Source: an uncultured Gammaproteobacteria bacterium (GTDB lineage: Bacteria; Patescibacteriota; Patescibacteriia; Magasanikbacterales; GWA2-37-8). Taken from it: DNA of 64,000 nucleotides. The notes beneath the pieces are model-generated. The model ran no database searches, had not been told where the DNA came from, and saw only the letters and a program-made list of their open reading frames with translations. Made by a program: the position numbers and the translations under genes. Of this stretch, positions 1 through 64,000 are shown one piece after another. Where the stretch lies: NCBI GenBank assembly GCA_964510495.1, contig CAZECR010000003.1, positions 550 to 64,549 of the forward strand. The letters run 5' to 3'. Positions within the stretch are counted from its first letter, which is position 1. The number at the start of each line of letters is the position of its first letter.

Positions 1-1125
1 ACGATTGATATTTTTGTACACAATACTTTCTGACCGAAGTTCGCGTTCGCGAGACAAGCGTTGTTTTATATCATTGTTTTGTCTTGCTGCTTGTAAGACC
101 TCATCGTCTGCTAGTTCGTCAGCAAATAACTTTTTTGCTTCTTGTTCCTCCGCATCTAATTTTTCATCTACTGCAGCGTATGCTGCTTTAAGGCCTTCGG
201 TCGCTGCCTTACTGCTGTTTTCATTTTTGCTCAGTTTTGCCTGTAAGAGCTGTGCGTCAGCAACTTTTTTTTCGGGATAGAGATTTTCGAGGAAAGAACG
301 AATAGCTCGTTCATCGGGAATTCGAGCTAATTCATTGTCTGCTGTTTTTATGGATAATTCGAGGTCGTGCGCTTGATCAACAAGACGTTTTAAATCTGTT
401 GGCAGCGTTTCGTCCATAGTGATGTCTCCGTGCATTACTTGATGATGCAAAAGAATATCTTTGTCTGTTACCATCCGGTCAGATGTGCTGTTAAAATCTT
501 CCAAAGCCTTTTCAAGCTGTGGTTGCACTAGAGAAAGTTTAAATTCCGCTTCGCTTTTTTCACCTTCCCAAGAAGTTTGTTTAACATCTTCAGGTGTCGC
601 GAGGCGATTGCCGGTGCGATCAATGAGTTTGCTGCGACGTTTAACGTCTTCCAGTTTTTCTTGAGCCAAGAGTGACATTTTTTCATGCACTCGTTCCAAG
701 TTTTCTGCAAACGTAAGTCTGTCTTTTTCTTTTGGAAGTTGAATAATGAGTTTAGCTAAGTCAGTCGCGTGATCATATCCTTGGTCAACCACTTTTTTCA
801 ATTCGTTTGCTGCTTCGTCATCAAGAAAGAAGCCACTCAATTTTTCATGGAGTCCGGCAAGCTGGCCAAGATGCGCTGTATATTCTTCGGTTGAAGCTAA
901 TAAATTTTGTATATTTTTTTTGTAGCTTGGCGGGGGCGTGCCTGTTTCATCAAGATTCTCTAAATCTTCCTGAACGCGACTATTATGGCGTTCCACATCG
1001 GCCGCACTACCTTCAAGTAGGGTTTTGTAGGCGCGAAAAGCATCCTTTAATTCCGTTGCAGTAAGATCAATAATGTTTGACACCTCTTCATCCTGAGTAT
1101 GTTGAGGATGAGTTTCAGAAGCCAT
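1..1125 (-). CDS. Hypothetical acidic coiled-coil protein, 3'-truncated by the window edge. The ATG is at 1125 and the frame is open for 375 codons to position 1.
   Basis: Manual translation of the reverse strand gives an uninterrupted frame, MASETHPQHTQDEEVSNIIDLTATELKDAF...NDIKQRLSRERELRSESIVYKNINR, running off the window. It is missing from the ORF track only because it has no stop inside the window. The short + strand ORFs at 5-280, 461-664 and 807-1064 overlap it and are probably spurious. Confidence 0.5.
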   Translation of the reverse strand, partial: MASETHPQHTQDEEVSNIIDLTATELKDAFRAYKTLLEGSAADVERHNSRVQEDLENLDETGTPPPSYKKNIQNLLASTEEYTAHLGQLAGLHEKLSGFFLDDEAANELKKVVDQGYDHATDLAKLIIQLPKEKDRLTFAENLERVHEKMSLLAQEKLEDVKRRSKLIDRTGNRLATPEDVKQTSWEGEKSEAEFKLSLVQPQLEKALEDFNSTSDRMVTDKDILLHHQVMHGDITMDETLPTDLKRLVDQAHDLELSIKTADNELARIPDERAIRSFLENLYPEKKVADAQLLQAKLSKNENSSKAATEGLKAAYAAVDEKLDAEEQEAKKLFADELADDEVLQAARQNNDIKQRLSRERELRSESIVYKNINR

Positions 1126-1336
1126 ACGTTTGGTACTAAAAAATAAAAGTAGCTTAAGTATATCATTTCTATTTTTGACCGACTATACGCCTGTCAAGGT
1201 TCAAAATGAAACGAGCAACTATAGCATATTTTTGCCGTTTGGTCAACCTTTCTTCCTTACATTTTCCTCTAGTTCCAATTTTTTAGAAGCAGGGGAGAAA
1301 GGGCGGCCGGAAGTGGTGCGGCGCGTCCCAAGGAGA

Positions 1337-2203
1337 TTAAGGGTTGAGTAAGGCTTCCACTTCTTGCCAGGTGCGTACGACGAAGCAATTCGGCGCTTCG
1401 CTGAAGTACCGAAGGTCGTACACTGGAGTGTGCGAATTGGCGATGAGTATGCAGATGGGGTTGAGGTGGAGAAACCGCTGGCGGCCTGGGTGCAGGTCCA
1501 TGTCTGCATTGTCACCGATGAAGACGATTTTGTCTGCGCCGGCGCACAGGGGGTCGAGAACTCTAAAGAGACGCGGGCGCTCTGTTGGAATCGGGCGCTG
1601 GAGGTGCTGGTTGTAGCAGGCCTTTTCTGGCTCTATAACATGCCACTTGTCTGCGTCACCATGAACATGCTCCAGAAGCCAGGTAAGAGATTGCTCTGTT
1701 GGCAAGTTTTTAAACAGATTAGCCAGCTTTGTCTGAGCCTTGCTGGTAGGAGCATTGGTGACGACCTCGGTTGACCAGCCGGCATGTCGAAGCTTGTTAA
1801 GCGTCTCAGCGGCCCCTGGCTTGAGCTCGCTTACACCAAAAGGGTAGCTTTCTTTAAAGATGCGCTGGATTGTGGTGTGGCGAATGGTTGGGTCCATAAG
1901 CGCCCCACAAGAATCCAGGATCTCACCCGCGATGACGCTCGCTTTCAGAAGCTCATCGCAGGCCGAGGCAACGATGACCCCATCACGGAGCCAGCCGTAC
2001 AGATGCGGTGTTCCGTCGATGCGGGCATACCCCTTTTTATACCACTCCTTCATTTCTTCCCAGGTAATTTTTGACCTGAGTTCGGGGAGTTTGGCTAGTC
2101 GAAGGGTAAAAGCGACGGTAAAATTGCCTAATTCCTCCTTGCCTGGAAGCATGGCAATGATTGTTTCGTCGCAGTCCGCGATCAGCAAGCGTTTTGTTGT
2201 CAT
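1337..2203 (-). CDS. HAD-superfamily hydrolase, G+C-rich
   Basis: HAD motif I LLIADCDETII (DxDxT) and motif IV FIGDNADMD. ATG at 2203 is preceded by AGGAGCC. Start trimmed from the track ORF at 2332. Confidence 0.65.
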   Translation of the reverse strand: MTTKRLLIADCDETIIAMLPGKEELGNFTVAFTLRLAKLPELRSKITWEEMKEWYKKGYARIDGTPHLYGWLRDGVIVASACDELLKASVIAGEILDSCGALMDPTIRHTTIQRIFKESYPFGVSELKPGAAETLNKLRHAGWSTEVVTNAPTSKAQTKLANLFKNLPTEQSLTWLLEHVHGDADKWHVIEPEKACYNQHLQRPIPTERPRLFRVLDPLCAGADKIVFIGDNADMDLHPGRQRFLHLNPICILIANSHTPVYDLRYFSEAPNCFVVRTWQEVEALLNP

Positions 2204-2448
2204 GGTGGTAGGCTCCTTATTTTTCTTGCTTGCACGATAACAGCGTTTTTCCCCACTTGTCAACACCCTTGATTTTTTTGTAAAAATATGGTAGGGTTGT
2301 GGCAATTGAACGGTTCTTTCACAACCGCCCAACTATCGAGCCAATTTTTTGCGAAGATTATTGCGATTGTGAAAGAACCTTTTTATTTTTGCAGAATTGT
2401 TGGCCCGAACGGTTTGGGCCTAAAAAGAACACAAAAGGGGAGCGTGAC

Positions 2449-3609
2449 ATGACCAAATTTGAGCTCAAGAACGGTCTCAACGTGGCCAAGGTCTGGTTCC
2501 TTTTCGGGGCAGGCCTCTTCTTCTACGGGGCATTCATGGCCCTTATGGAGTACTGGAAGAAAGTCGGTGGTCTCCATCAGGCGACCATTTTCTTGAACAC
2601 GAGCGTGAGTGCGAGTTTCTCGGCCGGAATCATCGCTGCAGGAATTGTGGTCCGCTACTTTCGGCGGCACCGCAGCGAGATCCGCAAGATCAACAGCGTC
2701 ATGCCGGCACACCTCATCGTTGAGAGTGGTCTGCACACCGGCATCGTGGTCGGCTCGTCCAACGCTGTGTACACCAACACAGGTTGGGCGGTCACGGCTG
2801 GTTCGGGCCTCCTCAAGGGCCTTGCGCTGCAGTTCTCGGCCTTGGTCGACAATATCCTCGTCAAGGCTGGGCTCAAGAAAGCCCCCGATCCCACCAAGCG
2901 CCAGCTCGATACCTGGGCGCTGCGTGTCGCCCTCATCGGGATCGCCCTCATCGTCTGGGGTAAGCTTGATCTTAGCAAGCACTCGAGCCGTATGGGCATG
3001 CTCATCGTGCTCGTCTGCGCCTTCATCTACGCCGGCTCCTATGCTCGGCGCCAGTATCTGGCCGGTCGCTATCGAGTGCTGATCAATCGTCTCATCGAAG
3101 AGCTCCAGCTCACCACCGATGAGGCCAAGGTCTTCAGCGCCATCGCTGAAAAGTGGTGGTTCGCCCTCGAACAGCTGGCCTGCATGCTCTGTGTTGGCGT
3201 CATCTGTTCTGGCTTCGCGGCGCTCTATGCGTATGCCTGGGGTCAGGCCAAGTACCTTTACTTCGCGCCCTGGGTCTTCCTCTCGGGTATTCCGTTCGGC
3301 CTCATGAGCTATTTCGCCGTCATGATCATGGTGTCCGACTATCGTCTGCCAGGCGAAGATCAGCCTGCCTCCATGAAGGCACGCATGGTCATGACCAAGG
3401 GCCAGGGCATCGTCGCCTCACTCATCGGGCCTATCCCAGTGATCCTCTACTTCGGCCTTGACTGGCCCGAGTGGAAGGTCATCGCGGGTTCGCTTGTGGT
3501 GCTGTTCGCGGTGGTGATTCCGTACCTTCCGGATTTCGCCAGCCGTACCCTCGCGCAGCTCAAGCGTCTGCGCCGCAGCTCCACCCCAGCGACGGCGATC
3601 AACGGTTAA
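2449..3609 (+). CDS. Polytopic membrane protein, G+C-rich, unknown function
   Basis: MTKFELKNG start with AAAGGGGAG RBS. Many hydrophobic segments. The track ORF begins at an upstream GTG (2299). High GC produces many spurious overlapping ORFs on both strands. Confidence 0.55.
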   Translation: MTKFELKNGLNVAKVWFLFGAGLFFYGAFMALMEYWKKVGGLHQATIFLNTSVSASFSAGIIAAGIVVRYFRRHRSEIRKINSVMPAHLIVESGLHTGIVVGSSNAVYTNTGWAVTAGSGLLKGLALQFSALVDNILVKAGLKKAPDPTKRQLDTWALRVALIGIALIVWGKLDLSKHSSRMGMLIVLVCAFIYAGSYARRQYLAGRYRVLINRLIEELQLTTDEAKVFSAIAEKWWFALEQLACMLCVGVICSGFAALYAYAWGQAKYLYFAPWVFLSGIPFGLMSYFAVMIMVSDYRLPGEDQPASMKARMVMTKGQGIVASLIGPIPVILYFGLDWPEWKVIAGSLVVLFAVVIPYLPDFASRTLAQLKRLRRSSTPATAING

Positions 3610-3628
3610 GCTCTCCTCCCACCCCCCC

Positions 3629-3663
3629 CGGGCACCGGCAGCATCCACTGCTGCCGGTGCCCA
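3629..3663 (+). terminator. GC-rich hairpin after the membrane-protein gene (cgggcaccggcagc / gctgccggtgccc), no U-tract
   Basis: Inverted repeat read directly from the sequence. Confidence 0.4.
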
Positions 3664-3763
3664 GTCCTCCTCCCCAAACCCCTGGTAGCAAGCTCGTAAA
3701 CGACTTGCTTTTTTTAATCCATTTGCTATACTTGCCTTTGTTAAAAATTAGTGGTAAAATCTC

Positions 3764-3837
3764 GGGCAATTAGCTCAGTTGGTTAGAGCGTTACATTGAC
3801 ATTGTAAAGGCCACAGGTTCGAATCCTGTATTGCCCA
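3764..3837 (+). tRNA. tRNA-Val (anticodon GAC)
   Basis: Cloverleaf by eye: acceptor GGGCAAT/ATTGCCC, D-arm GCTCAGTTGGTTAGAGC, anticodon stem TTACA/TGTAA with loop TTGACAT, T-arm ACAGG-TTCGAAT-CCTGT. No encoded CCA. Confidence 0.85.
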
Positions 3838-3851
3838 CGTAGCCCAGACAT

Positions 3852-3925
3852 GGGCGTGTAGCTCAGATGGTTAGAGCGCGTCACTGATAATGACGAGGTC
3901 CCCGGTTCGATTCCAGGCACGCCCA
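3852..3925 (+). tRNA. tRNA-Ile (anticodon GAT)
   Basis: Acceptor GGGCGTG/CACGCCC, anticodon stem CGTCA/TGACG with loop CTGATAA, T-loop TTCGATT. One C-A mismatch in the T-stem as read by eye. Confidence 0.8.
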
Positions 3926-3996
3926 CATATATGCTTGATACTGTATCGAGCTCCCCTCAGTGTAAAAGATTGGCAGTTTAAAAATAAATACTTTTT

Positions 3997-5265
3997 ATGC
4001 CAAGAATGCGCGGACATGAACTCTTTGGCTTTACCGATCCTTCAGAAGAAGAGTACGCTCCCACTAACGAGGAGCTTAAAGGCGAAGATCGTGCGCGGCA
4101 AATAGTTTTAAACGAGCTTGCTGATATTGATCACGAGCTTGCTCGTCCTACTGAAGACAGATTTACAGGCGAAAAAAATAAATTCGCAGTAACTGATCCA
4201 GCTGTTTTTTGGGATCGTTTGGCATATCTGCGCATCGATCATATTGATACGATTAAAGATCCGGTAGTGCGCAAAGAACTGGACTCGCGCATTGCCATGC
4301 TTGAACAGCGTATTTATAAACAATTTGTTCCATTTATAGAATCACGAGTTGCCGTTTTTGGTCTCCAGCATTCTCCCCTAGAGAACAGCGTGTCGCGAAG
4401 AAAAATACAAGCGGCAGATATCGCCGAGCAATTTGAAGAAGCATACCGAGTGCTTGAGGTATTAAAAATTTCCGAAGAACAGCACTTTGATTTTTTGAAC
4501 GAACTCAATCGTTTACAAGAAAAACTCGATCGCTACCGCAGTGAGGTAACCCTCTTTACATTTGAAAAAATAGAAGAAGAATTGCATAGAGAATTTTACG
4601 ATCTAGAATACGGCGGCTGGTACTCACCGCCAGGGCAAAAAGCGCGACCGCTTGAAGATGCGCGGGCTACCAAAGAGCGGCAAATTGAACTGGATTTATT
4701 AGTAGCCAAGGCACATTCACTGAATCATATTGCCGAAAGAATGTTGCACGAACATATCCGGCTTGATTGCCAAGCGAGGAGCAAGAGTATTCTGGAGTGG
4801 GCTGAGTATTACAAAGCAAAAGCAGAAGCTCCACGCGAAATGTATATTTTGGAAGCAACGCTCAAGGAGCTTTTAGAAAAAGCCAAAAATAAGGAGGATA
4901 TTGACGAGCATAATTTTGAGCAGGCTAAAAAACGCCTTAATGACTTGGAGACGCAGCGGCTTGGTAGCGAAAGTGCCACAATGCTACCTATTTTGAAAAA
5001 ACTTATTCTGGCGATTGAACGCCAGCGAGCGGGTAATTCAACCGATGAGGACGAAGATCGTTTTACTGCTGAGAAAGGCGTGGACTGGGCTTGGGTAATG
5101 CTCGGCGTAGGACGAGATGCTTTGCAAGACGAGGTTAAAAAGGCCTATCACAGCCTTGCACGCACCTATCACCCCGATACGGCTAAAGTAGCGGACGCAA
5201 CAGAAAAAATGAAGCAAATTAATGAGGCTTACGAATTCGTGAAACGAGTAAAAAAATGGAAATAG
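3997..5265 (+). CDS. Protein with a C-terminal J-domain (DnaJ-like, HPD motif) and a long N-terminal domain of unknown function
   Basis: C-terminus VMLGVGRDALQDEVKKAYHSLARTYHPDTAKVADATEKMKQINEAYEFV is a canonical J-domain with HPD. Confidence 0.7.
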   Translation: MPRMRGHELFGFTDPSEEEYAPTNEELKGEDRARQIVLNELADIDHELARPTEDRFTGEKNKFAVTDPAVFWDRLAYLRIDHIDTIKDPVVRKELDSRIAMLEQRIYKQFVPFIESRVAVFGLQHSPLENSVSRRKIQAADIAEQFEEAYRVLEVLKISEEQHFDFLNELNRLQEKLDRYRSEVTLFTFEKIEEELHREFYDLEYGGWYSPPGQKARPLEDARATKERQIELDLLVAKAHSLNHIAERMLHEHIRLDCQARSKSILEWAEYYKAKAEAPREMYILEATLKELLEKAKNKEDIDEHNFEQAKKRLNDLETQRLGSESATMLPILKKLILAIERQRAGNSTDEDEDRFTAEKGVDWAWVMLGVGRDALQDEVKKAYHSLARTYHPDTAKVADATEKMKQINEAYEFVKRVKKWK

Positions 5266-5317
5266 TTATTTTTATGAACGAGGCGTAAAAGTGGGTGTTT
5301 GTTTGCTAAAAATCAAA

Positions 5318-5338
5318 AAGCTGTGTATAGTACAGCTT
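5318..5338 (+). terminator. Weak hairpin between the J-domain gene and lepB (aagctgt gtatagt acagctt), followed by a T-rich tract
   Basis: Inverted repeat read from the sequence. Confidence 0.3.
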
Positions 5339-5360
5339 GCTACTATTATTTTTCCTGCCT

Positions 5361-5954
5361 ATGTCTGACCAACCCCAAAGTCGTTTTTCATCGGCTGTTA
5401 CCAGTGCGGGGCTTTTTTTTCTCGAACTTGTTAAGGTCGTTGCTTTGGCCGGTATCACCATTTTCTTGGTGCGCTATTTTTTATTTAAGCCCTTTTATGT
5501 TAAGGGTGCTTCCATGGAGCCAACATTCTACGAAAAGGAATATTTAATCATCGATGAACTGAGTTACCGTTTGCATGATCCGATTCGAGGGGACGTTATC
5601 GTGTTCCGCCCACCGGAGGATCAAAAGGAATTTTTTTTGAAACGTATTATCGGTCTCCCGGGTGAGCGCGTAAAGGTGGCTGAAGGGCATGTTACAATTT
5701 ATAATGAAGCCCATCCCGAAGGAATAACACTTGACGAAACATATCTGCCCACAGATCTGGCAACTACCGGTGAACAAAATATTGTTTTAAATGCTGACCA
5801 GTACTTTGTACTTGGTGATAACCGGCCTAATAGTTACGATTCGCGCCGTTTTGGGCCGATCGCTCGTTCGAGCATGATCGGGCGTGCCTGGCTTCGCGGC
5901 TGGCCATTTGACCGTGTACAGACGTTCACCGCTCCTACCTATACTAATTTTTAG
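5361..5954 (+). CDS. lepB: Signal peptidase I (S26 family)
   Basis: Motifs GASMEPTF, LKRIIGLPGERV, GDNRPNSYDSRRFGPI. ATG at 5361; the track ORF starts at an upstream TTG. Confidence 0.85.
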   Translation: MSDQPQSRFSSAVTSAGLFFLELVKVVALAGITIFLVRYFLFKPFYVKGASMEPTFYEKEYLIIDELSYRLHDPIRGDVIVFRPPEDQKEFFLKRIIGLPGERVKVAEGHVTIYNEAHPEGITLDETYLPTDLATTGEQNIVLNADQYFVLGDNRPNSYDSRRFGPIARSSMIGRAWLRGWPFDRVQTFTAPTYTNF

Positions 5955-5981
5955 TTGACCGAACACTTAATTGAACTTGCT

Positions 5982-7370
5982 ATGCAAAAAGTTAAAAAAT
6001 CTAAACCCGGTAAAATGTTTGAAAAACGACCTGTCGTCAAAAAAGAAGCGCCTGCTCCAGTAGCGACTGCTGGTGAAAAAAACAAGAAAGCCTACAACGT
6101 CGTGCGCGGTATGCACGACATTTTGCCAAAAGAAGAAAAGTATTGGCTTGCCTTTCAGCATGAAGCTGAAGAATTGGCTGAGTATTTTCAGTTTGGACGC
6201 ATCGAGACACCGATTCTCGAAGAAGCAAGCCTTTTTGTCCGTTCAATTGGGCGTGGAACCGATGTGGTTGATAAAGAAATGTATGTCTTTGAAGACAGGG
6301 ACGGTACCAAAGTTGCACTTCGCCCAGAAGCAACTGCTTCAGTTGCTCGTGCGTATACTGGTAACGGACTTTGGAATCAGGCCCAGCCCCTTAAGCTCTG
6401 GTACTTGGGACCCATGTTCCGCCATGACCGCCCACAGCAAGGACGGTACCGCCAGTTCAACCAGTTGGGATATGAAACTATTGGCGTAAAAGACCCAGCA
6501 ATTGATGCTGAGCTTATTTTAGTTGCCTATAATTTTTATAAGGATCTCGGTATTCCGGTTGAAGTTCGGGTTAACAGTATTGGCACGGTAGATGAACGTA
6601 ATCGGTATAAAACCGAACTTGTTAACTATTATCGCACGAAACGCAGCTATCTTTGTGAAGACTGTCGTCAGCGTCTAACCAAGAACCCCCTTCGCCTGCT
6701 CGATTGTAAAGAAGAGCAGTGTCAGCCCGTTAAAGAAGAAGCGCCACAAATTATTGACTGGCTTACTGAAGACTCCAAAAATTATTTCATGAAAGTATTG
6801 GAGTATCTTGATGAAGTTGGCGTTCCGTATGTCTTGGCCCCATTCTTGGTCCGTGGTCTTGATTATTACACCCACACGGTATTTGAAATTTTTGCCACAG
6901 AAGCAGAAAATGCAGGCAGCCAAAGTGCGCTCGGCGCTGGTGGTCGCTATGATCTTTTGGTTGAAGAGCTCGGTGGTAAACCAGCTCCGGCAGCAGGTTT
7001 TGCACTTGGCCTTGAACGAGCCATTTCTGTCATTAAACAGCAGGGGCAGAACCAGTCACCCAAGTTTGCGGAGAAAAAACCACACGTGTTTTTTGCCCAG
7101 CTTGGTGAAGAAGCCAAACGCCGCGGTCTTAAAATCATTAATGAGCTTAAAGGAAGCGGTCTGCGCATTGCCTACAACTTCTTTAAAACATCGCTCAAGA
7201 CGCAACTTGAAGCAGCAAACGCTCAGGGTGTTGCGTATGTTTTGATTCTTGGTCAAAAAGAAGTTCAGGACAAGACGATTATTATTCGTGATATGGAATC
7301 GGGTGTGCAGGAAATTGTTGATCAGAAAAAAGTTGAACCGGCACTTAAAAAGAAATTAGGGCTGGTCTAA
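5982..7370 (+). CDS. hisS: Histidine--tRNA ligase
   Basis: Class II aaRS motifs (MHDILP, ALRPEATASVARAY, GGGRYDLLV) and anticodon-binding domain. Lys-rich N-terminal extension; the first ATG is at 5982, and the track ORF starts at TTG 5955. Confidence 0.9.
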   Translation: MQKVKKSKPGKMFEKRPVVKKEAPAPVATAGEKNKKAYNVVRGMHDILPKEEKYWLAFQHEAEELAEYFQFGRIETPILEEASLFVRSIGRGTDVVDKEMYVFEDRDGTKVALRPEATASVARAYTGNGLWNQAQPLKLWYLGPMFRHDRPQQGRYRQFNQLGYETIGVKDPAIDAELILVAYNFYKDLGIPVEVRVNSIGTVDERNRYKTELVNYYRTKRSYLCEDCRQRLTKNPLRLLDCKEEQCQPVKEEAPQIIDWLTEDSKNYFMKVLEYLDEVGVPYVLAPFLVRGLDYYTHTVFEIFATEAENAGSQSALGAGGRYDLLVEELGGKPAPAAGFALGLERAISVIKQQGQNQSPKFAEKKPHVFFAQLGEEAKRRGLKIINELKGSGLRIAYNFFKTSLKTQLEAANAQGVAYVLILGQKEVQDKTIIIRDMESGVQEIVDQKKVEPALKKKLGLV

Positions 7371-7401
7371 AATAAGGCTAAAAATGGCCTAAAATATACT
7401 G

Positions 7402-7430
7402 TTGACGCATATTCTGGAGTGGGGTATACT
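7402..7430 (+). promoter_or_regulatory. Sigma70-type promoter, TTGACG-17-TATACT, upstream of rpsU
   Basis: Hexamers and spacing read directly from the sequence. Confidence 0.5.
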
Positions 7431-7474
7431 ATGCATATTAATTACGTAACTCCTTAGAAAGGGAGGTGAACTTT

Positions 7475-7717
7475 GTGGCTGAAATCAAACGAAAGAAAAC
7501 CGAGTCCTTTGAGGCCTTCATGCGTCGCGTTAAAAAACGCTGGCAGCAGTCCGGTAAAATTTTACAGGTCAAGAAGATTCAATTTTACGACGGCGGAAAA
7601 AGTAAAAACATGCGTCGCAAGAGTGCTCTGCACAAACTCGGCGTAGCCGGTAAGATCGAATATCTCAAAAAAATTGGACGTCTTCCAGAAGAACTTGGAA
7701 GAAATTTCAAACGGTAA
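7475..7717 (+). CDS. rpsU: 30S ribosomal protein S21
   Basis: AEIKRKKTESFEAFMRRVKKRWQQSGKILQVKKIQFYD aligns to the S21 consensus. GTG start 7 nt after AAAGGGAGG. Confidence 0.8.
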   Translation: MAEIKRKKTESFEAFMRRVKKRWQQSGKILQVKKIQFYDGGKSKNMRRKSALHKLGVAGKIEYLKKIGRLPEELGRNFKR

Positions 7718-7752
7718 ATTTTATTTAGGGGGATACCTTTTTCCATTGTCCC

Positions 7753-9774
7753 ATGCTTCAATGGATCAAACAAAATAACATGACGCTTCGAAAAACTGCC
7801 ACGGTCTTGGGGGTACTGTTAGTGGCAGTTTTTTCGTTTTTAAAACTAGCTCCTGCCCTGGCTCAAACTACTGTTGCACCAGAAGCACCAGTTGATACTG
7901 GTATCGAAGTTGTGCAGCAGCCGTCAGGCCTGGCAGCAACCGATATTCGTCAGATTATCGCTACCATTATTCGAGTAGCGCTTGGGCTTTTGGGTATTAT
8001 TTTACTTGGTCTCGTTTTGTATGGCGGTTATTTATACATGACTGCGGGCGGCAACGAAGAACAAGTAAGCCAAGCAAAAACTATTTTACGCAACGCTGTT
8101 ATCGGTCTTATTATTATTCTTAGTGCGTACGCTATTGTTACCTTTGTCTTGCGCGCACTCGGCCTTGGACAAGGAGCAGGTGGGGGAGACCTGGGCGGTA
8201 TTAACGGCACAGGTACCCAAAATTTTAATGGCAGTGGGGCACTCGGTGGTATTATTAAAGATCATTATCCAACTCGTGACCAGGTGGGAGTAGCCAGAAA
8301 TTCCAAAATTATTATTACATTCCGTAAGGCTATTAAAGTTGATAGTTTTGTTAAAAATACCAATCAAAGTAAAGATGCCAGTGGAAATGAAATTTTTGGT
8401 GACTGTATTAATATTGGGGTTAACATGAACTGGAAAACCGATTGTGACGCGCTTACCCTAGACGCAGATCACATTGCTATTACTCGGGCAGACACTGGGG
8501 CGGCTATTACTGGCGCAGCAGTCTTGGCTACCTACCAAGACGGTAAGGCGTATACCATTGTTATTAGGCCGTATGACTACTTGGGCTCAGGCACAGACAA
8601 AATTGCCTATAAAGTTCATATGGGTTCGGCAATTCAACTCGACGATGCTGCCAACAACAATCCTTCAGCCTTTCAGGTGAGTAGCCTCGGGAAAAATTAT
8701 TACGAATGGCAGTTTACCTGTAGCACCGAGCTCGACACTACGCCGCCAATTGTAAACAGTGTTTTCCCGTCAGATGGTGCAACGGAATCAAAAAATACGG
8801 TTATTCAAATTGATTTTAATAAAGCAATGGACCCGACAGGTATCCAGGGAACATTCCGTGATGGCTCCAATAGCTATGTTCTTGATGGTAATACTATTTT
8901 TCTAAAGAATAACAAAAGTACTATTCCACTTGGAACATTTAACCTGACTAACGGGTATCGCACGCTTGAATTTACTTCAACTAAAGAATGTGGTCGCAAT
9001 GCTTGCGGTCAGCCTATTTATTGTCTGCCGGTCTGTGATACGGCAAATGATCCTACCTGCAAACAAGATGATTATTCACTCTTAGTTAAAGCTGGCCGCA
9101 CGTTTAGCGCTTCGTCATTTGAATCAATTCCTTTTTCTGGAGCTATGGATGTTTCGGGTAATGCCCTCGACGCTAACAAAAATAGTAAAGTAGATGTTGC
9201 CCCGACGACAGGTGATATTTTCACCGTTCAGAATAAGCCTGATAACTATTCATGGGGTTTTACTGTTAAGGACGAAATTGATAATACTGCGCCGTATCTC
9301 ATGCAGGTTACTCCTGGACTTGATGCTGAATTTGTTGCTCCAAAAGATGATGTTACTATGCTATTTAGCAAGCGAATGCGTGTAGAGCCAATGTATGGTA
9401 TTGATTTACAGCAATCACTTGCGAATGCCGAGCCGCTCTGTCGCACGCCACGCCTGAATTTCAACGCAAATAATACAACGCTCACCACGCTAACCCACTG
9501 TCCTTTTCCAACTAAAGATGGGGCGAATTTTTATCCTGTACTTACTTCTGCGATCGAAGACGTGCACTATAACTGTTTTTTCCCAGGCAAAGGACCGGGA
9601 GGAACAACCGAAGTTAACAAGCGTCTTAAGGAATCCTCGCTGTGTAGTAGCGATGGTAAGAACTGCTGTCCGGTAGAAGCAGTTGGGGCAGGTGCGTTTT
9701 GCTGTAATGGGGTTGTTGTTCCAAATGTTGCGAATCAGGCTCAATGTTTGCAATATTTAAAATCGACTCCGTAG
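7753..9774 (+). CDS. Secreted/membrane surface protein with an N-terminal VirB2/TrbC-like pilin module and an SbsA-type Ig-like domain
   Basis: Signal peptide, then two hydrophobic helices flanking YGGYLYMTAGGNEEQ. A downstream segment NSVFPSDGATESKNTVIQIDFNKAMDPTG looks like Big_5/SbsA_Ig. An alternative ATG is at 7780. Confidence 0.7.
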   Translation: MLQWIKQNNMTLRKTATVLGVLLVAVFSFLKLAPALAQTTVAPEAPVDTGIEVVQQPSGLAATDIRQIIATIIRVALGLLGIILLGLVLYGGYLYMTAGGNEEQVSQAKTILRNAVIGLIIILSAYAIVTFVLRALGLGQGAGGGDLGGINGTGTQNFNGSGALGGIIKDHYPTRDQVGVARNSKIIITFRKAIKVDSFVKNTNQSKDASGNEIFGDCINIGVNMNWKTDCDALTLDADHIAITRADTGAAITGAAVLATYQDGKAYTIVIRPYDYLGSGTDKIAYKVHMGSAIQLDDAANNNPSAFQVSSLGKNYYEWQFTCSTELDTTPPIVNSVFPSDGATESKNTVIQIDFNKAMDPTGIQGTFRDGSNSYVLDGNTIFLKNNKSTIPLGTFNLTNGYRTLEFTSTKECGRNACGQPIYCLPVCDTANDPTCKQDDYSLLVKAGRTFSASSFESIPFSGAMDVSGNALDANKNSKVDVAPTTGDIFTVQNKPDNYSWGFTVKDEIDNTAPYLMQVTPGLDAEFVAPKDDVTMLFSKRMRVEPMYGIDLQQSLANAEPLCRTPRLNFNANNTTLTTLTHCPFPTKDGANFYPVLTSAIEDVHYNCFFPGKGPGGTTEVNKRLKESSLCSSDGKNCCPVEAVGAGAFCCNGVVVPNVANQAQCLQYLKSTP

Positions 9775-9800
9775 TTCTATTTATTTAAAATCAAAGTTTT

Positions 9801-12800
9801 GTGCAAAGGCTGGCGCTCAAAAAAATACTATTTACGGTCTGTTTTACTCTGGTGGTTACTCTCGGCTCCCTAACGGCGCTGTGGGTTGTGCATGCTGCAA
9901 CGCCTGCACTTGATGTTGGTCTTAATGGCGATGTAGCGGCTACAACGGGTCTTGCAACTACGGATGTGCGATTGGTAGTGGCTCGAATAATTCGTACCGT
10001 TCTTGGACTTCTCGGTATTATTGCCCTGGTGATCGTTCTGTACGGTGGTTTTTCCTATATGACTGCCGGTGGAGATGATGAAAAAGTCGGTAGTGCCAAA
10101 AAAATCTTAGTAAATGGTGGTATTGGTCTTCTCATCATCCTTTCTTCGTACGCAATTACCAGTTTTGTTATTAGTCGTTTGGTCTCCGCGACTACTGGAG
10201 TAGACAATGGTCAAAACTGTACCGGACCAAATTGCACCGATGGGTCAGGAGGTTCGGGAACAGGTTTTAACGCCTCCGGAAATGCTTTTTATGTTTCGAG
10301 TCTTCCATCTAATGGAAATCTTTGTATTCGCAATGTTCATCCGTCAGTAGTATTTAGTAAAGAAGTTGATATAGCAACTCTGTCAGGAAATGTTGTGGTT
10401 TCCGCAGTGGGCGGCTCGGCTGTTTCAGGAAAATGGGAGTACGGAACAAAAAAGGCTGTGGTGTTTTTTGTTCCAGTGGGTGACTGCGCTCCAAGTACGG
10501 GTCAGGATTGTCTCCTACCAAAGACATCGTACACTATTACTTTCCAGAATCCTTCAGCAATCAAGAGTGCAGACGGTACACAAAGTCTTAACTGCAGTAT
10601 TAAAGGTGGCTGTGGACCAGTAACATTTACAACAGGTGAAGGCGTAGATCGCTTGCCTCCTCAAATTACTATTACCGAGCCTTTGGCGAATGCTAGTTTT
10701 CAGGCCGGAGTAGCTATACCAGTGACTGTTTCGTATACAGACGACAACGGTATTCAAAATGTTTCGGTGTATCAGGGTGCAGCTGTGGTTGGTAGTAAAT
10801 CCGTTAATGGTTGTCAAAAAACTGGCTCAGTCGAACTCAGCTGGGTTACCGGTGGTTTAGACGCTGGCGCTTATACCTTGCAAGCCCTCGGTACAGATTG
10901 GAGCGGGGGACAAGACACTAAAAATATTGCAGTAAATCTTAAACCAAATCACTGTTTTAATAATCAATTAGAGGCAGACCTTGGTGAAAAACAAGTCGGA
11001 CCTACTGCTTGCGGTGGAGAATGCGGAAGCTGTGCAGGCGAAAGTTGTACGGCAAATGCCGACTGTGGCAGTGGTTTTTGCCAAGTCCCAGCGGGTGGTG
11101 GAGCAGGTGTCTGTATTCAGCGCACTACCGTTAACGGTCTTTCACCCAACTCAGGCGCGCCTGGTACTTTTGTTACTGTTTCAGGAAAGTATTTTGGTTC
11201 AACTGGACGTATTTATTTTGCAGCTGTTGCCAATCCAAACATTACTAAGGAAACTGATTGGGTGGAGGCTAAGGCGGTTAGTTGTGGAGCTGGTTTTAAC
11301 AGTTGGTCTTCATCGCAAATCATAGTTGAAGTTCCAGCCAATGCTGTGCCAGGGCCTGTTGCTGTATTTTCGGGCGCAGCTACGCTTAAAGCAGCTGCTA
11401 CGGCCAATACTTCTTTATTTGATACAACACGCGATGCCTGGGGTCCATTGGTTGGAGATTTTACTGTAAATGACGAAGTGCATCCGAGTATTTGTGCGCT
11501 TAATCCCGCTGTTGGCAAAAGTGGTTCAGCGATAGCATTAATTGGTAAAAATTTTGGCCTACTTTCTACAACTGCCAATCAAGTTACCTTTGGTACCGCG
11601 GTAGCAGTTACTCGTCCAAACGATTGGGTTGATGCTCTCATTAAAACAACAGTCCCTAATCTTGAACAAGGCACTGTAACTGTTAGAGTTACTAGCAATG
11701 GCCGCCAGAGTAATGCTGTAACTTTTTCTGTTCAAGAAGGGGCAAGTGAAACTGCGCCATTTATTAATACTATTAGCACCACTTCGGGAGCACGAGGCGA
11801 ATATATTACCATCTCCGGTCGCAATTTTGGTAGTAAATTGGGAGCAGTCTGGTTTAAAGCAGCGCCAACCAGCGAAGCAATCCTGGGTAGTTTTGATTTT
11901 CCGGATAGCTGCCAGGCAGCAGTGTGGCGGGACGATCAGATTATTGTTAAATTCCCACTCGATAAAGGGTCGGTTGGCACTAGTTATTTACTCCAGATTA
12001 AAACAGCCGATGACGCAGTCAGCGCGATTGATTCTAATACAACCTTTGCACTTATTGCCGGCACTCCTAACCCGGGTATTTGTAAAATTTCTCCTCTATC
12101 TGGAACTGTCCCTTTTGCCGCGGGTCAAGTACTAACCTTGAGCGGTGAATATTTTGGTACACAGCCAGGTATTTATTTCTGGAAGGCTAGTGCGAATACA
12201 GCCGATATGAGCAGCCGTGCCCTCACAGCCGCCACTGATATCACGTCTAGAAGCAATAGTACAATTAGCCTTCGTCCACCGGCTGGCGCTCAAACTGGAC
12301 CGGTCGTGGTAGTTCGCGGTGAAGATAGTAAAGTAAGCAATCCAATAAATTTTACGGTTGGTAGTTGTGTTCAAAATAACAATACTTGTCCAGTTTCTGG
12401 GTACACCTGCTGTAGTAGCGGAGCTGATGCAGGTTCCTGCAAACCCGCTGGTGAGCTTTGTTCGCAGGGGGTGCGCTCTGCGGGGTATGTCTGGCGCTTT
12501 AGTTCTGCTGCGATTCCAGTTGTGCCGCATGTTGTTGAGCGCTGTGATGCCGGTACCGATCAAGGAAGAAATTTACCTTCACCATCCCCAAGTATTCAAT
12601 GGGATCAAAGTGCTAATGGCGACAGTCACAATGTGTGCCGTACCGCTTTGGCCACAGTTGAATTGACTGCTTTGATTGATCAAAAAACAGTAACCAAAGA
12701 CACGGTCATTGTTAATAAATGTTCCGGGGTCGATGAAAAGAATAATTGTCTTAATCCAGTTCGTGTTGATCTTACGACCGATAGCTATGGAGTAAAAACT

Positions 12801-15800
12801 GCTATGACGGATAGCGGGGGATCTCCGCATGCGTTTTTGCAAGTTGGTCCTGCAACTCGCTCGTGGGAAGATAATACCTGGTATCAAGTTGCCCTGACTT
12901 CTGGTATCCGCTCGGCAGGCAGTGCTAGTAGCACAGCTTTGGCGCTCGCTGCTGATCGACCGTGTCAAATTGCCGGATCGGCCTATTGTTATGTTTTTAA
13001 AACTGATACAAAAAATTGTGCTCTCAAAGCAGTGGTTGTAACACCCTATAGTTATTGGACTAAGGTACTGGAGTCTCCAATTAAATTGCGTACAAGTGCC
13101 GGTAGTGCTACTGAATTGTATTATCGTGGAAATGGGCTTAGTAATCAGCGTTGTATCATGATGGACGTGAGCGGGTTTAACTGGCAGTGGAACAGCGAGA
13201 ATACTGGGTATGCTGCGATGTATGGGTCGGTTAACGCACCAGTTTCTCAGGTTTCTGCACTTGCCAACACCGTAGCAATCGGTCTCACTAACCCTGATGA
13301 AGCCATAAATATTGTGGCTGTAGCAAGTACCGGTACTGCTTCGTACGCCGGAAAAAGTCCGCTTACAATTGACCTGAGTGACCCAGGTGTGGTTGATTAT
13401 TGGCCGAGATGTCTTGAAGCCTGTACCAACGCTGAAGTTGCGGTGCGTTTTAACACCACAATGTCGCTGCGTAATCTTCCTGGAACGATTCAAGGCGGTA
13501 GTGTGCAACTTTTGAAATGTACTGATGAAAATTGTTTAAGCACGCAGTCAGTTGTAAATCTTAACGACATAACGCTTGATCCAACAAGTAATTATTCAGT
13601 ACTTAAAATTGCCAATTCATTGACGGGTTCTCAATTACTTGAACCTAATACGCTTTATAAAGTTGTTGTCTCAACCGCCTCAACAGACCCGGCTGCGGCA
13701 ACTAACCAGCTTTGGTCGGCCGCCAAACTCAATGATCCTCAGACTTCGAGCAAGCCTTTTAATCAAGAGTTTACCTGGCGTTTTAGAACTAAAAATGGAC
13801 AATGCCAAGTTGATAAAGCGGTAGTAAATCCTCCAGAATTTTTTGGAAAATCAATTGCGGAAAAGACTGTCTATACTGTTCAGCCCTACGCTGCTCCAGA
13901 TAGCTGCAGTACCCAAGGTCAAAAACTTAATCCTTGGTCCGTAAGTTGGAATTGGAGTTCAGCTGATTCCAAGGTGGCATCCGTTACCTCATTTAGTACT
14001 AAGGGAAATAACCCGTCATGTACTCCGAGTTGTATTCGCAAAGGTAGTGATGTTCCGGCGACTCAGGCTAATGTAGTACCTGTATGTGGTAATGGTAAAG
14101 TAGAAGCAGGTGAAGATTGTGATGGGCCAGATAGTGCTAAAGGTTGCGCGCTCAATTGTTTGTTTGCAGGCAACACTGCTGCAACTTGCGGTAACGGTAT
14201 TGTTGAACCAAATTTAGGCGAAGCCTGCGATCCAAAAGATCCTAAAACTGCTACCGGCTGTAGTCTTAGTTGCCGCCATCTTGGTTCTTCGGTAACCACT
14301 GATGCTTCTAATACAAATGCTTCAATTTGTGGCAATAGTAGTATTGGAAGTGGAGAAGACTGCGACACTGGTATTACAAAGAGTGTAGCTAATCCATTGT
14401 CACAGCTTAACTGTTCTCAAAAATGTTTGCATACTGGATCGCGTTTGTCTAAGCAGTGGTGTATTGCTAACGCCCTTACTCGAGGTGGTTTTTCAGGCAC
14501 GGAGTTTGATGCGGCTTGTGGGCTCAGCTTCAGTCAGTGTGGCGATCGTGTTTTAACTCCTGATGAGGATTCTGGCTGTGATGATCCAAATACTGGTTGG
14601 AATAGCGGTGCGTGTACCCAGTATTGTCTGAAGAAAACTTCAACAGAATGTGTGCCAGGAACAGAAGGTTGTGATGCTAATGGTCGTCATACCGGTTCGT
14701 CCCTCCTCTACAGTACTCCATCATCATGTGGAGATGGCACCGCAGGTACTGGTGAAGACGCTGTTTGTGAAACTGGCTTAGTAATTAATCATAGCGGACT
14801 TATTGACCCGTGGACCCTGGCTACAGGAGTTGGTTTGGGCACTCCAAAAGGAGTTCCAGCCGCTCAAACCACTTTTGTAAAAGCTGTTACTAATCAGAAT
14901 AATCGTTCGGTAAGCGGAAGCGGTGTATTTAGTGTTGCCTGTGGGTACCAAACTGATCTCGATTGTAAACGAACTTTTGGTAGTGATTACTCTGTTGGAG
15001 AAAATACCTGTTGTTACAGAAAGCCTGGCCTCATAAGCACCTATCCTGCCAATAACGCAGCTACAGTTTGTCCTAATACATATCTCGAAGCTGTTTTTGA
15101 TAGTAAAATTGATGAAAATACTCTCACCGGAAACGTGCTTATTGCTCGTGGTGGCAACACTACTTGTGCCGCAGGCCAACAAGATGTTACGAATTTGATT
15201 GCGCGCACCGAGAGCTACATCGCTCTACCTTGGTATAAAAAAGTACTGGCTCAGGCAGTCGCAGCATTTAAAAATGTCTTCCTAGGCTCTGATGTTGCTG
15301 CCCTAGTCACTCCTGTTACTAATTGGTGCGTAGGTCAAGATATTGGGGTGGCACGTGTGGCGCCAGTTGTTGGAGCCCCTACATCAACGTCACGAATCAG
15401 CATTCAAATTAACACTCCGCTGGCCTTTACAACAGATTATGCCGTTATTCTTAAAGAAGGAGTGAAGGACACTAACGGTGTTAGTATTGGTAAACTTGCT
15501 ACTAAAAATATTAGCTGGCACTTTTCGACGAGCGATAAAATTTGCGAAGTTAACAAAGTCACCGTCAATCCTCCGGAATGGTCATTCTCCGTTGCCAATG
15601 CTACAACGACCCTTGAGGCTGCTGCCTTTACCTCAAACGGCTCGAAAGTACAGCCAATTCCTGGATTCTATGACTGGCAGTATCGCTGGGGACCAATAGA
15701 CAATCCTTATGTTTCTTTGCAAACAACTAATACCACCCTTAATGTAATTACTGCTCAAAATCGCAACGGTGAGATTGATCTTCGAGCTGAAGCAAATATT

Positions 15801-18800
15801 ACTACTAATAAGTACACCAGTGCTACTGGTCCGGTTGCTACCGGTAGTTCGCACGAAATTGTCTTCCTTTGTGAGAATCCATGGCCACCAAAAAGTATTT
15901 ATATTGATAACCAAGGGCCGTTTACTATATTCCCGTATCAGGATAAAGCAGGGAATAACGATGGTTTTGATCTTAGCGGCAATGTCTTTAACAATTCAAC
16001 CATTCCGGCTTCGATGGCCGTAATGGACGGGTACTTTAATTTTGGCACGTATTATTGTGCAGATAATGGTGCCACTGGAACAGCTGATGATTTGCCGTAC
16101 TTGCGACCCACAGTTCAAACGAGCGGAACAGCCATCTCAGCAACCGGCGCGCTCAAGAAGTTCTTCTTCACCAATGATAAAAATGCTGACGCTATCGGTA
16201 TTCAAGTTTTTGCCAACCCTAAACACTTGAGTCCGACCGACTGGTATTCGCTCAGTAAAGCAAATGGTGGACAAGGCTTTATTGGCAGTACGCAGAGTGT
16301 AAAAGTTGATGGTTATAACGCAATTACGGATGGTAACAACATCTATGTTGATGCGCTCAATTATTCAGCGGTCACCAAAAATATTTACAGCACTATTTAT
16401 CTCTTTAGTATTAATGCGAATGCGGACGCTTCAACTCGTAAAGTATTTGAGCAGCTTTTGACCAACCTTAATTTTAACTCCAATATTTCTAATTACGGCT
16501 ATTGCGGAACTAGTGTTGATAATCCTGGTTTCCAAACGCAGTGTCAGAGCGATATAGATTGTAATCAAGGGCAAGTTTGTTCCAACAGCATTGATAAATT
16601 AAAGCGTAATTACGATCGCTTGCATGGGCTTAATGCTTTTCAGGTAGCGCTCGCCAGTTATGCGGCGCAGCATGATAAAAAATATCCAAGCATGCAAGAG
16701 GGAAGTTATTTGACTGGCCAAACCGTTAGCACCTGGCCTTCGTGGGCAACACTTGGAAATACGCTAGGACAGAGTGCCCCAGTTGACCCTATTAACCGTT
16801 TGACTGCCGCTGGAACATGTTCAGTAAGCACTAATAAATTCTGTACGGTGAATGCTGACTGCGGTGGAACAGAAACCTGTGTACTCCATGATCCGATTAC
16901 GGCTTGGAGCGCTACTGATCGCCGATTTAGTTTTGCTTGTCCACCCGCTTCGTATGCGTATCGCTACGCTGCCGCATCTGCCGGAGCAAACTACACGGTA
17001 CGAGCAAGGTTTGAAAATACCGGCCTTAGCATTACCAATCAGGCTGCGTTTATGGCTGATTTTATTGATCCAACCAAATTTATTACCGATAGTAGCAATG
17101 GTATTTGTAATCAAGATCAGGAAATTGCCAGTCTTAATACCGGTGTGTGTGGGGACGGTGTTGTTAATACGGTTCGTGGTGAGCAATGTGATCCAGTTGG
17201 TCAGACACGCTATGGAGCTTGCAATGCAGATCAGAATGGTAAAATCAAAGTTGATGTATGTGATAGTTCGTGCCGCTGGAAGGCAGCCGATACTGCTTTT
17301 GTGGATTGTTCCTTCCTCAGTAAATGTGGTAATGGTGCGGTCGAAGTAGGGGAGAAATGTGACGACGGAAAGCTCAATGGGCGCTACAATCATTGTACGA
17401 CTAAATGTACGCTCCCGACTAAGGACGACGTTGGTTTTTGCGGCGATGGTGTCGTAGAAGCTAAATATGAAGTATGTGATATTCGAGCCATGATGGACGA
17501 TAAGCCAGGACTTTGTGTTGGCGGAGTGCGAACCGGACAGCCATGTTCAGTGTCCGTGGACTGTAATGCCGTAAATGGAGTGCAATCCTCGTATGGTGGC
17601 GTTTGCAAGTTGATTACCGAAGCCAAGATTAAATATGCCCAAACAAAGAGCGCTTCATGTAATTGGGATTGTCAGTCAACCGGCCCTTATTGTGGTGATG
17701 GAATAGTTCAAAGTGATTGGGGTGAAGACTGCGATGGCGCTACGAGTGCTTGTACTGTTGGAGATCAGGGTGGCAAACGTTCCTGTAGTACTTCATGCAA
17801 GTGGACTGATCCGAGTGCTGTTGCCTGGTGGAGATTTGATGAAGCCTCATTGAAAGATGATAAAATGACGTTCTCTGACGCGTCTGGAATTAACAAAGGT
17901 GTTTGCGACGGAGCTAAGAATGAATGCCCTGTATTTACAAATAGTGGAAAGTATAATGGTGCCTTTATATTTAGTGGTGGTAACTTTGTTACTGTTCCGC
18001 ACTATACATCCTTTGATGTTGCCAATGTTACCTTAGAAGCTTGGATTAAATTAATTCCCGGCACTGCAGAAGGCTGGAAAAACATTTTGCTTAAACAAAA
18101 TGGTTTAAATGCGATGGAAGCAGAGAAGGATTATAATTTCTCTTATTATAATACCGATAAAATTCTCAAGCTTGGTTTTTCTTCGCCCGGACGTTTTGGT
18201 AAGGCAGAAGGTGTGCTCCCAACAGGTCTTTCGGCGGGGGAATGGCACCATGTTGCTGTAACGGTCGCCAATAGTAGTGTTCATGCTATTAAGTTTTATG
18301 TCGACGGTAAGCCGCTAGCCGACGGTAACATCAGTATGAGTGATGCGGGTGTTATTGGTTTGTCTGCAGATCGAAATTATCCTGTGTATCTTGGTGGAAA
18401 TGGTGGTGTTGATGAGCTCAAAGTCTACGATCGTGTTCTGACGAGTAGCGAGGTGGCTGCTGAAGCGCAGAGCCCTTGGTTCTGTGCGCTTGGCGGAGCA
18501 GCGCTCGCGGTTGGTGACGGACCGCGTTGTGGGGATGCTAAAGTAGATACTGGTGAAGCCTGTGATAAAGGTGCTGCTAACGGACAAAGCTGTAACCCAA
18601 GTTACGGTAAAACCTGTGCATACTGCTCTAATGATTGTAAGAATATTATTGATGTTCAAGCCAAGACCTACTGCGGGGACGGTGTGGTACAAGGAACACC
18701 TTTTGGCAACGAAATCTGTGACATGGATGCAGTTAGTAAATCGGTGTATGTCTTAAGCGCTTCACCATTGACCGAAAACACCTTTAACGCAGCGCACGGT

Positions 18801-19931
18801 GGTTACAGACTATTGTCTTGTACAGAGCAGCCTCAAGATGATTATACTCAGAAAAAAGAAATAAGTGCTCCTGCCTGTGGCGCTGTCTGTGGTGTTCCAA
18901 CAAGTAACTGTGCTAAATGCGGTGTTGATTACACCAAAGGTGTTGGTATTGCTGGAGAACTCATCAACGTGCTTTCACCTACGAGCACCAATCCGCTCCT
19001 TGGTGGTGGTGGAGTAGTGTCAAGTTATGTGGTCGGAAATGTTGCTTATGGGGCTGTGACTGGGGGCAACCCTTCTTCAATGGACGTTTATATCGGCCTT
19101 GATATGGCGCCCAAAAAATTAGTTGCTCATACTGCTTGGGCTGCAGAATCTGATAAGAATTATGTTTTGAAAGATCCGGCTTTTGACGCAACAGCTACGG
19201 GTAATCAGGTCAAACTAAACAGCTACCCACTTTGTTCAACAGGGGACCCACGGTACACACTCCGTTTGAATGGAGATACTACTCACCGTTTCGATTTTCC
19301 AGTTTTTGCAGCTGTGTCTCCGGAACAGTACGATCTAGTCCTCTCGCCAGTCATTAATAATCAAGTTCGTCCAAATGATGTTCGCGTAGTCGTTAGTTGG
19401 GTGCGCGAGGCTGGTTTTTATGGTGGCTTTACTGTGCCTCTGGCAGGCAAAGGCAAGACCGAAGGTGCTACGTTTGCCGGTAAATTATCCAGTGGCCTTA
19501 CCTACTACAATGCCCCACGCATTAATGGTATCGGTTATCATGGTTTTGGTACCACTAAAAACAGCACAAACGAAGAAGCTTTCTTCGTAAATACAGATGC
19601 TAAACCGTATAATGGTACAACGGTTACTTCTGAAATGACTAATGACCAGTATGCATTTTATGTGCGCACAAGTGGTGAGAGTATTGCCAGATACAAAACA
19701 ACTGCTAAACTGCGCGTTGATGTATACTTCCCAGAAAATGATTCTGCCAATAATCATTTTGCTACCCCGGCAATGACTTTCTATATGAACAGTGCTTCGC
19801 CATCGGATAATCCAAATGCTAACTATTGGCACGTCTTTAATATCAAGCGAGCCACTGTACCGACTCCAGATCCGGTTACCAGCCGTATAATCCCGGTTAA
19901 TAAAATAGTTACTGAAAGTAAATTCTTTTAA
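9801..19931 (+). CDS. Giant (3376 aa) cysteine-rich surface protein. N-terminal VirB2/TrbC-like module, four IPT/TIG domains, SbsA-type Ig-like domains, a LamG/concanavalin-A-like domain, and three arrays of CGDGxVxxGExCD cysteine-rich repeats.
   Basis: Single open frame from GTG 9801. The N-terminus YGGFSYMTAGGDDEKVGSAKKIL is paralogous to the upstream gene. IPT/TIG-like segments GLSPNSGAPGTFVTVSGKYFG, ICALNPAVGKSGSAIALIGKNFG, TISTTSGARGEYITISGRNFG (about 11110-12200). LamG-like segment WWRFDE...LKVYDRVLTSSEV (about 17820-18470). Confidence 0.8.
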   Translation: MQRLALKKILFTVCFTLVVTLGSLTALWVVHAATPALDVGLNGDVAATTGLATTDVRLVVARIIRTVLGLLGIIALVIVLYGGFSYMTAGGDDEKVGSAKKILVNGGIGLLIILSSYAITSFVISRLVSATTGVDNGQNCTGPNCTDGSGGSGTGFNASGNAFYVSSLPSNGNLCIRNVHPSVVFSKEVDIATLSGNVVVSAVGGSAVSGKWEYGTKKAVVFFVPVGDCAPSTGQDCLLPKTSYTITFQNPSAIKSADGTQSLNCSIKGGCGPVTFTTGEGVDRLPPQITITEPLANASFQAGVAIPVTVSYTDDNGIQNVSVYQGAAVVGSKSVNGCQKTGSVELSWVTGGLDAGAYTLQALGTDWSGGQDTKNIAVNLKPNHCFNNQLEADLGEKQVGPTACGGECGSCAGESCTANADCGSGFCQVPAGGGAGVCIQRTTVNGLSPNSGAPGTFVTVSGKYFGSTGRIYFAAVANPNITKETDWVEAKAVSCGAGFNSWSSSQIIVEVPANAVPGPVAVFSGAATLKAAATANTSLFDTTRDAWGPLVGDFTVNDEVHPSICALNPAVGKSGSAIALIGKNFGLLSTTANQVTFGTAVAVTRPNDWVDALIKTTVPNLEQGTVTVRVTSNGRQSNAVTFSVQEGASETAPFINTISTTSGARGEYITISGRNFGSKLGAVWFKAAPTSEAILGSFDFPDSCQAAVWRDDQIIVKFPLDKGSVGTSYLLQIKTADDAVSAIDSNTTFALIAGTPNPGICKISPLSGTVPFAAGQVLTLSGEYFGTQPGIYFWKASANTADMSSRALTAATDITSRSNSTISLRPPAGAQTGPVVVVRGEDSKVSNPINFTVGSCVQNNNTCPVSGYTCCSSGADAGSCKPAGELCSQGVRSAGYVWRFSSAAIPVVPHVVERCDAGTDQGRNLPSPSPSIQWDQSANGDSHNVCRTALATVELTALIDQKTVTKDTVIVNKCSGVDEKNNCLNPVRVDLTTDSYGVKTAMTDSGGSPHAFLQVGPATRSWEDNTWYQVALTSGIRSAGSASSTALALAADRPCQIAGSAYCYVFKTDTKNCALKAVVVTPYSYWTKVLESPIKLRTSAGSATELYYRGNGLSNQRCIMMDVSGFNWQWNSENTGYAAMYGSVNAPVSQVSALANTVAIGLTNPDEAINIVAVASTGTASYAGKSPLTIDLSDPGVVDYWPRCLEACTNAEVAVRFNTTMSLRNLPGTIQGGSVQLLKCTDENCLSTQSVVNLNDITLDPTSNYSVLKIANSLTGSQLLEPNTLYKVVVSTASTDPAAATNQLWSAAKLNDPQTSSKPFNQEFTWRFRTKNGQCQVDKAVVNPPEFFGKSIAEKTVYTVQPYAAPDSCSTQGQKLNPWSVSWNWSSADSKVASVTSFSTKGNNPSCTPSCIRKGSDVPATQANVVPVCGNGKVEAGEDCDGPDSAKGCALNCLFAGNTAATCGNGIVEPNLGEACDPKDPKTATGCSLSCRHLGSSVTTDASNTNASICGNSSIGSGEDCDTGITKSVANPLSQLNCSQKCLHTGSRLSKQWCIANALTRGGFSGTEFDAACGLSFSQCGDRVLTPDEDSGCDDPNTGWNSGACTQYCLKKTSTECVPGTEGCDANGRHTGSSLLYSTPSSCGDGTAGTGEDAVCETGLVINHSGLIDPWTLATGVGLGTPKGVPAAQTTFVKAVTNQNNRSVSGSGVFSVACGYQTDLDCKRTFGSDYSVGENTCCYRKPGLISTYPANNAATVCPNTYLEAVFDSKIDENTLTGNVLIARGGNTTCAAGQQDVTNLIARTESYIALPWYKKVLAQAVAAFKNVFLGSDVAALVTPVTNWCVGQDIGVARVAPVVGAPTSTSRISIQINTPLAFTTDYAVILKEGVKDTNGVSIGKLATKNISWHFSTSDKICEVNKVTVNPPEWSFSVANATTTLEAAAFTSNGSKVQPIPGFYDWQYRWGPIDNPYVSLQTTNTTLNVITAQNRNGEIDLRAEANITTNKYTSATGPVATGSSHEIVFLCENPWPPKSIYIDNQGPFTIFPYQDKAGNNDGFDLSGNVFNNSTIPASMAVMDGYFNFGTYYCADNGATGTADDLPYLRPTVQTSGTAISATGALKKFFFTNDKNADAIGIQVFANPKHLSPTDWYSLSKANGGQGFIGSTQSVKVDGYNAITDGNNIYVDALNYSAVTKNIYSTIYLFSINANADASTRKVFEQLLTNLNFNSNISNYGYCGTSVDNPGFQTQCQSDIDCNQGQVCSNSIDKLKRNYDRLHGLNAFQVALASYAAQHDKKYPSMQEGSYLTGQTVSTWPSWATLGNTLGQSAPVDPINRLTAAGTCSVSTNKFCTVNADCGGTETCVLHDPITAWSATDRRFSFACPPASYAYRYAAASAGANYTVRARFENTGLSITNQAAFMADFIDPTKFITDSSNGICNQDQEIASLNTGVCGDGVVNTVRGEQCDPVGQTRYGACNADQNGKIKVDVCDSSCRWKAADTAFVDCSFLSKCGNGAVEVGEKCDDGKLNGRYNHCTTKCTLPTKDDVGFCGDGVVEAKYEVCDIRAMMDDKPGLCVGGVRTGQPCSVSVDCNAVNGVQSSYGGVCKLITEAKIKYAQTKSASCNWDCQSTGPYCGDGIVQSDWGEDCDGATSACTVGDQGGKRSCSTSCKWTDPSAVAWWRFDEASLKDDKMTFSDASGINKGVCDGAKNECPVFTNSGKYNGAFIFSGGNFVTVPHYTSFDVANVTLEAWIKLIPGTAEGWKNILLKQNGLNAMEAEKDYNFSYYNTDKILKLGFSSPGRFGKAEGVLPTGLSAGEWHHVAVTVANSSVHAIKFYVDGKPLADGNISMSDAGVIGLSADRNYPVYLGGNGGVDELKVYDRVLTSSEVAAEAQSPWFCALGGAALAVGDGPRCGDAKVDTGEACDKGAANGQSCNPSYGKTCAYCSNDCKNIIDVQAKTYCGDGVVQGTPFGNEICDMDAVSKSVYVLSASPLTENTFNAAHGGYRLLSCTEQPQDDYTQKKEISAPACGAVCGVPTSNCAKCGVDYTKGVGIAGELINVLSPTSTNPLLGGGGVVSSYVVGNVAYGAVTGGNPSSMDVYIGLDMAPKKLVAHTAWAAESDKNYVLKDPAFDATATGNQVKLNSYPLCSTGDPRYTLRLNGDTTHRFDFPVFAAVSPEQYDLVLSPVINNQVRPNDVRVVVSWVREAGFYGGFTVPLAGKGKTEGATFAGKLSSGLTYYNAPRINGIGYHGFGTTKNSTNEEAFFVNTDAKPYNGTTVTSEMTNDQYAFYVRTSGESIARYKTTAKLRVDVYFPENDSANNHFATPAMTFYMNSASPSDNPNANYWHVFNIKRATVPTPDPVTSRIIPVNKIVTESKFF
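14085..14775 (+). repeat. Array of cysteine-rich repeats, CG(N/D)GxVExGE(D/A)CD, resembling Myxococcus-type Cys-rich repeats, inside the giant gene. Further arrays lie at about 17148-17800 and 18530-18730.
   Basis: Repeated peptides CGNGKVEAGEDCDG, CGNGIVEPNLGEACD, CGDRVLTPDEDSGCDD, CGDGVVNTVRGEQCD, CGNGAVEVGEKCDDG, CGDGIVQSDWGEDCDG, CGDAKVDTGEACDKG. Confidence 0.6.
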
Positions 19932-19943
19932 TTGAGGTCTTGT

Positions 19944-20411
19944 ATGGAAAATCGCAAGAAATTATTTCTAATTAGTGGTATACTAGTGGTGCTTATCGTA
20001 GCGGGCGGCATAATCTGGTTTTTAAGTCGTACCAAAAAGAATGAGGCACTCTTGCCGCAGCCAGGTATTGAAAGCGCAACTACTACAGAAACGATCGATA
20101 CTGTTCCGGCTACTATAGTGATAACTACTACCACTCCTTCGCCTGAGCTCGATGCTTTTCAGGCTCAAGTTGAGCTCTTGGCTGCAACGGATCAAGATTT
20201 AGATGGCCTTTCAGACACGGAAGAAAAAACCTATGGCACGAGTCCTGCAAACTCTGATACAGATGCAGACGGTTTGCTTGATAAAGATGAGATACTGATT
20301 TTTCATACTGATCCATTAAAAGCAGATACCGACGCCGATACTCACCCGGATGGTGAAGAAGTCCGTAACGGCTATAATCCTAGTGGTAGTGGTAAACTAG
20401 AAACACTTTAA
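19944..20411 (+). CDS. Small membrane-anchored protein with EF-hand/TSP3/dockerin-like calcium-binding loops (paralogue 1 of 3)
   Basis: One TM helix, a PT/T-rich linker, then DTDADGLLDKDE and DTDADTHPDGEEVRNGYNPSGSGKL. RBS GAGG 6 nt before ATG 19944. Confidence 0.65.
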   Translation: MENRKKLFLISGILVVLIVAGGIIWFLSRTKKNEALLPQPGIESATTTETIDTVPATIVITTTTPSPELDAFQAQVELLAATDQDLDGLSDTEEKTYGTSPANSDTDADGLLDKDEILIFHTDPLKADTDADTHPDGEEVRNGYNPSGSGKLETL

Positions 20412-20449
20412 TTTTAGACACTTTACCAATTCTTACTAAATTTTTGTTT

Positions 20450-21259
20450 ATGTTTGACGAACCAAACGCTTCAGGCGGACAGCCGCCCCAAAATTTACCT
20501 ATGGAACCGGTAGACATGTTTTCAGGTGTTGATGTGCCACAGGACGCGACCCCAGAACAACAACCTGCTCAAGCGGTAGCCGGAATGACGGGCGGCGCAG
20601 ATGCTTTGTCAGCTGGTGTTTTGAAACGTAAAGCTCCCGATGCACCAAGCGGTGTGACGCAAAGTAATCAATCTGCTTCATTCAGTTATGGCGCTAGTCA
20701 GCCTGGGGCGAACCAGCCACTTGGGTATCCAGCAAAAGAACCTGTGATCGGTAGAATTATTTTATTTGTTTTAACTGGCTTAGTTATTGTGGGGCTCGCG
20801 ATTGGTGGGTGGTGGGTGTATTCTCGTTTTTTCAAAAAAGCTCCCGCTACCACTCCTACGCAAACTGAGCAAACTACGCCAGCCCCTACGACTCCAGAGC
20901 CGACCACACCTGTCGTGACTACTCCTGCGCCTACCGAGGCTACCAGCGGTATCTCCAATGAGATAAAAAATGACACAGTACTCTTTGGTGAGTCAGTAGA
21001 CACAGACCGTGATAGTTTACCTGATACACAGGAGCAACAGCTTGGTACAAGCGCTTCAATTGCCGATACTGATAAAGACGGTCTTAGTGATGGAGAAGAA
21101 GTTTTAGTCTGGAAAACAAATCCGCTTAATCCTGATACAGACGGTGATGGTTATGTAGACGGAGATGAAGTTCGTAATGGATATAACCCACTTGGACCCG
21201 GCAAATTGACTCAGCCTTCTCCAGCCACTACTTCGACCGCTACCACTTCATTAAAATAG
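20450..21259 (+). CDS. Membrane-anchored protein with a PT-rich linker and EF-hand/TSP3-like calcium-binding loops (paralogue 2 of 3)
   Basis: Cytoplasmic N-tail, TM helix IILFVLTGLVIVGLAIGGWWVY, TTPAPTTPEPTTP linker, then DTDRDSLPDTQE, DTDKDGLSDGEE, DTDGDGYVDGDEVRNGYNPLGPGKL. Confidence 0.65.
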   Translation: MFDEPNASGGQPPQNLPMEPVDMFSGVDVPQDATPEQQPAQAVAGMTGGADALSAGVLKRKAPDAPSGVTQSNQSASFSYGASQPGANQPLGYPAKEPVIGRIILFVLTGLVIVGLAIGGWWVYSRFFKKAPATTPTQTEQTTPAPTTPEPTTPVVTTPAPTEATSGISNEIKNDTVLFGESVDTDRDSLPDTQEQQLGTSASIADTDKDGLSDGEEVLVWKTNPLNPDTDGDGYVDGDEVRNGYNPLGPGKLTQPSPATTSTATTSLK

Positions 21260-21295
21260 TGCGCTTTGCGCTCCTCGCCAGTTTGGCATTTACCT

Positions 21296-22453
21296 ATGTT
21301 TGGTCATAAGAAAGCTACTCCCACCAATACAACCAACGAACCGGTTGTCGCCGCTATTCATGTGATACCGACGGATTTTTATGGCGGCATGAATCCCGTG
21401 GTAACCTTTAAGGACGTCAGCCGTGAGGTTGTTCTTAATCGTGGAGCAGTAGTTTCACCGGCCGATAAGAAATTACTCGACAAACAAACAGCTGTAGGAA
21501 GTGGTGAGGTCCTCCACCCAGCCAATCTTTTGGCAAACCCAAAATTCCTAGCGCTTGCAGCGTTAGGCCTTTTTGTTGTCATTGGTGGGGGGGTTACCTT
21601 ATATTACGTACTCACTTCAAAGCCGGAAACTCCGGTGGTGCCGATTGTTACTACCCCTATACCTACAGATACCGCTCCAATTGTAGAAGCACCGACGACG
21701 CCGCTCATAACCCCTTCGAGCACTGAGCCAGTGGTTACAACTCCGGTATCGCTTGCCGATCAGCCACTTACATTTCCTTCGGTTTTATTAGGCGATAGTG
21801 TAGACACCGATAAAGATGAGTTAACGGATCGCGAAGAAGAACTTTTTGCAACTGATCTCAACATTCCTGATACAGATAGTGACACGTACAGTGATAGTCA
21901 TGAGCTGTTTTATTTGTATAATCCAGCTGGAAAGGAACCTCAAAAATTACTTGATTCAGGCTTAGTTAAGCAATACACTAATCCTAGTTTTGGATATACG
22001 CTCTACTATCCGATCAGTTGGGCGCTGGGAGATGTAGATGGAACTAGTCGTGATATGCTATTTAGTACGCTTACCGGAGAAAATATTGAAGTACGCGTCT
22101 TTGATAAAGAAGCCACCGAAGATTTTGCGACTTGGTTCCAAAAGCGTGCACCTGATCAAAAATATAGTGATGTTCAAAATTTTGATACCTATTTCGATGG
22201 CAAAGGATATCGCCGTCAAGATTGGTTAGTATATTATTTCCCTACAGCCAACCATGTATATGTCTTGGTGTATCACACAACTGATTCTAATATTATAAAT
22301 TATCGTACCGTACTTAAAGTTATGGCCCGCAGTTTTGTAACGGGAGAGGCGACAGCTTCAGCGGGCACTATAACGCCTATTTTCACTACCGAAACAACTT
22401 CTACGCTCACTACTCCCCAAACAACTACTGGTACTACAACACCAAATCTTTAA
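21296..22453 (+). CDS. Membrane-anchored protein with PT-rich linker, EF-hand/TSP3-like loops and an extra ~200-aa C-terminal domain (paralogue 3 of 3)
   Basis: TM helix FLALAALGLFVVIGGGVTLYYVL, PT linker, DTDKDELTDREE and DTDSDTYSDSHE loops, then a C-terminal domain of unknown fold ending in a T-rich tail. Confidence 0.65.
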   Translation: MFGHKKATPTNTTNEPVVAAIHVIPTDFYGGMNPVVTFKDVSREVVLNRGAVVSPADKKLLDKQTAVGSGEVLHPANLLANPKFLALAALGLFVVIGGGVTLYYVLTSKPETPVVPIVTTPIPTDTAPIVEAPTTPLITPSSTEPVVTTPVSLADQPLTFPSVLLGDSVDTDKDELTDREEELFATDLNIPDTDSDTYSDSHELFYLYNPAGKEPQKLLDSGLVKQYTNPSFGYTLYYPISWALGDVDGTSRDMLFSTLTGENIEVRVFDKEATEDFATWFQKRAPDQKYSDVQNFDTYFDGKGYRRQDWLVYYFPTANHVYVLVYHTTDSNIINYRTVLKVMARSFVTGEATASAGTITPIFTTETTSTLTTPQTTTGTTTPNL

Positions 22454-22462
22454 GTTTTTTGT

Positions 22463-22900
22463 ATGATGCATGTTGATGTGAATATTCTGGTTACCTGTCC
22501 TTTTTCTGAAGCAGAAATTAAAAGAGTGGTAATTGTTGCTCAGGGTTTTGAGAAAAAAATTAAGTCTGCAGTTGAAATAAATATTGTTAGTAATAAAATT
22601 ATTCAAGATTTAAATCGACGATATCGAGGGTTAAATAAACCAACGGATGTTTTGTCGTTTTCCTGGCAAGAAGATGCTTCAGTCCCGGCCGAGTCACTTG
22701 GTCAGGTATATGTAGCGTACCCATACATTGTTCAGCAAGCCAAGCGATTTGGAGTTACCCCTAAAGCAGAGTTTTATCGCATGCTGTCACACGGACTCTT
22801 GCATTTAACCGGCCACGATCATCTAGAGGAATCTGCGGCTAAGAAAATGTTTGCTCTACAGGAAAAAATTGTTGCAGCACTAGAGAGTTCTAAAAAGTAG
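22463..22900 (+). CDS. ybeY: Endoribonuclease YbeY (rRNA maturation factor)
   Basis: HGLLHLTGHDH zinc-binding motif; size 145 aa. Confidence 0.85.
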   Translation: MMHVDVNILVTCPFSEAEIKRVVIVAQGFEKKIKSAVEINIVSNKIIQDLNRRYRGLNKPTDVLSFSWQEDASVPAESLGQVYVAYPYIVQQAKRFGVTPKAEFYRMLSHGLLHLTGHDHLEESAAKKMFALQEKIVAALESSKK

Positions 22901-22904
22901 TTGT

Positions 22905-23270
22905 ATGGATATTCAGCGTTTAGGAAGCAGTATTAAAGAAGCCCTTCGGGGACTCGGCACCGTCTATCGGTCGGAGCAAAATTTTCGTTTACAAATCTAT
23001 GTAAGTATCTTGGTGTTTATTGCCGCAGGACTTTTAAGATTGCGAGGGTATGAGGTTGTCGTCATTATCCTGCTTATCGGGCTTGTACTCATTATGGAAC
23101 TGTTAAATACTGCTTTTGAGTACTGCGCAGACCTCTTAAAACCCCGTTTGAATCATTATGTTCAGCTTATCAAAGAAACCATGGCCGCCGCTGTTTTAGT
23201 CACAACTTTGGTGGCTGCAGCCATTGGACTGATAATTTTTGTTCCACACTTTCTTGCTTTGTTAAAATAG
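22905..23270 (+). CDS. dgkA: Diacylglycerol/undecaprenol kinase family protein
   Basis: ELLNTAFEYCADL matches the prokaryotic DAGK motif; three TM helices. The ybeY-dgkA pairing is typical. Confidence 0.75.
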   Translation: MDIQRLGSSIKEALRGLGTVYRSEQNFRLQIYVSILVFIAAGLLRLRGYEVVVIILLIGLVLIMELLNTAFEYCADLLKPRLNHYVQLIKETMAAAVLVTTLVAAAIGLIIFVPHFLALLK

Positions 23271-23309
23271 TGTATACTACCCGTCTGTAACGTAACCTCT
23301 GCCGCTTTT

Positions 23310-24590
23310 ATGAAAAAAGGAATGGATAATTATATCGTCGGACTTGATGTTGGGTCGGCCACGACGCGCATGGCCGTAGCTACTTTTGGTAGTCGAGGGC
23401 CCGATGAAACGCCCGAATTGCAGATTTTGGCTGCTGCAGAGACCCCAAGCCAGGGAATTCATAAAGGAGTTATCAACAGTATTGAAGATGTTGTTTCGTC
23501 CATCTCAGCATGTCTAGAAAAAACAGAACGTATGGCCGGAGTGCCTATTGAGACCGTCTGGCTCGGCATTTCTGGTTCACATATTTTATCTCAAACCAGT
23601 AAGGGTGTTGTCGCTGTTTCCAAAGCCGATAACGAAATCAGCGAAGAAGATGTACTGCGAGCAATCGATGCTTCGCGTACGATTGCAACGCCGCTCAACT
23701 ATGAAGTCTTGCATGTCTTGCCGAAAATGTTCAGTATTGATGGTCAGGGTGGCATCAAAGACCCGATCGGCATGACTGGTATTCGCCTTGAAGTAGATAC
23801 TCAGATTATTCTTGGTTCATCAGGTCAAATTAAAAATTTTACTAAAGCGGTGTATCGTACAGGTCTTGAAATCGAAGACTTAGTTTTATCTATCCTCGCT
23901 ACTGCCGAAGCGGTAGCTACACCTCGCCAGAAAGAACTGGGTGTTATTGTCGTCAACATTGGAGCTTCAACGACCAGCCTGGCTGTCTTTGAAGAAGGGG
24001 ATATTGTCCACACAACTGTTTTACCTATCGGCTCTGAACATATTACAAATGATATTGCTATTGGTCTTCGAACCTCAATTGATATCGCTGAAGCTGTCAA
24101 GCTCGCATATGGTGATTGCCTAACAGAGTCAGCAGGGAAGCGAGACGAAATTGATCTTTATGAAGTTGGGGCGCCTGATCACGAAATAGTGAAAAAACAG
24201 TATCTGACGGAAATTATTCAAGCTCGCGTGGAGGAAATTTTTCGTAAGATTAATCAAGAGCTTAACCGTGTGCAACGAACAGGACTTTTGCCGGCTGGCG
24301 TCATTTTTACTGGCGGCGGCGCTAAGCTTCCGGGCTTGGTTGAGTTGGCAAAAAAAACCTTACGCCTTCCAGCTACGCTTGGATTCCCTTTGAGCATGAT
24401 GAGTATTACTGATAAAGTTAATGATCTTGGTTTTGCGACCGTTGTCGGTCTCCTTAAATGGGGTAGTACTATGAAGTTTGGTAACGGTGGATCGAACTAT
24501 GAAGGCGGCGGTTCATTTGGCGGCGGTATTAAGCGCGTTAATCAGGTTTCGAGCCAGCTCAAAAAATGGATGAAAGCCTTGATACCTTAG
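23310..24590 (+). CDS. ftsA: Cell division protein FtsA
   Basis: Actin-like ATPase; IVGLDVGSATTRMAV motif and an FtsA-type C-terminus. An alternative ATG is at 23322. Confidence 0.9.
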   Translation: MKKGMDNYIVGLDVGSATTRMAVATFGSRGPDETPELQILAAAETPSQGIHKGVINSIEDVVSSISACLEKTERMAGVPIETVWLGISGSHILSQTSKGVVAVSKADNEISEEDVLRAIDASRTIATPLNYEVLHVLPKMFSIDGQGGIKDPIGMTGIRLEVDTQIILGSSGQIKNFTKAVYRTGLEIEDLVLSILATAEAVATPRQKELGVIVVNIGASTTSLAVFEEGDIVHTTVLPIGSEHITNDIAIGLRTSIDIAEAVKLAYGDCLTESAGKRDEIDLYEVGAPDHEIVKKQYLTEIIQARVEEIFRKINQELNRVQRTGLLPAGVIFTGGGAKLPGLVELAKKTLRLPATLGFPLSMMSITDKVNDLGFATVVGLLKWGSTMKFGNGGSNYEGGGSFGGGIKRVNQVSSQLKKWMKALIP

Positions 24591-24622
24591 TTTTAAGCCC
24601 TATTTGCGGGCTTAAAATTATC

Positions 24623-24651
24623 TTGACACTCCGGTACCGACAATATACTAT
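24623..24651 (+). promoter_or_regulatory. Candidate promoter between ftsA and ftsZ: TTGACA then TATACT (15-nt spacer) or TACTAT (17-nt spacer)
   Basis: Read from the sequence. About 100 nt of leader precedes ftsZ. Confidence 0.4.
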
Positions 24652-24753
24652 ACTAGCGAGGAAATCTTCGCTTATTTTATTTAAAGCAAGCTTGAATACA
24701 TTATGTATTCACTGGTATTTTCCTGCATAATCACATCTTAAATTCTTACTACT

Positions 24754-25977
24754 ATGCCCCAAGTTAAACCTGATATTGAAACTATTGCTAAAATTAAAGT
24801 AGTGGGCGTAGGCGGCTCCGGCGGCTCTGTTTTAACGCGCATGATGAATGGAAAAAATCGTGGCATTGATTTTATCGCGCTCAACACCGATGTGCAAGCC
24901 TTGCACCATAATCCTGCTCCGTACAAATTACATATTGGAAAAAGCGTGACTCGCGGTCTTGGTGCTGGTATGGATCCAGAAGTCGGCCGTAAAGCAGCGG
25001 AAGAATCAATCAACGAAATTCGCGACATGCTGAAAGATAGTGATATGGTTTTCATCACCTGTGGCCTCGGTGGGGGTACAGGAACAGGAGCAGCTCCAGT
25101 AGTAGCTGAAGTGGCCAAAGAGCTCGGCGCGCTTACCGTAGCAGTTGTTACCAAACCATTTAATTTTGAAGGTCCACAGCGTAATGACATCGCTCAAAAA
25201 GGTTGGGAACAACTTTCTAAAAATGTTGACGCTATCATCACGATTCCTAACGATCGTATTCTCCAAGTCATTGATAAAAAAACAACTCTCCTTGATGCTT
25301 TCAAAATTGCTGATGAAGTCTTGCAGCATGGGGTACAAGGAATTTCTGAATTGATTACTGTTCCTGGCCTTATTAACGTCGATTTTGCGGATGTTAAAAC
25401 CATTATGCGTGACACGGGGTCAGCCTTGATGGGTATCGGTACGGCAAGCGGTGAAAATCGCGCTATCGAAGCCGCCAAGCAAGCTATCTCGAGTCCACTA
25501 CTCGAACTCTCGATTGATGGAGCACACGGCATCCTCTTCACCATTAGTGGCGGATCTGACCTGACTATGACTGAAGTGAGCGAGGCAGCTAAAATAATTA
25601 CTAATTCGGCAGCAGACGATGCTAAAGTTATTTTTGGTGCTATTATTGATGAAACAATGTCAGGGGCAATGCGCGTTACGGTAGTCGCAACGGGTTTTGA
25701 TGATCGTCGTCCTAATGCTATAATTAAAGAAGAAGAATCATCGAATTCACTTTTTGCCGGTGGCAAATATATTCCTAGCAATTTTTTGCGCAAGACGCAG
25801 CGTGAAAACGACGAGGAAGAAAAGAAATTTAAACAATTTACTCAAAAGCCAAATCCTATTTTCTCTCCACTTTCAAACTCGGGACCGCTTACTTCAAGTA
25901 AAGAAGAAAAAAATAAAGATTCCGAAGACGATAAGCTGGAAATCCCAGCCTTTATCAGAAAAAAAATGGGTGTGTAA
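24754..25977 (+). CDS. ftsZ: Cell division GTPase FtsZ
   Basis: GGGTGTG tubulin signature, NTDVQAL, and a C-terminal conserved peptide DDKLEIPAFIRKK. Confidence 0.95.
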   Translation: MPQVKPDIETIAKIKVVGVGGSGGSVLTRMMNGKNRGIDFIALNTDVQALHHNPAPYKLHIGKSVTRGLGAGMDPEVGRKAAEESINEIRDMLKDSDMVFITCGLGGGTGTGAAPVVAEVAKELGALTVAVVTKPFNFEGPQRNDIAQKGWEQLSKNVDAIITIPNDRILQVIDKKTTLLDAFKIADEVLQHGVQGISELITVPGLINVDFADVKTIMRDTGSALMGIGTASGENRAIEAAKQAISSPLLELSIDGAHGILFTISGGSDLTMTEVSEAAKIITNSAADDAKVIFGAIIDETMSGAMRVTVVATGFDDRRPNAIIKEEESSNSLFAGGKYIPSNFLRKTQRENDEEEKKFKQFTQKPNPIFSPLSNSGPLTSSKEEKNKDSEDDKLEIPAFIRKKMGV

Positions 25978-26034
25978 AAATCTTTCTTGCCTTCCTGCCT
26001 GCGCGGGAATGACACTATTAGTTTAGATGTACTT

Positions 26035-26502
26035 ATGCATTGTCCTGTCTGCAACAATAAGGAAACAAGTGTTGTGGACACTCGTCCCACTGAGGACGGT
26101 TTGTCGGTGCGTAGGCGGCGTGAGTGTGATCGTTGTCATTTTCGTTTTTCAACGATTGAAGAGACGGAGCTGTTAGATATTATTGTGGTAAAAGAAGACG
26201 GTCGGCGAGAAAGTTACATGCGTGATAAAATGGAAAGCGGTATCTATAGGTCCCTTACCAAGCGTGCTTTTACTAAAGAGCATTTCCATCGCTTGATTCA
26301 CTCGATTGAACGTGACATTCAGAAAAAGAAAAGTAGAGAAATAGCTAGTAAAGAAGTTGGTGAATTGGTGATGAAGCACCTGCGTACATTTGATATGGTA
26401 GCCTATATTCGTTTTGCCAGTGTCTATCGTGATTTTAAGGACGTGCAAACTTTCGAGCGTGAACTTAAAAAATTAGCTATTAAAAAACAAAAAGGTATCT
26501 AA
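26035..26502 (+). CDS. nrdR: Transcriptional repressor NrdR
   Basis: MHCPVCNN...CDRCHFRF zinc ribbon followed by an ATP-cone. ATG at 26035; the track ORF has a spurious N-extension. Confidence 0.85.
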   Translation: MHCPVCNNKETSVVDTRPTEDGLSVRRRRECDRCHFRFSTIEETELLDIIVVKEDGRRESYMRDKMESGIYRSLTKRAFTKEHFHRLIHSIERDIQKKKSREIASKEVGELVMKHLRTFDMVAYIRFASVYRDFKDVQTFERELKKLAIKKQKGI

Positions 26503-26507
26503 GGTCT

Positions 26508-26933
26508 ATGTTTAAACACAAACAAGAACCCGCTGCGGCGGTAGAGCCTGTGGTAGAAAAAAAAGAGGTTGCGCCTCCTCTCGTGGCGGCTGATAAACCA
26601 CTCAAGGATACAAGTCCGGCTGCGTTGCGTGAACTCCTTGAAAAAAATTTAAAATGGTCTCAAATTATCTACGAACAAAATCGGCGCATCAATAGCAAGC
26701 TCTTTTGGAGTACGCTTGGTAGCTGGTTTAAGATTATTATCTTTTTTGCTTTACTGGCCGGTTCGATAGTATTTCTTTCGCCTTTTTTTAGACCTTTTTT
26801 TAATTACTACAATTCTTTTGCACGTCAGGCAAAATTTGGTGAAATTAGTCCGACGAGTTCGCTTCAGAATGCACTTCAGTTTTTGCCGCTCGATGCTTCA
26901 CAAAAGGAGCAGTTAAAGACCTTTTTAAAATAA
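26508..26933 (+). CDS. Hypothetical small membrane protein
   Basis: Open frame with one to two hydrophobic segments; no recognisable motif. Confidence 0.45.
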   Translation: MFKHKQEPAAAVEPVVEKKEVAPPLVAADKPLKDTSPAALRELLEKNLKWSQIIYEQNRRINSKLFWSTLGSWFKIIIFFALLAGSIVFLSPFFRPFFNYYNSFARQAKFGEISPTSSLQNALQFLPLDASQKEQLKTFLK

Positions 26934-26936
26934 GCT

Positions 26937-28349
26937 ATGTTAAAACGTACCAAAATCGGAGCAACGATTGGCCCGGCATGTAGTGATGAAGTAACAATTG
27001 AAAAAATGGTTGTAGCCGGCATGGATTTTGCCCGGCTTAATTTTTCTCACGGTACTCATGAAGATCATGCCAAGTTAATTGCAGCGATTCGTGCAGTTGA
27101 GCAAAAAACTGGTAAACCCATTGCTATCATGCAGGATTTGCAGGGGCCAAAAATGCGTTTAGGCTCGCTTCCCGAAAAGGGTGTTCTTCTGCAAGAAGGT
27201 GAGACAGTTGTTTTTGATACGACCGCTACTGAATATCATGATCAAATTGTTCCAATTACCTTTCCAGAGCTTGGAAAACATTTGATTGTAGGTCAGCATA
27301 TACTTATTGATGATGGTCGCGTAGAAGTTGTTATTACGGTACTTGATGGCGCACGTATTGAAGCGAGTGTGCTACAAGCGGGCATGCTTCAGTCCCACAA
27401 AGGCCTTAATTTTCCTGATAGCATACTTACGGCCATACCAGCGCTTAGTGAGAAAGATATTCTTGATGTTGCTTTTGGCGTCGCGATGGGGGTTGATTGT
27501 ATTTCGTTGTCTTTTGTCAAAACAGCGGCCGATATTGAACAGCTACGTCAGGTTATTATCAAGGCACAAAATGATCAGGATTTGCAACCGGAAGTACCTA
27601 TTACAATTATTGGCAAAATTGAACGCCCTGAAGCAGTTAATAATTTGGCTGAAATTATTGAAGTAGTAGACGGGATTATGGTTGCGCGCGGTGACTTGGG
27701 GCTTGAAATGCCAGGAGCAATGCTTGCCATTACACAAAAGAATATTGTGCGTACCGTACGCTTGGCAGGTAAGCCAGTAATGATTGCGACACAGCTGCTT
27801 GACTCAATGCAGCATAGTCGTCGCCCCACTCGAGCGGAATATACTGATGTAGCCAACAGCGTTATCGATCATGCTGATAGCCTCTTGTTAACCAACGAAA
27901 CAGCGGCTGGAGAATTTCCTGTGGAAACGGTCAAAACCATGGCTGACATTATTGTCGCGACCGAACAATCTTCGTATGATGATGCTCTGCGCTCTACGCA
28001 AACAACCAGTACGCTGGAGCCGGTCTTGGCTCGCCTCGTACAGCTCGTTACCAGTACCGAGCGCGTTCGGGCAATTGCGGTTGAGGCTGCTGCAATGCCG
28101 CTAGTGCCACGCGTAAGCAAATTACGTTTGGAGCTTCCGATCGCCGCTGCAGTGCCCACGCTAAAAGTGGCGCGTAGTTTAATTTGGTATTGGGGAGTAA
28201 CACCGAGTATCTTGGTTAAAAAAACACTTACTACCGAACTGCAAGAACACATGGCTAAAATTTTAGGACTCACTGCTGAAGAAAATGCAATAGTAGCTAT
28301 AGTTCCTAGCGCTATAGAAATGCCGTACACAATTACCACGAATTCATAA
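26937..28349 (+). CDS. pyk: Pyruvate kinase
   Basis: TKIGATIGPA, NFSHG, MVARGDLG motifs. Confidence 0.9.
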   Translation: MLKRTKIGATIGPACSDEVTIEKMVVAGMDFARLNFSHGTHEDHAKLIAAIRAVEQKTGKPIAIMQDLQGPKMRLGSLPEKGVLLQEGETVVFDTTATEYHDQIVPITFPELGKHLIVGQHILIDDGRVEVVITVLDGARIEASVLQAGMLQSHKGLNFPDSILTAIPALSEKDILDVAFGVAMGVDCISLSFVKTAADIEQLRQVIIKAQNDQDLQPEVPITIIGKIERPEAVNNLAEIIEVVDGIMVARGDLGLEMPGAMLAITQKNIVRTVRLAGKPVMIATQLLDSMQHSRRPTRAEYTDVANSVIDHADSLLLTNETAAGEFPVETVKTMADIIVATEQSSYDDALRSTQTTSTLEPVLARLVQLVTSTERVRAIAVEAAAMPLVPRVSKLRLELPIAAAVPTLKVARSLIWYWGVTPSILVKKTLTTELQEHMAKILGLTAEENAIVAIVPSAIEMPYTITTNS

Positions 28350-28365
28350 AAAATAGTATATACAA

Positions 28366-28396
28366 AAATAGCCGCGATACGCATCGCGGCTATTTT
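28366..28396. terminator. Bidirectional intrinsic terminator between convergent pyk and glyA (aaatagccgcgat acgc atcgcggctatttt)
   Basis: Perfect hairpin flanked by an A-run and a T-run. Confidence 0.7.
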
Positions 28397-28408
28397 ATAT
28401 GTTTTCTT

Positions 28409-29644
28409 TTAAGTTGGCAGCGGAAACTGGGCGGCCAATGTTTTAACTTCCGCACGGATCTCTGCTAATTTTGCATCGTTGGTGAAGTTCTGAATTGCTA
28501 CATCGATCCAAGCGGCAACTTTACGCATTTCATCTTCCTTCATGCCGCGGGTTGTTAAAGCTGGGGTGCCGAGGCGAATACCAGAAGGATCAAAAGGTGA
28601 ACGAGTGTCATCGGGAATCATATTTTTATTGAGCGTAATACCAGCTTTATCAAGAGCGATTTGGGCCTCTTTGCCTGACAAGCCTTTAGGAGTCACGTCA
28701 ATTAAGAGAAGGTGGTTATCGGTCCCACCAAAACAAATTTTGTAATCCATTTTTTTAAACTCTTGTTCTAACACTTTAGCATTCTTTTTAATTTGCGCTG
28801 CGTATACTTTAAATTCAGGCATGAGTGCTTCTTTAAAAGCAACAGCTTTAGCGGCAATATTGTTTTCATGCGGTCCGCCTTGTAGCCCAGGAAAAACTGA
28901 TTTATCGATCGCTGCTGCAAATTTTTCTTTACACATAATCATGCCGCCACGAGGTCCACGAAGTGTCTTGTGGGTTGTCGTGGTCACAACATCAAATAAC
29001 GGAACAGGATTATTCATCGCGCCTCCAGCAATGAGGCCTGCAATATGAGCAATGTCTGCCATAGTAATTGCACCCACTTCGTCAGCAATCTTTTTAATAT
29101 TTTCGTAATCAATTTCGCGTGAATAGGCCGAGTAGCCCACCAAGATAATTTTTGGTTTATGTTCAAGAGCCATGGAACGCAAGTTATCAAGATCGATGCG
29201 TCCGTCAGGCGTGGTTTTATAGCGGATAAAATTAAAAACGTGGGCCATGGCGGTTACGGGGTGGCCGTGGGTAAGGTGGCCGCCATGTGAGAGGTCCATG
29301 CCAAGCACTGTGTCTCCAGGTTTGAGAAGGGCAAAATAGACCGCAATATTAGCCGGTGCGCCCGAAAGCGGTTGTACGTTTACATGTTCAGCACCAAAAA
29401 GTTGTTTAGCGCGTTCGATGGCGAGGCTTTCCACTACATCAATGTACTCGCAGCCACCGTAGTAGCGTTTACCAATGTACCCTTCGGAATATTTATTCGT
29501 CAGAATAGAGCCAAGGGCTTCGAGCACAGCTGCAGAAACAAAGTTTTCAGAAGGAATAAGTTCAAGTCCTTCGGACTCACGGCGATGCTCGTTTTCAATA
29601 GCTTCGTAAATATCGTGGTCAAAATCTTGTAAAGAAGGAGTCAT
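28409..29644 (-). CDS. glyA: Serine hydroxymethyltransferase
   Basis: LIPSENF, the [13 protein letters not shown]-lysine region and full-length SHMT similarity. Confidence 0.95.
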
Positions 29645-29712
29645 AGGAATTTTAGAAAATTAAAAAACAAGCTTATTGCCTCCTTGTTACTTAAATTCTA
29701 AAGATTCGTAAA

Positions 29713-30111
29713 TCATAGCTGTTCTAAATAGTCGTTAATTATTGTGTATACATTTGGAGCGCAGTCCGGTGGGAGATTGCGAATATCATGCCAATCCCAG
29801 GCAGCAGTCTCGGGTCCGGGAGTAACTTCTCCTATTCGAGTACCGAGAAAATGGATGAGCACTACAACACGATCTTTTTGTTGTAGCAAGATAGGACGAA
29901 GTGGTTTAACGATTTTTACATCAATACCAAGTTCTTCGCGGACTTCGCGCATACATGCTTCTTCAAGCGAGATATCAAATCGCTCAACCTCACCCCCAGG
30001 AAACATCCACAGACTCAGGCCCTCTGGTTTGTATTCTTTGTTTAATAAAACTTTGTCATTTTCAATAATGACAGGGCCGGAAGCAATAATTGATTCAGGA
30101 GGAAGTTGCAT
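29713..30111 (-). CDS. NUDIX hydrolase
   Basis: Nudix box GGEVERFDISLEEACMREVREELGIDV. Confidence 0.8.
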   Translation of the reverse strand: MQLPPESIIASGPVIIENDKVLLNKEYKPEGLSLWMFPGGEVERFDISLEEACMREVREELGIDVKIVKPLRPILLQQKDRVVVLIHFLGTRIGEVTPGPETAAWDWHDIRNLPPDCAPNVYTIINDYLEQL

Positions 30112-30180
30112 GGCTTTGGGTTAAAATGCTCTAGTAAAGTATCATTTCTGCCTCAGAATGGCAATGTTATCATGAACAAA

Positions 30181-30231
30181 AAAGAACTCTTTTAAAAAAG
30201 TTCTTTTTTGTACGGCCGAGAGGTCGGCCGT
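30181..30231 (-). terminator. Compound terminator: GC hairpin acggccga-gagg-tcggccgt plus an AT hairpin with T-runs, downstream of the G+C-rich gene 30238-30609
   Basis: Inverted repeats read from the sequence; T-runs on both strands. Confidence 0.55.
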
Positions 30232-30237
30232 GATTGG

Positions 30238-30609
30238 TTAGAAGAGAAAGAGCATGGCCTGTCTGAGGCTCGTAAACAAGTCGTCTTCCGTCTTCGGAAA
30301 GCGCTCGCCGGCCAAGATGCCTTTGATGTTGTTGTACTGGCGAGCGAGGTATTCACTGTCCCGCTGCCTGAAAGCGCCCTCACACCAGATCAGGAGGGGT
30401 TTCTTGAGGTGTGCTGTAGTCCGCAGCAATGCTGCTGTCTCGTCGAAGTTCCTGGTTATAAGAACGATGAGGTTGATCGGACTCATGAGCGCACCGGGCG
30501 CCGCGCTCTCTGTAGTGACCGTGTGGTAACCTTTCTGGCGAAGCTGGGCTGCAAATCCTTCGCGTCGCTCTGTCTGCTCTTTTGAGCTGATCAGGAGTAT
30601 GTTTGACAT
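30238..30609 (-). CDS. Hypothetical G+C-rich protein with Rossmann/flavodoxin-like alternation of hydrophobic strands
   Basis: MSNILLISSKEQ...LIVLITRNFDE pattern. GAGGTG RBS 7 nt before the ATG (complement of 30607-30609). The + strand ORF 30208-30585 is rejected as the antisense artefact. Confidence 0.5.
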   Translation of the reverse strand: MSNILLISSKEQTERREGFAAQLRQKGYHTVTTESAAPGALMSPINLIVLITRNFDETAALLRTTAHLKKPLLIWCEGAFRQRDSEYLARQYNNIKGILAGERFPKTEDDLFTSLRQAMLFLF

Positions 30610-30653
30610 GGTGGGCACCTCGTGGCGATTAGTTTAGTGGGTGAGTTGGTAGG

Positions 30654-30698
30654 TTGTCAAATGGATCATATTGACAAAAGTCAATTTTTATGATAGAA
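30654..30698 (+). promoter_or_regulatory. Promoter TTGACA-16-TAGAAT overlapped by the palindrome TTGTCAA-atggatcat-ATTGACAA, upstream of the lipoprotein gene
   Basis: Hexamers and inverted repeat read from the sequence. Confidence 0.4.
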
Positions 30699-30778
30699 TC
30701 CTTTATTCTTCATGCATACGCACGAGGAGAATAGATAAGAATTCAGTGCACGTTTTGGCCTCAAAAAAGGAGCTGTAC

Positions 30779-31177
30779 ATGAAGAGGTATTGGTTCTGTA
30801 GCGCACTGCTAACGACAGTGCTTGGCTGTGGCGCCTGCAACGAGGCGGATTTCCCGGCGACCGACGAGCCACCCCCGTCCGCGCTGCCTGACCCTGGCGA
30901 CCCCGGTTCCTGCGCCAGCGAGCAGACGCGCCTCGGCTGGGTGGACGGGTGGCGCTTCTGCTATCCTGAGTCCTCACCAGATCTGGTGGCCAGCTATCAC
31001 TTCGTGATGAACCCTTACTACACCCGCAATGGGTGCAGCATCGCGAACGATGTGGGGCCTGCGACGCTTGCCTTCATGTCGAAGGCGACGACCAACAGCC
31101 AGGCCGGCGACTGGAACTTCGAGTCCTACTGGATGGGGCTCGTGACCAAGATGATCTGCCACAACCCAAAGCGCTAG
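30779..31177 (+). CDS. Small G+C-rich secreted lipoprotein (lipobox LGCGAC), six cysteines, unknown function
   Basis: MKRYWFCSALLTTVLGCGAC signal/lipobox; AAAGGAG RBS. The track ORF carries a spurious N-extension from 30671. Confidence 0.55.
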   Translation: MKRYWFCSALLTTVLGCGACNEADFPATDEPPPSALPDPGDPGSCASEQTRLGWVDGWRFCYPESSPDLVASYHFVMNPYYTRNGCSIANDVGPATLAFMSKATTNSQAGDWNFESYWMGLVTKMICHNPKR

Positions 31178-31295
31178 GCGCTTCCCAAGGAGACAACCGA
31201 CACTGCTCTTCTGCCCCAGGAAGGCAAGGTGTGTGACGCGTCTGTCTCCGTTTCTACTTTGGTAGCAATGATTGTTAGAAGAGTAGAGAAGGCTT

Positions 31296-31334
31296 TAAAA
31301 TAAAAATAGTCCCTAGAGACTATTTTTATTTTTT
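31296..31334. terminator. Bidirectional terminator: aatagtc cctaga gactatt flanked by A/T runs. It overlaps the last codons of elp3.
   Basis: Hairpin read from the sequence. Sits between convergent lipoprotein (+) and elp3 (-). Confidence 0.5.
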
Positions 31335-32968
31335 AGATTTTTTACCATATACGTATTCTCCAGCTCATATCCCCACTTACGATAGTAGTCACGAACACCA
31401 ACTCCAGAAATAACAGCGAGTTTATCAACGCTGTGCTCGGTGACAATTGCTTCCGCTTTTTCCAATAATTTTTTACCAAGTCCTTTATGTTGACTTTGGT
31501 TGTCGTCTTTGACGCCAATGTTCAATAATTTTCCGTAGGTGTGGAGTTCGCGAATATATGCGGGGTAGCGAATCGCTTCTTTCGGCAATTCACTCGACGC
31601 AAAATCAACAATACGCAAACGACAAAAGGCAAATACTACCGTACGATCTTTATCTTCAAAGCTCAGGAAATATTCGGTGCCACCGTGCGTGTCGTACTCG
31701 TCAACAAATAAATGCGGCGTCAGATCAGAAATTTTATTCAGATCCACGTGACCCACTTCGCGGCAACGTAAACAGCGGCACGGCGTGCCTAATTTTTTTA
31801 AGCGCAGTTGTACCACTTGGCGAAGGTTGGTGACAGTATTTCCCTCTTCAATATATTGACCCGGGATATCACGAATAAGACGCGAAATACGGGCATAATA
31901 GGGGATAGTTGGTTTAAATTTCACCAAAATATCGATCAGGTCTTCTACGGAGTACGCGGTATATTTTCCTTGCAAAAACCATTCGTAGAGTTCAGAATTT
32001 TTGACAACGGTACATGGATAAATTTTGATCATGTCGGGTTTATATCCAGGGTCAGAAAAAATAGTCTGCATCATTTTTAAATCCGCTTCCGGGGTTGCGC
32101 CAGGTAGTTGTGGCATCAGATGTGCATCAACTTTGAATCCGTAGTTGCGGAGGAGTTCCATGGAACGCATTGCTTCTTTGCTCCCGTGACCGCGTTTTGT
32201 CAGTTCTAAAATAGCATCATCAGTATGCTGAATGCCAAGTTCAATACGCGTACAGCCCATTTCACGCATCTGCCAAATGGTGTGGTAGTTAATACAGTCT
32301 GGACGTGTTTCGAGTGTAAGGCCAATAATGCGATGTTTAGCGGTCTCGTTAATGGTTTGCTGTTTCGCAAGTTCAGCTTTAATTTCTACAAGGGGGGAGT
32401 CTTCGGTGAGTGTTGAAATAGTTACTCCTTCTTGGCCGAGTGTATTACATGCTTCAAAAGATTTCAAAATAAACCAATATTGATATTGGAGGGTATACGA
32501 ATTCCAAGTTCCGCCTTTGACAATAAATTCAATCTTGTCTGCGGGGTGTCCGTTATTTTGGAGGGCTTCAATGCGGCGGGCCATTTGTTCGTAAGGATTA
32601 AACTCGAGCATGAGGGCGCGCATGGCGGCTGGTTCTTCGGACAAGTAGCTCTTGGGCATCCGTTCGTCAAAGGGGCAGTACACGCATTGACCAGGGCAAG
32701 GATACGGTTTAATGAGTGACGTGATCACCGCCACCCCTGAGAGGCTTCGTACGGCCCGGCGCATGAGCATACGCTCCAAATGTTCGCTGGGTAAAATCTT
32801 GTTATTTTTGACTAAATCATGATATGCTACCAGCAGTTCTGTCTTGTCCGGGAGGTTCGTTTCTGGTTTTTCACCGGCCATTAAGCTGCGTTTAAGGACG
32901 TTAAAACCTTCCTCCGTTGTGGGAAGTTTTTCTAGAGCAGCAAGAATTATTTTTTCAGTTAATGACAC
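31313..32968 (-). CDS. elp3: Elp3-like radical SAM enzyme with a C-terminal GNAT acetyltransferase domain (tRNA U34 cm5 modification family)
   Basis: CPGQCVYCP radical-SAM cysteine motif. The C-terminus RKWGYELENTYMVKNL matches the Elp3 KAT-domain terminus. The GTG start at 32968 is preferred because the upstream TTG at 33004 would overlap the divergent gene. Confidence 0.8.
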   Translation of the reverse strand: MSLTEKIILAALEKLPTTEEGFNVLKRSLMAGEKPETNLPDKTELLVAYHDLVKNNKILPSEHLERMLMRRAVRSLSGVAVITSLIKPYPCPGQCVYCPFDERMPKSYLSEEPAAMRALMLEFNPYEQMARRIEALQNNGHPADKIEFIVKGGTWNSYTLQYQYWFILKSFEACNTLGQEGVTISTLTEDSPLVEIKAELAKQQTINETAKHRIIGLTLETRPDCINYHTIWQMREMGCTRIELGIQHTDDAILELTKRGHGSKEAMRSMELLRNYGFKVDAHLMPQLPGATPEADLKMMQTIFSDPGYKPDMIKIYPCTVVKNSELYEWFLQGKYTAYSVEDLIDILVKFKPTIPYYARISRLIRDIPGQYIEEGNTVTNLRQVVQLRLKKLGTPCRCLRCREVGHVDLNKISDLTPHLFVDEYDTHGGTEYFLSFEDKDRTVVFAFCRLRIVDFASSELPKEAIRYPAYIRELHTYGKLLNIGVKDDNQSQHKGLGKKLLEKAEAIVTEHSVDKLAVISGVGVRDYYRKWGYELENTYMVKNLKNKNSL

Positions 32969-32978
32969 AATAGAAGCT

Positions 32979-33710
32979 ATGGTAGATTTAATCCAAAAAA
33001 CCAAGGAAGATTATGATGCGATTGCCGAGGCCTTTGCCGGTACCCGTTTTGAGGCCGGATCGGATCTAGTAGAGTTTAAACCATTTATTCGCCCGGGTCA
33101 ACGCGTCCTTGACTGGGGGTGTGGCAACGGCCGTTTGTTATACTTACTTGATCAAACCCTGACTGAGCTTGACCCAACCCTCCACGGTCCAGCCCGGCTC
33201 GATTATTCTGGGGTAGATCAGAGCGAAGAACTCTTGAAAATAGCTCAAAAAACCTTTGAACATTTAGTGGACGATGCCCAGGTGCGTTTTTTTTCAACCG
33301 CTGATTCAGAAAAGAAATTTCCGGAAAGCTCCTTCGATGTCGCATACTCGATCGCTTCGTTTCATCATTTGCCTGATTCACTTTCTCGCTTTTCACTCCT
33401 TAAACAGATCTACTCAGAACTTGCTCCGGGTGGGCAACTTCTTCTCACCGTCTGGAATTTAACCAGTGATTGGGCTGAAAAACAAAAATCCAAATGGACC
33501 GAGCTTAATAGTCATGATTATTTGATTCCTTGGAAAGATGGTGAGGGTGAAGTCTTGGCGGATCGCTATTATCATGATTTTCAACTTCCAGAACTCACCG
33601 AACTTATAGAGCAAGCTGGATTTACGATTGAAAAAATGTACTATGCGACAGCCGGTAAAGAAGTGGATAGTCACAAAGGAAAAAATATTGTGGTGATTGC
33701 TAAAAAATAG
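32979..33710 (+). CDS. Class I SAM-dependent methyltransferase, Trm9/ALKBH8-like (candidate tRNA mcm5U methyltransferase)
   Basis: Motif I VLDWGCGNGR; FDVAYSIASFHH; GGQLLLTVWN; YLIPW; DRYYHDF. These resemble Trm9-family signatures as recalled from memory. ATG at 32979; the track ORF has a spurious 5' extension. Confidence 0.7.
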   Translation: MVDLIQKTKEDYDAIAEAFAGTRFEAGSDLVEFKPFIRPGQRVLDWGCGNGRLLYLLDQTLTELDPTLHGPARLDYSGVDQSEELLKIAQKTFEHLVDDAQVRFFSTADSEKKFPESSFDVAYSIASFHHLPDSLSRFSLLKQIYSELAPGGQLLLTVWNLTSDWAEKQKSKWTELNSHDYLIPWKDGEGEVLADRYYHDFQLPELTELIEQAGFTIEKMYYATAGKEVDSHKGKNIVVIAKK

Positions 33711-33719
33711 TTTGCTCCT

Positions 33720-34940
33720 ATGCGTATTTTGCAGGCTAACAAATTTTTCTATCGTCGCGGCGGAGCCGAGGTGGTTTTTTTTGATACGATTAATGGTCTT
33801 CGGAAACGCGGGCACGAAGTGATCGAGTTTTCGATGCAACACTCAAAGAATCTACCGAGTGAATATGGCGGCTACTTCGCGCCCGAAATTCCAGAGCTTC
33901 TTGGCAAGCAAGATCTTTCCTCAGCTCTAAAAACATTTCGTCATTTATTTGTAGCACCAGAAATTAAAAAAAAATTAAAAGCGCTGGTTTTAGCAACTGA
34001 TCCTCAGATAGCGCATTTGCATAATATTTATCACCATCTTTCCGCGACCACTTTTACGACGCTCCATAAACTCAAAATTCCAACGGTGCTCACCGTGCAT
34101 GATGTTTTTCCGATGTGCCCGAATCATAGCATGCTCTACGGCCAGCAGCTCCGGGAAGATTTGTTCAAGAAAAAAATGTATAATTGCGTGCGCTATAAAT
34201 GTATCGATAACCGTTTACTGCCCAGTATCGCCGGTACGCTTGAAGCATATTATTATCACCTCAAAGGCATCTGGGAGCATCTTGATATGTTCATCTGCCC
34301 CAGCCAGTTTATGATGGATAAGATGGTTGAATATGGATTTCCCAAAAAGAAAATGCGTGTCGTCTTAAATCCATTTGAAATCCGACCAGAACCAATGCCC
34401 CTTGGAAACAGGGTTGTCTATCTCGGACGTATGCATTATGAAAAGGGGATACGCCTCTTTTTACAGGCAGCCTCGCAGCTTCGTGATCTGCCGATTACGG
34501 TAGCGGGAAGCGGGCCCGATGATGTATGGGTCGACCGCTACATTGCGCAGTCGAGCCTGACGCATGTGGAGCGTTTGCACTGGGTAGAAAATGCCGCTTG
34601 GCAAAAAGTAATGGCGAGCGCCCGAGTGATTGTCGTGCCATCATTATTTTATGAAAATTGTTCGATTACTATTTTAGAAGCTTTAAGTTACGGACGTATT
34701 GTTGTGGGTGTTAATCGCGGTGGAACGCCGGAGATGATTATTGATGGGCAGACAGGATTTTTGGCCAAGCCCGAGGACGGCGATGATTTGGCGCGGGTGA
34801 TTAGAAAGGCGATGGTTCTATCTGATAGCGAAGCGAAGGCGATGGTGGAACGTGGCAGGAAATTGATCGCGACGAATCATGCTCCTGATGATTATTTTAA
34901 AAAATTGGAAAGTGTGTACGCGGAAGTGATAAAAAAATAA
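33720..34940 (+). CDS. Glycosyltransferase family 4
   Basis: GT4 N- and C-domains (HVERLHWVEN, EALSYGRIVVGVNRGGTPE). Confidence 0.85.
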   Translation: MRILQANKFFYRRGGAEVVFFDTINGLRKRGHEVIEFSMQHSKNLPSEYGGYFAPEIPELLGKQDLSSALKTFRHLFVAPEIKKKLKALVLATDPQIAHLHNIYHHLSATTFTTLHKLKIPTVLTVHDVFPMCPNHSMLYGQQLREDLFKKKMYNCVRYKCIDNRLLPSIAGTLEAYYYHLKGIWEHLDMFICPSQFMMDKMVEYGFPKKKMRVVLNPFEIRPEPMPLGNRVVYLGRMHYEKGIRLFLQAASQLRDLPITVAGSGPDDVWVDRYIAQSSLTHVERLHWVENAAWQKVMASARVIVVPSLFYENCSITILEALSYGRIVVGVNRGGTPEMIIDGQTGFLAKPEDGDDLARVIRKAMVLSDSEAKAMVERGRKLIATNHAPDDYFKKLESVYAEVIKK

Positions 34941-34947
34941 AATAAAA

Positions 34948-34977
34948 ATATCCCGACAAAGTCGGGATATTTTTTTG
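34948..34977 (+). terminator. Intrinsic terminator atatcccgac-aaa-gtcgggatat + TTTTTTT
   Basis: Perfect 10-bp stem followed by a U-tract. Confidence 0.8.
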
Positions 34978-35025
34978 GTCGTCGTCGGCGAGGAGCGCCG
35001 ACGACGGGTGGTGTGAATGGATCTC

Positions 35026-35466
35026 CTAGCGCAGCGCTGTGGCAAAGCTATCTATGTCTGACTTCGGCTCTGCCGAGAAGGCGAAGATGACTGTGTGGAG
35101 CCGGGGTGTAGCGGCCCTCATGTTCGCGATATGCTGCTCGAGGGCGCTCTTGACCCGCAGACAGATGTCGTCCCAGAGGTTCAGGAAGCGCGGCATTGGA
35201 ATCATGACCGCACCCATGCCGTCTGCTTCGGCCTCGGTGAGGCACTGCAGCACAGCGCGCTCGACCTCCTCGTAGCACTGGCCGCTGTCGTACTCGGTGG
35301 TCGACACGAGGCGATCGTTGGCCTGGGGATTGGCTCGCTCCCACTCTATGCATTCAATGGCGGAGGAGCTGAACCCGATCTCGGCGATTCGATCGGTAGG
35401 CACCCCTGCGTCGGTGACTGTGATAACGATGGTCAGGGGACCCATGTTCATCGTATGTCCGCTCAT
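35026..35466 (-). CDS. Hypothetical G+C-rich protein (147 aa) inserted between two GT4 genes
   Basis: GGAGG RBS 5 nt before the ATG (complement of 35464-35466). Open frame in GC-rich DNA; no recognised motif. Confidence 0.45.
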   Translation of the reverse strand: MSGHTMNMGPLTIVITVTDAGVPTDRIAEIGFSSSAIECIEWERANPQANDRLVSTTEYDSGQCYEEVERAVLQCLTEAEADGMGAVMIPMPRFLNLWDDICLRVKSALEQHIANMRAATPRLHTVIFAFSAEPKSDIDSFATALR

Positions 35467-35521
35467 AAAGCCTCCACTGGTTTTGACGATCCTTTCAAGC
35501 CTCACTAAGGCCTAAAAGCAT

Positions 35522-35549
35522 CAGACAACCCCCGTGAAGGGGTTGTCTG
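35522..35549 (-). terminator. 11-bp GC hairpin cagacaacccc-cgtgaa-ggggttgtctg downstream of the GT4 gene 35564-36724
   Basis: Inverted repeat read from the sequence. Confidence 0.5.
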
Positions 35550-35563
35550 GCTAAAACGGGTTG

Positions 35564-36724
35564 TTACGCTTCAATCGCTCGGACAGTTTTAAACGTAGCA
35601 GTAGGGTTAGTGCCATAGACGGCCACCGTATCAAGACCAATCTGATCCCATTGATAATTCGTACTAGCGATTACTTTATTGTAGAGTCCTGTTTCGGCGA
35701 TCTGCTTTTGGTTGCCAAGGAGGCTGACCAATTTTTCGATGAGCGACGGAACACTCGCGTTGCGGAAATGAAAATCCGCATTAGCAATAATTTCTTGGTG
35801 TTCTGGAATGTCAGACACGAGTACTGGGCGGCCGTGAGCCATAGCCTGAAGCACGGTGAGTGGCAAGCCTTCATTTTCCGAAGGGTGCACGAGCAGCGTG
35901 GCATTGCCGTAGAGTTCTTCAAGCGGCTGACCGTTTTGCCAATCAGTGAAGATAATGCTTGGGTCTTCAGCGGCGCTACGCTTAAGTCCTTCAACATAAC
36001 TATCCGTAAAAGCACTGCCGCCAACGATAACCAGTTTTTGGTCGGCCACGAGAGTTGGGTATTTCTTTTTCAAGAACTGCCAAGCCTCTACCAAATAGTG
36101 CGCTCCTTTATGTTTCACGAGACGTGAAACCATGAGGACATATTTTTGTGGTTCTAGATTCCATACTTTGAGCGTGCTCGTACCAACTGCTTCGGGCATG
36201 GTTACCCCGTTTGGTACGTAGGTAGTACTTTTCTTATATTCATTGACGCAATAATTCTGAATGGTTTTGGAAACCACAATTGTTTCATGTGGGAAGAAGC
36301 AGGCTGCTTTTTCACCAAGACGCAAAAGTAACTGGGCAAAGAAGCCCCATTTCTGGTGGTAACGGTCAATACAGTGAAAGGTAACAACGACTTTAGTTTT
36401 GGGCGCAAAAATACGCGGAATAAAACTAAGGAGAGCAGGACCTACACCATGGTAGTGAATTACATCAGCTTTCTGAAACAGAGCATGTATGGTCGAAGTA
36501 AATGTATGCACAATTGCATCCAAATGTTTACTATGGACCGTAGGCGTATGGATGAGGCTGACCCCCTGGAAAGAAGTAAGGGTTTTTGGAGTATACCAAG
36601 CACGAACGTATGCCAAAACATCGTGGCCTTGTTTGGCCAAACGAACGGATAACTCCTCAACGTGGCGTTCGATACCGCCGTATTGCGTTGGAAGCCCTTT
36701 TTGTCCGATCATGATAATACGCAT
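35564..36724 (-). CDS. Glycosyltransferase family 4
   Basis: MRIIMIGQKGLPTQYGGIERHVEEL N-terminus and EGLPLTVLQAMAHGRPVLVSD C-domain. Confidence 0.85.
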   Translation of the reverse strand: MRIIMIGQKGLPTQYGGIERHVEELSVRLAKQGHDVLAYVRAWYTPKTLTSFQGVSLIHTPTVHSKHLDAIVHTFTSTIHALFQKADVIHYHGVGPALLSFIPRIFAPKTKVVVTFHCIDRYHQKWGFFAQLLLRLGEKAACFFPHETIVVSKTIQNYCVNEYKKSTTYVPNGVTMPEAVGTSTLKVWNLEPQKYVLMVSRLVKHKGAHYLVEAWQFLKKKYPTLVADQKLVIVGGSAFTDSYVEGLKRSAAEDPSIIFTDWQNGQPLEELYGNATLLVHPSENEGLPLTVLQAMAHGRPVLVSDIPEHQEIIANADFHFRNASVPSLIEKLVSLLGNQKQIAETGLYNKVIASTNYQWDQIGLDTVAVYGTNPTATFKTVRAIEA

Positions 36725-36754
36725 ACCTGTAAAAGGTAACTTTAGTTAACGAAG

Positions 36755-36783
36755 AAGTATAGCATATTTTGGCAGTTTTGTCA
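36755..36783 (-). promoter_or_regulatory. Sigma70-type promoter TTGACA-17-TATACT (minus strand) for the GT4 gene
   Basis: Reverse complement of 36755-36783 gives the canonical hexamers, about 30 nt upstream of the ATG. Confidence 0.5.
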
Positions 36784-36875
36784 AGAGCAAGAAGTGCCTA
36801 TTTTTAGCCAAAAAACTGTAATACTTCTGCTAGAATGGCTCTCCCGTAGCTAGGTGATGGCTAATAAGAGGGGTA

Positions 36876-36908
36876 ACAAAGAACCCTCCACGTGGAGGGT
36901 TCTTTGTT
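36876..36908. terminator. Perfect palindrome acaaagaaccctccacg/cgtggagggttctttgt after the secreted-protein gene
   Basis: 17-bp arms read from the sequence. Confidence 0.55.
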
Positions 36909-36914
36909 TAAAGG

Positions 36915-37781
36915 CTATTTTTTCAGCTTTTGTGCGGTAGGTTTAGGCTTGTCACCCGGACCCCGCAACGGAGGAATTACTTTGTTATGATGGATTCCAG
37001 GGTCACGGCGAGCATCTTGTTCGGAAAGTGCATTGATAGCTTTGTTTGACATCCTGAGTGGGGGAATTGTTGGTTGTGCTCCGTAGAGGCGTTCGAGTAT
37101 CCATAATGCTTGGTCGCCAGGTTTAGTAGGATCAGCAGGTTTAGGGACGAGAACGTAGGTCATTGTCTCCGAAGCGGAAGCGTCAAGTGATACTGATTGT
37201 TCGCGCGCTATAGTAGCTTGGTGAGGTTCAGCAGCAGGATTTGCATAGGTTATAAATGGTAGTCGACAAATAAATTCTACCGGTCGCTCTTTGTTACCAC
37301 GAAAAACAATTTTGTACCCAATTTTTTCGCCAGCTTTAAACTGTTCAAAAAAATGTGTGTCCGGTGGCTGGTAGATTATTTTTTGCCCATTAAACGTTTT
37401 AATTGTAATTACTTTTTTTTGCGGGTCCATGCTTTCAATTGTCCCTTGCGGAATCATGAGACAGGTTTCTCGTTGGTATGTCAGAAGCGGTTTTATTGCG
37501 CGTTGTTGGTCGGCGGTCAGCGGCAGCGGCCGAGCGCCAACCATATACCCACCTTTGTCTAAGTTGGGAGCATCGAGACTTCCCCGTTGAACGTACTTAT
37601 TTTTTTCTGCGTCCATAATAAGCGCTTGAGCAATCTCCTCCGGTGACTTTGACGGAGTTTTTTTCAAGGTGACCTCAGGAGTCTGGGGTACTTCTTCTGC
37701 CCGTACTACTGATTCATTCATGGCCGCGCCCAAAGCGGCTCCCGCTACCAATTTTGCCCACGATCCCATTTTTTCAGGCAT
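36915..37781 (-). CDS. Secreted hypothetical protein with a signal peptide
   Basis: N-terminus MGSWAKLVAGAALGAAMNESVVRAEE; no enzymatic motif. Confidence 0.55.
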   Translation of the reverse strand: MPEKMGSWAKLVAGAALGAAMNESVVRAEEVPQTPEVTLKKTPSKSPEEIAQALIMDAEKNKYVQRGSLDAPNLDKGGYMVGARPLPLTADQQRAIKPLLTYQRETCLMIPQGTIESMDPQKKVITIKTFNGQKIIYQPPDTHFFEQFKAGEKIGYKIVFRGNKERPVEFICRLPFITYANPAAEPHQATIAREQSVSLDASASETMTYVLVPKPADPTKPGDQALWILERLYGAQPTIPPLRMSNKAINALSEQDARRDPGIHHNKVIPPLRGPGDKPKPTAQKLKK

Positions 37782-37985
37782 AGATGTATATTATTCCTGT
37801 AGTATAACGATTTTCTTCGTATGTTACCAGCAGCAAAGCGTGTGTGGATAACTGTCTTGACGCCCCTCAAAACTGTTGGTACGTTAGGAAAGTTAAAAAA
37901 ATATGGAACATTCTTTAAGTTTCAATTGCCAGAACCTTTCCAAGGTCAATCCAATGACCCGCATTTTTGTATGCGATCTTTGGAC

Positions 37986-38070
37986 AACGGGTGATTATAC
38001 CGAAAGCTTGAAGTAAAAAATAAAAAAGCTTTTCATTAATCACCCGAGGCCCCAAGGCAACGGGTGATTT
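37986..38070. repeat. Local repeat cluster: caacgggtgatt at 37986 and 38059, with its reverse complement aatcacccg at 38036, forming a hairpin with a 14-nt loop
   Basis: Direct string matches. Lies at the left edge of a G+C-rich islet. Confidence 0.4.
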
Positions 38071-38183
38071 TATTTAAGAGTCGTTCTTTACAAATGTGTG
38101 GCCCTTTCGCTTGAGTTCATAGATGTGAATTGAAGCGAAGGGGCTCGCAATCACGCCGCCCTGACATTTATCGGGAGGATTCG

Positions 38184-38552
38184 ATGACCGCAGCCGAGAA
38201 ACACGCAAAGCACTTTCCCAACTGCACCCATGCCCTGGCCGGCACTCAGTCAGAGGACTACGCAGTGGTTTTGAAAACAGGTGTGCGGTGCCGCGCCTGT
38301 AGCGAAATCTTCAATGATGATTGCCAGATTCAGATTGCCAGAACCGAAAGGATCGTCACGAGCCACCTCGTCGACCTTGAGGTCATCCGGCAGATGATCA
38401 AAGACCTCCGTGGCAGACCGGGCGGGGAAGCCATGATCGATCAGATCATGAGTGATAACCGCGATCATCCTGATTGCACAGCGATTGAGCAGGTGATCGA
38501 GGAGGTCAGAAAAAGGCCGGTGAGCAATCCGGAGATGGCTCGAGTGGCGTGA
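38184..38552 (+). CDS. Hypothetical G+C-rich protein with an N-terminal Cys/His cluster (possible zinc ribbon)
   Basis: GGGAGG RBS followed by ATG 38184; C..H...CRAC pattern. It is followed by a nested inverted repeat at 38562-38625. Confidence 0.45.
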   Translation: MTAAEKHAKHFPNCTHALAGTQSEDYAVVLKTGVRCRACSEIFNDDCQIQIARTERIVTSHLVDLEVIRQMIKDLRGRPGGEAMIDQIMSDNRDHPDCTAIEQVIEEVRKRPVSNPEMARVA

Positions 38553-38701
38553 AAACGCGTGTATCGTCTAGAGTAGTAGCCGGTGTCCTTCGGGACGCGG
38601 CGCTGCTCTAGACGATCGTTCAGCTCTGTACAAAAATATTTTTTGCCCACAGCCGAACTAACTTCTCTTTGAACATAGTCTTTGCTATACTGAAGAAAGC
38701 T

Positions 38702-39607
38702 ATGTCAATTATACTTGCGCTCATCGGGTACGGCTTTCAAGCTGTTGACTCAATTCTTAATAAATTTATTCTCGAAAAAACAACGGTCAAGCCGACGTTA
38801 TTTTTATTTTATTCGACAATTACCGCATTGCCCGTTTTTTTACTTTTGCCGTTTGGAACTGAACGACTTATTGGAGTAATGGATTATAGTGTGGCTCTCT
38901 GTAGCGGTCTTATGTTTGCGGCGGCCCTCGCAGCCATGTATACCGCTATACAAGAAAGCGAGATTAGTCACATCGGACCTTTGCTGGGTGCAGTCATTCC
39001 TTTTTTTGTTCTCATCCTAAGTTATTTTTTTCTAGGTGAAGTTATCGTTACCCAAGTGTTAGTTGGTATTGGTATTTTGATCCTCGGTTCGCTCATTATT
39101 GCTTTTGAAAAGAGTCGTCTTCACCAAGGATTTCACCGTGGAGTTATGTGGGGTGTGCTTGCCGGTTTCTTTTTTGCTGTTTCGCACGTGACTGCAAAAT
39201 ATACCTATGATGTCCATGGGTTTCTCACCGGCTTCGTCTACACACGTGGCTTCAGTGGGCTTGTCGGTATTGTGCTTCTGGCGCTGCCGTCTATCCGCAG
39301 AGCTCTTTTTACTGCCAAACAGAAAACAGCGCCGACAAAATCATTAGGTCAGACGAGCATTGTGGTGATTGAAAAAGTAGTTGGTTTTTTTGGTGTAGTC
39401 CTGCTGCAGTATGCAACAGCGATTGGTAGTGTTACGATTGTTAATGCGCTCGCCGGCGCTCAGTTTGCTCTCTTAATTGGCTTGGTTGCACTGCTCTCTA
39501 AAATTCGCCCAGCTGTTTTTAAAGAAGAGTATCAAGGGCGAGAGATCGTGCAGGAAATTATTGGAGTTATCGTTATTGCTCTCGGACTCATTTTAATTAT
39601 TCGTTAA
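38702..39607 (+). CDS. EamA/DMT-family transporter
   Basis: About 10 TM segments in two repeated halves. ATG 38702; the track ORF starts at TTG 38669. Confidence 0.7.
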   Translation: MSIILALIGYGFQAVDSILNKFILEKTTVKPTLFLFYSTITALPVFLLLPFGTERLIGVMDYSVALCSGLMFAAALAAMYTAIQESEISHIGPLLGAVIPFFVLILSYFFLGEVIVTQVLVGIGILILGSLIIAFEKSRLHQGFHRGVMWGVLAGFFFAVSHVTAKYTYDVHGFLTGFVYTRGFSGLVGIVLLALPSIRRALFTAKQKTAPTKSLGQTSIVVIEKVVGFFGVVLLQYATAIGSVTIVNALAGAQFALLIGLVALLSKIRPAVFKEEYQGREIVQEIIGVIVIALGLILIIR

Positions 39608-39616
39608 TACGCTGCT

Positions 39617-40606
39617 GTGAAATGTTCGACATATTTAAAATTGATTGTCGTTGCTATTCTGGTTGGTAGTTTTATTGTTGGCATGCAAGTGATTAGTTTT
39701 GCGCCGCCGAGCCCTGTGCGGTATGGAGTTACCTTCAGTCCAGAGTACGCACGCTATTTAGGAATCGATCCTCAGAAAACATTTGCGACTATTATTAATG
39801 ACTGGAAATTTAAAGACGTTCGCTTGGCCGCTGAGTGGGACACTGTCGAACCTAGCCCAGGCAAATTTAATTTTACAGAGCTTGATTCATTAATGAATCA
39901 ATCGGCAGCCGCAGAGGTCAAAGTTGTTTTGGCTGTCGGACAGAAAACACCGCACTGGCCCGAATGCCACCTGCCCGCTTGGGCAACGACGCTTTCGGAT
40001 TCAGCATACGCGGCCGCTCGCACTGAATATATTTCTACAGTTGTAGAACGTTATAAAAATCATCCTGCACTCGAAATCTGGCAGGTGGAAAATGAGCCGT
40101 TACTTGATTTTGGTTCTTGTCCGCCTTTTTCTGTTGCGGACCTAGAGGCTGAATTAGCGTTAGTAAAAAAACTTGATCCACTTCACGGCACGCTCGTGAC
40201 CGATAGTGGAGAAATAAATAGTTGGCAGACCACAGCTCGTATTGGAGATTACTTTGGGACAACGTTGTATAAGATTGTTTGGAACAAATATACAGGCTAT
40301 TTGCATTATGACTGGTTTCCCGCGAGTTTGTACCGGGCCCGCGCGTGGCTCGCCAAACGTTCTCCTGAAACTGCTTTTATCATTGAGCTTCAGGCCGAGC
40401 CTTGGCTACCCGACAAACCTATTACTGAAGTTTCAATCGAAGAACAAGATAAAAGTATGAGTATTGAGCGACTTAAAAAGAATGTGGTTTTTGCTCATCG
40501 CGTAGGTTTTTCACGTATTTATTTGTGGGGGGCCGAATGGTGGTATCTGCAGGCCGAAGCGGGGAGAGGCGAATTTGCCGAGTACGCCAAAAGTCTGAAT
40601 AAATAG
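39617..40606 (+). CDS. Secreted glycoside hydrolase, clan GH-A-like (GH5/GH26-type (beta/alpha)8 fold)
   Basis: WQVENEP catalytic acid/base NEP motif; signal peptide. Confidence 0.65.
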   Translation: MKCSTYLKLIVVAILVGSFIVGMQVISFAPPSPVRYGVTFSPEYARYLGIDPQKTFATIINDWKFKDVRLAAEWDTVEPSPGKFNFTELDSLMNQSAAAEVKVVLAVGQKTPHWPECHLPAWATTLSDSAYAAARTEYISTVVERYKNHPALEIWQVENEPLLDFGSCPPFSVADLEAELALVKKLDPLHGTLVTDSGEINSWQTTARIGDYFGTTLYKIVWNKYTGYLHYDWFPASLYRARAWLAKRSPETAFIIELQAEPWLPDKPITEVSIEEQDKSMSIERLKKNVVFAHRVGFSRIYLWGAEWWYLQAEAGRGEFAEYAKSLNK

Positions 40607-40676
40607 GCCGGGTGTGTATTGACTTTTTTTGATGGGTTTTGTATAGTGTTAGAGTTAAAAACAAACCTCATCTTGA

Positions 40677-40750
40677 GGGCACTTAGCTCAGTTGGTTAGA
40701 GCATCTCGTTTACACCGAGAGGGTCGAGGGTTCGAATCCTTCAGTGCCCA
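40677..40750 (+). tRNA. tRNA-Val (anticodon TAC)
   Basis: Acceptor GGGCACT/AGTGCCC, anticodon stem TCTCG/CGAGA with loop TTTACAC, T-arm GAGGG-TTCGAAT-CCTTC. Confidence 0.85.
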
Positions 40751-40756
40751 CACATA

Positions 40757-40787
40757 AAAAATCGCTTATAGTAAGCGGTTTTTTTGT
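40757..40787 (+). terminator. Hairpin cgctta-tag-taagcg + TTTTTTT after the tRNA
   Basis: Read from the sequence. Confidence 0.55.
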
Positions 40788-40970
40788 TTATACCCTTGAC
40801 GGAGTAGCAAAAAAGTGGTACCCAACAATATCCATAAAAATTGATTGTTCTTTTGATTGTGCAATAGTTTTGAACCGTTAAGGAGCAGGGGGCAGTGTGC
40901 AGTATCACGATTGGTACGACGCACTGCCTTCTGTTTCGAAGTTTCCACCCTCTTCTCCAGGAGAAGTACG

Positions 40971-41540
40971 ATGCCCTCGAAAGTTCCTCCGTTTTCCACA
41001 GTGAACCTGTTCTGTTTTGCAACGCTCCATGAGCTGAAGCCCACCAAGCGACGCGGTCCGACTATGCTCGCTGGCACCCGGGTGCGGGCGCTGTTCGACC
41101 AGCGCCAAGACCTGGTCGTTCCGGGGGTTGTGGTCATCTCGTCCAAGGCGAAGGGTGACGCGCTTGCCTTGCTGGACGGGATGCGTGTCGCCGCGTCAGT
41201 CGTGCGCAAGCCACTTCTACCGCCGCCCGCGCAGACTACACTCTGCCGCGATGCCATGAGCGCTATCCGCGCGAAGAGCCTGCCCTCCCTGCTCGTCGTG
41301 GCGGATCCCCTCACTCTTTTTACCTTCCTCGATGAGGCAGTGATGCTTCCGGAAGGGTCGAGCTGGCTTATCTACTACCAGGAGGCTTACCCACGCATAA
41401 TGGGGTCTTTGTATCAGATTGAGGTCTCGTTCAACGAGCGGGGAGCAAGGGCGGTCAGCATGCTCAGTCACGGCAACATGACGGGCGACCGGGTGCGTGG
41501 AGGCGGGTCGCTTATCCCTGCTATGGCGCGGGCGGCCTAG
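40971..41540 (+). CDS. Hypothetical G+C-rich protein (189 aa) immediately downstream of tRNA-Val
   Basis: AGGAGA RBS followed by ATG 40971. Followed by a GC hairpin + T-run at about 41570-41600. Confidence 0.45.
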   Translation: MPSKVPPFSTVNLFCFATLHELKPTKRRGPTMLAGTRVRALFDQRQDLVVPGVVVISSKAKGDALALLDGMRVAASVVRKPLLPPPAQTTLCRDAMSAIRAKSLPSLLVVADPLTLFTFLDEAVMLPEGSSWLIYYQEAYPRIMGSLYQIEVSFNERGARAVSMLSHGNMTGDRVRGGGSLIPAMARAA

Positions 41541-41667
41541 GTACTATTTCTCAATTTTCGCGCTCTTTCGTCGGCGGCCAGGTTCTCTGGCCGCCGTTCT
41601 GTTTTTAAAAACAATCTGTAATAAAAAGTAAAAATACGCTATACTATATGCATATTTATTTTTTTTC

Positions 41668-42834
41668 GTGAAAAAAGTTTCTTCTCATCCTGGTAAAATT
41701 ATTTCTCGCTCCGGTGGCTCAGTCGCTGAAGGAGTTTTTTTAATTACCGGCATGACGATTGGTGCTGGGGTGCTTGGTATACCTTATGCCATCATGCAAG
41801 TAGGGCTTAAAATAGGGCTACTGTATTTACTCGGTTTTGGTGTACTTATGGTTTGCCTTAACCTGATGATCAGTGAAACTGCTGAAAATACACCGGAGCG
41901 TTTTCAATTGGCCGGGCTTGCTGGAAAGTACATTGGGTCGTGGGCGTGTACCCTTTTGTCGCTCACGATTGTGCTGAGTAGTTATGGTGCACTCCTTGCC
42001 TATATTGTGGGTGAGGGTGAAGTGCTCAGCTTACTTATTGGTGGTAATCCTTTTTGGTGGAGTATTGCTTTTTGGGTTGTAGGAAGTATTATTATTTGGC
42101 GCGGCTTGAGCGCCGCCAAAAAAATGCAAAAATTTTTAAGTTTTTTAGTCATTCTTATTATTACCGGACTCTCATTGTTTCTATTTCGTTCAGTGCATGT
42201 CGGTAATTGGCTCTACACCAATACTGCACAATTATTATTCCCATACGGCATTATTTTATTTGCCCTCCACGGAAGTCCCGCAGTGATCGAGGCAAAAGCG
42301 CTCTTGGAAAATGATCCTAAGAAATTACGCAAGGCAGTAATTATAGGTAGTCTCATTCCAATAATAGTCTATGTACTCTTTGCTGCTGCTGTTGTAGGGG
42401 TGCTTGGTACAGCTACGACACCGGTTGCTACTATTGCGCTCGCAGCGCGCTTTGGTAATGGTGTATTGTTCATAAGTAATTTATTCGCACTCTTTGCAAT
42501 GGCAACGAGCTTTGTAGGTCTTGGTATCGCTCTCAAAGAAAGTTTATTGTGGGATGATCACCTCAGTCCAGTTATAAGTAGTGGGCTCGTTTTTATTGTG
42601 CCCATTATTCTTTTTGTGGCTGGTCTCAGAAATTTTATTAGTATTTTAAATGTTGTTGGTGCTTTGTTTATCGCTTTTGAAGTGCTCATAATGATCTTGG
42701 TATATTGGCGTGCGAAGGCACGGGGCGTATTTGGAGCGCGTCCTTTCAGTCGTTTTCCGGCTTGGTTTTTAACGGGAGCAGTTTGTGTGCTCGTGATTGC
42801 AGGTATTGTCTTTAGCTTGCTTCAGAATTTTTAA
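41668..42834 (+). CDS. Amino acid permease (Trp/Tyr-permease-like family)
   Basis: FLITGMTIGAGVLGIPYA N-motif; 11 TM segments; GTG start. Confidence 0.7.
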   Translation: MKKVSSHPGKIISRSGGSVAEGVFLITGMTIGAGVLGIPYAIMQVGLKIGLLYLLGFGVLMVCLNLMISETAENTPERFQLAGLAGKYIGSWACTLLSLTIVLSSYGALLAYIVGEGEVLSLLIGGNPFWWSIAFWVVGSIIIWRGLSAAKKMQKFLSFLVILIITGLSLFLFRSVHVGNWLYTNTAQLLFPYGIILFALHGSPAVIEAKALLENDPKKLRKAVIIGSLIPIIVYVLFAAAVVGVLGTATTPVATIALAARFGNGVLFISNLFALFAMATSFVGLGIALKESLLWDDHLSPVISSGLVFIVPIILFVAGLRNFISILNVVGALFIAFEVLIMILVYWRAKARGVFGARPFSRFPAWFLTGAVCVLVIAGIVFSLLQNF

Positions 42835-43089
42835 TTCGCTATATGCTGTTGTATAATTTGTACATAAGCGTATACTTTGTTATAAGCGTTGTGTTTTTAG
42901 TCGTAAGATGGTGTTAGTTGTTGGCTGATTACATTGTTTGCCACGGTCGATCAAACAATTATTGTTCAACAACTTCCTTGGCCCTGCCTATCGGCAGACA
43001 GGTTCGCTCATGCTCTGAAGAGCGCTGGCTGCCAGCTTCTATCTACTACTAAAAATAAAACACGCATTGTTTTATTTTTTTGTATTTGT

Positions 43090-44238
43090 ATGTCTCATTT
43101 TATTTTTACATCGGAATCTGTAACCGAAGGGCACCCCGATAAAATATGTGATCAGATTTCCGATGCTATTCTCGATGAAATTCTCAAACAAGATAAAAAT
43201 GCTCACGCTGGCATTGAATGTTTTACGACCACTGGCCTCGTTATTATTGGCGGGGAAATTAAAACAACTGCCACTATCGATGCGCAAAAAATTGCACGCC
43301 GCGTCTTACATGATATTGGATACACAAGTGCGTGCTATGGCATTGACGCCGAGTACAGCAGTATTATGTCGACGATTCACCAGCAGTCACCTGACATCGA
43401 TCAAGGAGTTACGCGGGGAAGTGTCGAAAAACAAGGAGCGGGGGACCAAGGACTTATGTTCGGTTATGCGAGTAACGAAACATCCGAACTGATGCCCCTT
43501 CCGATTAGCTTGGCGCACGCACTCGCTCGTCGCCTCACAGAAGTTCGTAAGAAAAATATTTTGAAGTATCTTCGGCCCGATGGTAAAACCCAAGTGGCTA
43601 TCGAATACATTGATAATAAACCAGTGCGTTTAAAAAATGTAGTCGTGTCAGCGCAGCATGATGAAAAAGTTTCGCTATCGCAATTACGAGCAGATATTAT
43701 TAAGCACGTTATCAAACCCGTGTGTGCTCAGTATATCGACGCTCAAACAGAATTTCACATTAACATGACGGGTCGTTTTGTAATTGGCGGTCCTCATGGG
43801 GACGCTGGTCTTACTGGCCGTAAGATTATTGTCGACACCTATGGCGGCATGGGGCGGCACGGTGGTGGGTGTTTTTCGGGTAAGGATGCTTCCAAGGTTG
43901 ATCGGTCGGGTGCGTACATGGCGCGGTATGTCGCCAAGAATATTGTAGCTGCCGGTCTTGCCGAGCGTGCTGAAGTTCAGATTGCCTACGTCATTGGGAG
44001 GGCCGAGCCAACAAGTATAGCGGTACATACATTTGGTACTGGTAAAATTGCCGACGAGCAATTGGTTAAGCTGGTTTCTGCCGTTTTTGATTTTCGTCCC
44101 GGGAAAATAATTGAGCACCTGCAACTGCTACGTCCAATCTATCGTTCTACGGCTACCTATGGCCATTTCGGTCGACCTGAATTTCCCTGGGAAAAAATTG
44201 ATCAGATTAAAAAACTTCAGCAATTAGCTAAGAAATAA
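43090..44238 (+). CDS. metK: S-adenosylmethionine synthase
   Basis: [36 protein letters not shown] and other MAT signatures. ATG 43090; the track ORF has a spurious 5' extension into the leader. Confidence 0.9.
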
Positions 44239-44250
44239 AACGGTATTTTA

Positions 44251-44284
44251 GAACCATTCCTGAAAGGGAATGGTTCTTTTTTTG
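44251..44284 (+). terminator. Intrinsic terminator gaaccattccc-tgaaa-gggaatggttc + TTTTTTT after metK
   Basis: 11-bp stem followed by a U-tract. Confidence 0.8.
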
Positions 44285-44315
44285 CTAGAAATAAAGGTTA
44301 TTTTGAGACTATCCT

Positions 44316-44344
44316 TGACAAAGCACCTAAAAAGTGCTAGGTTT
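44316..44344 (+). promoter_or_regulatory. Promoter TTGACA-17-TAGGTT. The spacer contains the palindrome AGCAC-ctaaaaa-GTGCT (44323-44339).
   Basis: Read from the sequence upstream of the G+C-rich gene 44465-45151. Confidence 0.4.
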
Positions 44345-44464
44345 GTTCGTCGTTCTTTTACAACAAGGTGTTTTTCGTCAAGTGTTTGTTGCAACGAATT
44401 TCTGACGAAACGCACCTTACTGTCTCGGTGCCAAGAATCCAAAACTCTCTCGGGGAGGTGTTCC

Positions 44465-45151
44465 ATGTCCGGAGCCACAGCTTCTTCCACAACCCATGAT
44501 TTCGTTCCTGCGCCTGATCGGGTAGGACGAAAGCTGCGAATCGGCATGTCTTTGCAAGAGTGGCTTCAGGAAGAAGAAGCCGAACTTCAGCAGCAGATCG
44601 TCGATCTGCGTCTCAAAGTCGAGCAGGCTCAGCGTGAGCTGGGAGCTGCTCGCGCAGAAAATGCCGCGCTCAGTGTTCGTGCCGTAGCCACCACCACTGC
44701 CCTCGCCCAGACAAAACAGCGCCAGGAAAGGCTCGTCAGCGAGCTCGTAGTGTTGCGGCAGCGTGCTAGCCGTACGGCCAAGGAGCATACCCAGGTCCTC
44801 CTGCGCGAGCTCGATGAGACAGCACGTCTCAGGAGCCAGCTGCGGGGTGCGCGTTCCGCCACCCTCACCTGGGCGCTCTTCACCCTGCTCGTCACTGCGC
44901 TCGGGGCGCTCGGTTTCTTCGGTGTTTATCAGCCGCTTCTTGCAGACAGAGCGGGGTTACGCCGCGAACTCACCGCTACCCAAAACAAGGAGGCGCTCGC
45001 CACCGCCAATCAGGCAGTGGATCAGGGCGCTATCGCACGCCTGCAGCTCGAGAACGCCGGTCTCCGAAGTGTCATCGATCGAGCAGCGCAGCAGCAGCCC
45101 ACGCCCGTAGCGTGCGTCAAGAAGGCCAAGAAGAATCGGAAGCGGCGCTAG
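44465..45151 (+). CDS. G+C-rich coiled-coil protein with a C-terminal TM helix and a basic tail
   Basis: GGGGAGG RBS followed by ATG 44465. Heptad-like EAELQQQIVDLRLKVEQAQRELGAARAENAAL. TM helix LTWALFTLLVTALGALGFFGVY. Confidence 0.5.
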   Translation: MSGATASSTTHDFVPAPDRVGRKLRIGMSLQEWLQEEEAELQQQIVDLRLKVEQAQRELGAARAENAALSVRAVATTTALAQTKQRQERLVSELVVLRQRASRTAKEHTQVLLRELDETARLRSQLRGARSATLTWALFTLLVTALGALGFFGVYQPLLADRAGLRRELTATQNKEALATANQAVDQGAIARLQLENAGLRSVIDRAAQQQPTPVACVKKAKKNRKRR

Positions 45152-45226
45152 CGCCCTCTGCACGACGGCCGTACTTACATCATCCCACCAGAGCCAAGAG
45201 AAAAACTTTTGGTTCGGCTCGGGTCA

Positions 45227-45288
45227 CTCTCCAGTAGATCCAAGCTTTTACTACTTTTAGCAAGGTGGTAAAAGTTTCTACTGGAGAG
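45227..45288. repeat. Long imperfect hairpin: ctctccagtag...ctactggagag, with inner arms cttttactac/gtggtaaaag
   Basis: Inverted repeats read from the sequence, at the right edge of the G+C-rich islet. Confidence 0.4.
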
Positions 45289-45294
45289 TTGAAA

Positions 45295-45329
45295 TAAAAA
45301 ATCCATGTACAAAGTGCATGGATTTTTTT
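45295..45329. terminator. Bidirectional terminator aaaatccatgtac-aaa-gtgcatggatttt between convergent genes
   Basis: 9-10 bp stem flanked by an A-run and a T-run. Confidence 0.65.
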
Positions 45330-45348
45330 ATAGTGAAAATGAAATTCT

Positions 45349-47091
45349 TTAAGGTTGTACTACCTTTGATCCTGAATTTGACCCACGGTCATTGGTTCGA
45401 AGGACGTTGGTGATAGGGCCGGCGTTTAAACTAAAATCTTTACTGACGACGGCGTCACTACCTGAGAAGGAAATGTTTTTAACAAGTGTGATATTTTTTC
45501 CAGTCATTGTGTTGTTTGGTATCGCCTCAACTTCAAAGTACCAGCCTGTTTTTGTACCGGGAGGAATTTCGCGCATCTCCCAGGTAAGTGTCTGTCCATT
45601 TCCAGCGAGCGGAGAACCAAGCGTAACACTTTGCTTTCCGGTGAAAGTTATGCCGCTCGGTAGGCTTATTGTTAATTTGTTATCTTCAACTGAATTAATG
45701 GTGTTGAATAACTCTACGAAAATCCAGTATTTTGTACTTTCACCAACTTCAGGCGGGAGAGGACCTCTGCCCAGCTGGTCGCCCTCAGGAGTAAAGTATC
45801 TGGTCTGAGTGGTAAGCGTTAGATCGGTAGCGAGTGGTAATGAAATAGCTGTGCCGTTCGTAGAAAATTGTTGGTCAGTAAGACCGGTAGTGCCGCCTTC
45901 AATCACCGGTGTAATGACTAGGCGTGGCGCACTTTTAGCCGCAGAAAAATTCGGTAAAATGTAGAAAAGTATATTCAGTGTATCTCCTGTTCCCGGTGCA
46001 GCAGTGGCAAGCGGGGTTCTGCGATTGCTGTTAATAATAAGTGAGCCGTTTTCAATTGTAAGTTGGTTTTCGCGCGCTGTTTTAGTAAGATCTACGATCC
46101 CGGCTGTAGGAGTGATCTTAATGCGTAATTGACTAAGGGTAAAGGAGGAAGTGTTTTTCCAACTAATCTCAGTAGGAATTTCTTGGCCCGGTTCAATATA
46201 GGGAAGCTGTTTCAATACTTTGATTTCAGAGGAAACGCTTGGAACAAAAACCGTCAAGGTTCTTTCTTCGCTTGATTGTATAATCGGTTGATTGTTGGCA
46301 ATTATTTTTGAACGGATTGTTATCTTGTAATCACCGGCTGTAGCGGGTGCCTGGAGTGTACCGGTAACGGTTTTTGTTTCTCCTGGTGCGAGCATGATAT
46401 TTTTATTTCCTGCTTCGCTAATGAGTGGAGTAGTCCAGGTGTCTTCTAAACTGATTCCGTTGACTGGAGCGGCTCCGGTATTTTTAATGGTGTAGGTAAA
46501 GGGTAATTGTTGTCCGGCAAATGTCGTTGTAGCAATTGTTAATGTGTCTTCGAAAATGCTATCTGGCAGCGTTACAAAAAATGAAGCAAATTTTTGTTCC
46601 GTCGAGCTACCTTTCTCTGTTTGGTAGGAAAGGGTAGCGAGAATTCGTTCATCACTTTTTGGTTCGGCAAAGAGTATGCCATAAATATCTGCCTGACCTT
46701 TGGCACCGGGTTTGATGTCTTGAAGGGCAAGAATTGAGTCTGTGGAAAAAATATTCTCAGGAGTTTTTGTGCGGTCAACAATAAAGCCGTCAGGTAAATG
46801 CACGGCTAAGTTTGGGTGCGTCAGAGCAAACTTGCTGCGGTTGGTATAACTCACACTCAGGCGTACCGGTTCACCACTTTTAATACGCGTGTCTCCTAGG
46901 CTAATTTTTAAATCAATTAACTCAGTAATGCCTGGCTTCCAGAAGAAAAAGAAGAGACTGCTGCCGAGCATGACTACTGCAGTAAACAAAAGAAATAGGT
47001 CAAAGATAAATAATTTTTTAGGATTTTTGTACACCCCATGATAATGGTGGTGGTAATGTTTATGAAAAAATTTGTAAATAAATTTAAACAT
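45349..47091 (-). CDS. N-terminally anchored surface protein with tandem DUF11/CARDB-like beta-sandwich repeats
   Basis: His/Tyr-rich N-tail, TM helix, then repeated segments such as TYTIKNTGAAPVNGISLEDTW. Confidence 0.6.
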   Translation of the reverse strand: MFKFIYKFFHKHYHHHYHGVYKNPKKLFIFDLFLLFTAVVMLGSSLFFFFWKPGITELIDLKISLGDTRIKSGEPVRLSVSYTNRSKFALTHPNLAVHLPDGFIVDRTKTPENIFSTDSILALQDIKPGAKGQADIYGILFAEPKSDERILATLSYQTEKGSSTEQKFASFFVTLPDSIFEDTLTIATTTFAGQQLPFTYTIKNTGAAPVNGISLEDTWTTPLISEAGNKNIMLAPGETKTVTGTLQAPATAGDYKITIRSKIIANNQPIIQSSEERTLTVFVPSVSSEIKVLKQLPYIEPGQEIPTEISWKNTSSFTLSQLRIKITPTAGIVDLTKTARENQLTIENGSLIINSNRRTPLATAAPGTGDTLNILFYILPNFSAAKSAPRLVITPVIEGGTTGLTDQQFSTNGTAISLPLATDLTLTTQTRYFTPEGDQLGRGPLPPEVGESTKYWIFVELFNTINSVEDNKLTISLPSGITFTGKQSVTLGSPLAGNGQTLTWEMREIPPGTKTGWYFEVEAIPNNTMTGKNITLVKNISFSGSDAVVSKDFSLNAGPITNVLRTNDRGSNSGSKVVQP

Positions 47092-47210
47092 ACCTAAAGA
47101 TTTGAGAGCGTACTCGTCTGCTTAGAACAGACAAAAGTTGGCTCTAGTATAGTCTTAAAAACCTCATTTTGTCAAACAAAAAACCTTCAGGTGTTGAAGG
47201 CTTTTGTTTG

Positions 47211-47588
47211 CTATTTTTCTGTTTCAGAAGAGTCCTGGGCATCTGGTAGAGGCGGGGGAGCAGGTATTGTGCCAGCGCCTTCTTGACCCGTTTTAGCCAC
47301 TGATTTAGGATTAGGTGAGAAAAGCGGGTTCTTTATTTTCCACCTGTCTACAAATTGCCCAATTCCTTTTTTAGCCAGTTTATTTTGAATAGTAATATGC
47401 CGCTGAGACCATTTTACAAGGTTTTCAAAGTTAAGTTTGTAACGTCCGCCTACAACAACATAGGTTATTTCCTGGGCTTTGATAGCGCGACGAATTGTTT
47501 GGGTATTAACTCCAAAAAGCCTGGCGGCTTCAGAAATTGAAACGCGGATCATTTCTTTTGATTCCAAGGGCTTTGCCGGAGGATTCAT
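47211..47588 (-). CDS. Excisionase-family/MerR-like helix-turn-helix DNA-binding protein
   Basis: IRVSISEAARLFGVNTQTIRRAIKAQEITYVVVGGRYKLNFENLVKW matches the excisionase-family HTH. Pro-rich acidic C-tail. Confidence 0.7.
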   Translation of the reverse strand: MNPPAKPLESKEMIRVSISEAARLFGVNTQTIRRAIKAQEITYVVVGGRYKLNFENLVKWSQRHITIQNKLAKKGIGQFVDRWKIKNPLFSPNPKSVAKTGQEGAGTIPAPPPLPDAQDSSETEK

Positions 47589-47617
47589 ATAGTGTTTGTG
47601 TATATTAGTCTAGACAA

Positions 47618-47646
47618 ATACTAACATATAATCAGTTGTTTGTCAA
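47618..47646 (-). promoter_or_regulatory. Sigma70-type promoter TTGACA-17-TAGTAT (minus strand) for the HTH gene
   Basis: Reverse complement of 47618-47646. Confidence 0.5.
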
Positions 47647-47677
47647 TGTCCAAGTCTCGGTTCTATTCGGAGTATTT

Positions 47678-47713
47678 ACCTTATTTGTATACACTAGTGT
47701 ATACAAATAAGGT
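47678..47713. promoter_or_regulatory. 36-bp perfect palindrome accttatttgtatacactagtgtatacaaataaggt. Further TTGTATAC/GTATACAA half-sites lie at 47747-47790.
   Basis: Exact self-complementarity verified by eye. Lies between divergent HTH and ECF-sigma genes. Confidence 0.6.
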
Positions 47714-47863
47714 AAGAAGCTTTATAAAATAAGGTTTTTTGTATACGTATTGTTTGTATATACTATTCTATACAAATATGATTTTAGGTCAGGTTTACTG
47801 TTAAGGAACACGGCAAATGCCCTTTTAAATTTTTTTACTAGGTAGAATATTGGGCTAGTTTAT

Positions 47864-47892
47864 TTGACGTTAAGGCGTTTTTTTGCTAGTAT
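47864..47892 (+). promoter_or_regulatory. Sigma70-type promoter TTGACG-17-TAGTAT upstream of the ECF sigma gene
   Basis: Read from the sequence. Confidence 0.45.
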
Positions 47893-48013
47893 TTACCTTA
47901 GTACGGTCGTTGTTTATCTCTCAAAAATCAATGTCTTTTACAGGCATGTCAAACAGTATATACTATAAGAATGTTTCAAGTGTAACATTTTTTTATTTTT
48001 TCCGTCTTCATTA

Positions 48014-48550
48014 ATGAACAAGATATCCGAGAAGCTACTCCTCTATCGTATCCAAGCCAAACATAACCCCGAAGCGTTTGGTGAACTATACGATGCCTAC
48101 GTAAAACAAATCTACCGTTTTGTTTATTTTAAAGTTAGCTCTCGCGAAGAAGCCGAAGATGTCACTGCCGATGTTTTTTTAAAAACGTGGAACTATCTCC
48201 GCGAAAATAAAGAAGTTAAAAGTTTTAGTGGACTTTTGTACCGTGTTGCAAGAACTGCCATTATAGATGTATATCGGAGTCGTGCAAAAGAGCCCCAGCT
48301 CATGAACGACGAAATGGATGTAACCGATGGGGGAGCGTGGTACAAAAAATTAGAAATAAAAATTGAAAATGAAAAATTGATTCAGGCTTTAAAAAAGTTA
48401 AAGCAGGAGTATCAAGAAATAATTATCCTAAGGTTTGTTGATGAACTTGAGCTGGATGAAATTGCAGAGATTATGGGCAAGGGTTCAGTCGCTGTTCGGG
48501 TGACCTTGCACCGAGCACTTAAAAAATTAAAAGAAATTGCGAAGCAATAA
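48014..48550 (+). CDS. RNA polymerase sigma factor, ECF (sigma-70 regions 2 and 4)
   Basis: Region 2 segment YDAYVKQIYRFVYFKV...DVFLKTWNYL and region 4 HTH EIAEIMGKGSVAVRVTLHRALKKLKE. Confidence 0.8.
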   Translation: MNKISEKLLLYRIQAKHNPEAFGELYDAYVKQIYRFVYFKVSSREEAEDVTADVFLKTWNYLRENKEVKSFSGLLYRVARTAIIDVYRSRAKEPQLMNDEMDVTDGGAWYKKLEIKIENEKLIQALKKLKQEYQEIIILRFVDELELDEIAEIMGKGSVAVRVTLHRALKKLKEIAKQ

Positions 48551-48556
48551 AAAAGT

Positions 48557-49921
48557 ATGGATAGTAATTTGGTACGACAACTTAAAAAAATTAAGCATGC
48601 GGATATCAACCCGCGTGAAGAATGGGTCAAAAATAATCGCGCCCTTCTTTTGTCGCAGGTAAAAAATACCGTACCCGTTATTACCGAGCAAACCGCTGCC
48701 GCACGCCTTGAACGAGTTTGGTCAGGAATGGCCATTTTCTTCCCACGTAGTTTTGTTTACAATTTTGTCCGTCCCGTTGCATTGGTTGTCCTGGTAGCCG
48801 TTGTCGCTACCAGCAGTTATGCCTTTAGCGCAAACGCCTCAAATGACGCCCTCCCAGGTGATCAGGTACTCTACCCAGTAAAGCGCGCTTTTGAAGCTGT
48901 TGAAAAAACGAAAGTCGCTTGGGTTGGTACCAATAATGATCAGGCAAGGCTTAGTCTCGAACTCGCGAGTCGTCGCGCCGAAGAAGCCAAACAGATTGTC
49001 AACGACCCGGACAAAAAATCTCATATTTCTGAAACAGTCTCTGATCTTAAAGACGAGCTTCAAAATGTTAATAAAAATTTAGAAACGATCAAGAACGCAT
49101 CGGATCAAACACTTTCTTCTCAAGTAGTGACAACTATTAAAGAAAATACTGACAGCATCAAAGATGCGCTCCAAGAAGTAAAAGATAATTTACAAACAAG
49201 CTCGACCACAGCAGACAGTGACCTGAGCCAAGAAATAAGCATTGCTAAAGACTTGGTTAAAGATACGGGCGTTAAAACAGTAGAGGTAGTAGTTGCCAAA
49301 CATCTCGCCGACGATCATAGTATATCTAAAGAGGACGTGAGCAGTATTATCACCACCGCACTCGATACCGCAGCAACTGATATCGGCGGGTCTAAGGTGC
49401 ACGTCGACGGCGTAAAGAATATCGTGGATGTCGTAAAGACCGAGGTTAAGGACTTAACAACTGGCGCTAACAGTAAGTCTGCTGGAGCGCTCGCTACTAC
49501 AACACTGGCCTTTAATACGACCATTACCAACGTAGCGGCTGAGACTAAAGATGCTGCTACCAAAACGAATGCAGTTTCCGAGCAGGTTGGTAAGACAATT
49601 TTCGAAGCCAAAGCACTGATTGCAACCGGGGACCTTTCTAAAGCGATCGAGGCGATTAAACAAGTAACCGAAGCGAGCAAGGAAGCTGAAAAAATTTCTG
49701 ACACTACTCTTGCTAAAGTAAAAACAGTCTTGCCGATAGTACAGGTAATTAAGGATCAAAATGACGCTTCGCTCTTGGCGCCTACAGGCACAGTAATGAT
49801 AGTGGTAACAACTACCCCCGACCAAAAACCAATTGTAGTTATGGTATCGGGAACAACTTCAACTGTAGTTAAAGCAACGAGTACGACTGCGGTAACAACG
49901 ACGAGCTCATCCCTTAAATAA
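48557..49921 (+). CDS. Putative anti-sigma factor: cytoplasmic N-domain, one TM helix, extracytoplasmic DUF5667-like helical domain, T-rich C-tail
   Basis: Overlapping/adjacent to the ECF sigma gene. TM helix VALVVLVAVVATSSYAF. The LYPVKRAFEAVE region is typical of DUF5667. Confidence 0.6.
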   Translation: MDSNLVRQLKKIKHADINPREEWVKNNRALLLSQVKNTVPVITEQTAAARLERVWSGMAIFFPRSFVYNFVRPVALVVLVAVVATSSYAFSANASNDALPGDQVLYPVKRAFEAVEKTKVAWVGTNNDQARLSLELASRRAEEAKQIVNDPDKKSHISETVSDLKDELQNVNKNLETIKNASDQTLSSQVVTTIKENTDSIKDALQEVKDNLQTSSTTADSDLSQEISIAKDLVKDTGVKTVEVVVAKHLADDHSISKEDVSSIITTALDTAATDIGGSKVHVDGVKNIVDVVKTEVKDLTTGANSKSAGALATTTLAFNTTITNVAAETKDAATKTNAVSEQVGKTIFEAKALIATGDLSKAIEAIKQVTEASKEAEKISDTTLAKVKTVLPIVQVIKDQNDASLLAPTGTVMIVVTTTPDQKPIVVMVSGTTSTVVKATSTTAVTTTSSSLK

Positions 49922-50101
49922 ACCATGCTATTTTCTTCTCCTACTTTCTGTCAGTTAGGCTGGCTGAAAGAATGGGGGAGAGAATAGGTTTTAAAAAAGA
50001 TCAGTCTAAGGTCGAAGGCCCATACGGGTTTGCCTGATCATTGTATTCCCGCTCTATAGATATCAAAGATACCTATATCGGGAGAACCTTAGTTCATTTG
50101 A

Positions 50102-50117
50102 CGCTGCTTCGGCAGCG
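50102..50117 (+). other. UUCG-tetraloop hairpin (cgctgc-ttcg-gcagcg) in the 226-nt leader of the putative S-layer gene
   Basis: Read from the sequence, 30 nt upstream of the ATG. Confidence 0.4.
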
Positions 50118-50148
50118 CGCAGATGGGTAAGGAATTAAATTATTTATT

Positions 50149-53100
50149 ATGAACGATGTAAAAAAACTTGGAACCAAGATTTTGAACGTCGTCGTTTCTC
50201 TTGCTGTGACCGTAGTTTTCTCCGGTCTCAACGCTGCACTCTTACCGCTCGCCGCTCAGGCAGCTGTTTGCCCAGCTTTGAATGCAGGTGACATGCTTAA
50301 AGTAACTGGTAAACCAGCTATCTACGCTGTCAACAACGACCTCAAAGTCCTTTATTTCCCAAATGGTGACGTATTCAAGAGCTGGAGACCAACCTACGGT
50401 GGATATGTTTCCATCACTCAGGAATGTTTCGACTCTTTGTCCGTACCAAGCACATACCCAGGTGCAGTTAACTACCAACCTGGATCATATGTCGTGAAGC
50501 GCCCTTCTTCCGACCAACTCTACGTAGTTGAACCGGGCAATACTTTGGCAAAAATCACAGCTGATGCTGCAAAAGCTCTCTACGGCACTAACTACAAAGT
50601 TATGGTCGTTGACGATGCTTTCTGGCCACATTACACCCAGCGCGGTGCAGACGTAACTGAAGCTAAAGTACACCCAGGTATGCTCGTCTCAAACGGCGGC
50701 AAAACTTGGTATGTCAACAAAGATGGCAAGTTACAAGAAGTAACTTCCACTGGTATGACAGCTAACGGTTTCCAGACCAAGTTTGTCCACGCTGTCTCTG
50801 ACAGTGCGGTTGCTGGTCTTATGACCGATGTAGCAATCACTGCTGAAGTCAAAGCCCTCACGGACAAGACTCAGAGTGGTGGCGTTGTTGGCAACCCAAC
50901 TCCAGCTAACGGAAGCCTCTCGGTTTCTTTGGCTAGCGACAACCCATTTGCAACAACAATCGTTTCTGATACCACCAATGGTGCTCAGGGACAAATCCCA
51001 ATGTTGAAATTGAACTTCGCTGCCGGCAACGACGGCGATGTAAAAGTTACTTCTGTCCAATTCAAGAGAACAGGTATTTCTGCTGACACTGATGTCCAGA
51101 ATCTCTACCTCTATGACGATATGGGCACGAAAGTAGGTTCAAACCCAAGCATTTCTAATGGTTTGGTAACCTTTACCAACTCTTCCGGTCTTTTCACCGT
51201 AAGCCGCGGTACTGTTAAACCAATCTGGGTAAAGATGGATCTTAAGACCGCAGTTTCTGCTGGTAAGACGATCGGATTCTCAATCCAGGCTGCTTCTTCA
51301 ATTATCACTACCTCTGGTACTGTTAGTGGAAGCTTCCCATTGTCCAGCAACATGTTCACCACAGCTTCGGTAACGGATCTTGGTAAACTCGTTTTGACCA
51401 GTGTTACTCCTGCAGCTAACGCTACAGTAGATCCTGGTACAACTGGATATGAAATCTGGAGACTCCAGGCACAAAACACTTCTCAGGATACTGAAATTCG
51501 TCGTTTAGTCTTCACTATCGTTGGCTCTGTTAACGTTGGTGACCTCATGAATTTCTCTCTCTGGGATGGTGCAACTCAGATCGGCAGCACTGTTGCTGAT
51601 ATGAACTCAGACAAAACAGTTGTATTCGACTGGTCTGCTGCTCCATATGTTATTACCAAAGGACAAACCAAGACTTTGAGCCTTAAGACTGATGTAGTTG
51701 CTGGTACAAACCGTACTTTCCGCGCTACTATTCAGAACAGCTCTGACTTTGTTGTCTACGATCGTGGATACAATGTCTTCTTGAAAGCCAATGGTACTGA
51801 CAGCTTCAATATCATTGAACCAAACAATGCTGGTACTGCAGTTAACTACAGTGTAAACACTGGTTCTTTAACTCAGACACTCGCATCAGATTCTCCAACT
51901 GGTAACATTGCTGATGGCGCTACTAACGTAACCCTCGGTAAATGGAACTATAAAGCTAATGGTGAAGCTGTTAAGATCAATAGTCTTAGCGTTTCTTCAA
52001 CCCTCAGTGTTACAACTGACAAATTAGCTAACGTTCGTTTGCTTGTTAACGGTTCACAGGTTGGTACCACTATCACGTCTTTGACTGGTAATGGCGTAGC
52101 AAACACTGGATTCGGTACTTTTGGAAGCAGCTTTATTATCCCAGCTGGCTCTTCTAGTACTATTACCGTTGTTGCTGATACTACAGATACAACCATCGCT
52201 GCTAACGACACTGTCGTTGTTGGTTTAGTTGGTACAACAAGTAATGCTCAGGGAACTGTTTCCTTAAGCTCACTTACAACTGTTAGTCAGAATGCTAACA
52301 CCTTAACAGTAAAAGCAGGTACAGTTACTGTTACTGCTGACGCTTCATTTGGTAACAAATCTGCTACCAATCCAAACGGCACAGTAAACGCTACTCAGGC
52401 TAAAGTCGGTTCTTTCATCATTACCGCTGGTGCCGGAGAAGACGTTGATGTTTCTCAGATCACTTTGACTGAAACAGCAGCTAACTGTATTGGTGATTAC
52501 ATGCAGAATTTGACCCTTAAGGATTCAACTGGCAAACAACTTGGCCAGACCTATGCAAATCCTAACCCAAATCCATGTACAACCGCTAACACCTATACCT
52601 TCAACATCACTCCAGCTGTTCGTATCGTGAACGGTGCACAGTATGCTGTTGGTATCTATGCTGACCTCAAAGCTACTTACACTTCTGCCTCACCTCTCTT
52701 CAAGGTTAGTGCAGTAACTGCTAACGGCGTTAAGACCGGTACAAGTGCAAGTTTCTCTGGTAGTGTTTCACTCCAGAACAACTACATCTCTACTGCTGGT
52801 AATTTCACCGTAGCAACAGACTCTGACACTCCAGTTACCACCAACTACTTGATGGGTGCAACTGGTCAGCTTCTTGGTAAGTTCAACATCACTTCTAGCT
52901 CGACTGAGCCGATTAACGTCACTCAGTTGGTTGTAAGTAACCGTTCTAGCTCAGGTGCTACCGGTACACTTCGCAACATCAAACTTATTGACAACGACAA
53001 CGGCCAACAGATTGGTACGACCGTTTCATCGTTTGATACAACAAACAGTGCTGCGACATTCTCACACGCTGTCTTCAGTAACCTTAACTTTGTAGTACCG

Positions 53101-53847
53101 AAAGGCGCTTCAAAAGTTATCCAAGTTGTCGCTGATATCGTTTCCTACGATGACAGTGGTTTCACTACAACTGGCCAGACTTCCAACCTTGCTATCTTAG
53201 AGCAATATACTGGCGCTTCGTATAGTGTTACTGCAACTGGTGCCTCTTCTGGTACTGTTGTAACTCCTGCTGTTCTTGCTAGTGGTGTAAGTGTAAGTGG
53301 TGTAAGCACAGATGTTGCCTACGCTGCTACAAGTACCTTCTACCGTGCTAAGCTTACTACTGCTTGGTCTTCTGACGCTCCATCCGGTGCATCATCGGGT
53401 TCTGCTTCTCAGACTATCGCCAAGTTTGTTGTTACAAACTTAGCTAACGCTGGTAACTACACAGCTACTGTTAAATATATTAACTTCGAATTGTCCACAA
53501 CTCTTTCACAGGCTGGTGGATCAACTCGTGCGTTAACTGTTTACAAGGACACACTTAGCACTACTGCGCTTGCTACTACCAGCTTTGGTAACTCAACCGG
53601 TAATGCTTTGGCTGCAGGTACTACATATACCACTGCCATCCCTGATGCTAACTTCACTGATGTTAGTATCTCCTCTGGTTCTTCGAAGACTTTCTTCGTA
53701 ACCTTGGATACCAGCGATGGTGCACAGTCCAAGTCCCTCTCGATCCGCATCCCAACGGGTGGTATCGTTTGGTCTGATGGTGTTACTGACACCATTACCG
53801 CCATGGGCCTTGACTTGCCATTGCAGTACAAGACCTTCACCTACTAA
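50149..53847 (+). CDS. Large (1232 aa) secreted beta-rich protein, putative S-layer/major surface protein
   Basis: Signal peptide. Composition dominated by T/S/G/V/N/A with very few charged residues. Conspicuous codon bias (GGT, ACT, GTT, GCT, AAC, TTC) unlike neighbouring genes. Strong terminator downstream. Confidence 0.65.
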   Translation: MNDVKKLGTKILNVVVSLAVTVVFSGLNAALLPLAAQAAVCPALNAGDMLKVTGKPAIYAVNNDLKVLYFPNGDVFKSWRPTYGGYVSITQECFDSLSVPSTYPGAVNYQPGSYVVKRPSSDQLYVVEPGNTLAKITADAAKALYGTNYKVMVVDDAFWPHYTQRGADVTEAKVHPGMLVSNGGKTWYVNKDGKLQEVTSTGMTANGFQTKFVHAVSDSAVAGLMTDVAITAEVKALTDKTQSGGVVGNPTPANGSLSVSLASDNPFATTIVSDTTNGAQGQIPMLKLNFAAGNDGDVKVTSVQFKRTGISADTDVQNLYLYDDMGTKVGSNPSISNGLVTFTNSSGLFTVSRGTVKPIWVKMDLKTAVSAGKTIGFSIQAASSIITTSGTVSGSFPLSSNMFTTASVTDLGKLVLTSVTPAANATVDPGTTGYEIWRLQAQNTSQDTEIRRLVFTIVGSVNVGDLMNFSLWDGATQIGSTVADMNSDKTVVFDWSAAPYVITKGQTKTLSLKTDVVAGTNRTFRATIQNSSDFVVYDRGYNVFLKANGTDSFNIIEPNNAGTAVNYSVNTGSLTQTLASDSPTGNIADGATNVTLGKWNYKANGEAVKINSLSVSSTLSVTTDKLANVRLLVNGSQVGTTITSLTGNGVANTGFGTFGSSFIIPAGSSSTITVVADTTDTTIAANDTVVVGLVGTTSNAQGTVSLSSLTTVSQNANTLTVKAGTVTVTADASFGNKSATNPNGTVNATQAKVGSFIITAGAGEDVDVSQITLTETAANCIGDYMQNLTLKDSTGKQLGQTYANPNPNPCTTANTYTFNITPAVRIVNGAQYAVGIYADLKATYTSASPLFKVSAVTANGVKTGTSASFSGSVSLQNNYISTAGNFTVATDSDTPVTTNYLMGATGQLLGKFNITSSSTEPINVTQLVVSNRSSSGATGTLRNIKLIDNDNGQQIGTTVSSFDTTNSAATFSHAVFSNLNFVVPKGASKVIQVVADIVSYDDSGFTTTGQTSNLAILEQYTGASYSVTATGASSGTVVTPAVLASGVSVSGVSTDVAYAATSTFYRAKLTTAWSSDAPSGASSGSASQTIAKFVVTNLANAGNYTATVKYINFELSTTLSQAGGSTRALTVYKDTLSTTALATTSFGNSTGNALAAGTTYTTAIPDANFTDVSISSGSSKTFFVTLDTSDGAQSKSLSIRIPTGGIVWSDGVTDTITAMGLDLPLQYKTFTY

Positions 53848-53892
53848 TCGAGTTTAAGGGTAGCAAAAACCCTAGCACAATTCCCCCGGGCC

Positions 53893-53927
53893 GAAAGGCT
53901 CGGGGGGTTGTTTTTTTGGGTTTAATT
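53893..53927 (+). terminator. Strong intrinsic terminator cccccgggcc-gaaa-ggctcgggggg + TTGTTTTTTT
   Basis: 10-bp GC stem with a GNRA loop and a U-tract. Confidence 0.8.
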
Positions 53928-53973
53928 TGATATTGTGGAAGATGAGAGCAGCTTATTTTTTTCTTAAAATAGC

Positions 53974-56253
53974 ATGAATCGTTTCACTTTATTCTTCAAA
54001 AACGCTTTGTATTTTCCACTGTTTGTACCGCTTCTGTTTACCCCGTTTACTTTTTTTGCGGCTCATTTTGGTAAAACAATGATTTTTCAGCTTAGTATTG
54101 ATGTGTTGGTTGTAATTCTTTTGGTGGCTTTATTGGTAGGCAAGAAAGTGATTGTCAGCCGATCGGTGCGATGGAAATCGCTCAATTGGCTTGATCGATC
54201 CCTGGTAGTATTTTTAATAATTTTAGTGATCACAAGTATCACTGGTATTAATCAATCAGTGAGTTTTTGGGGTGACCAGTCTCGAGAGAACGGGGCGTTA
54301 TTGTGGCTTCATCTGGGTGTCTGGTATTTTCTCATGAGGTCTTTTTGGAACACTGAAGAATGGCGACGTAGTTTTAGTGTAGTAACAGGTGTAGGTGTCG
54401 TTATTGCGTTGACGGGCTTTTTTCAAAACAGTCTTCCGAGTGCTTGGGGTTTAGCATCGGATGACCGTCTACAAGGTATTCTAGGAAATTCAGCGTATAC
54501 TTCGCTCTATTTAGTTCCGGCATTTGGTGCCTCGTTGGTAGTAATGGCTCGTCAGTGGACTGGTTCATTTAAAACAGCCTGGAAGACGGGGGTGGCCGGT
54601 CTTTGTGCTGCTTGTATCGCTGTAGCTTTGGTGCTGACCCAATCACGTGGTAGTGTCGCGGGCTTAGTGGCTGGGCTTATTTTTGGCCTTATAGTGATGG
54701 TTTTTACGCTACCAAGTAAAAAGGCTAAGCGGGTGGGGGGCGCAACCCTTTTTGTAGTGCTGCTGCTGGGTATAGTGTTTGCAGTGAGTGCTCGGACTAC
54801 CTGGGTCCACAAGCATGTACCATTGGTGAGCCGTTTTTTTGACACTTCAAGCTTTATGGAGGGAACGGGAAAAACTCGTCTGATGGCTTGGGAGATTGCG
54901 AAACAAGGTTTTTTCGACCATCCTGTTTTGGGTTGGGGCCTCAATTCTTATGAAGCGATTTATAGCAAATACTATAATCCACTTTTTTTAAAGTACTCAT
55001 TCTCCGAAACCGTTTGGGATAAACCGCATAATTGGTTTTTAGAAGTAGCTACGAGCGCTGGGGTTGTGGGCCTGGTAAGTTACAGTTTAATTTTTGTTAC
55101 CGCGCTGTGGTATGTACTTAAAAACAGCAAGACAAGACAGGGTGATCAAACGGTACTGGTAGATGCTTCGTTAAAAAAAGATAGTTTGCCCGCGACCGTG
55201 GCATTAATTGTCGCAGGTACGCTCGTTGCGTATGGTGTGCAATTGCTCTTTCTGTTTGAAACAACCAATTCATTATTACTATTATTTTGGCTCATTGCTT
55301 TTGTATCGGTTCATTATGGCTCAGCAGAAGGTCAAAAAACTGACTCAATTGTCTTGGTGCCCAATGGCTGGTATAAACCATGCATGGTTTTGGGTGTAGT
55401 GTTGGTTTTAGTTCAGGGTTATAAAGGGAGTGTTCTGCCGCTAAAGGCTTCGTACCATCTTGAGAAGGCACATGCAGCCAATGATTTTACAACGTGGTCG
55501 GTGGAAGCCGCGCGTTCCTTAAATGTTCCAGTAGCCTTTCAAGGTGAAGTGGGTGTTTTTTTAGCTGAACGCTTTGTGCAGCTTGATAAAATGGATTTTC
55601 CGTTGGACTCCGCAACAACAACTGCTCTAGAGGTTGCGAGCATGCTTGAAGATCAATCCACGCTTCACCCGCTTACAATAGCGTATCCTGTCTGGGCAGC
55701 TCAGATCTATGCGGTGCTGGGAGAAAAAATTGATCCAAAATATTTGGATGATGGTCAGCGACTTGCAGAACGAGCGTTGGCTCTTTCACCTCGCAAACAA
55801 GATATTTTATTCATCCTTGGACGAATTCATTTGTTAAAAAAGGAGTTCCCGCAAGCGTTACAATTACAACAAGAAGCCGTGGATGTTGAGCCGAACATTG
55901 CTATTAGTCATTGGTTTCTGGGTCTGAGTTATCAGGCTGCCGGTCAAAGCAAAGAAGCTTTGGTTGAGATACATCGAGCATTTGAGTTAGGCTTTTATCC
56001 TTCCGCTGAGCAGCGGTTCTATGTTCTTGACTTAGAGTTGGCATCTAAAAATTACGATGCTGTAATTGCTGGGTATACCACCTTTTTACAAAGTGAACCA
56101 GATAATCCTAATTGGTACATACGTCTGGCCACAGTATATGCGGTAAAAGGGGATAAAAAATCAGCGCTTGAATTTGCCCAAAAGGCAGTTGCACTTGATC
56201 CGAGTATACAGACAGCAGCAGAGGCTTTTATCAAACAGTATAAGTTACAATAA
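53974..56253 (+). CDS. O-antigen-ligase (Wzy_C)-like polytopic membrane protein with a C-terminal TPR-repeat domain
   Basis: TQSRGSVAGLVAGLIFG Wzy_C signature loop; about 12 TM segments; a C-terminal TPR repeat region. Confidence 0.75.
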   Translation: MNRFTLFFKNALYFPLFVPLLFTPFTFFAAHFGKTMIFQLSIDVLVVILLVALLVGKKVIVSRSVRWKSLNWLDRSLVVFLIILVITSITGINQSVSFWGDQSRENGALLWLHLGVWYFLMRSFWNTEEWRRSFSVVTGVGVVIALTGFFQNSLPSAWGLASDDRLQGILGNSAYTSLYLVPAFGASLVVMARQWTGSFKTAWKTGVAGLCAACIAVALVLTQSRGSVAGLVAGLIFGLIVMVFTLPSKKAKRVGGATLFVVLLLGIVFAVSARTTWVHKHVPLVSRFFDTSSFMEGTGKTRLMAWEIAKQGFFDHPVLGWGLNSYEAIYSKYYNPLFLKYSFSETVWDKPHNWFLEVATSAGVVGLVSYSLIFVTALWYVLKNSKTRQGDQTVLVDASLKKDSLPATVALIVAGTLVAYGVQLLFLFETTNSLLLLFWLIAFVSVHYGSAEGQKTDSIVLVPNGWYKPCMVLGVVLVLVQGYKGSVLPLKASYHLEKAHAANDFTTWSVEAARSLNVPVAFQGEVGVFLAERFVQLDKMDFPLDSATTTALEVASMLEDQSTLHPLTIAYPVWAAQIYAVLGEKIDPKYLDDGQRLAERALALSPRKQDILFILGRIHLLKKEFPQALQLQQEAVDVEPNIAISHWFLGLSYQAAGQSKEALVEIHRAFELGFYPSAEQRFYVLDLELASKNYDAVIAGYTTFLQSEPDNPNWYIRLATVYAVKGDKKSALEFAQKAVALDPSIQTAAEAFIKQYKLQ

Positions 56254-56264
56254 ATTGTAAATCT

Positions 56265-56969
56265 ATGAAATCAAAAAATAAAATTGCACTTATTATTTTA
56301 GCAGGAGTTTTGGTGCTTGGAATTACTGCCGGCAGCATTTGGTATAGTGGTGCATTCGGCATTTCGGAGCGACGCCTCTATGCAAGTATTAAAAATAATC
56401 CTGAATTAGTTGCTCCCTACGAACAGGCTCAGAAAGACATTGAGACCATAAAAAAAACTCCCGATAAAGTCACTGCCTATGTTGATTTGGGTCTCAGTTG
56501 GAAGACGATGGGGGATCTATCGCTCAAAAATAAAGATATTTTTTATCAAAAGGCCCGTGATGCGTATCAGGCAGGAGCACAACGTTTTGGTACTAAAAAT
56601 GTTATTTTTTATCTCAATGACGGTAAGGTTGCTGAGCTTATGGGGGACTACGCTGACGCAGAAGCTAATTATAAAAAAATGATTGAAATTTCAGCGGGGG
56701 ATGAGGCGGGATACATCAGCCTCGCCACACTGTACGATTACAAGCTTCATAAAACACCAGAAGAGATAGTGGCAGTGTATAATCAAGGTATCGCTAAACT
56801 GTTTAATCCGATTGCTTTAGTAAGCGCTCGTGGTACGTATCTTCGTCGTATCGGGGATTATAAGAACGCGTTAGCTGATTATCAATTACTTGTTAAGTAT
56901 TATCCAAATAATGATGGGTATAAGGCAATTGTTCAAGAACTTAATGCCAAGATTAAGGGCGAATTATAA
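56265..56969 (+). CDS. Membrane-anchored TPR-repeat protein
   Basis: N-terminal TM helix and TPR-like repeats. Confidence 0.55.
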   Translation: MKSKNKIALIILAGVLVLGITAGSIWYSGAFGISERRLYASIKNNPELVAPYEQAQKDIETIKKTPDKVTAYVDLGLSWKTMGDLSLKNKDIFYQKARDAYQAGAQRFGTKNVIFYLNDGKVAELMGDYADAEANYKKMIEISAGDEAGYISLATLYDYKLHKTPEEIVAVYNQGIAKLFNPIALVSARGTYLRRIGDYKNALADYQLLVKYYPNNDGYKAIVQELNAKIKGEL

Positions 56970-57125
56970 GTTATCCACAGTGACATATATTTTTAGGCAA
57001 AAATACTGTATACTAAATGTATTGAAAACGGAGGGGGGAAAACAACCGTAAGGTTGTTTTTTTGTAATATTTTTTCTTGCAGTGTATAGCGCTCGTGTAT
57101 TCTGTTAAAATAATATTTTGTTTAC

Positions 57126-57530
57126 ATGTCGTTTAATAGCATCATTCCTCCCTCAGAAATATCACTTGATTTTGTTCGGTCATCGGGCCCGGGAGGTCAA
57201 AATGTTAACAAAACGGCCACTAAAGCTGTGGTGCGTTGGCAGGTTGCTTCGTCACCAAGCTTCACTGCTGAAGAAAAGGCGCGTCTTGCTGCGCGCTTAG
57301 CTTCGCGTCTTACCAGTAAAGGTGAAATTATTGTTAGCGACGACACAAGCCGTTCTCAGCTCCAGAATCGAACGGCAGCCGTTCTCCGTTTAAATAAGTT
57401 GGTGCAAGCCGCGCTAGCTGTGCCCAAAGTGCGTCGGCCTACTCGGCCAACAAAAGCTTCTAAAATAAGGCGTCTAGAGAGTAAGCAACGAGTTTCAGCA
57501 AGCAAAAGACTGCGACGCACCGTGGAATAA
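57126..57530 (+). CDS. arfB: Alternative ribosome-rescue factor ArfB (peptidyl-tRNA hydrolase with a GGQ motif)
   Basis: SSGPGGQNVNKTATKAVVRW GGQ domain plus a basic C-tail; about 134 aa. Confidence 0.8.
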   Translation: MSFNSIIPPSEISLDFVRSSGPGGQNVNKTATKAVVRWQVASSPSFTAEEKARLAARLASRLTSKGEIIVSDDTSRSQLQNRTAAVLRLNKLVQAALAVPKVRRPTRPTKASKIRRLESKQRVSASKRLRRTVE

Positions 57531-57548
57531 AAGTTGGTAAAAATGGCT

Positions 57549-57577
57549 TTGACTTTTAGCCTCACCAGGCTTATACT
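57549..57577 (+). promoter_or_regulatory. Sigma70-type promoter TTGACT-17-TATACT
   Basis: Read from the sequence, 27 nt upstream of ATG 57604. Confidence 0.5.
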
Positions 57578-57603
57578 TGCTCTATATTTATATTATCTTA
57601 GCT

Positions 57604-59661
57604 ATGAAACGAACTATTGAACAGGTAGTTAAGCTCCTTATTTACGCTACTTTTTTTGTTCCCCTTGTTCTGGCTCCAAGTTCATTTATTTTCCCTTTTG
57701 TAGTACCAAAAGTATTGCTGTTTCGTTCGTTGGTTATTGTGATGCTTGGTGGTTATAGCGCCCTCCTATTTATTAACTACGAAGAGTATAGGCCGCGAAT
57801 TAGCCCTACAAGTTTGGCACTCGCTGGATTTCTTCTCAGTTTTGCCATATCAACTTTTGTTGGCTTTGATTCCTATCATAGTTTCTGGGACAACCACGAG
57901 CGTATGCTCGGCCTATTTACTATTGTTCATTACGTCATTTACTATTTTGTTTGTACTGCTGTATTTAAAAAATGGTCAGACTGGAAATTGGCCTTACAAA
58001 TTTTTTTAGGCGCGGGCTCAATTGTAATGTTCATCGGTATCCTCCAAAAATTAAACCCTGATCTACTCCTTAACCAAGGGAGCGATCGTGTTGCGAGTAC
58101 CCTTGGAAATGCCATTTATGTTGGTGGTTATGGACTCTTTTTGTCCTTTGTCGCCATGCTTTTATTAGTTAAGGAAAAAGTTCTGGGTAAAAAAATAGTC
58201 TATGGTATTTTTACCCTCATCGCCCTCCTTGGAATATTTTTTAGTGGCACGCGCGGTTCAGTACTTGGTCTGTTTGCAGGGCTTGCTGTAGTCATGCTCG
58301 GGTATGTTTTTCTTTTGAAGGGTAATACTAAAGTTCGCAACTCGTTATTAGGTCTGTTTGTGGGGGGAATTATTATTTTAGCTGTTTTATTCGCGCTTCG
58401 TGCCAACCCCTTTGTGCAAAAAATTCCAGCAATCGGACGCTTGGTTACGACTAGTCTAAGTGGTGGGACAAGCGATACTCGTTTAATCGCCTGGAAAATT
58501 GGTTTTGAGAGTTGGAAAGACCGTCCGATTTTTGGTTGGGGACCAAACAATTTTTTCTACGCCTTTAACAAATATTATAATCCACGTTCACTTGAGTATG
58601 GATATGGCGAAACCTGGTTTGATAATGCTCACAATATCATTGTAAATACTTTAACGGTACAAGGTATTTTTGGGGTGCTAACCTATCTTGCTATCTTTGT
58701 GGTAACACTCCTAACGTTGTGGCAGACTAAAGACAACCGCCAAAATAAAGTACATATAGTCGTGTGGGGTTCTGGTTTTTTAGTAGCACATCTGGTTCAG
58801 AACATTACTGTTTTTGAGAATCCAACTTCATACCTTTACTTCGTTTTTTGGTTAGCGTTCATAAATCGTTTAGCTGCTGCACCATCTTCAAGCGAAATTT
58901 CTTCAGGTGAAACCACTGCAAAGATAGCCTCGCCAGACCGTCCACTGGGTACAGGAGTTGCTACAGGAACTGTCCTTGCGGTGGGAATGCTTATTTTTAT
59001 TTTCAATATTCAACCTGCTCGCGCCAATCAAAAAACGTTAGCTGCCTTGCAAGAATTGTCGCGTAATCCAGCGCTCGGTCTTTCCGTTGCTAAAGAAGCC
59101 ATTGCTTTTAATTCTCCTCATATCGATGATATTAGAAGTGACATAGCCCGGACGATAACTGATATATTAGGTGCGAATTATCAAAAATTAGACAAAACTA
59201 TTAATACTGAATTGTTAAATACGGCCTATGCGGCACTGCAAGAAAATCTCAAGCTACATCCAGCGGACATTCGTACGTATCTTTTATTGTCACAGTTAGG
59301 GCAGTTAGGATTTACTGTTACCAATAATCCTAAATTTATTGCAGAGGCCGAAGGGTACATGGCCACAGGACTTACATACTCCCCGCGCCGTCAGCAATTT
59401 TTGTACACTTTGGCTAATTTTAAATTGCAGCTCGGTAAAAACGATGAAGCGATTGCTCTTATGCAGCAAGCCCTCGACGATAATCCAAAAATCATGGAGA
59501 CCTATTGGAGGTTTGCTTACCTCTACCAGCTTATGGGTCAAAACGAAAAAGCGCGTCAGATTTTGACGTTAGCACGTGAACGTGGGCTTAAGTTTACAGA
59601 TCAAGCTAAGCAGGTTGAAGCGATTGTTGTTTCGTCTACTCCTGGTAAGACTGGTAAATAG
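57604..59661 (+). CDS. Second O-antigen-ligase (Wzy_C)-like membrane protein with a C-terminal TPR domain (paralogue of 53974-56253)
   Basis: GTRGSVLGLFAGLAVV loop, many TM segments, C-terminal TPR repeats. Confidence 0.75.
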   Translation: MKRTIEQVVKLLIYATFFVPLVLAPSSFIFPFVVPKVLLFRSLVIVMLGGYSALLFINYEEYRPRISPTSLALAGFLLSFAISTFVGFDSYHSFWDNHERMLGLFTIVHYVIYYFVCTAVFKKWSDWKLALQIFLGAGSIVMFIGILQKLNPDLLLNQGSDRVASTLGNAIYVGGYGLFLSFVAMLLLVKEKVLGKKIVYGIFTLIALLGIFFSGTRGSVLGLFAGLAVVMLGYVFLLKGNTKVRNSLLGLFVGGIIILAVLFALRANPFVQKIPAIGRLVTTSLSGGTSDTRLIAWKIGFESWKDRPIFGWGPNNFFYAFNKYYNPRSLEYGYGETWFDNAHNIIVNTLTVQGIFGVLTYLAIFVVTLLTLWQTKDNRQNKVHIVVWGSGFLVAHLVQNITVFENPTSYLYFVFWLAFINRLAAAPSSSEISSGETTAKIASPDRPLGTGVATGTVLAVGMLIFIFNIQPARANQKTLAALQELSRNPALGLSVAKEAIAFNSPHIDDIRSDIARTITDILGANYQKLDKTINTELLNTAYAALQENLKLHPADIRTYLLLSQLGQLGFTVTNNPKFIAEAEGYMATGLTYSPRRQQFLYTLANFKLQLGKNDEAIALMQQALDDNPKIMETYWRFAYLYQLMGQNEKARQILTLARERGLKFTDQAKQVEAIVVSSTPGKTGK

Positions 59662-60817
59662 CTTTGGTTGAAGCAAGCATCGCGTCAAGCGAATGTTCAT
59701 TTTGTTTGCGGGAGGTCGTTGCATATTCCCGCATGACTTCGGGATTAGCCAGGGCAAAAAGAATCTTTTCAGCAAGCAAGCCGGCTTCTGGTGTCTGTAC
59801 CAGGAGACCGGTTTTTTTGTCTTCAATAAGCGCCGGAATCCCTCCGACTGCAGTTGCTATAATTGGAACATTCGTAATGATTGCTTCAAGCAGAACGTAC
59901 GGCAGGCCTTCTTTGCGAGAAGGAAGTATAAAAAGATCAAAAGCTGGCATAAGGGCGGCGGCATTATCAAGGCTACCGGTTAAACGTATTAATTCAGTAA
60001 GTTCATATTTTTTAATGAGCGTTTCGATATGCGCTTGACCAGGCCCTTCCCCAATTAAAATAAACATGACTGGGGGTAATTTTTCTCTAATACGCTTAAT
60101 CGCCTCAATAAGAATATCAAGCCCTTTAGTGTTATAAAAATTGGCTATAGTACCGATCCAGCGTTTGGGTGTTGTGCTAGCTTCTCCAATGTACGCTGCC
60201 AGTACTTCGCGCGCTTTGGTGCTTCCCCACGTAGGATTTGGAGGAGTAATTCCAAGTGGAATACGTGAGAAGCTATTTTTAGAAAGTCCTAAAACCATTT
60301 CGCCTGATGCTAAATCTGCTTCTGATAAAACAATAATTTTGTCTTTACAGCGAGCGGTAAGACGTTCAAGCCAAACATACAGACTTCTGATTTTTGGTGA
60401 AAGTGTTTCATTAAATACCCAGCCGTGAACTGTGTAAAGGTATTTAGTGGGCTGGAAAAAAGTCCCAATTTTTGCAAAAGAGCCAATAATACCCGCTTTG
60501 GTGCTATTAAGGTGGACAATGGCTGGTTTGAGGCGGTGGTAAAGTGACGCTAATTCGACTATTCCTCGTAGATCTTCGACCGGTTTAATTGAACGGTGAA
60601 GGTGTTTGAGTTGTATCGTTGTGATACTTGATTCCGGGTGCTCGCTTTGCCAGTCTTCTAGTTTTTTTTGAAGATCATTGTTTGATGGTGATTCACCAAT
60701 AGCTACATATATTTCAAAAGTACCGGTCAGATTTGTTACCAGGTCAAAGATGTATCGTTGCGCTCCTCCCCATGCTCCTTGGGTGATGACGTAGAGAATT
60801 TTTATTTTTGAGTTCAT
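59636..60817 (-). CDS. Glycosyltransferase family 4
   Basis: KILYVITQGAWGGAQRY and EGLPYVLLEAIITNVPIIATAVGGIPALIEDKKTGLL. The 3' end overlaps the convergent gene by 26 bp. Confidence 0.85.
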   Translation of the reverse strand: MNSKIKILYVITQGAWGGAQRYIFDLVTNLTGTFEIYVAIGESPSNNDLQKKLEDWQSEHPESSITTIQLKHLHRSIKPVEDLRGIVELASLYHRLKPAIVHLNSTKAGIIGSFAKIGTFFQPTKYLYTVHGWVFNETLSPKIRSLYVWLERLTARCKDKIIVLSEADLASGEMVLGLSKNSFSRIPLGITPPNPTWGSTKAREVLAAYIGEASTTPKRWIGTIANFYNTKGLDILIEAIKRIREKLPPVMFILIGEGPGQAHIETLIKKYELTELIRLTGSLDNAAALMPAFDLFILPSRKEGLPYVLLEAIITNVPIIATAVGGIPALIEDKKTGLLVQTPEAGLLAEKILFALANPEVMREYATTSRKQNEHSLDAMLASTKAIYQSYQE

Positions 60818-60919
60818 ATTGACTTTTTAGGCTAAATACAGCATACTATAAGTACTAAAAAATGTCTAAATAGTGATTTTTTCGTAGCAAAATTTACTAT
60901 TTGGACCTAGTCTTTCTCT

Positions 60920-61876
60920 ATGCGTATTTTAGTAACTGGAGGCTCGGGATTTATAGGTTCGCATCTTTGTGAACGCCTACTTTCAGCAGGTCATACCGTT
61001 ATCTGTTTAGATAATTTGTTTACCGGATCGGAGACTAACATCAGGCACTTGCTGGATAACCCACAGTTTACGTTTATTGAACATGATATTGTTGAACCTT
61101 TTTTTTATGATGAAAAAATAGACCAAATTTATAATTTAGCTTGCCCAGCGTCCCCAGTCCATTACCAATATAATCCAGTACATACAACAAAGGCATGTAC
61201 TGTTGGAGTTATTAATATGCTTGGCCTGGCTCGTAAACATGGCGCGCGCATTCTTCAGGCTTCAACCTCAGAAGTGTATGGCGACCCCGAAGTGCACCCG
61301 CAATCAGAAACGTACCGTGGTAATGTGAACACGCTCGGCCCCCGTGCCTGCTATGATGAGGGTAAACGCTGTGCTGAAACACTCTTTCTAGACTATTATC
61401 GCATGCATGGTTTGGAGATTAAAATCATTCGTATTTTTAACACGTATGGTCCGCGCATGGCGTTCAATGATGGTCGGGTTATTTCAAATTTTTTGTATCA
61501 AGCGCTTAAGGGTGAAAAATTAACGATCGACGGTGACGGCTCGCAAACACGTAGTTTTTGTTATGTTGACGACTTGGTAGAGGGCATGATTGCGCTCATG
61601 AATACACCTCCTAAAGTCCAGGGGCCTATTAATGTTGGCAATCCGGTTGAATTTACTATTAAAGAACTGGCTGAAAAAATTGCTAAGCTTATTGGAAATA
61701 ACGCAGGTTTTGTTTTTTCAGGGAAGTTTCGAGAAGATGATCCGATGCAACGGTGCCCGGATATTCACTTGGCGCAAACAGTGCTTGGTTGGGAGCCGAC
61801 CGTTACGCTAGATGAAGGGCTTAAAAAAACTATTGATGATTTTAAAGCTCGACTGGACACTTCCCAGGTTGTATAA
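60920..61876 (+). CDS. UDP-glucuronate decarboxylase (UDP-xylose synthase-type SDR)
   Basis: [22 protein letters not shown] and YDEGKR catalytic signatures. Confidence 0.85.
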
Positions 61877-61884
61877 ATTTTAGT

Positions 61885-63576
61885 ATGGCAAAAAAATTCG
61901 TCTCTTCATTTTTTAGCCAGCTACCGCGGACCTTCGTGGTGTTATTTTTTGTAACAGCCATAATTCTTTTTTTCAGAATTACCCATGTCGACATGACTGG
62001 TGACGACGCTCATTACAGTGTCCGTGCAATAGGCCCAGTTGATTTTATGTTTGCGGAAATTAATGCTCAGTCTACGCCAATTCAATGGTTTGATAAACTG
62101 CCCCGGTGGGCTTCATTATCCTTTCACGACCATCCAAAACCTTTATTTCTTGTGCAGCATGTATTTTTGTCGATTCGACAAAATGTTTTTTTTGCCAAAC
62201 TGCCATATGCCTTATTTTCGCTCGGCACACTCGTTGTAATGTATTTTTTAGTTCGAAAATTTAAACCAGAAGCTGCCGTTGTATCAAGCGCACTACTGGC
62301 ACTCAATGCTCATTTTATTTGGGCAGGAAGAGTTGCTTATTTGGAAAGCGGTGTCATGTTTTTTATTTTGCTCGCAGTGTATTACTTCATTGTCTACGAG
62401 TCTAATACCAAATATTGGTGGAAATTCGGTATCGCACTTGGACTTGCCTTGAGTGTAAAATTTACCACCTTATTCCTTGTTCCATCCATACTACTTCTTG
62501 TAATTGTACGTCATCGAAGTTGGTTCCGGGATATACGATTCTACGGAGCTTTTGGTATCGCGCTTGTCATGCAGCTGCCTTTGATTATATATAATGTTTT
62601 AATGTACCAAACCACTGGACATTTTTCGCTTCAATTTGTCCGTTTATTTCATCAGTCCAGCCCGTGGCATCTTTCTGGTGTAAACTCAGTAACCGTTGGT
62701 GGTTTAGGTGAACTGTTCATAAGTTTGGGCCACCTTATTTCGTGGCCCCTATTAGTGCTTTTTATTGCTGCATTGGCCTATACCGTGTGGTGGAAGCGAC
62801 GTCTGACGTTTTTTATGTCGCTCGTTCTTTTTTTTACTATCCAGCAATTTTTTATTGGCCGTGATGGTTATATGCTCTCGATGTACGCAATTTTTATTGC
62901 GCCAATCTTAGGGCTTGCTTTTATTGATGTTAAAAATCGTTTAGAAATACTTTTTAACAAAAAGGCTCAAATTATTGCGAACGGGATCGCTCTGGTAGTT
63001 GCAATTTACTTGGGTATTTTTGTTGTTAATAGTCACTTGATGCCGGTACACTATGGCGTAATCGGCTGGGCACACAGCTCGTCTGTTTCGCAAAATTATG
63101 GCGCGGCTCAGCTCGATAGGTATTTGGACGATATTGTCGCTAAAGATCATGCCATAACACGGCTCGACCCCTTTGGAGACATTAAAATTAAAGACAGTAA
63201 CACAGCGCCCTTTCTTTTAAGGGTGTCTCAAGAAAAATTAACCGAAAGTGTTCATAATAGTAATATCATCATTTTTGATGAGCGCATCAGCTGGTTTAGT
63301 CGTGTGTGGTTATTTGAGCGTCGTCGTTTTTATCAGAATATTGCTGTGTTTTCGGTGTCCGAAACAAGCATCCTGAAACAGCTAACGATTAATAGTTTTT
63401 ATTTTATTAAAGCCGAAGAGGGTGCGCCGATAGATTCTGTAACCAAAAACTCTTCCTTAGCATCTTTGATGGAAGAAGAAGTGCTTAAAAGAGGTATTAA
63501 ACCTGATTATATTTACCGTGACGATGGAAAGCTGGCCTTTAAAGTGTATTACGTAGATCAGCGGATTCAAAAATAA
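61885..63576 (+). CDS. ArnT/PMT-like glycosyltransferase (GT39/GT83, PMT_2-type polytopic membrane protein)
   Basis: N-terminal multi-TM region with an extracytoplasmic DxD-like loop (TGDDAHY) and a C-terminal soluble domain. Confidence 0.65.
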   Translation: MAKKFVSSFFSQLPRTFVVLFFVTAIILFFRITHVDMTGDDAHYSVRAIGPVDFMFAEINAQSTPIQWFDKLPRWASLSFHDHPKPLFLVQHVFLSIRQNVFFAKLPYALFSLGTLVVMYFLVRKFKPEAAVVSSALLALNAHFIWAGRVAYLESGVMFFILLAVYYFIVYESNTKYWWKFGIALGLALSVKFTTLFLVPSILLLVIVRHRSWFRDIRFYGAFGIALVMQLPLIIYNVLMYQTTGHFSLQFVRLFHQSSPWHLSGVNSVTVGGLGELFISLGHLISWPLLVLFIAALAYTVWWKRRLTFFMSLVLFFTIQQFFIGRDGYMLSMYAIFIAPILGLAFIDVKNRLEILFNKKAQIIANGIALVVAIYLGIFVVNSHLMPVHYGVIGWAHSSSVSQNYGAAQLDRYLDDIVAKDHAITRLDPFGDIKIKDSNTAPFLLRVSQEKLTESVHNSNIIIFDERISWFSRVWLFERRRFYQNIAVFSVSETSILKQLTINSFYFIKAEEGAPIDSVTKNSSLASLMEEEVLKRGIKPDYIYRDDGKLAFKVYYVDQRIQK

Positions 63577-63583
63577 TACCTGT

Positions 63584-64000
63584 ATGTCAAAACGTATCCT
63601 TATTTTTTCGACAGCCTATCTACCATTCATCGGTGGCGCAGAAGTGGCTGTAAAAGAAATTACCGATCGGTTGGGTAACGATTTTGAGTTTGTCATGATT
63701 ACTCCTCGGCTTGACCCCGCATTGCCAGCAGAAGAAAAAATTGGCGCTATTCAGGTGCACCGTCTAGGTAGTGGAAAGTCATTCGATAAATATCGTTTAA
63801 TCTGGGAAGGTCCCAAAAAAGCAACCAAACTCGGCAGCTTTGATGCGGTATGGGGTATTATGGCCAGTTACGCGGGTTTTGCTGCTCGGAGATATAAAAA
63901 ACAAAACCCTGCGGTACCTTTTTTGCTTACACTTCAGGAAGGTGATAGTACGTGGCATATTTATAAACATGTCTGGTGGTGCTGGAGGTATTTTAAACAG
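63584..64000 (+). CDS. Glycosyltransferase family 4, N-terminal part, truncated by the window edge
   Basis: Manual translation MSKRILIFSTAYLPFIGGAEVAVKEITDRLGNDFEFVMITP... is open to the window end. Absent from the ORF track because no stop lies inside the window. Confidence 0.65.
   Translation, partial: MSKRILIFSTAYLPFIGGAEVAVKEITDRLGNDFEFVMITPRLDPALPAEEKIGAIQVHRLGSGKSFDKYRLIWEGPKKATKLGSFDAVWGIMASYAGFAARRYKKQNPAVPFLLTLQEGDSTWHIYKHVWWCWRYFKQ

Follow-up and report, generated by a model that had tools for sequence, protein, structure and literature searches.

The locus forms part of a 64,000-nucleotide stretch of DNA, referred to here as the window, and comprises two genes transcribed away from each other, followed by two tRNA genes (Table 1). 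The minus-strand gene encodes a HAD-superfamily phosphatase-like protein and the plus-strand gene encodes a polytopic membrane protein, in agreement with the description in an earlier note on this DNA. The left edge of the G+C-rich islet formed by the two genes coincides exactly with the HAD stop codon at 1337, and the right edge lies at about 3716. Related DNA in which parts of this module were recovered is referred to by its labels (L002, L004, L006, L008 and L010).

Table 1. Features of the two-gene locus and its borders, in window coordinates
Feature	Position	Strand	Basis or remark
G+C-rich sequence flanking the 3' end of the HAD gene; left border of the cassette	1290..1336	-	82% identity of 1255-1336 to L004 520-600
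Gene for a HAD-superfamily phosphatase-like protein of 288 aa; motifs I and II separated by a large cap insert	1337..2203	-	Pfam, motifs
SD site AAGGAG of the HAD gene	2213..2218	-	duplex with 16S tail, -8.7 kcal/mol
Back-to-back divergent promoters (predicted)	2234..2297	both	minus strand, consensus scan; plus strand, read from sequence
5' leader of the membrane gene, conserved and structured	2300..2436	+	alignment, folding
SD site GGGGAG of the membrane gene	2437..2442	+	duplex with 16S tail, -13.4 kcal/mol
Membrane-protein gene, 386 aa, eight predicted transmembrane segments (N-in, C-in)	2449..3609	+	hydropathy, positive-inside rule
G+C-rich, C-rich 3' UTR of the membrane gene	3610..3716	+	hairpin search, sequence
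Promoter-like site TTGCCT-N17-TAAAAT with TG, just upstream of tRNA-Val	3732..3760	+	conserved in L004, partly in L002
tRNA-Val (anticodon GAC), right-hand anchor of the module	3764..3838	+	also after the membrane gene in L004, L002, L006 and L008
tRNA-Ile (anticodon GAT)	3852..3926	+	after tRNA-Val in L004, L006 and L008; absent in L002

The HAD protein carries the residues D10-x-D12-x-T14 (D10-C-D12-E-T14 in the window), T149-N150, K186 and D231, all of which are unchanged across four alleles. Motif IV reads GDNADMD in three of these alleles and contains DD in L006, with D231 invariant. The protein resembles HAD subfamily I (C1 cap; phosphoglycolate-phosphatase-like, TIGR01449, PDB 2hsz) in possessing motif residues of all four catalytic motifs (DxDxT, T/S, K and, in GDxxxD, the invariant Asp), in the placement of the cap between motifs I and II, and in local similarity around motif II, the region to which its NCBIfam and PDB matches are confined. 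It differs from that subfamily in that its whole-length scores fall below every curated cut-off (the PF00702 score is 25.7 bits, with a cut-off of 26.4) and in the cap and C-terminal motifs WLLEHVHG and ANSxTPxYDxxYF, which are specific to its own family. Identity to the window copy is 53% in L010, 41% in L004 and 27% in L006, and no homologue outside the clade was found among 5.8 billion clustered proteins. The Rossmann-like core with squiggle and flap that is expected of HAD hydrolases is putative here, as an AlphaFold2 model based on two aligned sequences reaches a mean pLDDT of only 36.9. The protein appears to belong to a new HAD subfamily. Its left neighbor, a 510-aa coiled-coil protein, has no Pfam match.

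The membrane protein matches nothing in the Pfam, NCBIfam, PADLOC and PHROG families or in the PDB, and none of the 5.8 billion clustered proteins outside the clade is related to it. When 1.84 billion representatives were scanned exhaustively with HMMER, only four matched (E <= 0.001), namely P0002 and three remote relatives, none of them outside the clade. The AlphaFold model has a pLDDT of 40. The protein thus appears to define a new, otherwise unknown family. Comparison with L004 gives a dN/dS of 0.10 and a dS of 0.29 for the gene, which shows purifying selection and, together with the invariant motif residues of the HAD protein, indicates that both genes are functional. Searches of plasmid, phage and viral collections found no relative of either protein.

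The 245-bp intergenic spacer contains the predicted promoters and the leader. The minus-strand promoter of the HAD gene is predicted by consensus scan as TTGACA-N18-TATCGT, and TTGATT-N17-(TG)G-TAGGGT on the plus strand is the putative promoter of the membrane gene. The promoter core TTGTCAACACCCTTGATTTTTTT occurs once in the window and does not differ between the window, L004, L006 and L010, although the proteins share only 24-53% identity. The leader contains a 13-bp stem (2312-2324/2368-2380) with a U-run behind it, a long hairpin as an alternative fold, and another hairpin at 2402-2420, and its minimum free energy is -44 kcal/mol (z = -2.3). Three genomes share the 13-bp stem and U-run, one G-C pair having changed to A-U, and the consensus hairpin shows three compensatory pairs among only five loci. 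Judged by eye on the alignment, the leader core is about 90% identical to that of L002, where dS of the coding sequence is about 1; the complete spacer, from HAD start to membrane-gene start, is 65% identical. No Rfam family matches the leader. Both promoter and leader have native composition and are conserved throughout the clade, and the leader is a candidate cis-regulatory RNA that may act on the membrane gene by attenuation.

Downstream of the membrane gene, the GC hairpin that had been reported ahead of the tRNA genes corresponds to a 14-bp perfect stem at 3630-3662, which is preserved through base changes in L004, L002 and L006. A further stem (AGCAAG/CTTGCT, then T7; 3687-3716, read directly from the sequence) is terminator-like. 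The islet is located on the 5' side of tRNA-Val and on the same strand. Integrases insert at the 3' end of tRNA genes. No integrase domain was detected by Pfam in the two islet genes or in the next two genes beyond the tRNAs (the assignments being HAD, no family, DnaJ domain and signal peptidase). A repeat of either tRNA 3' end, which the earlier note had failed to see and had proposed to search for at the far boundary, is absent from 900-5500 and from the entire window at up to three mismatches. The same note had placed the islet in the classic position of an island; its adjacency to the tRNA genes is real, but on the 5' side and with neither integrase nor att-like repeat the position is not the classic one.

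The islet (1337-3700) has a G+C content of 55.8%, compared with 44.8% for the whole window, and each of the ten richest 2,364-bp windows overlaps it. Outside the islet, 500-bp windows average 44.4% (sd 4.1). Inside both genes, 300-bp windows peak at 57-62%, and the intergenic spacer falls to 42%. The excess resides almost wholly at the third codon position, with GC1 and GC2 within the native range: third-position G+C (GC3) is 0.616 for the HAD gene and 0.778 for the membrane gene, versus 0.30-0.46 for about 40 native ORFs. Codon preference is inverted relative to native genes (ATC 85% versus 22%, TTC 90% versus 22% and AAG 85% versus 24%), and overlapping spurious ORFs occur in every frame, as noted at first inspection. 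The raw tetranucleotide distance between islet and background is 0.488, whereas native windows give 0.227 +/- 0.051. The sliding-window and tetranucleotide analyses that had been suggested as a check bear out the visual impression of a segment far richer in G+C than its flanks. After normalization for G+C, the dinucleotide signature of the islet is not an outlier (103 versus 72 +/- 35), which weakly favors long residence.

Both islet genes are also distinguished by their Shine-Dalgarno (SD) sites. The duplex energies listed in Table 1 compare with a mean of -3.1 +/- 2.0 kcal/mol for 37 native starts, and of 38 native ORF starts only two show so much as a 4-nt SD core (in the 64 kb, with predicted start codons). 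The initial observation of strong SD sequences on genes whose neighbors mostly lack them is thus upheld. The HAD orthologues in L004, L006 and L010 likewise have an SD core at their starts, and the membrane-gene orthologues have GGGAG (L004), AAGGAG (L002) and AGGAGG (L006). In total, all nine orthologous starts of the two genes carry a core, whereas random windows inside the islets do so in only 14.8% of cases.

Parts of the module occupy the same place at L002, L004, L006, L008 and L010, in four other genomes, and the genomes that carry it are probably Magasanikbacteria-like CPR/Patescibacteria. L004 and L006 have the HAD gene, the membrane gene and both tRNA genes. L002 has a HAD remnant, the membrane gene and tRNA-Val, and L010 has the HAD gene with the same promoter core. 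L008, whose HisRS is only 66% identical to that of the window, has the membrane gene and both tRNA genes, followed by SPase, HisRS and rpsU in the order found in the window. GC3 of the module genes against the local background is 0.62 and 0.78 versus about 0.38 in the window, 0.67 and 0.76 versus 0.41 in L004, 0.91 versus 0.50 in L002, 0.65 and 0.83 versus 0.35 in L006, 0.59 versus 0.31 in L008 and 0.72 versus 0.32 in L010, so that every copy exceeds its own background by +0.25 to +0.48. With a dS of 0.84-1.65 for native neighbor genes between the window and L004, and with the HisRS divergence of L008, an unmaintained GC3 excess should have decayed. Because every copy retains the excess, and an SD site wherever its start is visible, the signal is maintained rather than a decaying footprint. 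The earlier note had taken a native composition of the genes in relatives, or a lack of contrast with the background, as grounds against acquisition. The contrast is clear, and the relatives' genes are likewise non-native, an outcome that the note did not foresee and that calls for an explanation other than recent acquisition.

The two genes do not diverge in a clock-like manner. Between the window and L004, identity is 97% for HisRS, 96.5% for SPase, 94% for the membrane protein and 89% for a 673-aa protein, but 41% for the HAD protein. Nucleotide similarity to L004 breaks off precisely at the borders of the HAD gene, within which it is undetectable, unlike the 82% identity of the adjoining flank; across the wider spacer (1084-1336) identity drops to 57%. 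The Poisson distance of the HAD protein is already 0.89 at the window-L004 split, where HisRS is 3% diverged, and only 1.31 to L006. For the membrane protein, the ratio of its divergence to that of the 673-aa protein is 0.53 against L004 and 2.2 against L008, the dS of 0.29 is well below that of the neighboring genes, and differences along the gene are over-dispersed (variance 24.7, mean 7.9). A HAD identity of 41% amid neighbors at 89-97% points to a horizontal process, allele replacement, at the locus, most plausibly through homologous recombination between conserved flanks. This inference is drawn from rate inconsistency among four to six sequences rather than from phylogenies, and an extreme acceleration of the HAD gene (dN/dS about 0.3-0.45) would mimic it. 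The idea of acquired DNA is not supported in the form of a recent island; non-core behavior of the locus is.

The observed composition, SD sites, fixed position, clade restriction, non-clock-like divergence and purifying selection on the membrane gene are best explained, with a probability of roughly 0.6, by a long-resident, clade-specific, recombining two-gene cassette written in a maintained second dialect. This dialect combines G/C-ending codons with strong SD sites, as opposed to the A/T-ending codons and essentially absent SD sites of native genes. The HAD-type phosphatase and the eight-helix membrane protein would be transcribed outward from the conserved back-to-back promoter, the latter from behind the hairpin/terminator-like leader, in a unit placed directly 5' of tRNA-Val(GAC)/tRNA-Ile(GAT). 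The promoter/leader, terminators and tRNA genes would serve as recombination anchors, across which divergent coding alleles are swapped between lineages. Translation of the cassette genes would be SD-dependent, and the cytoplasmic phosphatase may be functionally coupled to the transporter-like membrane protein. Since the dialect persists in orthologues with saturated synonymous sites, the clade must either maintain it actively or keep renewing it. Some force, whether synonymous selection, biased gene conversion or an unseen reservoir, has to hold this subset of genes in the second dialect. The putative new membrane-protein family, the putative new HAD subfamily and the candidate leader RNA are now defined for experiments.

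GC3 of the cassette may be upheld by selection at synonymous sites, by GC-biased gene conversion at a recombination hot spot, or by both. A population-genetic estimate indicates that selection holding GC3 at 0.78 cuts the synonymous rate by only about 25%, which leaves the 3-5-fold lower dS of the membrane gene unexplained by such selection. As for gene conversion, raised GC3 is reported for recombining bacterial genes (Lassalle et al. 2015, PMC4450053), and here too it coincides with signs of recombination. Parsimony polarization of third positions yields 31 S>W versus 5 W>S changes, where a saturated outgroup of 91% GC3 alone predicts about 33 versus 3. The effects of biased conversion in bacteria are reportedly much smaller than the GC3 excess of this locus.

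The O-antigen (rfb) cluster located between galF and gnd in Enterobacteriaceae, as it is commonly described, offers a parallel for such a cassette. It likewise has a fixed chromosomal position with conserved flanks, highly divergent alleles that are older than the genomes carrying them and are swapped by homologous recombination in the flanks, an atypical base composition common to all alleles, and a poorly conserved polytopic membrane protein. The present locus differs in having two genes only, with no glycosyltransferase or sugar-nucleotide genes, in deviating upward rather than downward in G+C, and in a link to surface structures that is putative.

Six further GC3-rich, SD-led orphan ORFs are present in the window, in five patches between conserved syntenic genes. 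An SD site precedes the first ATG in six of seven GC3-rich orphan ORFs, and the islets are closer to one another than to the background in tetranucleotide usage (distances of 0.255 and 0.433). L002 lacks the 35-kb islet, its flanking genes being separated there by 55 bp, and the slot between a DUF1972 glycosyltransferase gene and EamA is filled by unrelated G+C-rich orphans in the window and L002.

Since these other islets are present in one genome and absent or unrelated in the other, fresh input from outside fits them better than maintenance in situ. They are consistent with an unsampled G+C-rich, SD-using reservoir (a mobile element, virus or partner organism of the clade) that keeps feeding genes into intergenic slots, in which case the HAD and membrane genes would be the oldest and most often re-seeded cargo and their dialect would be renewed from outside; the signs of allele replacement in both cassette genes are also compatible with such a source. 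However, neither family occurs on any uniformly G+C-rich contig, plasmid, phage or viral contig in the collections searched, and the copies with enough flanking sequence (L002, L004, L006, L008 and L010) are all chromosomal with native flanks, L009 being too short. No integrase or transposase was seen at the islets examined. Furthermore, replacement through the flanks requires donors that share those flanks, that is, members of the clade, which merely moves the maintenance problem elsewhere. A reservoir of this kind is thus a possible but unlikely alternative.

Strictly vertical inheritance would have selection at the mRNA level (stability, folding or special translation) keep the G/C-ending codons and SD sites, with the HAD protein, and the membrane protein in deeper branches, simply evolving very fast. 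Position, promoter and SD site are indeed kept in all copies, identity ranks of the membrane protein (94% > 70% > 25-27%) track those of native genes, the low dS of the membrane gene fits synonymous-site constraint, and the HAD motif residues (D10, D12, T14, T149, K186 and D231) are retained while the cap diverges. This explanation is made improbable by the HAD distances, which are far from clock-like, and by the precise stop of L004 similarity at the gene ends. Selection intrinsic to the genes also does not predict the same dialect in unrelated lineage-specific orphans, and the G+C excess extends into non-coding 3' UTRs.

A further reading concerns translation. The only native gene in the window with a strong SD site is rpsU, identified from an 83-aa ORF that matches 22 bS21 sequences in the PDB (best E = 1.6e-5). 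Its SD, GAAAGGGAGGTGA, lies 5 nt ahead of the GTG start at 7475 and has a duplex energy of -18.5 kcal/mol, and the L008 orthologue carries GAAAGAGAGGTGA. The window itself contains no 16S gene; the 16S 3' end of L002, GGATCACCTCCTTTCT, keeps the canonical anti-SD. In Bacteroidia, SD-blind translation is accompanied by autoregulation of rpsU (bS21) (Jha 2021, PMC7797042; McNutt 2023, PMC9976891). The window resembles that system in that native genes lack SD sites while a relative's 16S retains the anti-SD, and in that rpsU is the one native gene with an extended SD (taken as below -13 kcal/mol). It differs in belonging to a CPR bacterium rather than to Bacteroidota, and in having a set of strongly SD-led accessory genes, where F. 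johnsoniae has essentially only rpsU. Bacteroidia-type translation also entails sequestration of the 16S 3' tail by bS21, bS18 and bS6, and a full parallel would require the same here. It is conceivable, though doubtful, that this CPR lineage runs two initiation regimes, one for SD-blind native genes and one for G/C-codon, SD-led accessory genes. Under such a scheme, rpsU would be autoregulated via its extended SD and SD-blind ribosomes would translate the native genes, while the SD-led class would depend on ribosomes with a free anti-SD, for example those lacking bS21. Its clients in the window would be the genes of the HAD/membrane cassette together with six or more further orphan ORFs, and the islets would constitute a specialized-ribosome regulon whose dialect is kept as a regulatory signal. 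If true, this would extend such regulation beyond Bacteroidota for the first time, and to many client genes instead of one. The SD pattern raises a testable question, namely whether reduced-genome episymbionts control accessory genes by ribosome heterogeneity.

The original proposal, a recent island from a high-G+C donor (perhaps the host of an episymbiont) inserted beside the tRNA genes and not yet ameliorated, is now barely credible. The locus shares with tRNA-linked integrative islands of the pathogenicity-island type its atypical G+C and foreign-looking codon usage, its tRNA neighbors and an obscure accessory cargo, and the strong SD sites and the sharply different HAD slot of close relatives would suit a newcomer. 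It departs from them in its 5' location, in having no integrase, direct (att) repeats or mobility genes, and in being found at the same site with an undecayed compositional signal in all relatives recovered, down to 66% HisRS identity, with SD cores at every copy whose start is present. The native, clade-conserved promoter and leader inside the islet likewise argue against a recent arrival, and the proposed search for a donor lineage names none, as neither protein has homologues in other lineages among 1.8-5.8 billion proteins. Atypical G+C beside a tRNA gene is routinely scored as recent horizontal transfer. The stable signature across deep divergence, the fixed position and the restriction of the gene pair to this clade imply that composition-based calls of horizontal transfer in CPR can be systematically wrong. 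The opposite, 3' side of tRNA-Ile does take insertions in the clade, which is in line with an island beside these tRNA genes: in the window this side holds a DnaJ-domain gene, which is missing in L004 and L008, and in L006 the 3' end of tRNA-Ile is repeated there over 21 nt.

Over positions 1337-3700, the islet that carries the HAD gene and the membrane gene, G+C content is 55.8% compared with 44.8% for the whole window, and the ten most G+C-rich 2,364-bp stretches in a sliding scan of the window all overlap it. In 300-bp steps the profile starts at about 41%, reaches 52-57% at 1200-2100, drops to 42% across the spacer at 2100-2400, climbs to 55-62% at 2400-3750 and then returns to 42-46%. The excess is an effect of the third codon position: GC3 is 0.616 in the HAD gene and 0.778 in the membrane gene, compared with 0.30-0.46 in native ORFs, those of the remaining genome. 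GC1 and GC2 lie inside the native range, so amino-acid composition was rejected as the source. Codon preference is flipped relative to native genes for ATC (85% versus 22%), TTC (90% versus 22%), AAG (85% versus 24%) and CAG (100% versus 46%). The raw tetranucleotide distance between islet and background is 0.488, compared with 0.227 +/- 0.051 for native windows, and the GC-normalised dinucleotide signature of the islet is no outlier. Strong Shine-Dalgarno (SD) sites precede the HAD gene (AAGGAG) and the membrane gene (GGGGAG), even a 4-nt SD core is found at only 2 of 38 native starts, and many spurious ORFs overlap the two genes. The earlier note, made by inspection, had described the segment as G+C-rich, dense in spurious ORFs and led by SD sequences that native genes mostly lack; this description holds, and the composition analyses that it proposed mark the segment as atypical. 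High-expression translational selection was rejected as a cause, given that two short ORFs at 22463-23270, presumably ribosomal-protein genes, have GC3 values of 0.30-0.40 and rpsU has 0.46. An assembly chimera was also rejected, as other, independently made assemblies of the strain show the same junctions (L001, which is 99.7% identical to the window); they are likewise found in the related contigs L004, L002, L006 and L008 for the parts that those contigs cover.

Features of the window, with positions on the forward strand
Feature	Position	Strand	Details
HAD gene	2203 to 1337	-	288 aa
Membrane-gene 5' leader	2300-2436	+	Conserved; 13-bp stem then U-run, or alternative long hairpin
Membrane gene	2449-3609	+	386 aa
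Perfect 14-bp hairpin	3630-3662
Second stem with T7	3687-3716
tRNA-Val(GAC)	3764-3838
tRNA-Ile(GAT)	3852-3926
rpsU (bS21)	7466-7717	+	83-aa ORF; 22 bS21 PDB sequences matched, best E = 1.6e-5
GC3-rich patch	about 30.2-31.2 kb
GC3-rich patch	about 35.0-35.5 kb (35000-35520)
GC3-rich patch	about 38.1-38.6 kb (38100-38560)
GC3-rich patch	about 40.8-41.6 kb (40760-41560)		Directly after tRNA-Val(TAC) at 40677-40751
GC3-rich patch	about 44.3-45.2 kb (44400-45160)

The minus-strand product is a predicted divergent HAD-superfamily enzyme. Its PF00702 score of 25.7 bits is just below the threshold of 26.4, and similarity to phosphoglycolate-phosphatase-like families and PDB 2hsz is local, confined to the motif II region; searches of PADLOC, PHROGs, plasmids and phages (tblastn), viral contigs and PDB profiles yielded only this weak motif II match. 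Residues D10, D12, T14, T149, K186 and D231, which cover all four catalytic motifs, are invariant across four HAD alleles. The membrane protein has eight predicted transmembrane helices with loop charges consistently indicating an N-in/C-in topology, and matches nothing among Pfam, NCBIfam, PADLOC and PHROG families or solved structures. Its gene has a dN/dS of 0.10 relative to the closest orthologue, which indicates a functional gene. This value, the strong period-3 G+C pattern and the conserved ORFs led to the rejection of a structured RNA in place of genes. AlphaFold2 models built from 2-sequence alignments are unusable (pLDDT 40.0 for the membrane protein and 36.9 for HAD). Among 5.8 billion clustered proteins, a single further cluster turned up for the membrane protein (71% identity) and a single one for HAD (53%), and an exhaustive HMMER search of 1.84 billion representatives added three remote membrane-protein relatives only (E = 3e-7 to 1e-5). 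Plasmid and phage tblastn searches and a viral-contig scan returned no relatives. The donor lineage that the earlier note proposed to identify in this way could not be named from these protein searches.

Module content and GC3 in the window and related contigs (two GC3 values refer to the HAD and membrane genes)
Contig	Source	Content	Module GC3	Local native GC3
Window			0.62 / 0.78	about 0.38
L004	MAG contig CAZINT010000002.1	HAD(-), membrane(+), tRNA-Val, tRNA-Ile, then signal peptidase and HisRS, as in the window	0.67 / 0.76	0.41
L002	Candidatus Magasanikiibacteriota MAG JAHFHZ010000001.1	Coiled-coil left-neighbour orthologue (37%), HAD remnant, membrane gene, tRNA-Val	0.91	0.50
L006	JGI metagenome contig	All four parts; proteins just 24-27% identical to the window's	0.65 / 0.83	0.35
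L008	JGI contig, 97.6 kb	Membrane gene 3' part, both tRNAs, signal peptidase, HisRS, 83-aa gene, 672-aa protein, giant protein	0.59	0.31
L010	Same sample as L001	Third HAD allele behind identical promoter core	0.72	0.32

The same module is found in relatives with the same dialect of G/C-ending codons and strong SD sites. The HAD remnant of L002 is 82 aa long (MPKLRVLFLDKDGT...), and the gene order of L008 is colinear with 5.3-20 kb of the window. An SD core is present at 9/9 orthologous starts of the HAD and membrane genes, compared with 14.8% of random intra-islet windows. Native dS between the two closest genomes, those of the window and L004, is already 0.84-1.65, and HisRS identity between the window and L008 is 66%. 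Foreign composition, if unmaintained, would have decayed over such divergence, which argues against recent acquisition, and some force must therefore maintain or renew the dialect. A 31:5 excess of G/C-to-A/T changes, obtained with L002 as outgroup, was rejected as evidence of amelioration because saturation of that outgroup, whose GC3 is 91%, gives the same by chance. The reading favoured here, at a probability of roughly 0.6, is a long-resident, clade-specific HAD and membrane-gene cassette located 5' of tRNA-Val and tRNA-Ile, with a maintained or renewed dialect and with alleles swapped by recombination. As to the source genomes, L004 is publicly labelled an uncultured Gammaproteobacteria bacterium and has genes 89-97% identical to those of the window; the label is probably wrong, the module otherwise occurring in a MAG labelled Candidatus Magasanikiibacteriota. 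The 16S rRNA gene of L002 (5776-7508) lies 185 bp from the module-flanking coiled-coil gene and, at 1,733 bp, probably carries an insertion.

Under the favoured reading, the cassette would belong to a class of SD-led accessory genes with G/C-ending codons whose dialect is maintained or renewed. Five further short patches in the window have GC3 values of 0.60-0.81 and hold six orphan ORFs in all, none of which matches Pfam, PADLOC or PHROG families. Five orphans searched as one concatenated query gave no obvious homologues, in a search that also failed to return the query ORFs themselves, and an exact look-up of two found neither on record. A strong SD precedes the first ATG in 6/7 such ORFs, one of the seven being from L002. 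With the starts of the six window orphans chosen by the analyst, SD pairing energies range from -7.4 to -18.9 kcal/mol, compared with -3.1 +/- 2.0 at native starts (Mann-Whitney p = 1e-5) and with random intra-islet windows (p = 1e-4). The ORF from 30779 encodes a product with a lipoprotein-like signal peptide. The 31-40 kb part of the window is colinear with L002 downstream of tRNA-Val; the islet at 35 kb is missing at the syntenic site of L002, where 55 bp separate the flanking genes, and the window and L002 hold unrelated G+C-rich orphans in the slot bounded by the DUF1972 glycosyltransferase and EamA genes. Those of L002 (16949-19300) include a 410-aa SD-led secreted protein. Continual re-seeding of such slots from an unsampled G+C-rich reservoir is an unlikely alternative to the favoured reading.

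The two cassette genes diverge at rates unlike those of their neighbours. Between the window and L004, protein identity is 97% for HisRS, 96.5% for the signal peptidase, 89% for the 673-aa protein, 94% for the membrane protein and 41% for HAD. Nucleotide similarity to L004 ends at the HAD stop codon and restarts 18 bp upstream of the HAD start, which suggests that the promoter was retained and the coding part exchanged. The HAD Poisson distance is 0.89 to L004, a shallow split, yet only 1.31 to L006. For the membrane gene, dS is 0.29 compared with 0.84-1.65 for neighbouring genes, differences are over-dispersed along the gene, and the membrane protein has diverged 0.53 times as much as the 673-aa protein against L004 and 2.2 times as much against L008. 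The simplest reading of these rates, as distinct from trees, is that divergent alleles of both genes are swapped among lineages, and lateral allele exchange inside the clade is likely. Such exchange would proceed by homologous recombination in the conserved flanks (promoter and leader, terminators, tRNAs). Strictly vertical inheritance with gene-intrinsic selection, set beside these uneven rates, is quite improbable.

The earlier note had read the islet as a recently acquired tRNA-linked island from a high-GC donor. It had correctly seen a GC hairpin ahead of the two tRNA genes and neither an integrase nor a direct tRNA repeat; domain and repeat searches detected no integrase, transposase or att repeat at the islet, and the partial tRNA 3'-end repeat suggested for its far boundary was found neither there nor at the islet after tRNA-Val(TAC). 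Integrases insert on the 3' side of a tRNA gene, the classic side, and not on the 5' side. Recent horizontal transfer is very improbable, given that the islet lies 5' of tRNA-Val with none of these mobility features and that its dialect is conserved at the same site despite the divergence of native genes. The 3' side of tRNA-Ile is variable within the clade. A 1.37-kb insert lies directly 3' of it (3927-5298) and carries a gene of native composition for a DnaJ-domain protein of 422 aa, the J-domain being C-terminal. An imperfect inverted repeat of 15 nt (3979-3993 / 5260-5274) flanks this gene on both sides, and no att repeat was found at the insert. The insert is missing from L004 and L008, where the tRNA is followed by the signal peptidase gene. 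In L006, a 21-nt direct repeat (20/21) of the tRNA-Ile 3' end and flank (3740-3760 / 3913-3933) recurs 173 bp downstream and, enclosing a G+C-rich stretch, resembles an integration or excision scar at the classic side.

The 245-bp spacer between the two genes has native composition. Its minus strand carries a consensus promoter for HAD, and inspection suggests a putative membrane-gene promoter (TTGATT-N17-TAGGGT, with TG upstream). The window, L004, L006 and L010 share the 23-nt promoter core TTGTCAACACCCTTGATTTTTTT without a mismatch; in metagenomes it was otherwise found on a single unrelated 1-kb contig (L007), and a viral scan was empty. The leader core is about 90% identical to that of L002 by eye, compared with 65% for the whole spacer and a coding-sequence dS of about 1. 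The outer stem of the long hairpin covaries between two leader types, GCCAA:UUGGC and AUCAA:UUGAU, represented by the window, L004 and L002 and by L006 and L010, respectively. No Rfam family matches the leader, a candidate element that, from five sequences, looks like an attenuator or a riboswitch-like element. The membrane-gene 3' UTR (3610-3685, plus strand) is C-rich, with CCUCC-like tracts CTCCTCCCACCCCCCCC and CCTCCTCCCC; L004 and L006 have comparable tracts, and L002 has a weaker one (CCCCTTCCCC). The tract could be Rho-utilisation-like, or an anti-SD mimic that pairs with the gene's own SD.

The only native gene of the window with a strong SD is rpsU. Its likely GTG start at 7475 is preceded, at a distance of 5 nt, by the extended SD GAAAGGGAGGTGA, which pairs with the 16S tail at -18.5 kcal/mol and is kept in L008; the canonical anti-SD is retained in the 16S rRNA of L002. 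The segment 7371-7752 is 96.6% identical to L004, compared with about 75-88% in adjacent, mostly coding 500-bp windows, because rpsU and its extended SD lie there. Two papers on Bacteroidia (PMC7797042, PMC9976891) describe SD-blind ribosomes and an rpsU that regulates itself by way of an extended SD with a pairing energy under -13 kcal/mol. The situation here is alike in its SD-poor native genes, extended SD on rpsU and retained anti-SD (in L002). A search of the accessible literature found no paper tying bS21 or SD usage to Patescibacteria and no report of the rpsU extended-SD pattern for CPR; for Parcubacteria, Tsurumaki et al. (PMC9297842) report no more than that the presence of the anti-SD varies. 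Downstream of rpsU, positions 7753-19931 (plus strand) encode the 673-aa protein and then a 3,376-aa giant protein. Their L008 orthologues match T4SS_pilin, Big_5, Big_7, TIG and Laminin_G_3, and the two are probably episymbiont surface or attachment proteins.

Follow-up and report, generated by a model that had tools for sequence, protein, structure and literature searches.

Translation in Bacteroidia is blind to SD (Shine-Dalgarno) sites, and rpsU, the gene for bS21, is autoregulated (Jha et al. 2021, PMC7797042; McNutt et al. 2023, PMC9976891; Naeem et al. 2026, PMC13000453). The SD of Bacteroidia rpsU ranges from -14 to -21 kcal/mol, and in Flavobacteriales rpsU is essentially the sole gene with a strong SD (PMC7797042, PMC9976891, PMC13000453). 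The window analyzed here, that is, the whole stretch of 64,000 nucleotides, belongs to a Patescibacteria (CPR) genome close to Magasanikbacteria and carries eight GC-rich genes (islets I1 to I8). As in Bacteroidia, the 16S anti-SD is retained (here in sister genomes), native initiation regions are depleted of SDs, and rpsU has an extended SD, the energy of which (-18.3 kcal/mol) falls inside the range reported for Bacteroidia. The phylum is different, however, and, unlike in Flavobacteriales, strong SDs (-7 to -15 kcal/mol) also precede eight accessory genes that lie within 45 kb. In Bacteroidia, bS21, bS18, and bS6 sequester the anti-SD, which in the window's lineage would be a candidate mechanism. 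The native start context has T at -1 and not the upstream adenines of Bacteroidia, an observation that counts against Bacteroidia-like translation.

Genomic islands and single transferred genes of Patescibacteria (PMC12455944) share with the islets an atypical composition, patchy presence, mostly unknown functions, and exchange mainly within the phylum. The islets differ from these islands in being single genes in fixed slots, without mobility genes or att sites and with conserved native promoters; their GC stays above that of the genome even at saturating divergence, and their SDs are uniform in an otherwise SD-less genome. Integron cassettes resemble the islets in that a single ORF, seemingly without a promoter of its own, precedes a hairpin-forming element and is inserted 3' of a resident promoter, but the islets are scattered and not arrayed, have no integrase and no attC/attI core sites, and, unlike integron cassettes, yielded no sequence shared between their hairpins. 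In Borrelia, vlsE and its silent cassettes are GC-rich antigenic-variation loci in an AT-rich reduced genome. Both they and the islets are hypervariable genes with GC well above that of the genome of a low-GC, host-dependent bacterium; for the islets, the window contains neither silent cassettes nor paralogues, and their variation was seen between genomes. Neither GC skew nor an excess of G-runs was found at the islets. Classical ORFans exceed their own genome in AT content and are often phage derived, whereas the islets are about 15 points more GC-rich than the genome and had no viral relatives in our scans. Bacterial ORFans, which Daubin and Ochman in 2004 reportedly described as short, fast-evolving, lineage-restricted genes, are like the islets in their shortness, lack of homologues outside the lineage (searched for I1, I2, and I5), high dN, and frequent gain and loss.

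Two gene classes in the window

The sequence-only reading had claimed at least seven islets richer in G+C than their flanks, and this held for exactly eight genes at six loci (positions 1337-45151; Table 1). Window GC was 0.448, and GC of at least 0.54 over long segments was found solely in these eight. The islet ORFs had GC of 0.536 to 0.624 and GC3 of 0.616 to 0.820, against GC3 of 0.31 to 0.46 in about 37 native ORFs; pooled GC1/2/3 was 0.60/0.45/0.72 in islets versus 0.53/0.42/0.375 in native genes. Within islet ORFs GC3 exceeded GC1 and GC1 exceeded GC2, the pattern expected for genuine coding sequence, and islet proteins used more Arg and Ala and less Lys, Asn, and Ile than native proteins.

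The strong SD proposed for every islet was present in all eight, with the first ATG 4 to 9 nt (5 to 8 in the sequence-only reading) downstream of GGAGG, AGGAG, GGAG, or GAGG. Pairing with the anti-SD had duplex energies of about -7 to -15 kcal/mol (-7.2 to -12.3 in the eight-gene comparison) versus a median of +0.2 kcal/mol for 37 native genes (Mann-Whitney U = 0, P = 6e-6), and the two classes were completely separated, without overlap, in GC3 and SD energy. Because an energy of -7.2 kcal/mol is reached in just 4% of the 18-nt windows taken within the islets, GC richness by itself is insufficient to explain SDs at 8/8 islets. Native initiation regions were depleted of anti-SD complementarity (at or below -5 kcal/mol in 6% versus 37% of mock windows, P = 4e-4), and T at -1 was found in 29/35 native genes versus 1/8 islets. 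As had been stated, no SD motif precedes ftsZ, nrdR, pyk, glyA, or metK; the wider claim that native genes mostly lack SDs was confirmed over about 37 genes, with one exception of native GC, rpsU (7475-7717), which carries a very strong SD. Independent gene calls from databases at five related loci gave the same two-class split: SDs of -7 kcal/mol or lower were found in 71% of genes with excess GC3 versus 12% of the rest (P = 3e-6), and T at -1 was found in 12% versus 76%.

The GC-rich unit comprises the SD, the CDS, and the hairpin, and promoters and 5' leaders are AT-rich. The hairpins and tRNA neighbors noticed earlier were likewise recovered, with a GC-rich hairpin no more than 80 nt 3' of every islet, I2 lying 154 nt before tRNA-Val(GAC)/tRNA-Ile(GAT), and I7 lying 219 nt after tRNA-Val(TAC). 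Compensatory changes were found in the I6 leader hairpin. Seven of the eight islet proteins had no family in Pfam, NCBIfam, PHROG, or PADLOC, and at more distant Patescibacteria loci 9/10 larger GC-rich genes were without any Pfam family. The HAD motifs of I1 (DxDxT, TN, K, and D) were invariant across the family alignment; as a weak lead, the AF2 model of I5 (pLDDT 67.5) may resemble macro domains.

Table 1. Features of the islets and of rpsU in the window
Feature	Position	Strand	Details
I1 3' hairpin, GC-rich	1301-1329	-	
I1, 288-aa HAD-type phosphatase-like gene	1337-2203	-	GC 0.54, GC3 0.62, SD AAGGAG 9 nt 5' of ATG
I1/I2 divergent control region	2234-2387		AT-rich
Promoter-like, I1/I2 control region	2234-2263	-	TTGACA-17-TATCGT
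Promoter-like, I1/I2 control region	2269-2297	+	TTGATT-17-TAGGGT
25-nt inverted repeat, I1/I2 control region	2304-2328 / 2363-2387		
I2, 386-aa multi-helix membrane protein	2449-3609	+	GC 0.59, GC3 0.78, SD GGGGAG; no known family
I2 3' hairpin, GC-rich, terminator-like	3630-3662	+	
tRNA-Val(GAC) and tRNA-Ile(GAT)	3764-3926	+	Native neighbors of I2
rpsU extended SD	7456-7469	+	AGAAAGGGAGGUGA
rpsU, probable divergent bS21, 80 aa	7475-7717	+	GTG start 7475, native GC 0.42
I3 3' hairpin	30212-30231	-	I3 unit 30212-30609
I3, 123 aa	30238-30609	-	GC 0.54, GC3 0.69, SD GAGG
I3 promoter-like	30660-30631		TTGACA-18-TAAACT
I4 promoter	30671-30699	+	TTGACA-17-TAGAAT; I4 unit 30671-31249
I4, 132-aa predicted lipoprotein	30779-31177	+	GC 0.62, GC3 0.82, SD AAGGAG
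I4 3' hairpin	31189-31249	+	
I5 3' hairpin	34980-35006	-	I5 unit 34980-35466
I5, 146 aa	35026-35466	-	GC 0.61, GC3 0.78, SD GGAGG
I6 structured leader hairpin	38100-38144	+	I6 unit 38100-38616
I6, 122 aa	38184-38552	+	GC 0.56, GC3 0.67, SD GGGAGG
I6 3' hairpin	38563-38616	+	
tRNA-Val(TAC)	40677-40751		Upstream of I7
I7 promoter-like	40796-40824	+	TTGACG-17-TACCCA; I7 unit 40796-41596
I7, 189 aa	40971-41540	+	GC 0.62, GC3 0.74, SD AGGAG
I7 terminator hairpin	41572-41596	+	
I8 promoter	44315-44343	+	TTGACA-17-TAGGTT; I8 unit 44315-45289
I8 structured leader	Between promoter and gene	+	AT-rich, roughly 120 nt
I8, 228 aa, coiled coil and transmembrane helix	44465-45151	+	GC 0.62, SD GGGGAGGUG, -12.3 to -14.7 kcal/mol
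I8 3' hairpin	45226-45289	+	

rpsU and the anti-SD

The product of the rpsU gene is probably bS21, judging from sequence matches that were weak though unanimous: 20/20 PDB sequence matches were bS21, co-linear over residues 2 to 54 (E, 0.0026 to 0.13), and Pfam PF01165 was the single, weak family match (E, 0.06). Its SD pairs to GAUCACCUCCUUUCU at -18.3 kcal/mol, and in L003 the initiation region has the same sequence. The anti-SD (...GGAUCACCUCCUUUCU) was read at the 16S rRNA 3' end of the relatives L003, L098, and L096 and not in the window's own genome. Retention of the anti-SD in sister genomes together with the extended rpsU SD corresponds to the "SD-blind ribosome" signature of Bacteroidia and suggests that the islets may be a translationally distinct gene set; in the window this signature is a new finding. 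Since the sisters keep the 16S anti-SD and the rpsU SD is very strong, as in Bacteroidia, standard ribosomes plausibly ignore SDs largely.

Islet slots across related genomes

In GCA_964540825.1, GCA_964634875.1, and JGI 3300045379, slots A to E and the I1/I2 locus hold GC-rich genes led by an SD. Same-slot occupants were homologous, with amino acid identities of 41% for I1 (L003; 53% in P0016/L097 and 27 to 32% in L098), 94% for I2, 61% for I3 (L008, with distant orthologues in L013 and L011), 69% for I4 (L008), 25% for I5 (25 to 27% in L008 and L013, which were 52% identical to one another), 38% for I6 (L013), and 36% for I7 (L008). The I8 slot in L008 and L011 holds unrelated GC-rich, SD-led genes, and vacant slots were found in L011 (B, that of I5) and L013 (D and E, those of I7 and I8). 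Core proteins were 74 to 99% identical and core dS was saturated (about 0.9 to 2.6, all >0.86), and despite saturated synonymous sites islet GC4 was still 0.6 to 0.9 in both compared genomes. DNA alignments to the sisters stop exactly at the islet CDSs, while leaders and hairpin stems remain conserved; the region between I1 and I2 (2221-2448) was about 91% identical to L003 and the flank 3' of I1 (1255-1336) 82% identical, with the I1 CDS not alignable as DNA. The order I1-I2-hairpin-tRNA-Val-tRNA-Ile is identical in L003 and L098. A 25%-identical I1 homologue likewise forms a GC-rich islet within a contig of 35% GC, and the fast-evolving native gene n288 (47 to 55% identity) retains native GC.

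I2 had a dS of 0.29 versus >0.86 in core genes, with a dN/dS of 0.1 (0.3 for I4). Its identity was 94% in L003 and 24% in L098, which lie at similar core distance, and 68 to 70% in the outgroup L096 (core proteins 25 to 75% identical), where I2 lies beside the same left neighbor, with GC3 of 0.91 and SD AAGGAG; the I2 tree does not agree with the core tree. Since I2 dS is low and the I1/I2 divergence boundary is sharp, transfer or recombination does occur. Polarized substitutions in I2 numbered 12 to 13 from GC to AT versus 1 from AT to GC, a count confounded by the GC-rich and saturated outgroup; this excess would fit slow amelioration.

Origin and maintenance of the islets

That the islets are an artefact, either chimeric joins with a co-binned high-GC organism or noncoding GC-rich DNA with chance ORFs, is effectively refuted. 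GC-rich DNA is poor in stop codons and each islet has several overlapping ORFs in other frames, but the order of GC3, GC1, and GC2, the correctly spaced SDs, the conserved ORF lengths, the dN/dS of I2 and I4, and the invariant catalytic motifs of I1 all argue for genuine genes. Assembly chimerism is excluded by independent Logan contigs spanning native/islet junctions (L001, 99.7% over 3.7 kb; L005, 5 mismatches in 2.4 kb and spanning both I7 junctions) and by the same architecture in four other genomes from different samples. Also improbable is a reading of the islets as hot spots of recombination, subject to diversifying selection, in which GC-biased gene conversion raised silent-site GC; the SD would then be secondary and needed because GC-rich mRNAs are structured. 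Sharp, recombination-like edges (the I1 CDS against the adjoining 91%-identical region), the discordant I2 dS with allele replacement, GC enrichment that is greatest at third positions, and GC richness that ends at unit boundaries are consistent with conversion, but alleles of 25 to 60% amino acid identity are too divergent for heteroduplex inside the CDS, crossovers would fall in the conserved AT-rich flanks, and n288, itself fast-evolving, keeps native GC. Reported effects of biased conversion in bacteria are a few percent of GC3, which the +0.35 seen here exceeds.

Repeated horizontal import is a possible but doubtful alternative, in which hot spots would be filled independently in each genome by single genes bringing their own SD and terminator from a high-GC donor, whether the host of the episymbiont or some other organism, high-GC Patescibacteria included. 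In composition (GC3 and Arg/Lys ratio), in SDs, and in GC-rich hairpins whose U-tracts are weak, the islets resemble genes of a genome with about 60% GC, islet presence is polymorphic among sister genomes, tRNA genes adjoin two loci, and the low dS and incongruent tree of I2 point the same way. High-GC Patescibacteria (GC, 0.61 to 0.67), some of which may use SDs, are among the relatives of a GT4 gene, and most detectable transfers into Patescibacteria originate in other Patescibacteria (PMC12455944). Against import, deep searches for outside homologues, which covered I1, I2, and I5, found none outside the Patescibacteria clade among 5.8 billion proteins with a word index, which is non-exhaustive and missed the L003 I1 at 41% identity; exhaustive HMMER with I2 over 1.84 billion representative proteins gave matches solely from its own clade. 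A metagenome scan with I1 and three viral scans with the islet proteins searched likewise returned no relatives outside the clade. The lack of a family for 7/8 proteins is unexpected for ordinary high-GC bacterial genes, homologues occupy the same slots in four genomes and the outgroup, conservation extends to leaders and hairpin stems within or beside the GC-rich unit, promoters sit in conserved native AT-rich DNA, and no integrase, att site, direct repeat, target duplication, or tRNA-fragment repeat was found at the islets. What stands of the import claimed by the sequence-only reading is the atypical composition, the single-gene units with their own transcription signals, and gain, loss, and replacement among close relatives; a foreign high-GC donor and the host lineage as donor were not borne out for I1, I2, and I5, and best-hit taxonomy matched the native lineage uniformly, which speaks against import.

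We favor, with a probability of roughly 55%, two stable gene classes, the islets being long-resident, lineage-restricted, fast-evolving accessory units that would be read separately in translation. Shared positions in sister genomes, together with searches for I1, I2, and I5 that gave no relatives beyond the lineage, make the islets look like a long-kept private gene set and not like fresh imports from a foreign high-GC organism. The first class is the native genes, with low GC3, no SD, and T at -1; the second is small self-contained units, each with an AT-rich promoter and leader of native appearance followed by a canonical SD and by a CDS and terminator hairpin that are both GC-rich. Such units are long-term occupants of fixed intergenic slots, inherited across the genus (I2 beyond it), and turn over by rapid in-place divergence, by loss, and when distant alleles drawn from the gene pool of the lineage itself replace them. 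As candidate causes, selection on the mRNA, exchange with Patescibacteria of high GC, or biased gene conversion may keep them GC-rich (GC3, 0.6 to 0.9 versus 0.37 for the genome). We infer that islet mRNAs depend on SD/anti-SD pairing, because they are GC-rich and without the native initiation context, and that they, like rpsU, may be preferentially translated by a subset of ribosomes in which the anti-SD is free. If this is true, the islets would stand apart from the native genes in translation and would probably serve in conflict or in interaction with the host.

Two gene classes in composition and initiation

Long stretches with a GC content of at least 0.54 coincided with the islet regions only (whole-window GC content, 44.8%). 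The sequence-only reading had counted at least seven G+C-rich islets with strong Shine-Dalgarno (SD) sites; there were eight such genes (I1 to I8) at six loci, with a GC content of 0.54 to 0.62 and a GC3 of 0.62 to 0.82 (GC3 > GC1 > GC2). GC3 was 0.72 in the islets versus 0.375 in the remaining, native genes (range of native open reading frames [ORFs], 0.31 to 0.46), and four-fold sites held C (0.43), G (0.27), T (0.18), and A (0.13) in the islets and T (0.38), A (0.23), C (0.22), and G (0.17) in native genes. Islet proteins contained more Arg, Ala, and Leu and fewer Lys, Asn, and Ile. In all eight islets, GGAGG, AGGAG, GGAG, or GAGG was found 4 to 9 nt before the first ATG. Duplex energies with the anti-SD were −7.2 to −12.3 kcal/mol in the islets (−7.4 to −14.7 kcal/mol against the full 16S rRNA tail) versus a median of +0.2 kcal/mol in native genes (n = 37), without overlap (Mann-Whitney U = 0, P = 6e-6). 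As only 4% of the 18-nt windows inside islets reached −7.2 kcal/mol, the SD motif is not a product of GC richness alone. Anti-SD complementarity was depleted in native initiation regions (6% at −5 kcal/mol or lower versus 37% of mock coding sequence [CDS] windows; P = 4e-4). Of 35 native start codons, 29 had T at −1 and 26 had C or G at −2, behind an AT-rich leader (e.g., the starts at 3997, 23310, 24754, and 26937), a context that is lineage specific; T at −1 occurred in one of the eight islets. The window thus holds two gene classes that do not overlap and, because the islets are without the native initiation context, we infer that they depend on SD pairing for translation.

The GC-rich unit comprised the SD, the CDS, and a GC-rich 3′ hairpin, with promoter-like sites and 5′ leaders in AT-rich DNA. 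Hairpins beside the islets and the adjacency of two islets to tRNA genes had both been noted from the sequence and both held: I2 lies upstream of tRNA-Val and tRNA-Ile, and I7 lies downstream of another tRNA-Val. The divergent control region of I1 and I2, about 91% conserved in L003 (a locus of sister genome GCA_964540825.1), carries a 25-nt inverted repeat (AATTGAACGGTTCTTTCACAACCGC / GCGATTGTGAAAGAACC...) that may serve as an operator or form a leader structure. A common upstream motif, GTTCTTTNACAA, of several islet leaders was not significant (6 matches versus 2.5 expected; 3 of 100 shuffles reached 6). A riboswitch or attenuator 5′ of I6 was also rejected: the 85%-conserved "noncoding" stretch proved to be a conserved 37-amino-acid (aa) small ORF (MEHSLSFNCQNLSKVNPMTRIFVCDLWTTGDYTESLK) with its own promoter and intrinsic terminator, its DNA 76 to 86% identical across four genomes with synonymous changes, and without a Pfam or Rfam match. 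Compensatory changes upstream of I6, several base pairs among the four genomes, were confined to the leader hairpin directly 5′ of the SD.

From its motifs, I1 is predicted to be a HAD-type phosphatase: motifs I to IV (DxDxT, S/T, K, D/GDxxxD) are present, and the catalytic residues D10, D12, T14, T149-N150, K186, and D231 were invariant in four sequences of 26 to 53% identity, with a PF00702 score (25.7 bits) just below the cutoff (26.4). The I2 product is a helical membrane protein, the N terminus of the I4 product resembles that of a lipoprotein, and I8 encodes a coiled coil with one transmembrane helix; the sequences of I3, I5, I6, and I7 had no recognizable features. Except for I1, with its weak HAD match, no islet matched Pfam, NCBIfam, PHROGs, PADLOC, or PDB sequences (a PDB sequence search with I1, I3, I5, and I7 returned nothing useful), and defense systems were rejected as there was no PADLOC match. 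An AF2 model of the I5 family (pLDDT 67.5, from a 3-sequence alignment) gave macro domains as the top Foldseek matches in PDB (E of about 2e-5, TM 0.55 to 0.65, rmsd 5 to 8 Å, 10 to 15% identity) with no sequence-level match, a resemblance that we treat as a lead only.

Coordinates of the islets and other features, with the identity of islet products to the occupant of the same slot in a sister genome
Feature	Sequence	Position	Strand	Identity (%)
I1	window	1337-2203	−	41
Inverted repeat, I1/I2	window	2304-2387		
I2	window	2449-3609	+	94 (L003)
422-aa gene, DnaJ domain	window	3997-5265	+	
Putative rpsU	window	7456-7717	+	
Its coding sequence	window	7475-7717	+	
673-aa protein gene	window	7753-9774	+	
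3376-aa protein gene	window	9801-19931	+	
Pyruvate kinase gene	window	26937-28349	+	
Its 3′ part	window	27901-28200	+	
I3	window	30238-30609	−	61
I4	window	30779-31177	+	69
I5	window	35026-35466	−	25
Promoter of small ORF	window	37857-37885		
37-aa small ORF	window	37903-38016	+	
Terminator of small ORF	window	38038-38075		
I6 leader hairpin	window	38100-38144	+	
I6	window	38184-38552	+	38
I7	window	40971-41540	+	36
I8	window	44465-45151	+	
ECF sigma factor and DUF5667 protein genes	window	48014-49921		
ECF-type sigma-70 factor gene	L013	6258-6881	−	
16S rRNA 3′ end	L003	1-50		
16S rRNA 3′ end	L098	1-35		
16S rRNA 3′ end	L096	about 7457-7512		

The islet slots in related genomes

In all three sister genomes (GCA_964540825.1, GCA_964634875.1, and JGI 3300045379; core proteins 74 to 99% identical to those of the window), the corresponding intergenic slots held small GC-rich, SD-led genes without a Pfam family. 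Among the database gene calls of the relatives, an SD of −7 kcal/mol or lower was present in 71% of excess-GC3 genes versus 12% of the rest (P = 3e-6), and the excess-GC3 genes missing an SD were mostly obvious start-site miscalls. Judged by sequence identity, the slot occupants are homologous but divergent. The slot of I5 was vacant in GCA_964634875.1, and those of I7 and I8 were vacant in JGI 3300045379; the slot of I8 held unrelated GC-rich genes in GCA_964540825.1 and GCA_964634875.1, the slot of I4 (slot A) held one extra gene in GCA_964540825.1, and I1 was missing from the outgroup (L096, of GCA_023246715.1). In L013, the JGI 3300045379 locus, slot A is occupied by an ECF-type sigma-70 factor gene of near-native GC content in place of an I4-type gene, and the window has an ECF sigma factor gene of its own beside that of a DUF5667 protein. 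DNA alignments with all three sister genomes broke exactly at the islet CDSs, while 75 to 92% identity was kept in the adjoining leaders, promoters, and hairpin stems.

Between the window and GCA_964540825.1, dN was 0.01 to 0.2 in core genes and 0.3 to 0.9 in I1, I3, I5, and I7, with dS saturated in both groups (0.9 to 2.6 in core genes). Four-fold-site GC in these four islets was 0.6 to 0.9 in both genomes, so that silent sites have turned over with the GC bias retained. Such retention would not be predicted for a decaying import, unless each genome had re-acquired its own copy. Rapid evolution by itself does not confer GC richness, as the fast-evolving native gene n288 (47 to 55% identity) keeps native GC. 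I2 differed, with dN (0.03) and dS (0.29) far lower than in every core gene. It was 24% identical to the copy in the related locus L098, though the order I1-I2-hairpin-tRNA-Val-tRNA-Ile matched; with flanks 80 to 84% identical to the window and L003 and the same source metagenome as L013, L098 appears to belong to the ingroup. In the outgroup, whose core proteins are 25 to 75% identical to those of the window, the I2 copy is 68 to 70% identical and lies beside the orthologous left neighbor (GC3, 0.91; SD, AAGGAG). This position and the discordant identities indicate that I2 has long been present in the lineage, within which alleles are exchanged or replaced. Polarized substitutions in I2 showed a GC-to-AT excess (12:1 and 13:1), a result confounded by an outgroup that is 89% GC at those sites and saturated, and we therefore regard this amelioration test as uninformative.

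The 422-aa gene, which has native GC content and a C-terminal DnaJ domain and separates tRNA-Ile from the signal peptidase gene, has no counterpart at this site in L003; accessory variation therefore also occurs with native composition and without an SD. Pyruvate kinase, 470 aa in the window and GCA_964540825.1 versus 353 to 362 aa in the other two sister genomes, was the least conserved enzyme (74% identity between the window and GCA_964540825.1), and the 3′ part of its gene is mildly GC rich (0.54).

Origin of the islets

Chimeric assembly was excluded. Two Logan contigs from run SRR12762304 span the junctions, one covering the native flank, I1, and I2 (99.7% identity) and the other the tRNA side, I7, and an amino acid transporter gene (5 mismatches in 2.4 kb), and the architecture was repeated in four further genomes from other samples. 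T4SS_pilin-domain proteins (one of 3376 aa) and Wzy_C-TPR proteins, a neighborhood typical of CPR bacteria, are encoded beside the islets. T4SS_pilin, Big, TIG, and Laminin_G domains occur in orthologues of the 3376-aa and 673-aa proteins, and the two proteins probably serve an episymbiont at its cell surface or in attachment. Among 185,579 species genomes, the closest relatives of a native GT4 glycosyltransferase were Patescibacteria metagenome-assembled genomes (MAGs), the nearest named one being "Candidatus Magasanikbacteria" GW2011_GWA2_37_8 (60% identity). Many third-party (TPA) MAGs (L016 to L019 and others) are Patescibacteria by gene content and synteny and yet bear the public title "uncultured Gammaproteobacteria bacterium"; several of these titles are evidently mislabeled.

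The sequence-only reading took the islets for repeated imports from a high-GC donor, possibly the host of the episymbiont. Their atypical composition and their turnover agree with import, but no foreign donor was visible. In a word-indexed search of 5.8 billion proteins, the I1, I2, and I5 families matched members of their own Patescibacteria clade only; such uniform native taxonomy was the outcome that the sequence-only reading had itself named as refuting import. When 1.84 billion representatives were searched exhaustively with HMMER, an I2 profile returned one cluster below 1e-10, that of I2 itself, and three additional weak matches, the best of which was the L098 gene. Scanning metagenomes with the I1 family gave two relatives (25% identity), one a GC-rich (0.56), SD-led islet on a Hainich groundwater contig of 35% GC and the other of native low GC. 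For I3, I4, I6, I7, and I8, outside homologues were sought in family libraries and the relatives' loci. Import from a foreign high-GC donor thus lacks any positive evidence, and the episymbiont's host is without support as the source.

A phage origin was rejected: PHROGs yielded no noteworthy family, and IMG/VR contained no relatives of I1, I2, or I5. Neither an integrase nor a transposase lay within or adjoining any islet; no direct repeats, copies of tRNA fragments or tRNA ends, or att sites bracketed them, and no target duplication distinguished occupied from vacant slots. Integron gene cassettes were rejected because the hairpins share no sequence, GTTRRRY-type cores are not common to them, and an integrase is missing, and a system like vls of Borrelia was rejected because silent cassettes, paralogues, and GC skew were all not found. 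Of the marks of a genomic island, the islets show atypical composition and patchy presence among close relatives; they do not show mobility signatures or, for I1, I2, and I5, closest homologues in a donor lineage. The GC-rich class is lineage restricted, position conserved, and fast evolving, is gained and lost as single units, and carries no mobility signatures. We infer that the islets have resided in the lineage for a long time and come from a flexible gene pool of its own.

High-GC Patescibacteria exist (five loci with a GC content of 0.61 to 0.67: L029, L035, L043, L047, and L048) and are a possible source pool. Most detectable transfers in groundwater Patescibacteria stay within the phylum (PMC12455944). 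In more distant Patescibacteria loci (L018, L026, L027, L039, L044, and L096), genes 10 to 25 GC points over background were common, some of them in segments at contig ends that could be misbinned; 9 of the 10 larger ones were without a Pfam family, the exception being an 869-aa protein with MopE-type metal-binding repeats. Islet GC may be kept up by mRNA-level selection, by ongoing transfer between the lineage and high-GC Patescibacteria, or by biased gene conversion.

Anti-SD, rpsU, and ribosome composition

Because the anti-SD motif is reported missing in about half of Parcubacteria 16S genes (PMC9297842), 16S ends were looked for in the relatives' loci. The 3′ end (...GGAUCACCUCCUUUCU) is the canonical anti-SD in L003, L098, and L096, the window genome's own 16S gene lying outside the window. 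The islet SDs can therefore pair, as the anti-SD is intact in sister genomes. The 16S ends lie just left of the I1/I2 locus, which places this islet pair, with a variable ORF, between the 16S gene and the tRNA-Val and tRNA-Ile genes. One native-GC gene in the relatives also carried a striking SD. Its window counterpart (GTG start, 80 aa) matched PF01165 alone in Pfam, weakly (E = 0.06), and all 20 best PDB matches were bS21, colinear over residues 2 to 54 (E = 0.0026 to 0.13); by these matches it is a probable divergent bS21 (rpsU) gene. Its leader, AGAAAGGGAGGUGA, was predicted to pair with the 16S tail at −18.3 kcal/mol (13 pairs and one bulge), where < −13 kcal/mol is the threshold for an exceptionally strong rpsU SD.

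In Bacteroidia, bS21 (with its C-terminal region), bS18, and bS6 form a pocket that hides the anti-SD, ribosomes do not make use of SDs, and genes are without SDs (PMC7797042, PMC9976891, and PMC13000453); in Flavobacteriales, rpsU is essentially the sole strong-SD gene (PMC9976891). Neither bS18 nor bS6 is encoded in the window. As in Bacteroidia, the anti-SD is kept here (in sister genomes), native SDs are depleted, and the rpsU SD is extreme. Unlike in Flavobacteriales, eight accessory genes within 45 kb are also SD led and, unlike in Bacteroidia, native starts have T at −1 rather than upstream adenines (no A enrichment at −3). Our literature search found no paper joining bS21 with Patescibacteria. 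By analogy, the islets, like rpsU, may be translated preferentially by ribosomes whose anti-SD is free. A bolder reading, to which we give roughly one chance in eight, is that the lineage converged on the Bacteroidia solution, with ribosome composition as a switch for the GC-rich accessory class. Standard ribosomes would hide the anti-SD and translate only AT-rich, SD-less native mRNAs, and SDs would be read by ribosomes without bS21. Tied to this second channel would be not rpsU alone, as in Flavobacteriales, but an entire set of accessory genes that are GC rich, fast evolving, and private to the lineage; selection would maintain high GC because GC keeps the islets silent on standard ribosomes, and ribosome composition would switch host-interaction or conflict genes of the episymbiont.

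The pattern is a variant of two things already known, flexible single-gene islets and SD-poor translation with rpsU autoregulation. It is unusual in that the orphans are GC rich rather than AT rich, that their composition survives saturating divergence, and that a CPR genome bears a Bacteroidia-like rpsU signature. Atypical GC is usually assumed to mark a recent import that will soon ameliorate. If genome-wide, the pattern would contradict that equation, and a CPR lineage would be keeping two compositional and two initiation regimes together over evolutionary time; composition-based callers of horizontal transfer and genomic islands would systematically mislabel resident CPR genes as foreign. 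The Bacteroidia hallmark (anti-SD kept, native SDs missing, extreme rpsU SD) would then occur in Patescibacteria too, and the lineage would offer a natural test bed for specialized ribosomes, with a defined set of SD-led accessory genes to follow.

Follow-up and report, generated by a model that had tools for sequence, protein, structure and literature searches.

The locus, from a bacterium of the candidate phyla radiation, lies in a window of 64,000 nucleotides, the whole stretch of DNA that was analysed, and is made up of two genes arranged head to head. The minus-strand gene encodes an Elp3 protein with radical-SAM, Radical_SAM_C and GNAT/KAT domains, while the plus-strand gene encodes a class I SAM-dependent methyltransferase. 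As the first-pass annotation had recorded, both genes are present with start codons 10 bp apart on opposite strands, and the peptides it had listed were all recovered, CPGQCVYCP and GYELENTYMVK in the minus-strand ORF and VLDWGCGNGR, FDVAYSIASFHH, GGQLLLTVW, YLIPW and DRYYHDF in the plus-strand ORF. The features of the locus are the following.

31297..31332, A/U-rich hairpin of 16 bp overlapping the Elp3 stop codon, with A and T runs on either side, a candidate bidirectional terminator
31313..32968, minus strand, Elp3 gene, GTG start at 32968, 551 aa
31463..31492, minus strand, codons of the acetyl-CoA-binding GNAT motif A, Q-H-K-G-L-G-K-K-L-L, read from the sequence
32675..32698, minus strand, codons of the radical-SAM [4Fe-4S] motif, C-P-G-Q-C-V-Y-C (CxxxCxxC), read from the sequence
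32969..32978, spacer of 10 bp between the divergent start codons, AATAGAAGCT
32979..33710, plus strand, gene for the Trm9-like class I SAM-dependent methyltransferase, ATG start at 32979, 243 aa
33073..33101, minus strand, candidate Elp3 promoter within the methyltransferase coding region, TTGACC-17 nt-TAAACT, 9/12 matches in a consensus scan
33105..33134, plus strand, codons of SAM-binding motif I, V-L-D-W-G-C-G-N-G-R, read from the sequence
33363..33368, plus strand, codons of H129-H130, equivalent by alignment to ScTrm9 H115-H116, which position the cm5U carboxylate (role from PMC4678810)

The maximal ORFs of the two genes overlap, running from 31313 to 33004 on the minus strand for Elp3 (with a TTG at 33004) and from 32844 to 33710 on the plus strand for the methyltransferase. 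The starts chosen here, GTG at 32968 and ATG at 32979, are those supported by homology. GTG occupies the equivalent Elp3 codon in the closest relatives (loci L005 and L006), and the same 10-bp gap appears in an independent gene call on an identical contig.

Judged by its sequence, the minus-strand gene is an intact Elp3. The NCBIfam model TIGR01211 (ELP3) scores 526.9 bits against a cut-off of 350, with residues 63-557 covering model positions 38-522, and the Pfam models Radical_SAM (57.7 bits) and Radical_SAM_C (66.8 bits) both exceed their cut-offs. The Pfam GNAT models are weak on this protein (19.5 against a cut-off of 20.7) and also fall just short for other Elp3 proteins. The nearest solved structures are Dehalococcoides mccartyi Elp3 (DmcElp3, 5l7j, E 7e-114) and the archaeal MinElp3 (E 1e-110), with both of which the protein aligns end to end. 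In this alignment, CPGQCVYC falls on C23, C27 and C30 of DmcElp3, and QHKGLGKKLL on its QHRGLGRKLL, the motif being QHxGxG. The cluster spacing given in the first-pass annotation, CxxxxCxxC, has to be corrected, since the window protein and Dehalococcoides Elp3 both have CxxxCxxC (C-PGQ-C-VY-C in the window). Using the list of DmcElp3 key residues and zinc cysteines in PMC6367351, the equivalents of K77, K193, E386, H388 and Y441 are all identical in the window, and three zinc-binding linker cysteines of the prokaryotic type are present, TPCRCLRCREVGH aligning with DmcElp3 QKCRCIRCREYGH. The acetyl-CoA-site residues are all kept, and the KAT domain, the lack of which the first-pass annotation had named as counter-evidence, is intact (alignment with DmcElp3; PMC6367351). 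Finally, the window protein carries an N-terminal extension of ~68-70 residues that is absent from DmcElp3 and that has been linked to tRNA binding in archaeal Elp3 (PMC6367351). In vitro, recombinant DmcElp3 is only very weakly active (PMC7663514), and the absence of the extension has been suggested as one cause; the window supplies a bacterial Elp3 in which it is present.

The plus-strand gene encodes a Trm9-type enzyme, predicted from its sequence and modelled fold to be a cm5U34 carboxyl methyltransferase. An AlphaFold2 model of the protein (pLDDT 91.7) has a Rossmann fold. The closest solved structure is that of Yarrowia Trm9 (5cm2_Z), both by phmmer (E 2.3e-12, next 2.9e-7) and by a family profile run against solved structures (E 5.5e-27, 97.8 bits; next 3.5e-21, 78.8 bits), with an identity of only ~27%. 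It also comes first by Foldseek of the predicted fold (E 3e-15, target-normalised TM-score 0.79), with a small margin over other methyltransferases, the Rossmann methyltransferase fold being generic. Eight residues of ScTrm9, R29, D72, H116, W145, W168, R241, Y243 and N271, each abolish function in vivo when substituted by alanine (PMC4678810). All eight are identical in the window (R23, D80, H130, W159, W185, R196, Y198 and N236, of which D80, the equivalent of D72, is the SAM-binding acidic residue), as are H115 (H129 in the window) and Y18 (Y12). Across an alignment of 32 family members (A1), the functional residues are invariant or nearly so; H129-H130 and D45, G47, C48 and G49 of motif I do not vary, while Y198 is changed to V or I and Y197 to C or V in a few divergent members. 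The proposed resemblance to the Trm9/ALKBH8 family is thus borne out by sequence, profile and fold, all of which place Trm9 as the closest solved relative, and by the retention of the essential residues.

The two genes are consistently linked. Collection by the methyltransferase profile alone gave 80 loci from species-representative genomes, and Elp3 lies immediately upstream and divergent in all 78 that could be assessed (78/80 in total); in the remaining two, the methyltransferase is within ~110 nt of a contig end and its upstream side is not visible. This adjacency is far beyond chance. The lineages bearing the pair are Patescibacteria, including Magasanik-, Komeili-, Kerfeld- and Nealsonbacteria and others, and the divergent synteny is kept down to 33% methyltransferase identity. 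In a family-profile search, the best 120 matches listed all belonged to the Patescibacteria family. The same divergent pair recurs in four of five informative Dehalococcoidia loci, from Dehalococcoides mccartyi and three others, so the synteny that the first-pass annotation had asked about is conserved from Patescibacteria to Dehalococcoidia. The Dehalococcoidia methyltransferase is ~25% identical to the Patescibacteria family, retains the Trm9 residues and is matched by hhalign to the family profile (probability 99.8%, E 2.6e-29); in the D. mccartyi locus (L085), it occupies 5283..5957, divergent from and directly upstream of Elp3 with a gap of 43 bp. When all ORFs of 81 loci were clustered, no third gene was found to be as conserved as the pair. 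SHMT, glycosyltransferases and pyruvate kinase near the pair reflect Magasanikbacteria synteny and are gone in distant lineages, where the flanking genes turn over. Viral contigs gave a single weak, generic methyltransferase match. Many of the related database records are labelled 'uncultured Gammaproteobacteria', which is at odds with their gene content and named relatives.

Trm9 of eukaryotes and of Haloferax requires the partner Trm112. A crude six-frame motif screen of the window and of 84 loci detected no Trm112-like ORF, nor was one found in 80 relatives up to 10 kb from the pair. Pfam likewise placed no Trm112 among the adjacent small genes or, in L013, L061 and L083, among the genes that separate the pair; an HD domain and a PD-(D/E)XK nuclease were matched, and otherwise there was no match. 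The earlier remark that no Trm112-like partner is adjacent therefore agrees with both the motif screen and Pfam, and the methyltransferase is a candidate Trm9 that may work without Trm112, which would help in explaining the dependence of eukaryotic Trm9 on an activator.

Taken together, the pair is probably a self-contained two-enzyme module for the tRNA wobble uridine (U34), converting cm5U34 to mcm5U34 as in eukaryotes and archaea; we infer both the tRNA substrate and this product from sequence comparison. In the first step, the KAT domain of Elp3 would hydrolyse acetyl-CoA, and a SAM-derived 5'-deoxyadenosyl radical made at the [4Fe-4S] cluster would serve to carboxymethylate U34 at C5, yielding cm5U34. 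Elp3 would work alone, without Elp1, Elp2 and Elp4-6, like archaeal Elp3. In the second step, the divergent methyltransferase would use SAM to esterify the carboxyl group of cm5U34 to give mcm5U34, or mcm5s2U34 if these tRNAs are also substrates of a 2-thiolase. There is precedent in archaea, as archaeal Elp3 alone makes cm5U in vitro, mcm5U has been reported in Haloferax, and Elp3 and Trm9 cluster in Sulfolobus solfataricus (PMC2584109, PMC5372719, PMC7663514). The locus predicts that bacterial tRNA carries mcm5U34. According to a 2020 review from the Elp3 structural community, bacteria have given no evidence of xcm5U derivatives, and for Dehalococcoides it says explicitly that neither biochemistry nor mass spectrometry has shown cm5U or mcm5U (PMC7663514).

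Elp3 could also make cm5U34 while its partner does something else, acting at another tRNA position or forming a different xcm5U, so that mcm5U would not be the final product. The Thermoplasma product is ncm5U rather than mcm5U (PMC5372719), and the U34 derivative of H. volcanii was described as similar but not identical to mcm5s2U (PMC2584109). However, the residues proposed in Trm9 to hold the cm5U carboxylate (R29, H116 and R241) and those proposed to read the uracil ring (H115, N271 and W145) are all kept (PMC4678810), which argues for the same substrate and chemistry as Trm9 and makes such a different product unlikely.

It is very unlikely that the methyltransferase instead has no connection with tRNA, being a UbiE-type or generic small-molecule enzyme that adjoins Elp3 as a chance result of genome compaction. 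Its fold is common to many small-molecule methyltransferases; Pfam and NCBIfam, neither of which has a Trm9-specific model, return nothing more specific than generic methyltransferase families, with a weak Ubie_methyltran match among them, and names given to homologues by JGI are mixed, several being TRM9 and others UbiE. Yet the NCBIfam models for UbiE/MenG, CmoA, CmoB and BioC reach only 17-32 bits against cut-offs of 103-275 (UbiE/MenG 24-32 against 158-216), and Trm9 comes first among solved relatives, so the grouping with UbiE or small-molecule methyltransferases that would have spoken against a Trm9 identity is not seen. Moreover, all catalytic and substrate-binding residues of Trm9 are kept, and the linkage to Elp3 is unbroken in the assessable loci despite the turnover of neighbours and recurs in Dehalococcoidia.

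In bacteria, MnmL and MnmM form a U34 route that pairs an Elp3-like radical-SAM enzyme with a methyltransferase, and mnmL adjoins mnmM in Bacillus. That the window pair is this MnmL (YtqA) and MnmM route to mnm5(s2)U, rather than an Elongator-type one, is highly improbable. TIGR01212 (MnmL/YtqA) is the second-best NCBIfam match of the Elp3 gene, but with 66.9 bits against a cut-off of 180 and over residues 222-383 only, far from the score of TIGR01211; the window protein has a complete KAT domain with acetyl-CoA-site residues, whereas MnmL lacks one, and the methyltransferase bears the signatures of Trm9, not of MnmM. The historical 'histone acetyltransferase' view, in which Elp3 would be a protein lysine acetyltransferase and the methyltransferase would act on protein, has a next to negligible probability. 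In its favour are the GNAT superfamily membership of the KAT domain and PDB entries of the archaeal enzyme that still carry this title; against it, the partner methyltransferase bears uridine- and carboxylate-recognition residues.

The predicted mcm5U34 module resembles several known systems. With eukaryotic Elongator and Trm9-Trm112 or ALKBH8-TRMT112, it has in common the two-domain architecture and key residues of Elp3, and with eukaryotic Trm9 the fold, all essential residues and the same predicted two-step chemistry. In contrast to the eukaryotic system, the locus lacks Elp1, Elp2 and Elp4-6, no Trm112 was detected nearby, the methyltransferase has neither the AlkB nor the RRM domain of ALKBH8, the genes are physically paired and the host is bacterial. 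Another carboxyl methyl esterification at U34 is performed in E. coli by CmoM, the cmo5U carboxyl methyltransferase. The CmoM, CmoA and CmoB models all remain below cut-off at the window, and the products of CmoM and of the MnmL/MnmM route differ, being mcmo5U or mnm5U as opposed to mcm5U. Among archaea, reports of Trm9 orthologs are confined to Sulfolobales and Halobacteriales, and those of Haloferax (HvoTrm9-Trm112) work with Trm112. Archaeal stand-alone Elp3 likewise lacks the other Elongator subunits and has the zinc-binding cysteines and the N-terminal extension, and in Sulfolobus solfataricus Elp3 and Trm9 are likewise linked in the genome (PMC2584109, PMC6144793). As a further difference from archaea, the host is bacterial; the pair is near-universal here across a large bacterial radiation, head to head and with a spacer of almost zero. 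Within bacteria, DmcElp3 (5l7j, 5l7l, 6ia6) has the CxxxCxxC and zinc motifs in common with the window protein, and this structurally characterised enzyme has the same partner next door, a divergent Trm9-like methyltransferase directly upstream.

A 2020 review placed bacterial Elp3 in one clade, Dehalococcoides (PMC7663514), and the first-pass annotation had called bacterial homologues rare; in uncultivated lineages they are not. It had also regarded the pair as undescribed in bacteria. No description of a bacterial Elp3-Trm9 pair was found in the full-text literature, the coverage of which excludes Glatt et al. 2016 (PMC5018218), and no paper there was found to join Elp3 with Patescibacteria or the candidate phyla radiation on this topic, so that part stands, whereas the clustering of Elp3 with Trm9 was already known in the archaeon S. 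solfataricus (PMC2584109). What is added is a full-length Elp3 that is tightly coupled to a Trm9-type methyltransferase gene throughout a large bacterial radiation, the gene pair being kept in ~80 species.

The head-to-head arrangement apparently serves the joint inheritance and expression of both genes. The 10-bp spacer is too short for a promoter or ribosome-binding site of either gene, and we infer that the promoters of each would have to sit within the coding sequence of the other. Compact junctions are the rule among relatives, the start-to-start gap being at most 20 bp in 54 of 78 loci and many gaps being 0 or -2, as opposed to the ordinary intergenic gaps of 43-160 bp in Dehalococcoidia. 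In most relatives, but not in the window, the first 12 methyltransferase codons spell TTGTAA-17-TATAAT on the Elp3 strand; this arises through synonymous codon choice and resembles a promoter placed within coding sequence. If so, the layout would give a clear natural example, in very small genomes, of coding sequence put to two uses. The window has instead the candidate at 33073..33101, ~105 nt upstream of the Elp3 GTG. Both of its hexamers are kept in L005 and L006, but with no more than three sequences to compare, all closely related, this is weak evidence. In the other direction, 37 of 53 compact loci carry a -10-like NATAAT placed 18-34 nt ahead of the methyltransferase start, yet the case for a methyltransferase promoter inside Elp3 stays weak because the Elp3 'EKII' codons are without strong synonymous constraint. 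It could be speculated that Patescibacteria and Dehalococcoidia make mcm5U34 or mcm5s2U34 by two proteins, with a Trm9 that dispenses with Trm112 and possibly in place of MnmE/MnmG, and that most Patescibacteria do so from head-to-head genes with a zero-length spacer and an Elp3 promoter (TTGTAA-17-TATAAT) written into the synonymous choices of the first 12 methyltransferase codons; taken as a whole, this wider proposal is tentative and we lean somewhat against it. At the opposite end of Elp3, the candidate terminator hairpin has a predicted RNA fold of -15 kcal/mol, compared with a mean of -4.8 for shuffled sequences (z = -5.1).

The first-pass annotation had placed an Elp3 gene head to head with a Trm9-like methyltransferase gene, and both genes (Elp3 at 31313-32968, minus strand; methyltransferase at 32979-33710, plus strand) were found with all the peptide motifs it quoted, except that the cluster motif is spaced CxxxCxxC and not CxxxxCxxC as it gave. 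Its reading of the two genes is upheld by a TIGR01211 match, retained Trm9 residues and conserved linkage. The ORF scan returned the following maximal ORFs:

31313..33004, minus strand, maximal ORF of the Elp3 gene
32844..33710, plus strand, maximal ORF of the methyltransferase gene

These overlap because they are drawn out to the most upstream possible start codons. The methyltransferase protein starts at ATG 32979 (plus strand; N-terminus MVDLIQKTKEDY...) and Elp3 at GTG 32968 (minus strand). The latter fits the N-terminal position of the homologs, with GTG at the same codon in L005 and L006, the closest relatives of the window, and ATG in more distant ones, and an independent gene call on an identical contig also picked it, again giving a 10-bp gap.

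The minus-strand gene encodes an intact Elp3. The protein scores 526.9 bits against NCBIfam TIGR01211 (cut-off 350); the next family is MnmL/YtqA with 66.9 bits (cut-off 180), and a MnmL/MnmM-type route is not favoured by the tests. Pfam detects Radical_SAM and Radical_SAM_C, with weak GNAT matches. The top solved relative is Dehalococcoides mccartyi Elp3 (DmcElp3, 5l7j; E 7e-114), followed by the Elp3 of Methanocaldococcus infernus (E 1e-110) and by Elp3 subunits from eukaryotes (E 1e-90 to 1e-94). In a structure-sequence alignment, three cluster cysteines and three linker zinc cysteines are kept, as are the equivalents of K77, K193, E386, H388 and Y441, the acetyl-CoA site in DmcElp3 numbering (PMC6367351). 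DmcElp3 has no N-terminal extension, whereas the window Elp3 has ~68 residues before the conserved core; an extension of this kind has been linked to tRNA binding in archaeal Elp3 (PMC6367351).

For the plus-strand protein, Pfam and NCBIfam return generic class I methyltransferase matches only, and on the curated UbiE, MenG, CmoA, CmoB and BioC models it stays well short of the cut-off. Against all solved structures, the single sequence ranks Yarrowia lipolytica Trm9 (5cm2 chain Z) first (E 2.3e-12; next 2.9e-7), as does a profile of 32 family members (E 5.5e-27, 97.8 bits; runner-up 78.8 bits). Foldseek with an AlphaFold2 model (pLDDT 91.7) also places this chain first (E 3e-15, target-normalised TM-score 0.79), by a small margin over other Rossmann methyltransferases. 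The strongest test of Trm9 identity is the comparison of residues. Yeast Trm9 R29, D72, H116, W145, W168, R241, Y243 and N271 are each required in vivo; in the model proposed by Létoquart et al., the cm5U carboxylate is held by R29, H116 and R241, and the uracil is read by H115, N271 and W145 (PMC4678810). In a MAFFT alignment, R23, D80, H130, W159, W185, R196, Y198, N236 and H129 of the window protein are identical to yeast R29, D72, H116, W145, W168, R241, Y243, N271 and H115, and across the 32 family members these positions are invariant except Y198. A methyltransferase of generic type is not favoured by these tests, and the gene is, judged by its sequence, that of a Trm9-type methyltransferase.

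A search with the methyltransferase profile alone against one genome per bacterial or archaeal species gave 181 confirmed matches, the best 80 of which were taken with 10-kb flanks. A tblastn with the window Elp3 places Elp3 directly upstream, on the other strand, in 78 of these 80 loci; the remaining two are cut off by a contig end within ~110 nt of the methyltransferase. Synteny among these best 80 persists down to 33% methyltransferase and 41% Elp3 identity. The named records comprise Magasanikbacteria, Komeilibacteria, Kerfeldbacteria, Nealsonbacteria, Saccharibacteria-labelled bins and 'Patescibacteria group'. Clustering of every ORF in the fetched loci found no third gene as conserved as the pair: SHMT, glycosyltransferases and pyruvate kinase recur among closer relatives only, while the flanks of distant lineages differ, and where the two are separated by an insertion, the inserted gene is unrelated, coding for an HD-domain protein, a PD-(D/E)XK nuclease or a product without family match. 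L005, L006, L008 and ~30 other loci are TPA metagenome-assembled genomes titled 'uncultured Gammaproteobacteria', and one is titled 'Candidatus Udaeobacter'; this taxonomy is probably a placeholder or wrong, as gene content and named relatives are those of Patescibacteria/Magasanikbacteria.

The pair extends beyond Patescibacteria. Using a DmcElp3 query reconstructed from the structure alignment, a 224-residue methyltransferase (5283-5957 in the D. mccartyi locus L085) was found divergent from and 43 bp upstream of Elp3 in the complete genome CP019867. It matches the Patescibacteria family profile with an hhalign probability of 99.8% (E 2.6e-29). Three more Dehalococcoidia loci share the arrangement, one lacks it, and in another Elp3 sits at a contig end with its neighbour out of view; the Trm9 residues are kept in all four methyltransferases. 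No mention of this neighbour of DmcElp3 was found in the literature examined.

With each gene taken from the start codon closest to its homology-supported N-terminus, 54 of the 78 loci have a divergent gap of no more than 20 bp, and in 27 of those it is 0 or negative; common gaps are 0 (CATATG) and -2, where the two start codons share two bases (CATG), as in several distant loci (L068, L069, L071, L078, L081, L038). A gap of -2 is the tightest head-to-head layout possible without overlap beyond the start codons. Such spacers are too short for a promoter or Shine-Dalgarno site, and the signals of each gene must therefore sit within the other gene. A conserved N-terminal Ile-Ile of the methyltransferase is encoded as ATT ATA in 46 of 50 loci, against ~13% expected from Ile codon usage over the rest of these genes (ATT 537, ATA 249, ATC 218), and in 22 of 26 clusters after collapsing at 70% protein identity. 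Read on the Elp3 strand, the two codons spell TATAAT, a hexamer that in most loci ends 15-29 nt ahead of the start codon of Elp3, implying a short leader. Eight codons downstream of Ile-Ile, an invariant Tyr is TAC in 45 of the 46 ATT ATA loci (elsewhere in these genes TAT 484 vs TAC 135, 22% TAC), giving TTGTAA on the Elp3 strand exactly 17 nt upstream of TATAAT. This codon-choice signal spans related loci L007-L082 (for example L012 9986-10021) and points to a putative Elp3 promoter of the sigma-70 type that, in most relatives, would lie within the first 12 codons of the methyltransferase gene. Neither the window nor its two closest relatives has the element (codons TTA ATC ... TAT). Two features of the window are listed here:

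33101..33073, minus strand, candidate Elp3 promoter TTGACC-17-TAAACT, ~105 nt upstream of the Elp3 start
31297-31332, A/U-rich 16-bp hairpin overlapping the Elp3 stop codon and bordered on either side by A and T runs (z = -5.1)

The former, common to these three close sequences, is a weak promoter candidate, and the case for a reciprocal promoter, driving the methyltransferase from within Elp3, is even weaker. The hairpin could act as a transcription terminator in both directions. A glycosyltransferase gene begins 9 nt past the methyltransferase stop and, given this spacing, is probably co-transcribed.

What is demonstrated for the pair is that both proteins belong to their families, have intact active sites and are encoded in conserved linkage. 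Elp3 alone, as in archaea, would draw on acetyl-CoA and a SAM-derived radical to turn U34 into cm5U34, whereupon the Trm9-like enzyme would methyl-esterify the side chain to yield mcm5U34. This two-step route, with its inferred substrate and product, is likely, and the function is that expected for the Elp3 and Trm9 families; neither protein acetylation as the role of Elp3 nor an end product other than mcm5U is favoured by the tests. Trm9 is activated by Trm112 in eukaryotes and Haloferax (PMC6144793). As the first-pass annotation had remarked, no Trm112 is adjacent: a crude six-frame motif screen found no Trm112-like ORF in the window and 84 loci, and a Pfam scan none among the small genes neighbouring the pair. 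The Trm9 of the pair may work without Trm112. Both enzymes consume SAM, and the SAM synthetase gene metK (42934-44238) lies ~9 kb away, while in L089 (4071-5279), which is labelled Bacteroidota, both metK and a gene for AdoHcy hydrolase lie a few genes from Elp3; this proximity may be coincidental.

Eukaryotes and archaea offer well-known examples of the chemistry and of both enzyme families, and Elp3-Trm9 gene clustering in Sulfolobus solfataricus was noted in 2008 (PMC2584109; repeated in PMC5372719, PMC6144793). A 2020 review placed bacterial Elp3 in one clade, Dehalococcoides, with evidence for xcm5U there lacking, and does not mention Trm9 (PMC7663514); a 2026 paper describes 'numerous bacteria' with only Elp3, and Trm9 appears solely in its reference list (PMC13315578). 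No description of a bacterial Elp3-Trm9 pair was found in the literature, and automated annotation names the proteins separately (NCBI, Elp3 for this protein type; JGI, TRM9 for some methyltransferases). What the locus adds is a conserved bacterial module, a Trm9 that may be free of Trm112, and a promoter layout that is unusual; the breadth of bacterial pairing and the overlooked DmcElp3 neighbour are notable and directly testable for the tRNA-modification field.

Elsewhere in the window, short GC-rich islets with small ORFs occur at 30200-31200, 35000-35500, 38200-38600 and 40800-41600 (GC 0.55-0.64 vs a background of ~0.43), and a lipoprotein-like ORF in one of them (30671..31177) adjoins the Elp3 3' end. 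Three ORFs scanned at 30200-31200 and 35000-35500 had no Pfam match, and the islet genes may be recently acquired or fast-evolving. Two adjacent genes (7753-9774, 673 aa; 9801-19931, 3376 aa) encode large secreted proteins; in each, a T4SS-pilin-like segment at the N-terminus precedes Big_5, Big_7, TIG and Laminin_G_3 domains. Patescibacteria typically have giant surface proteins like these.
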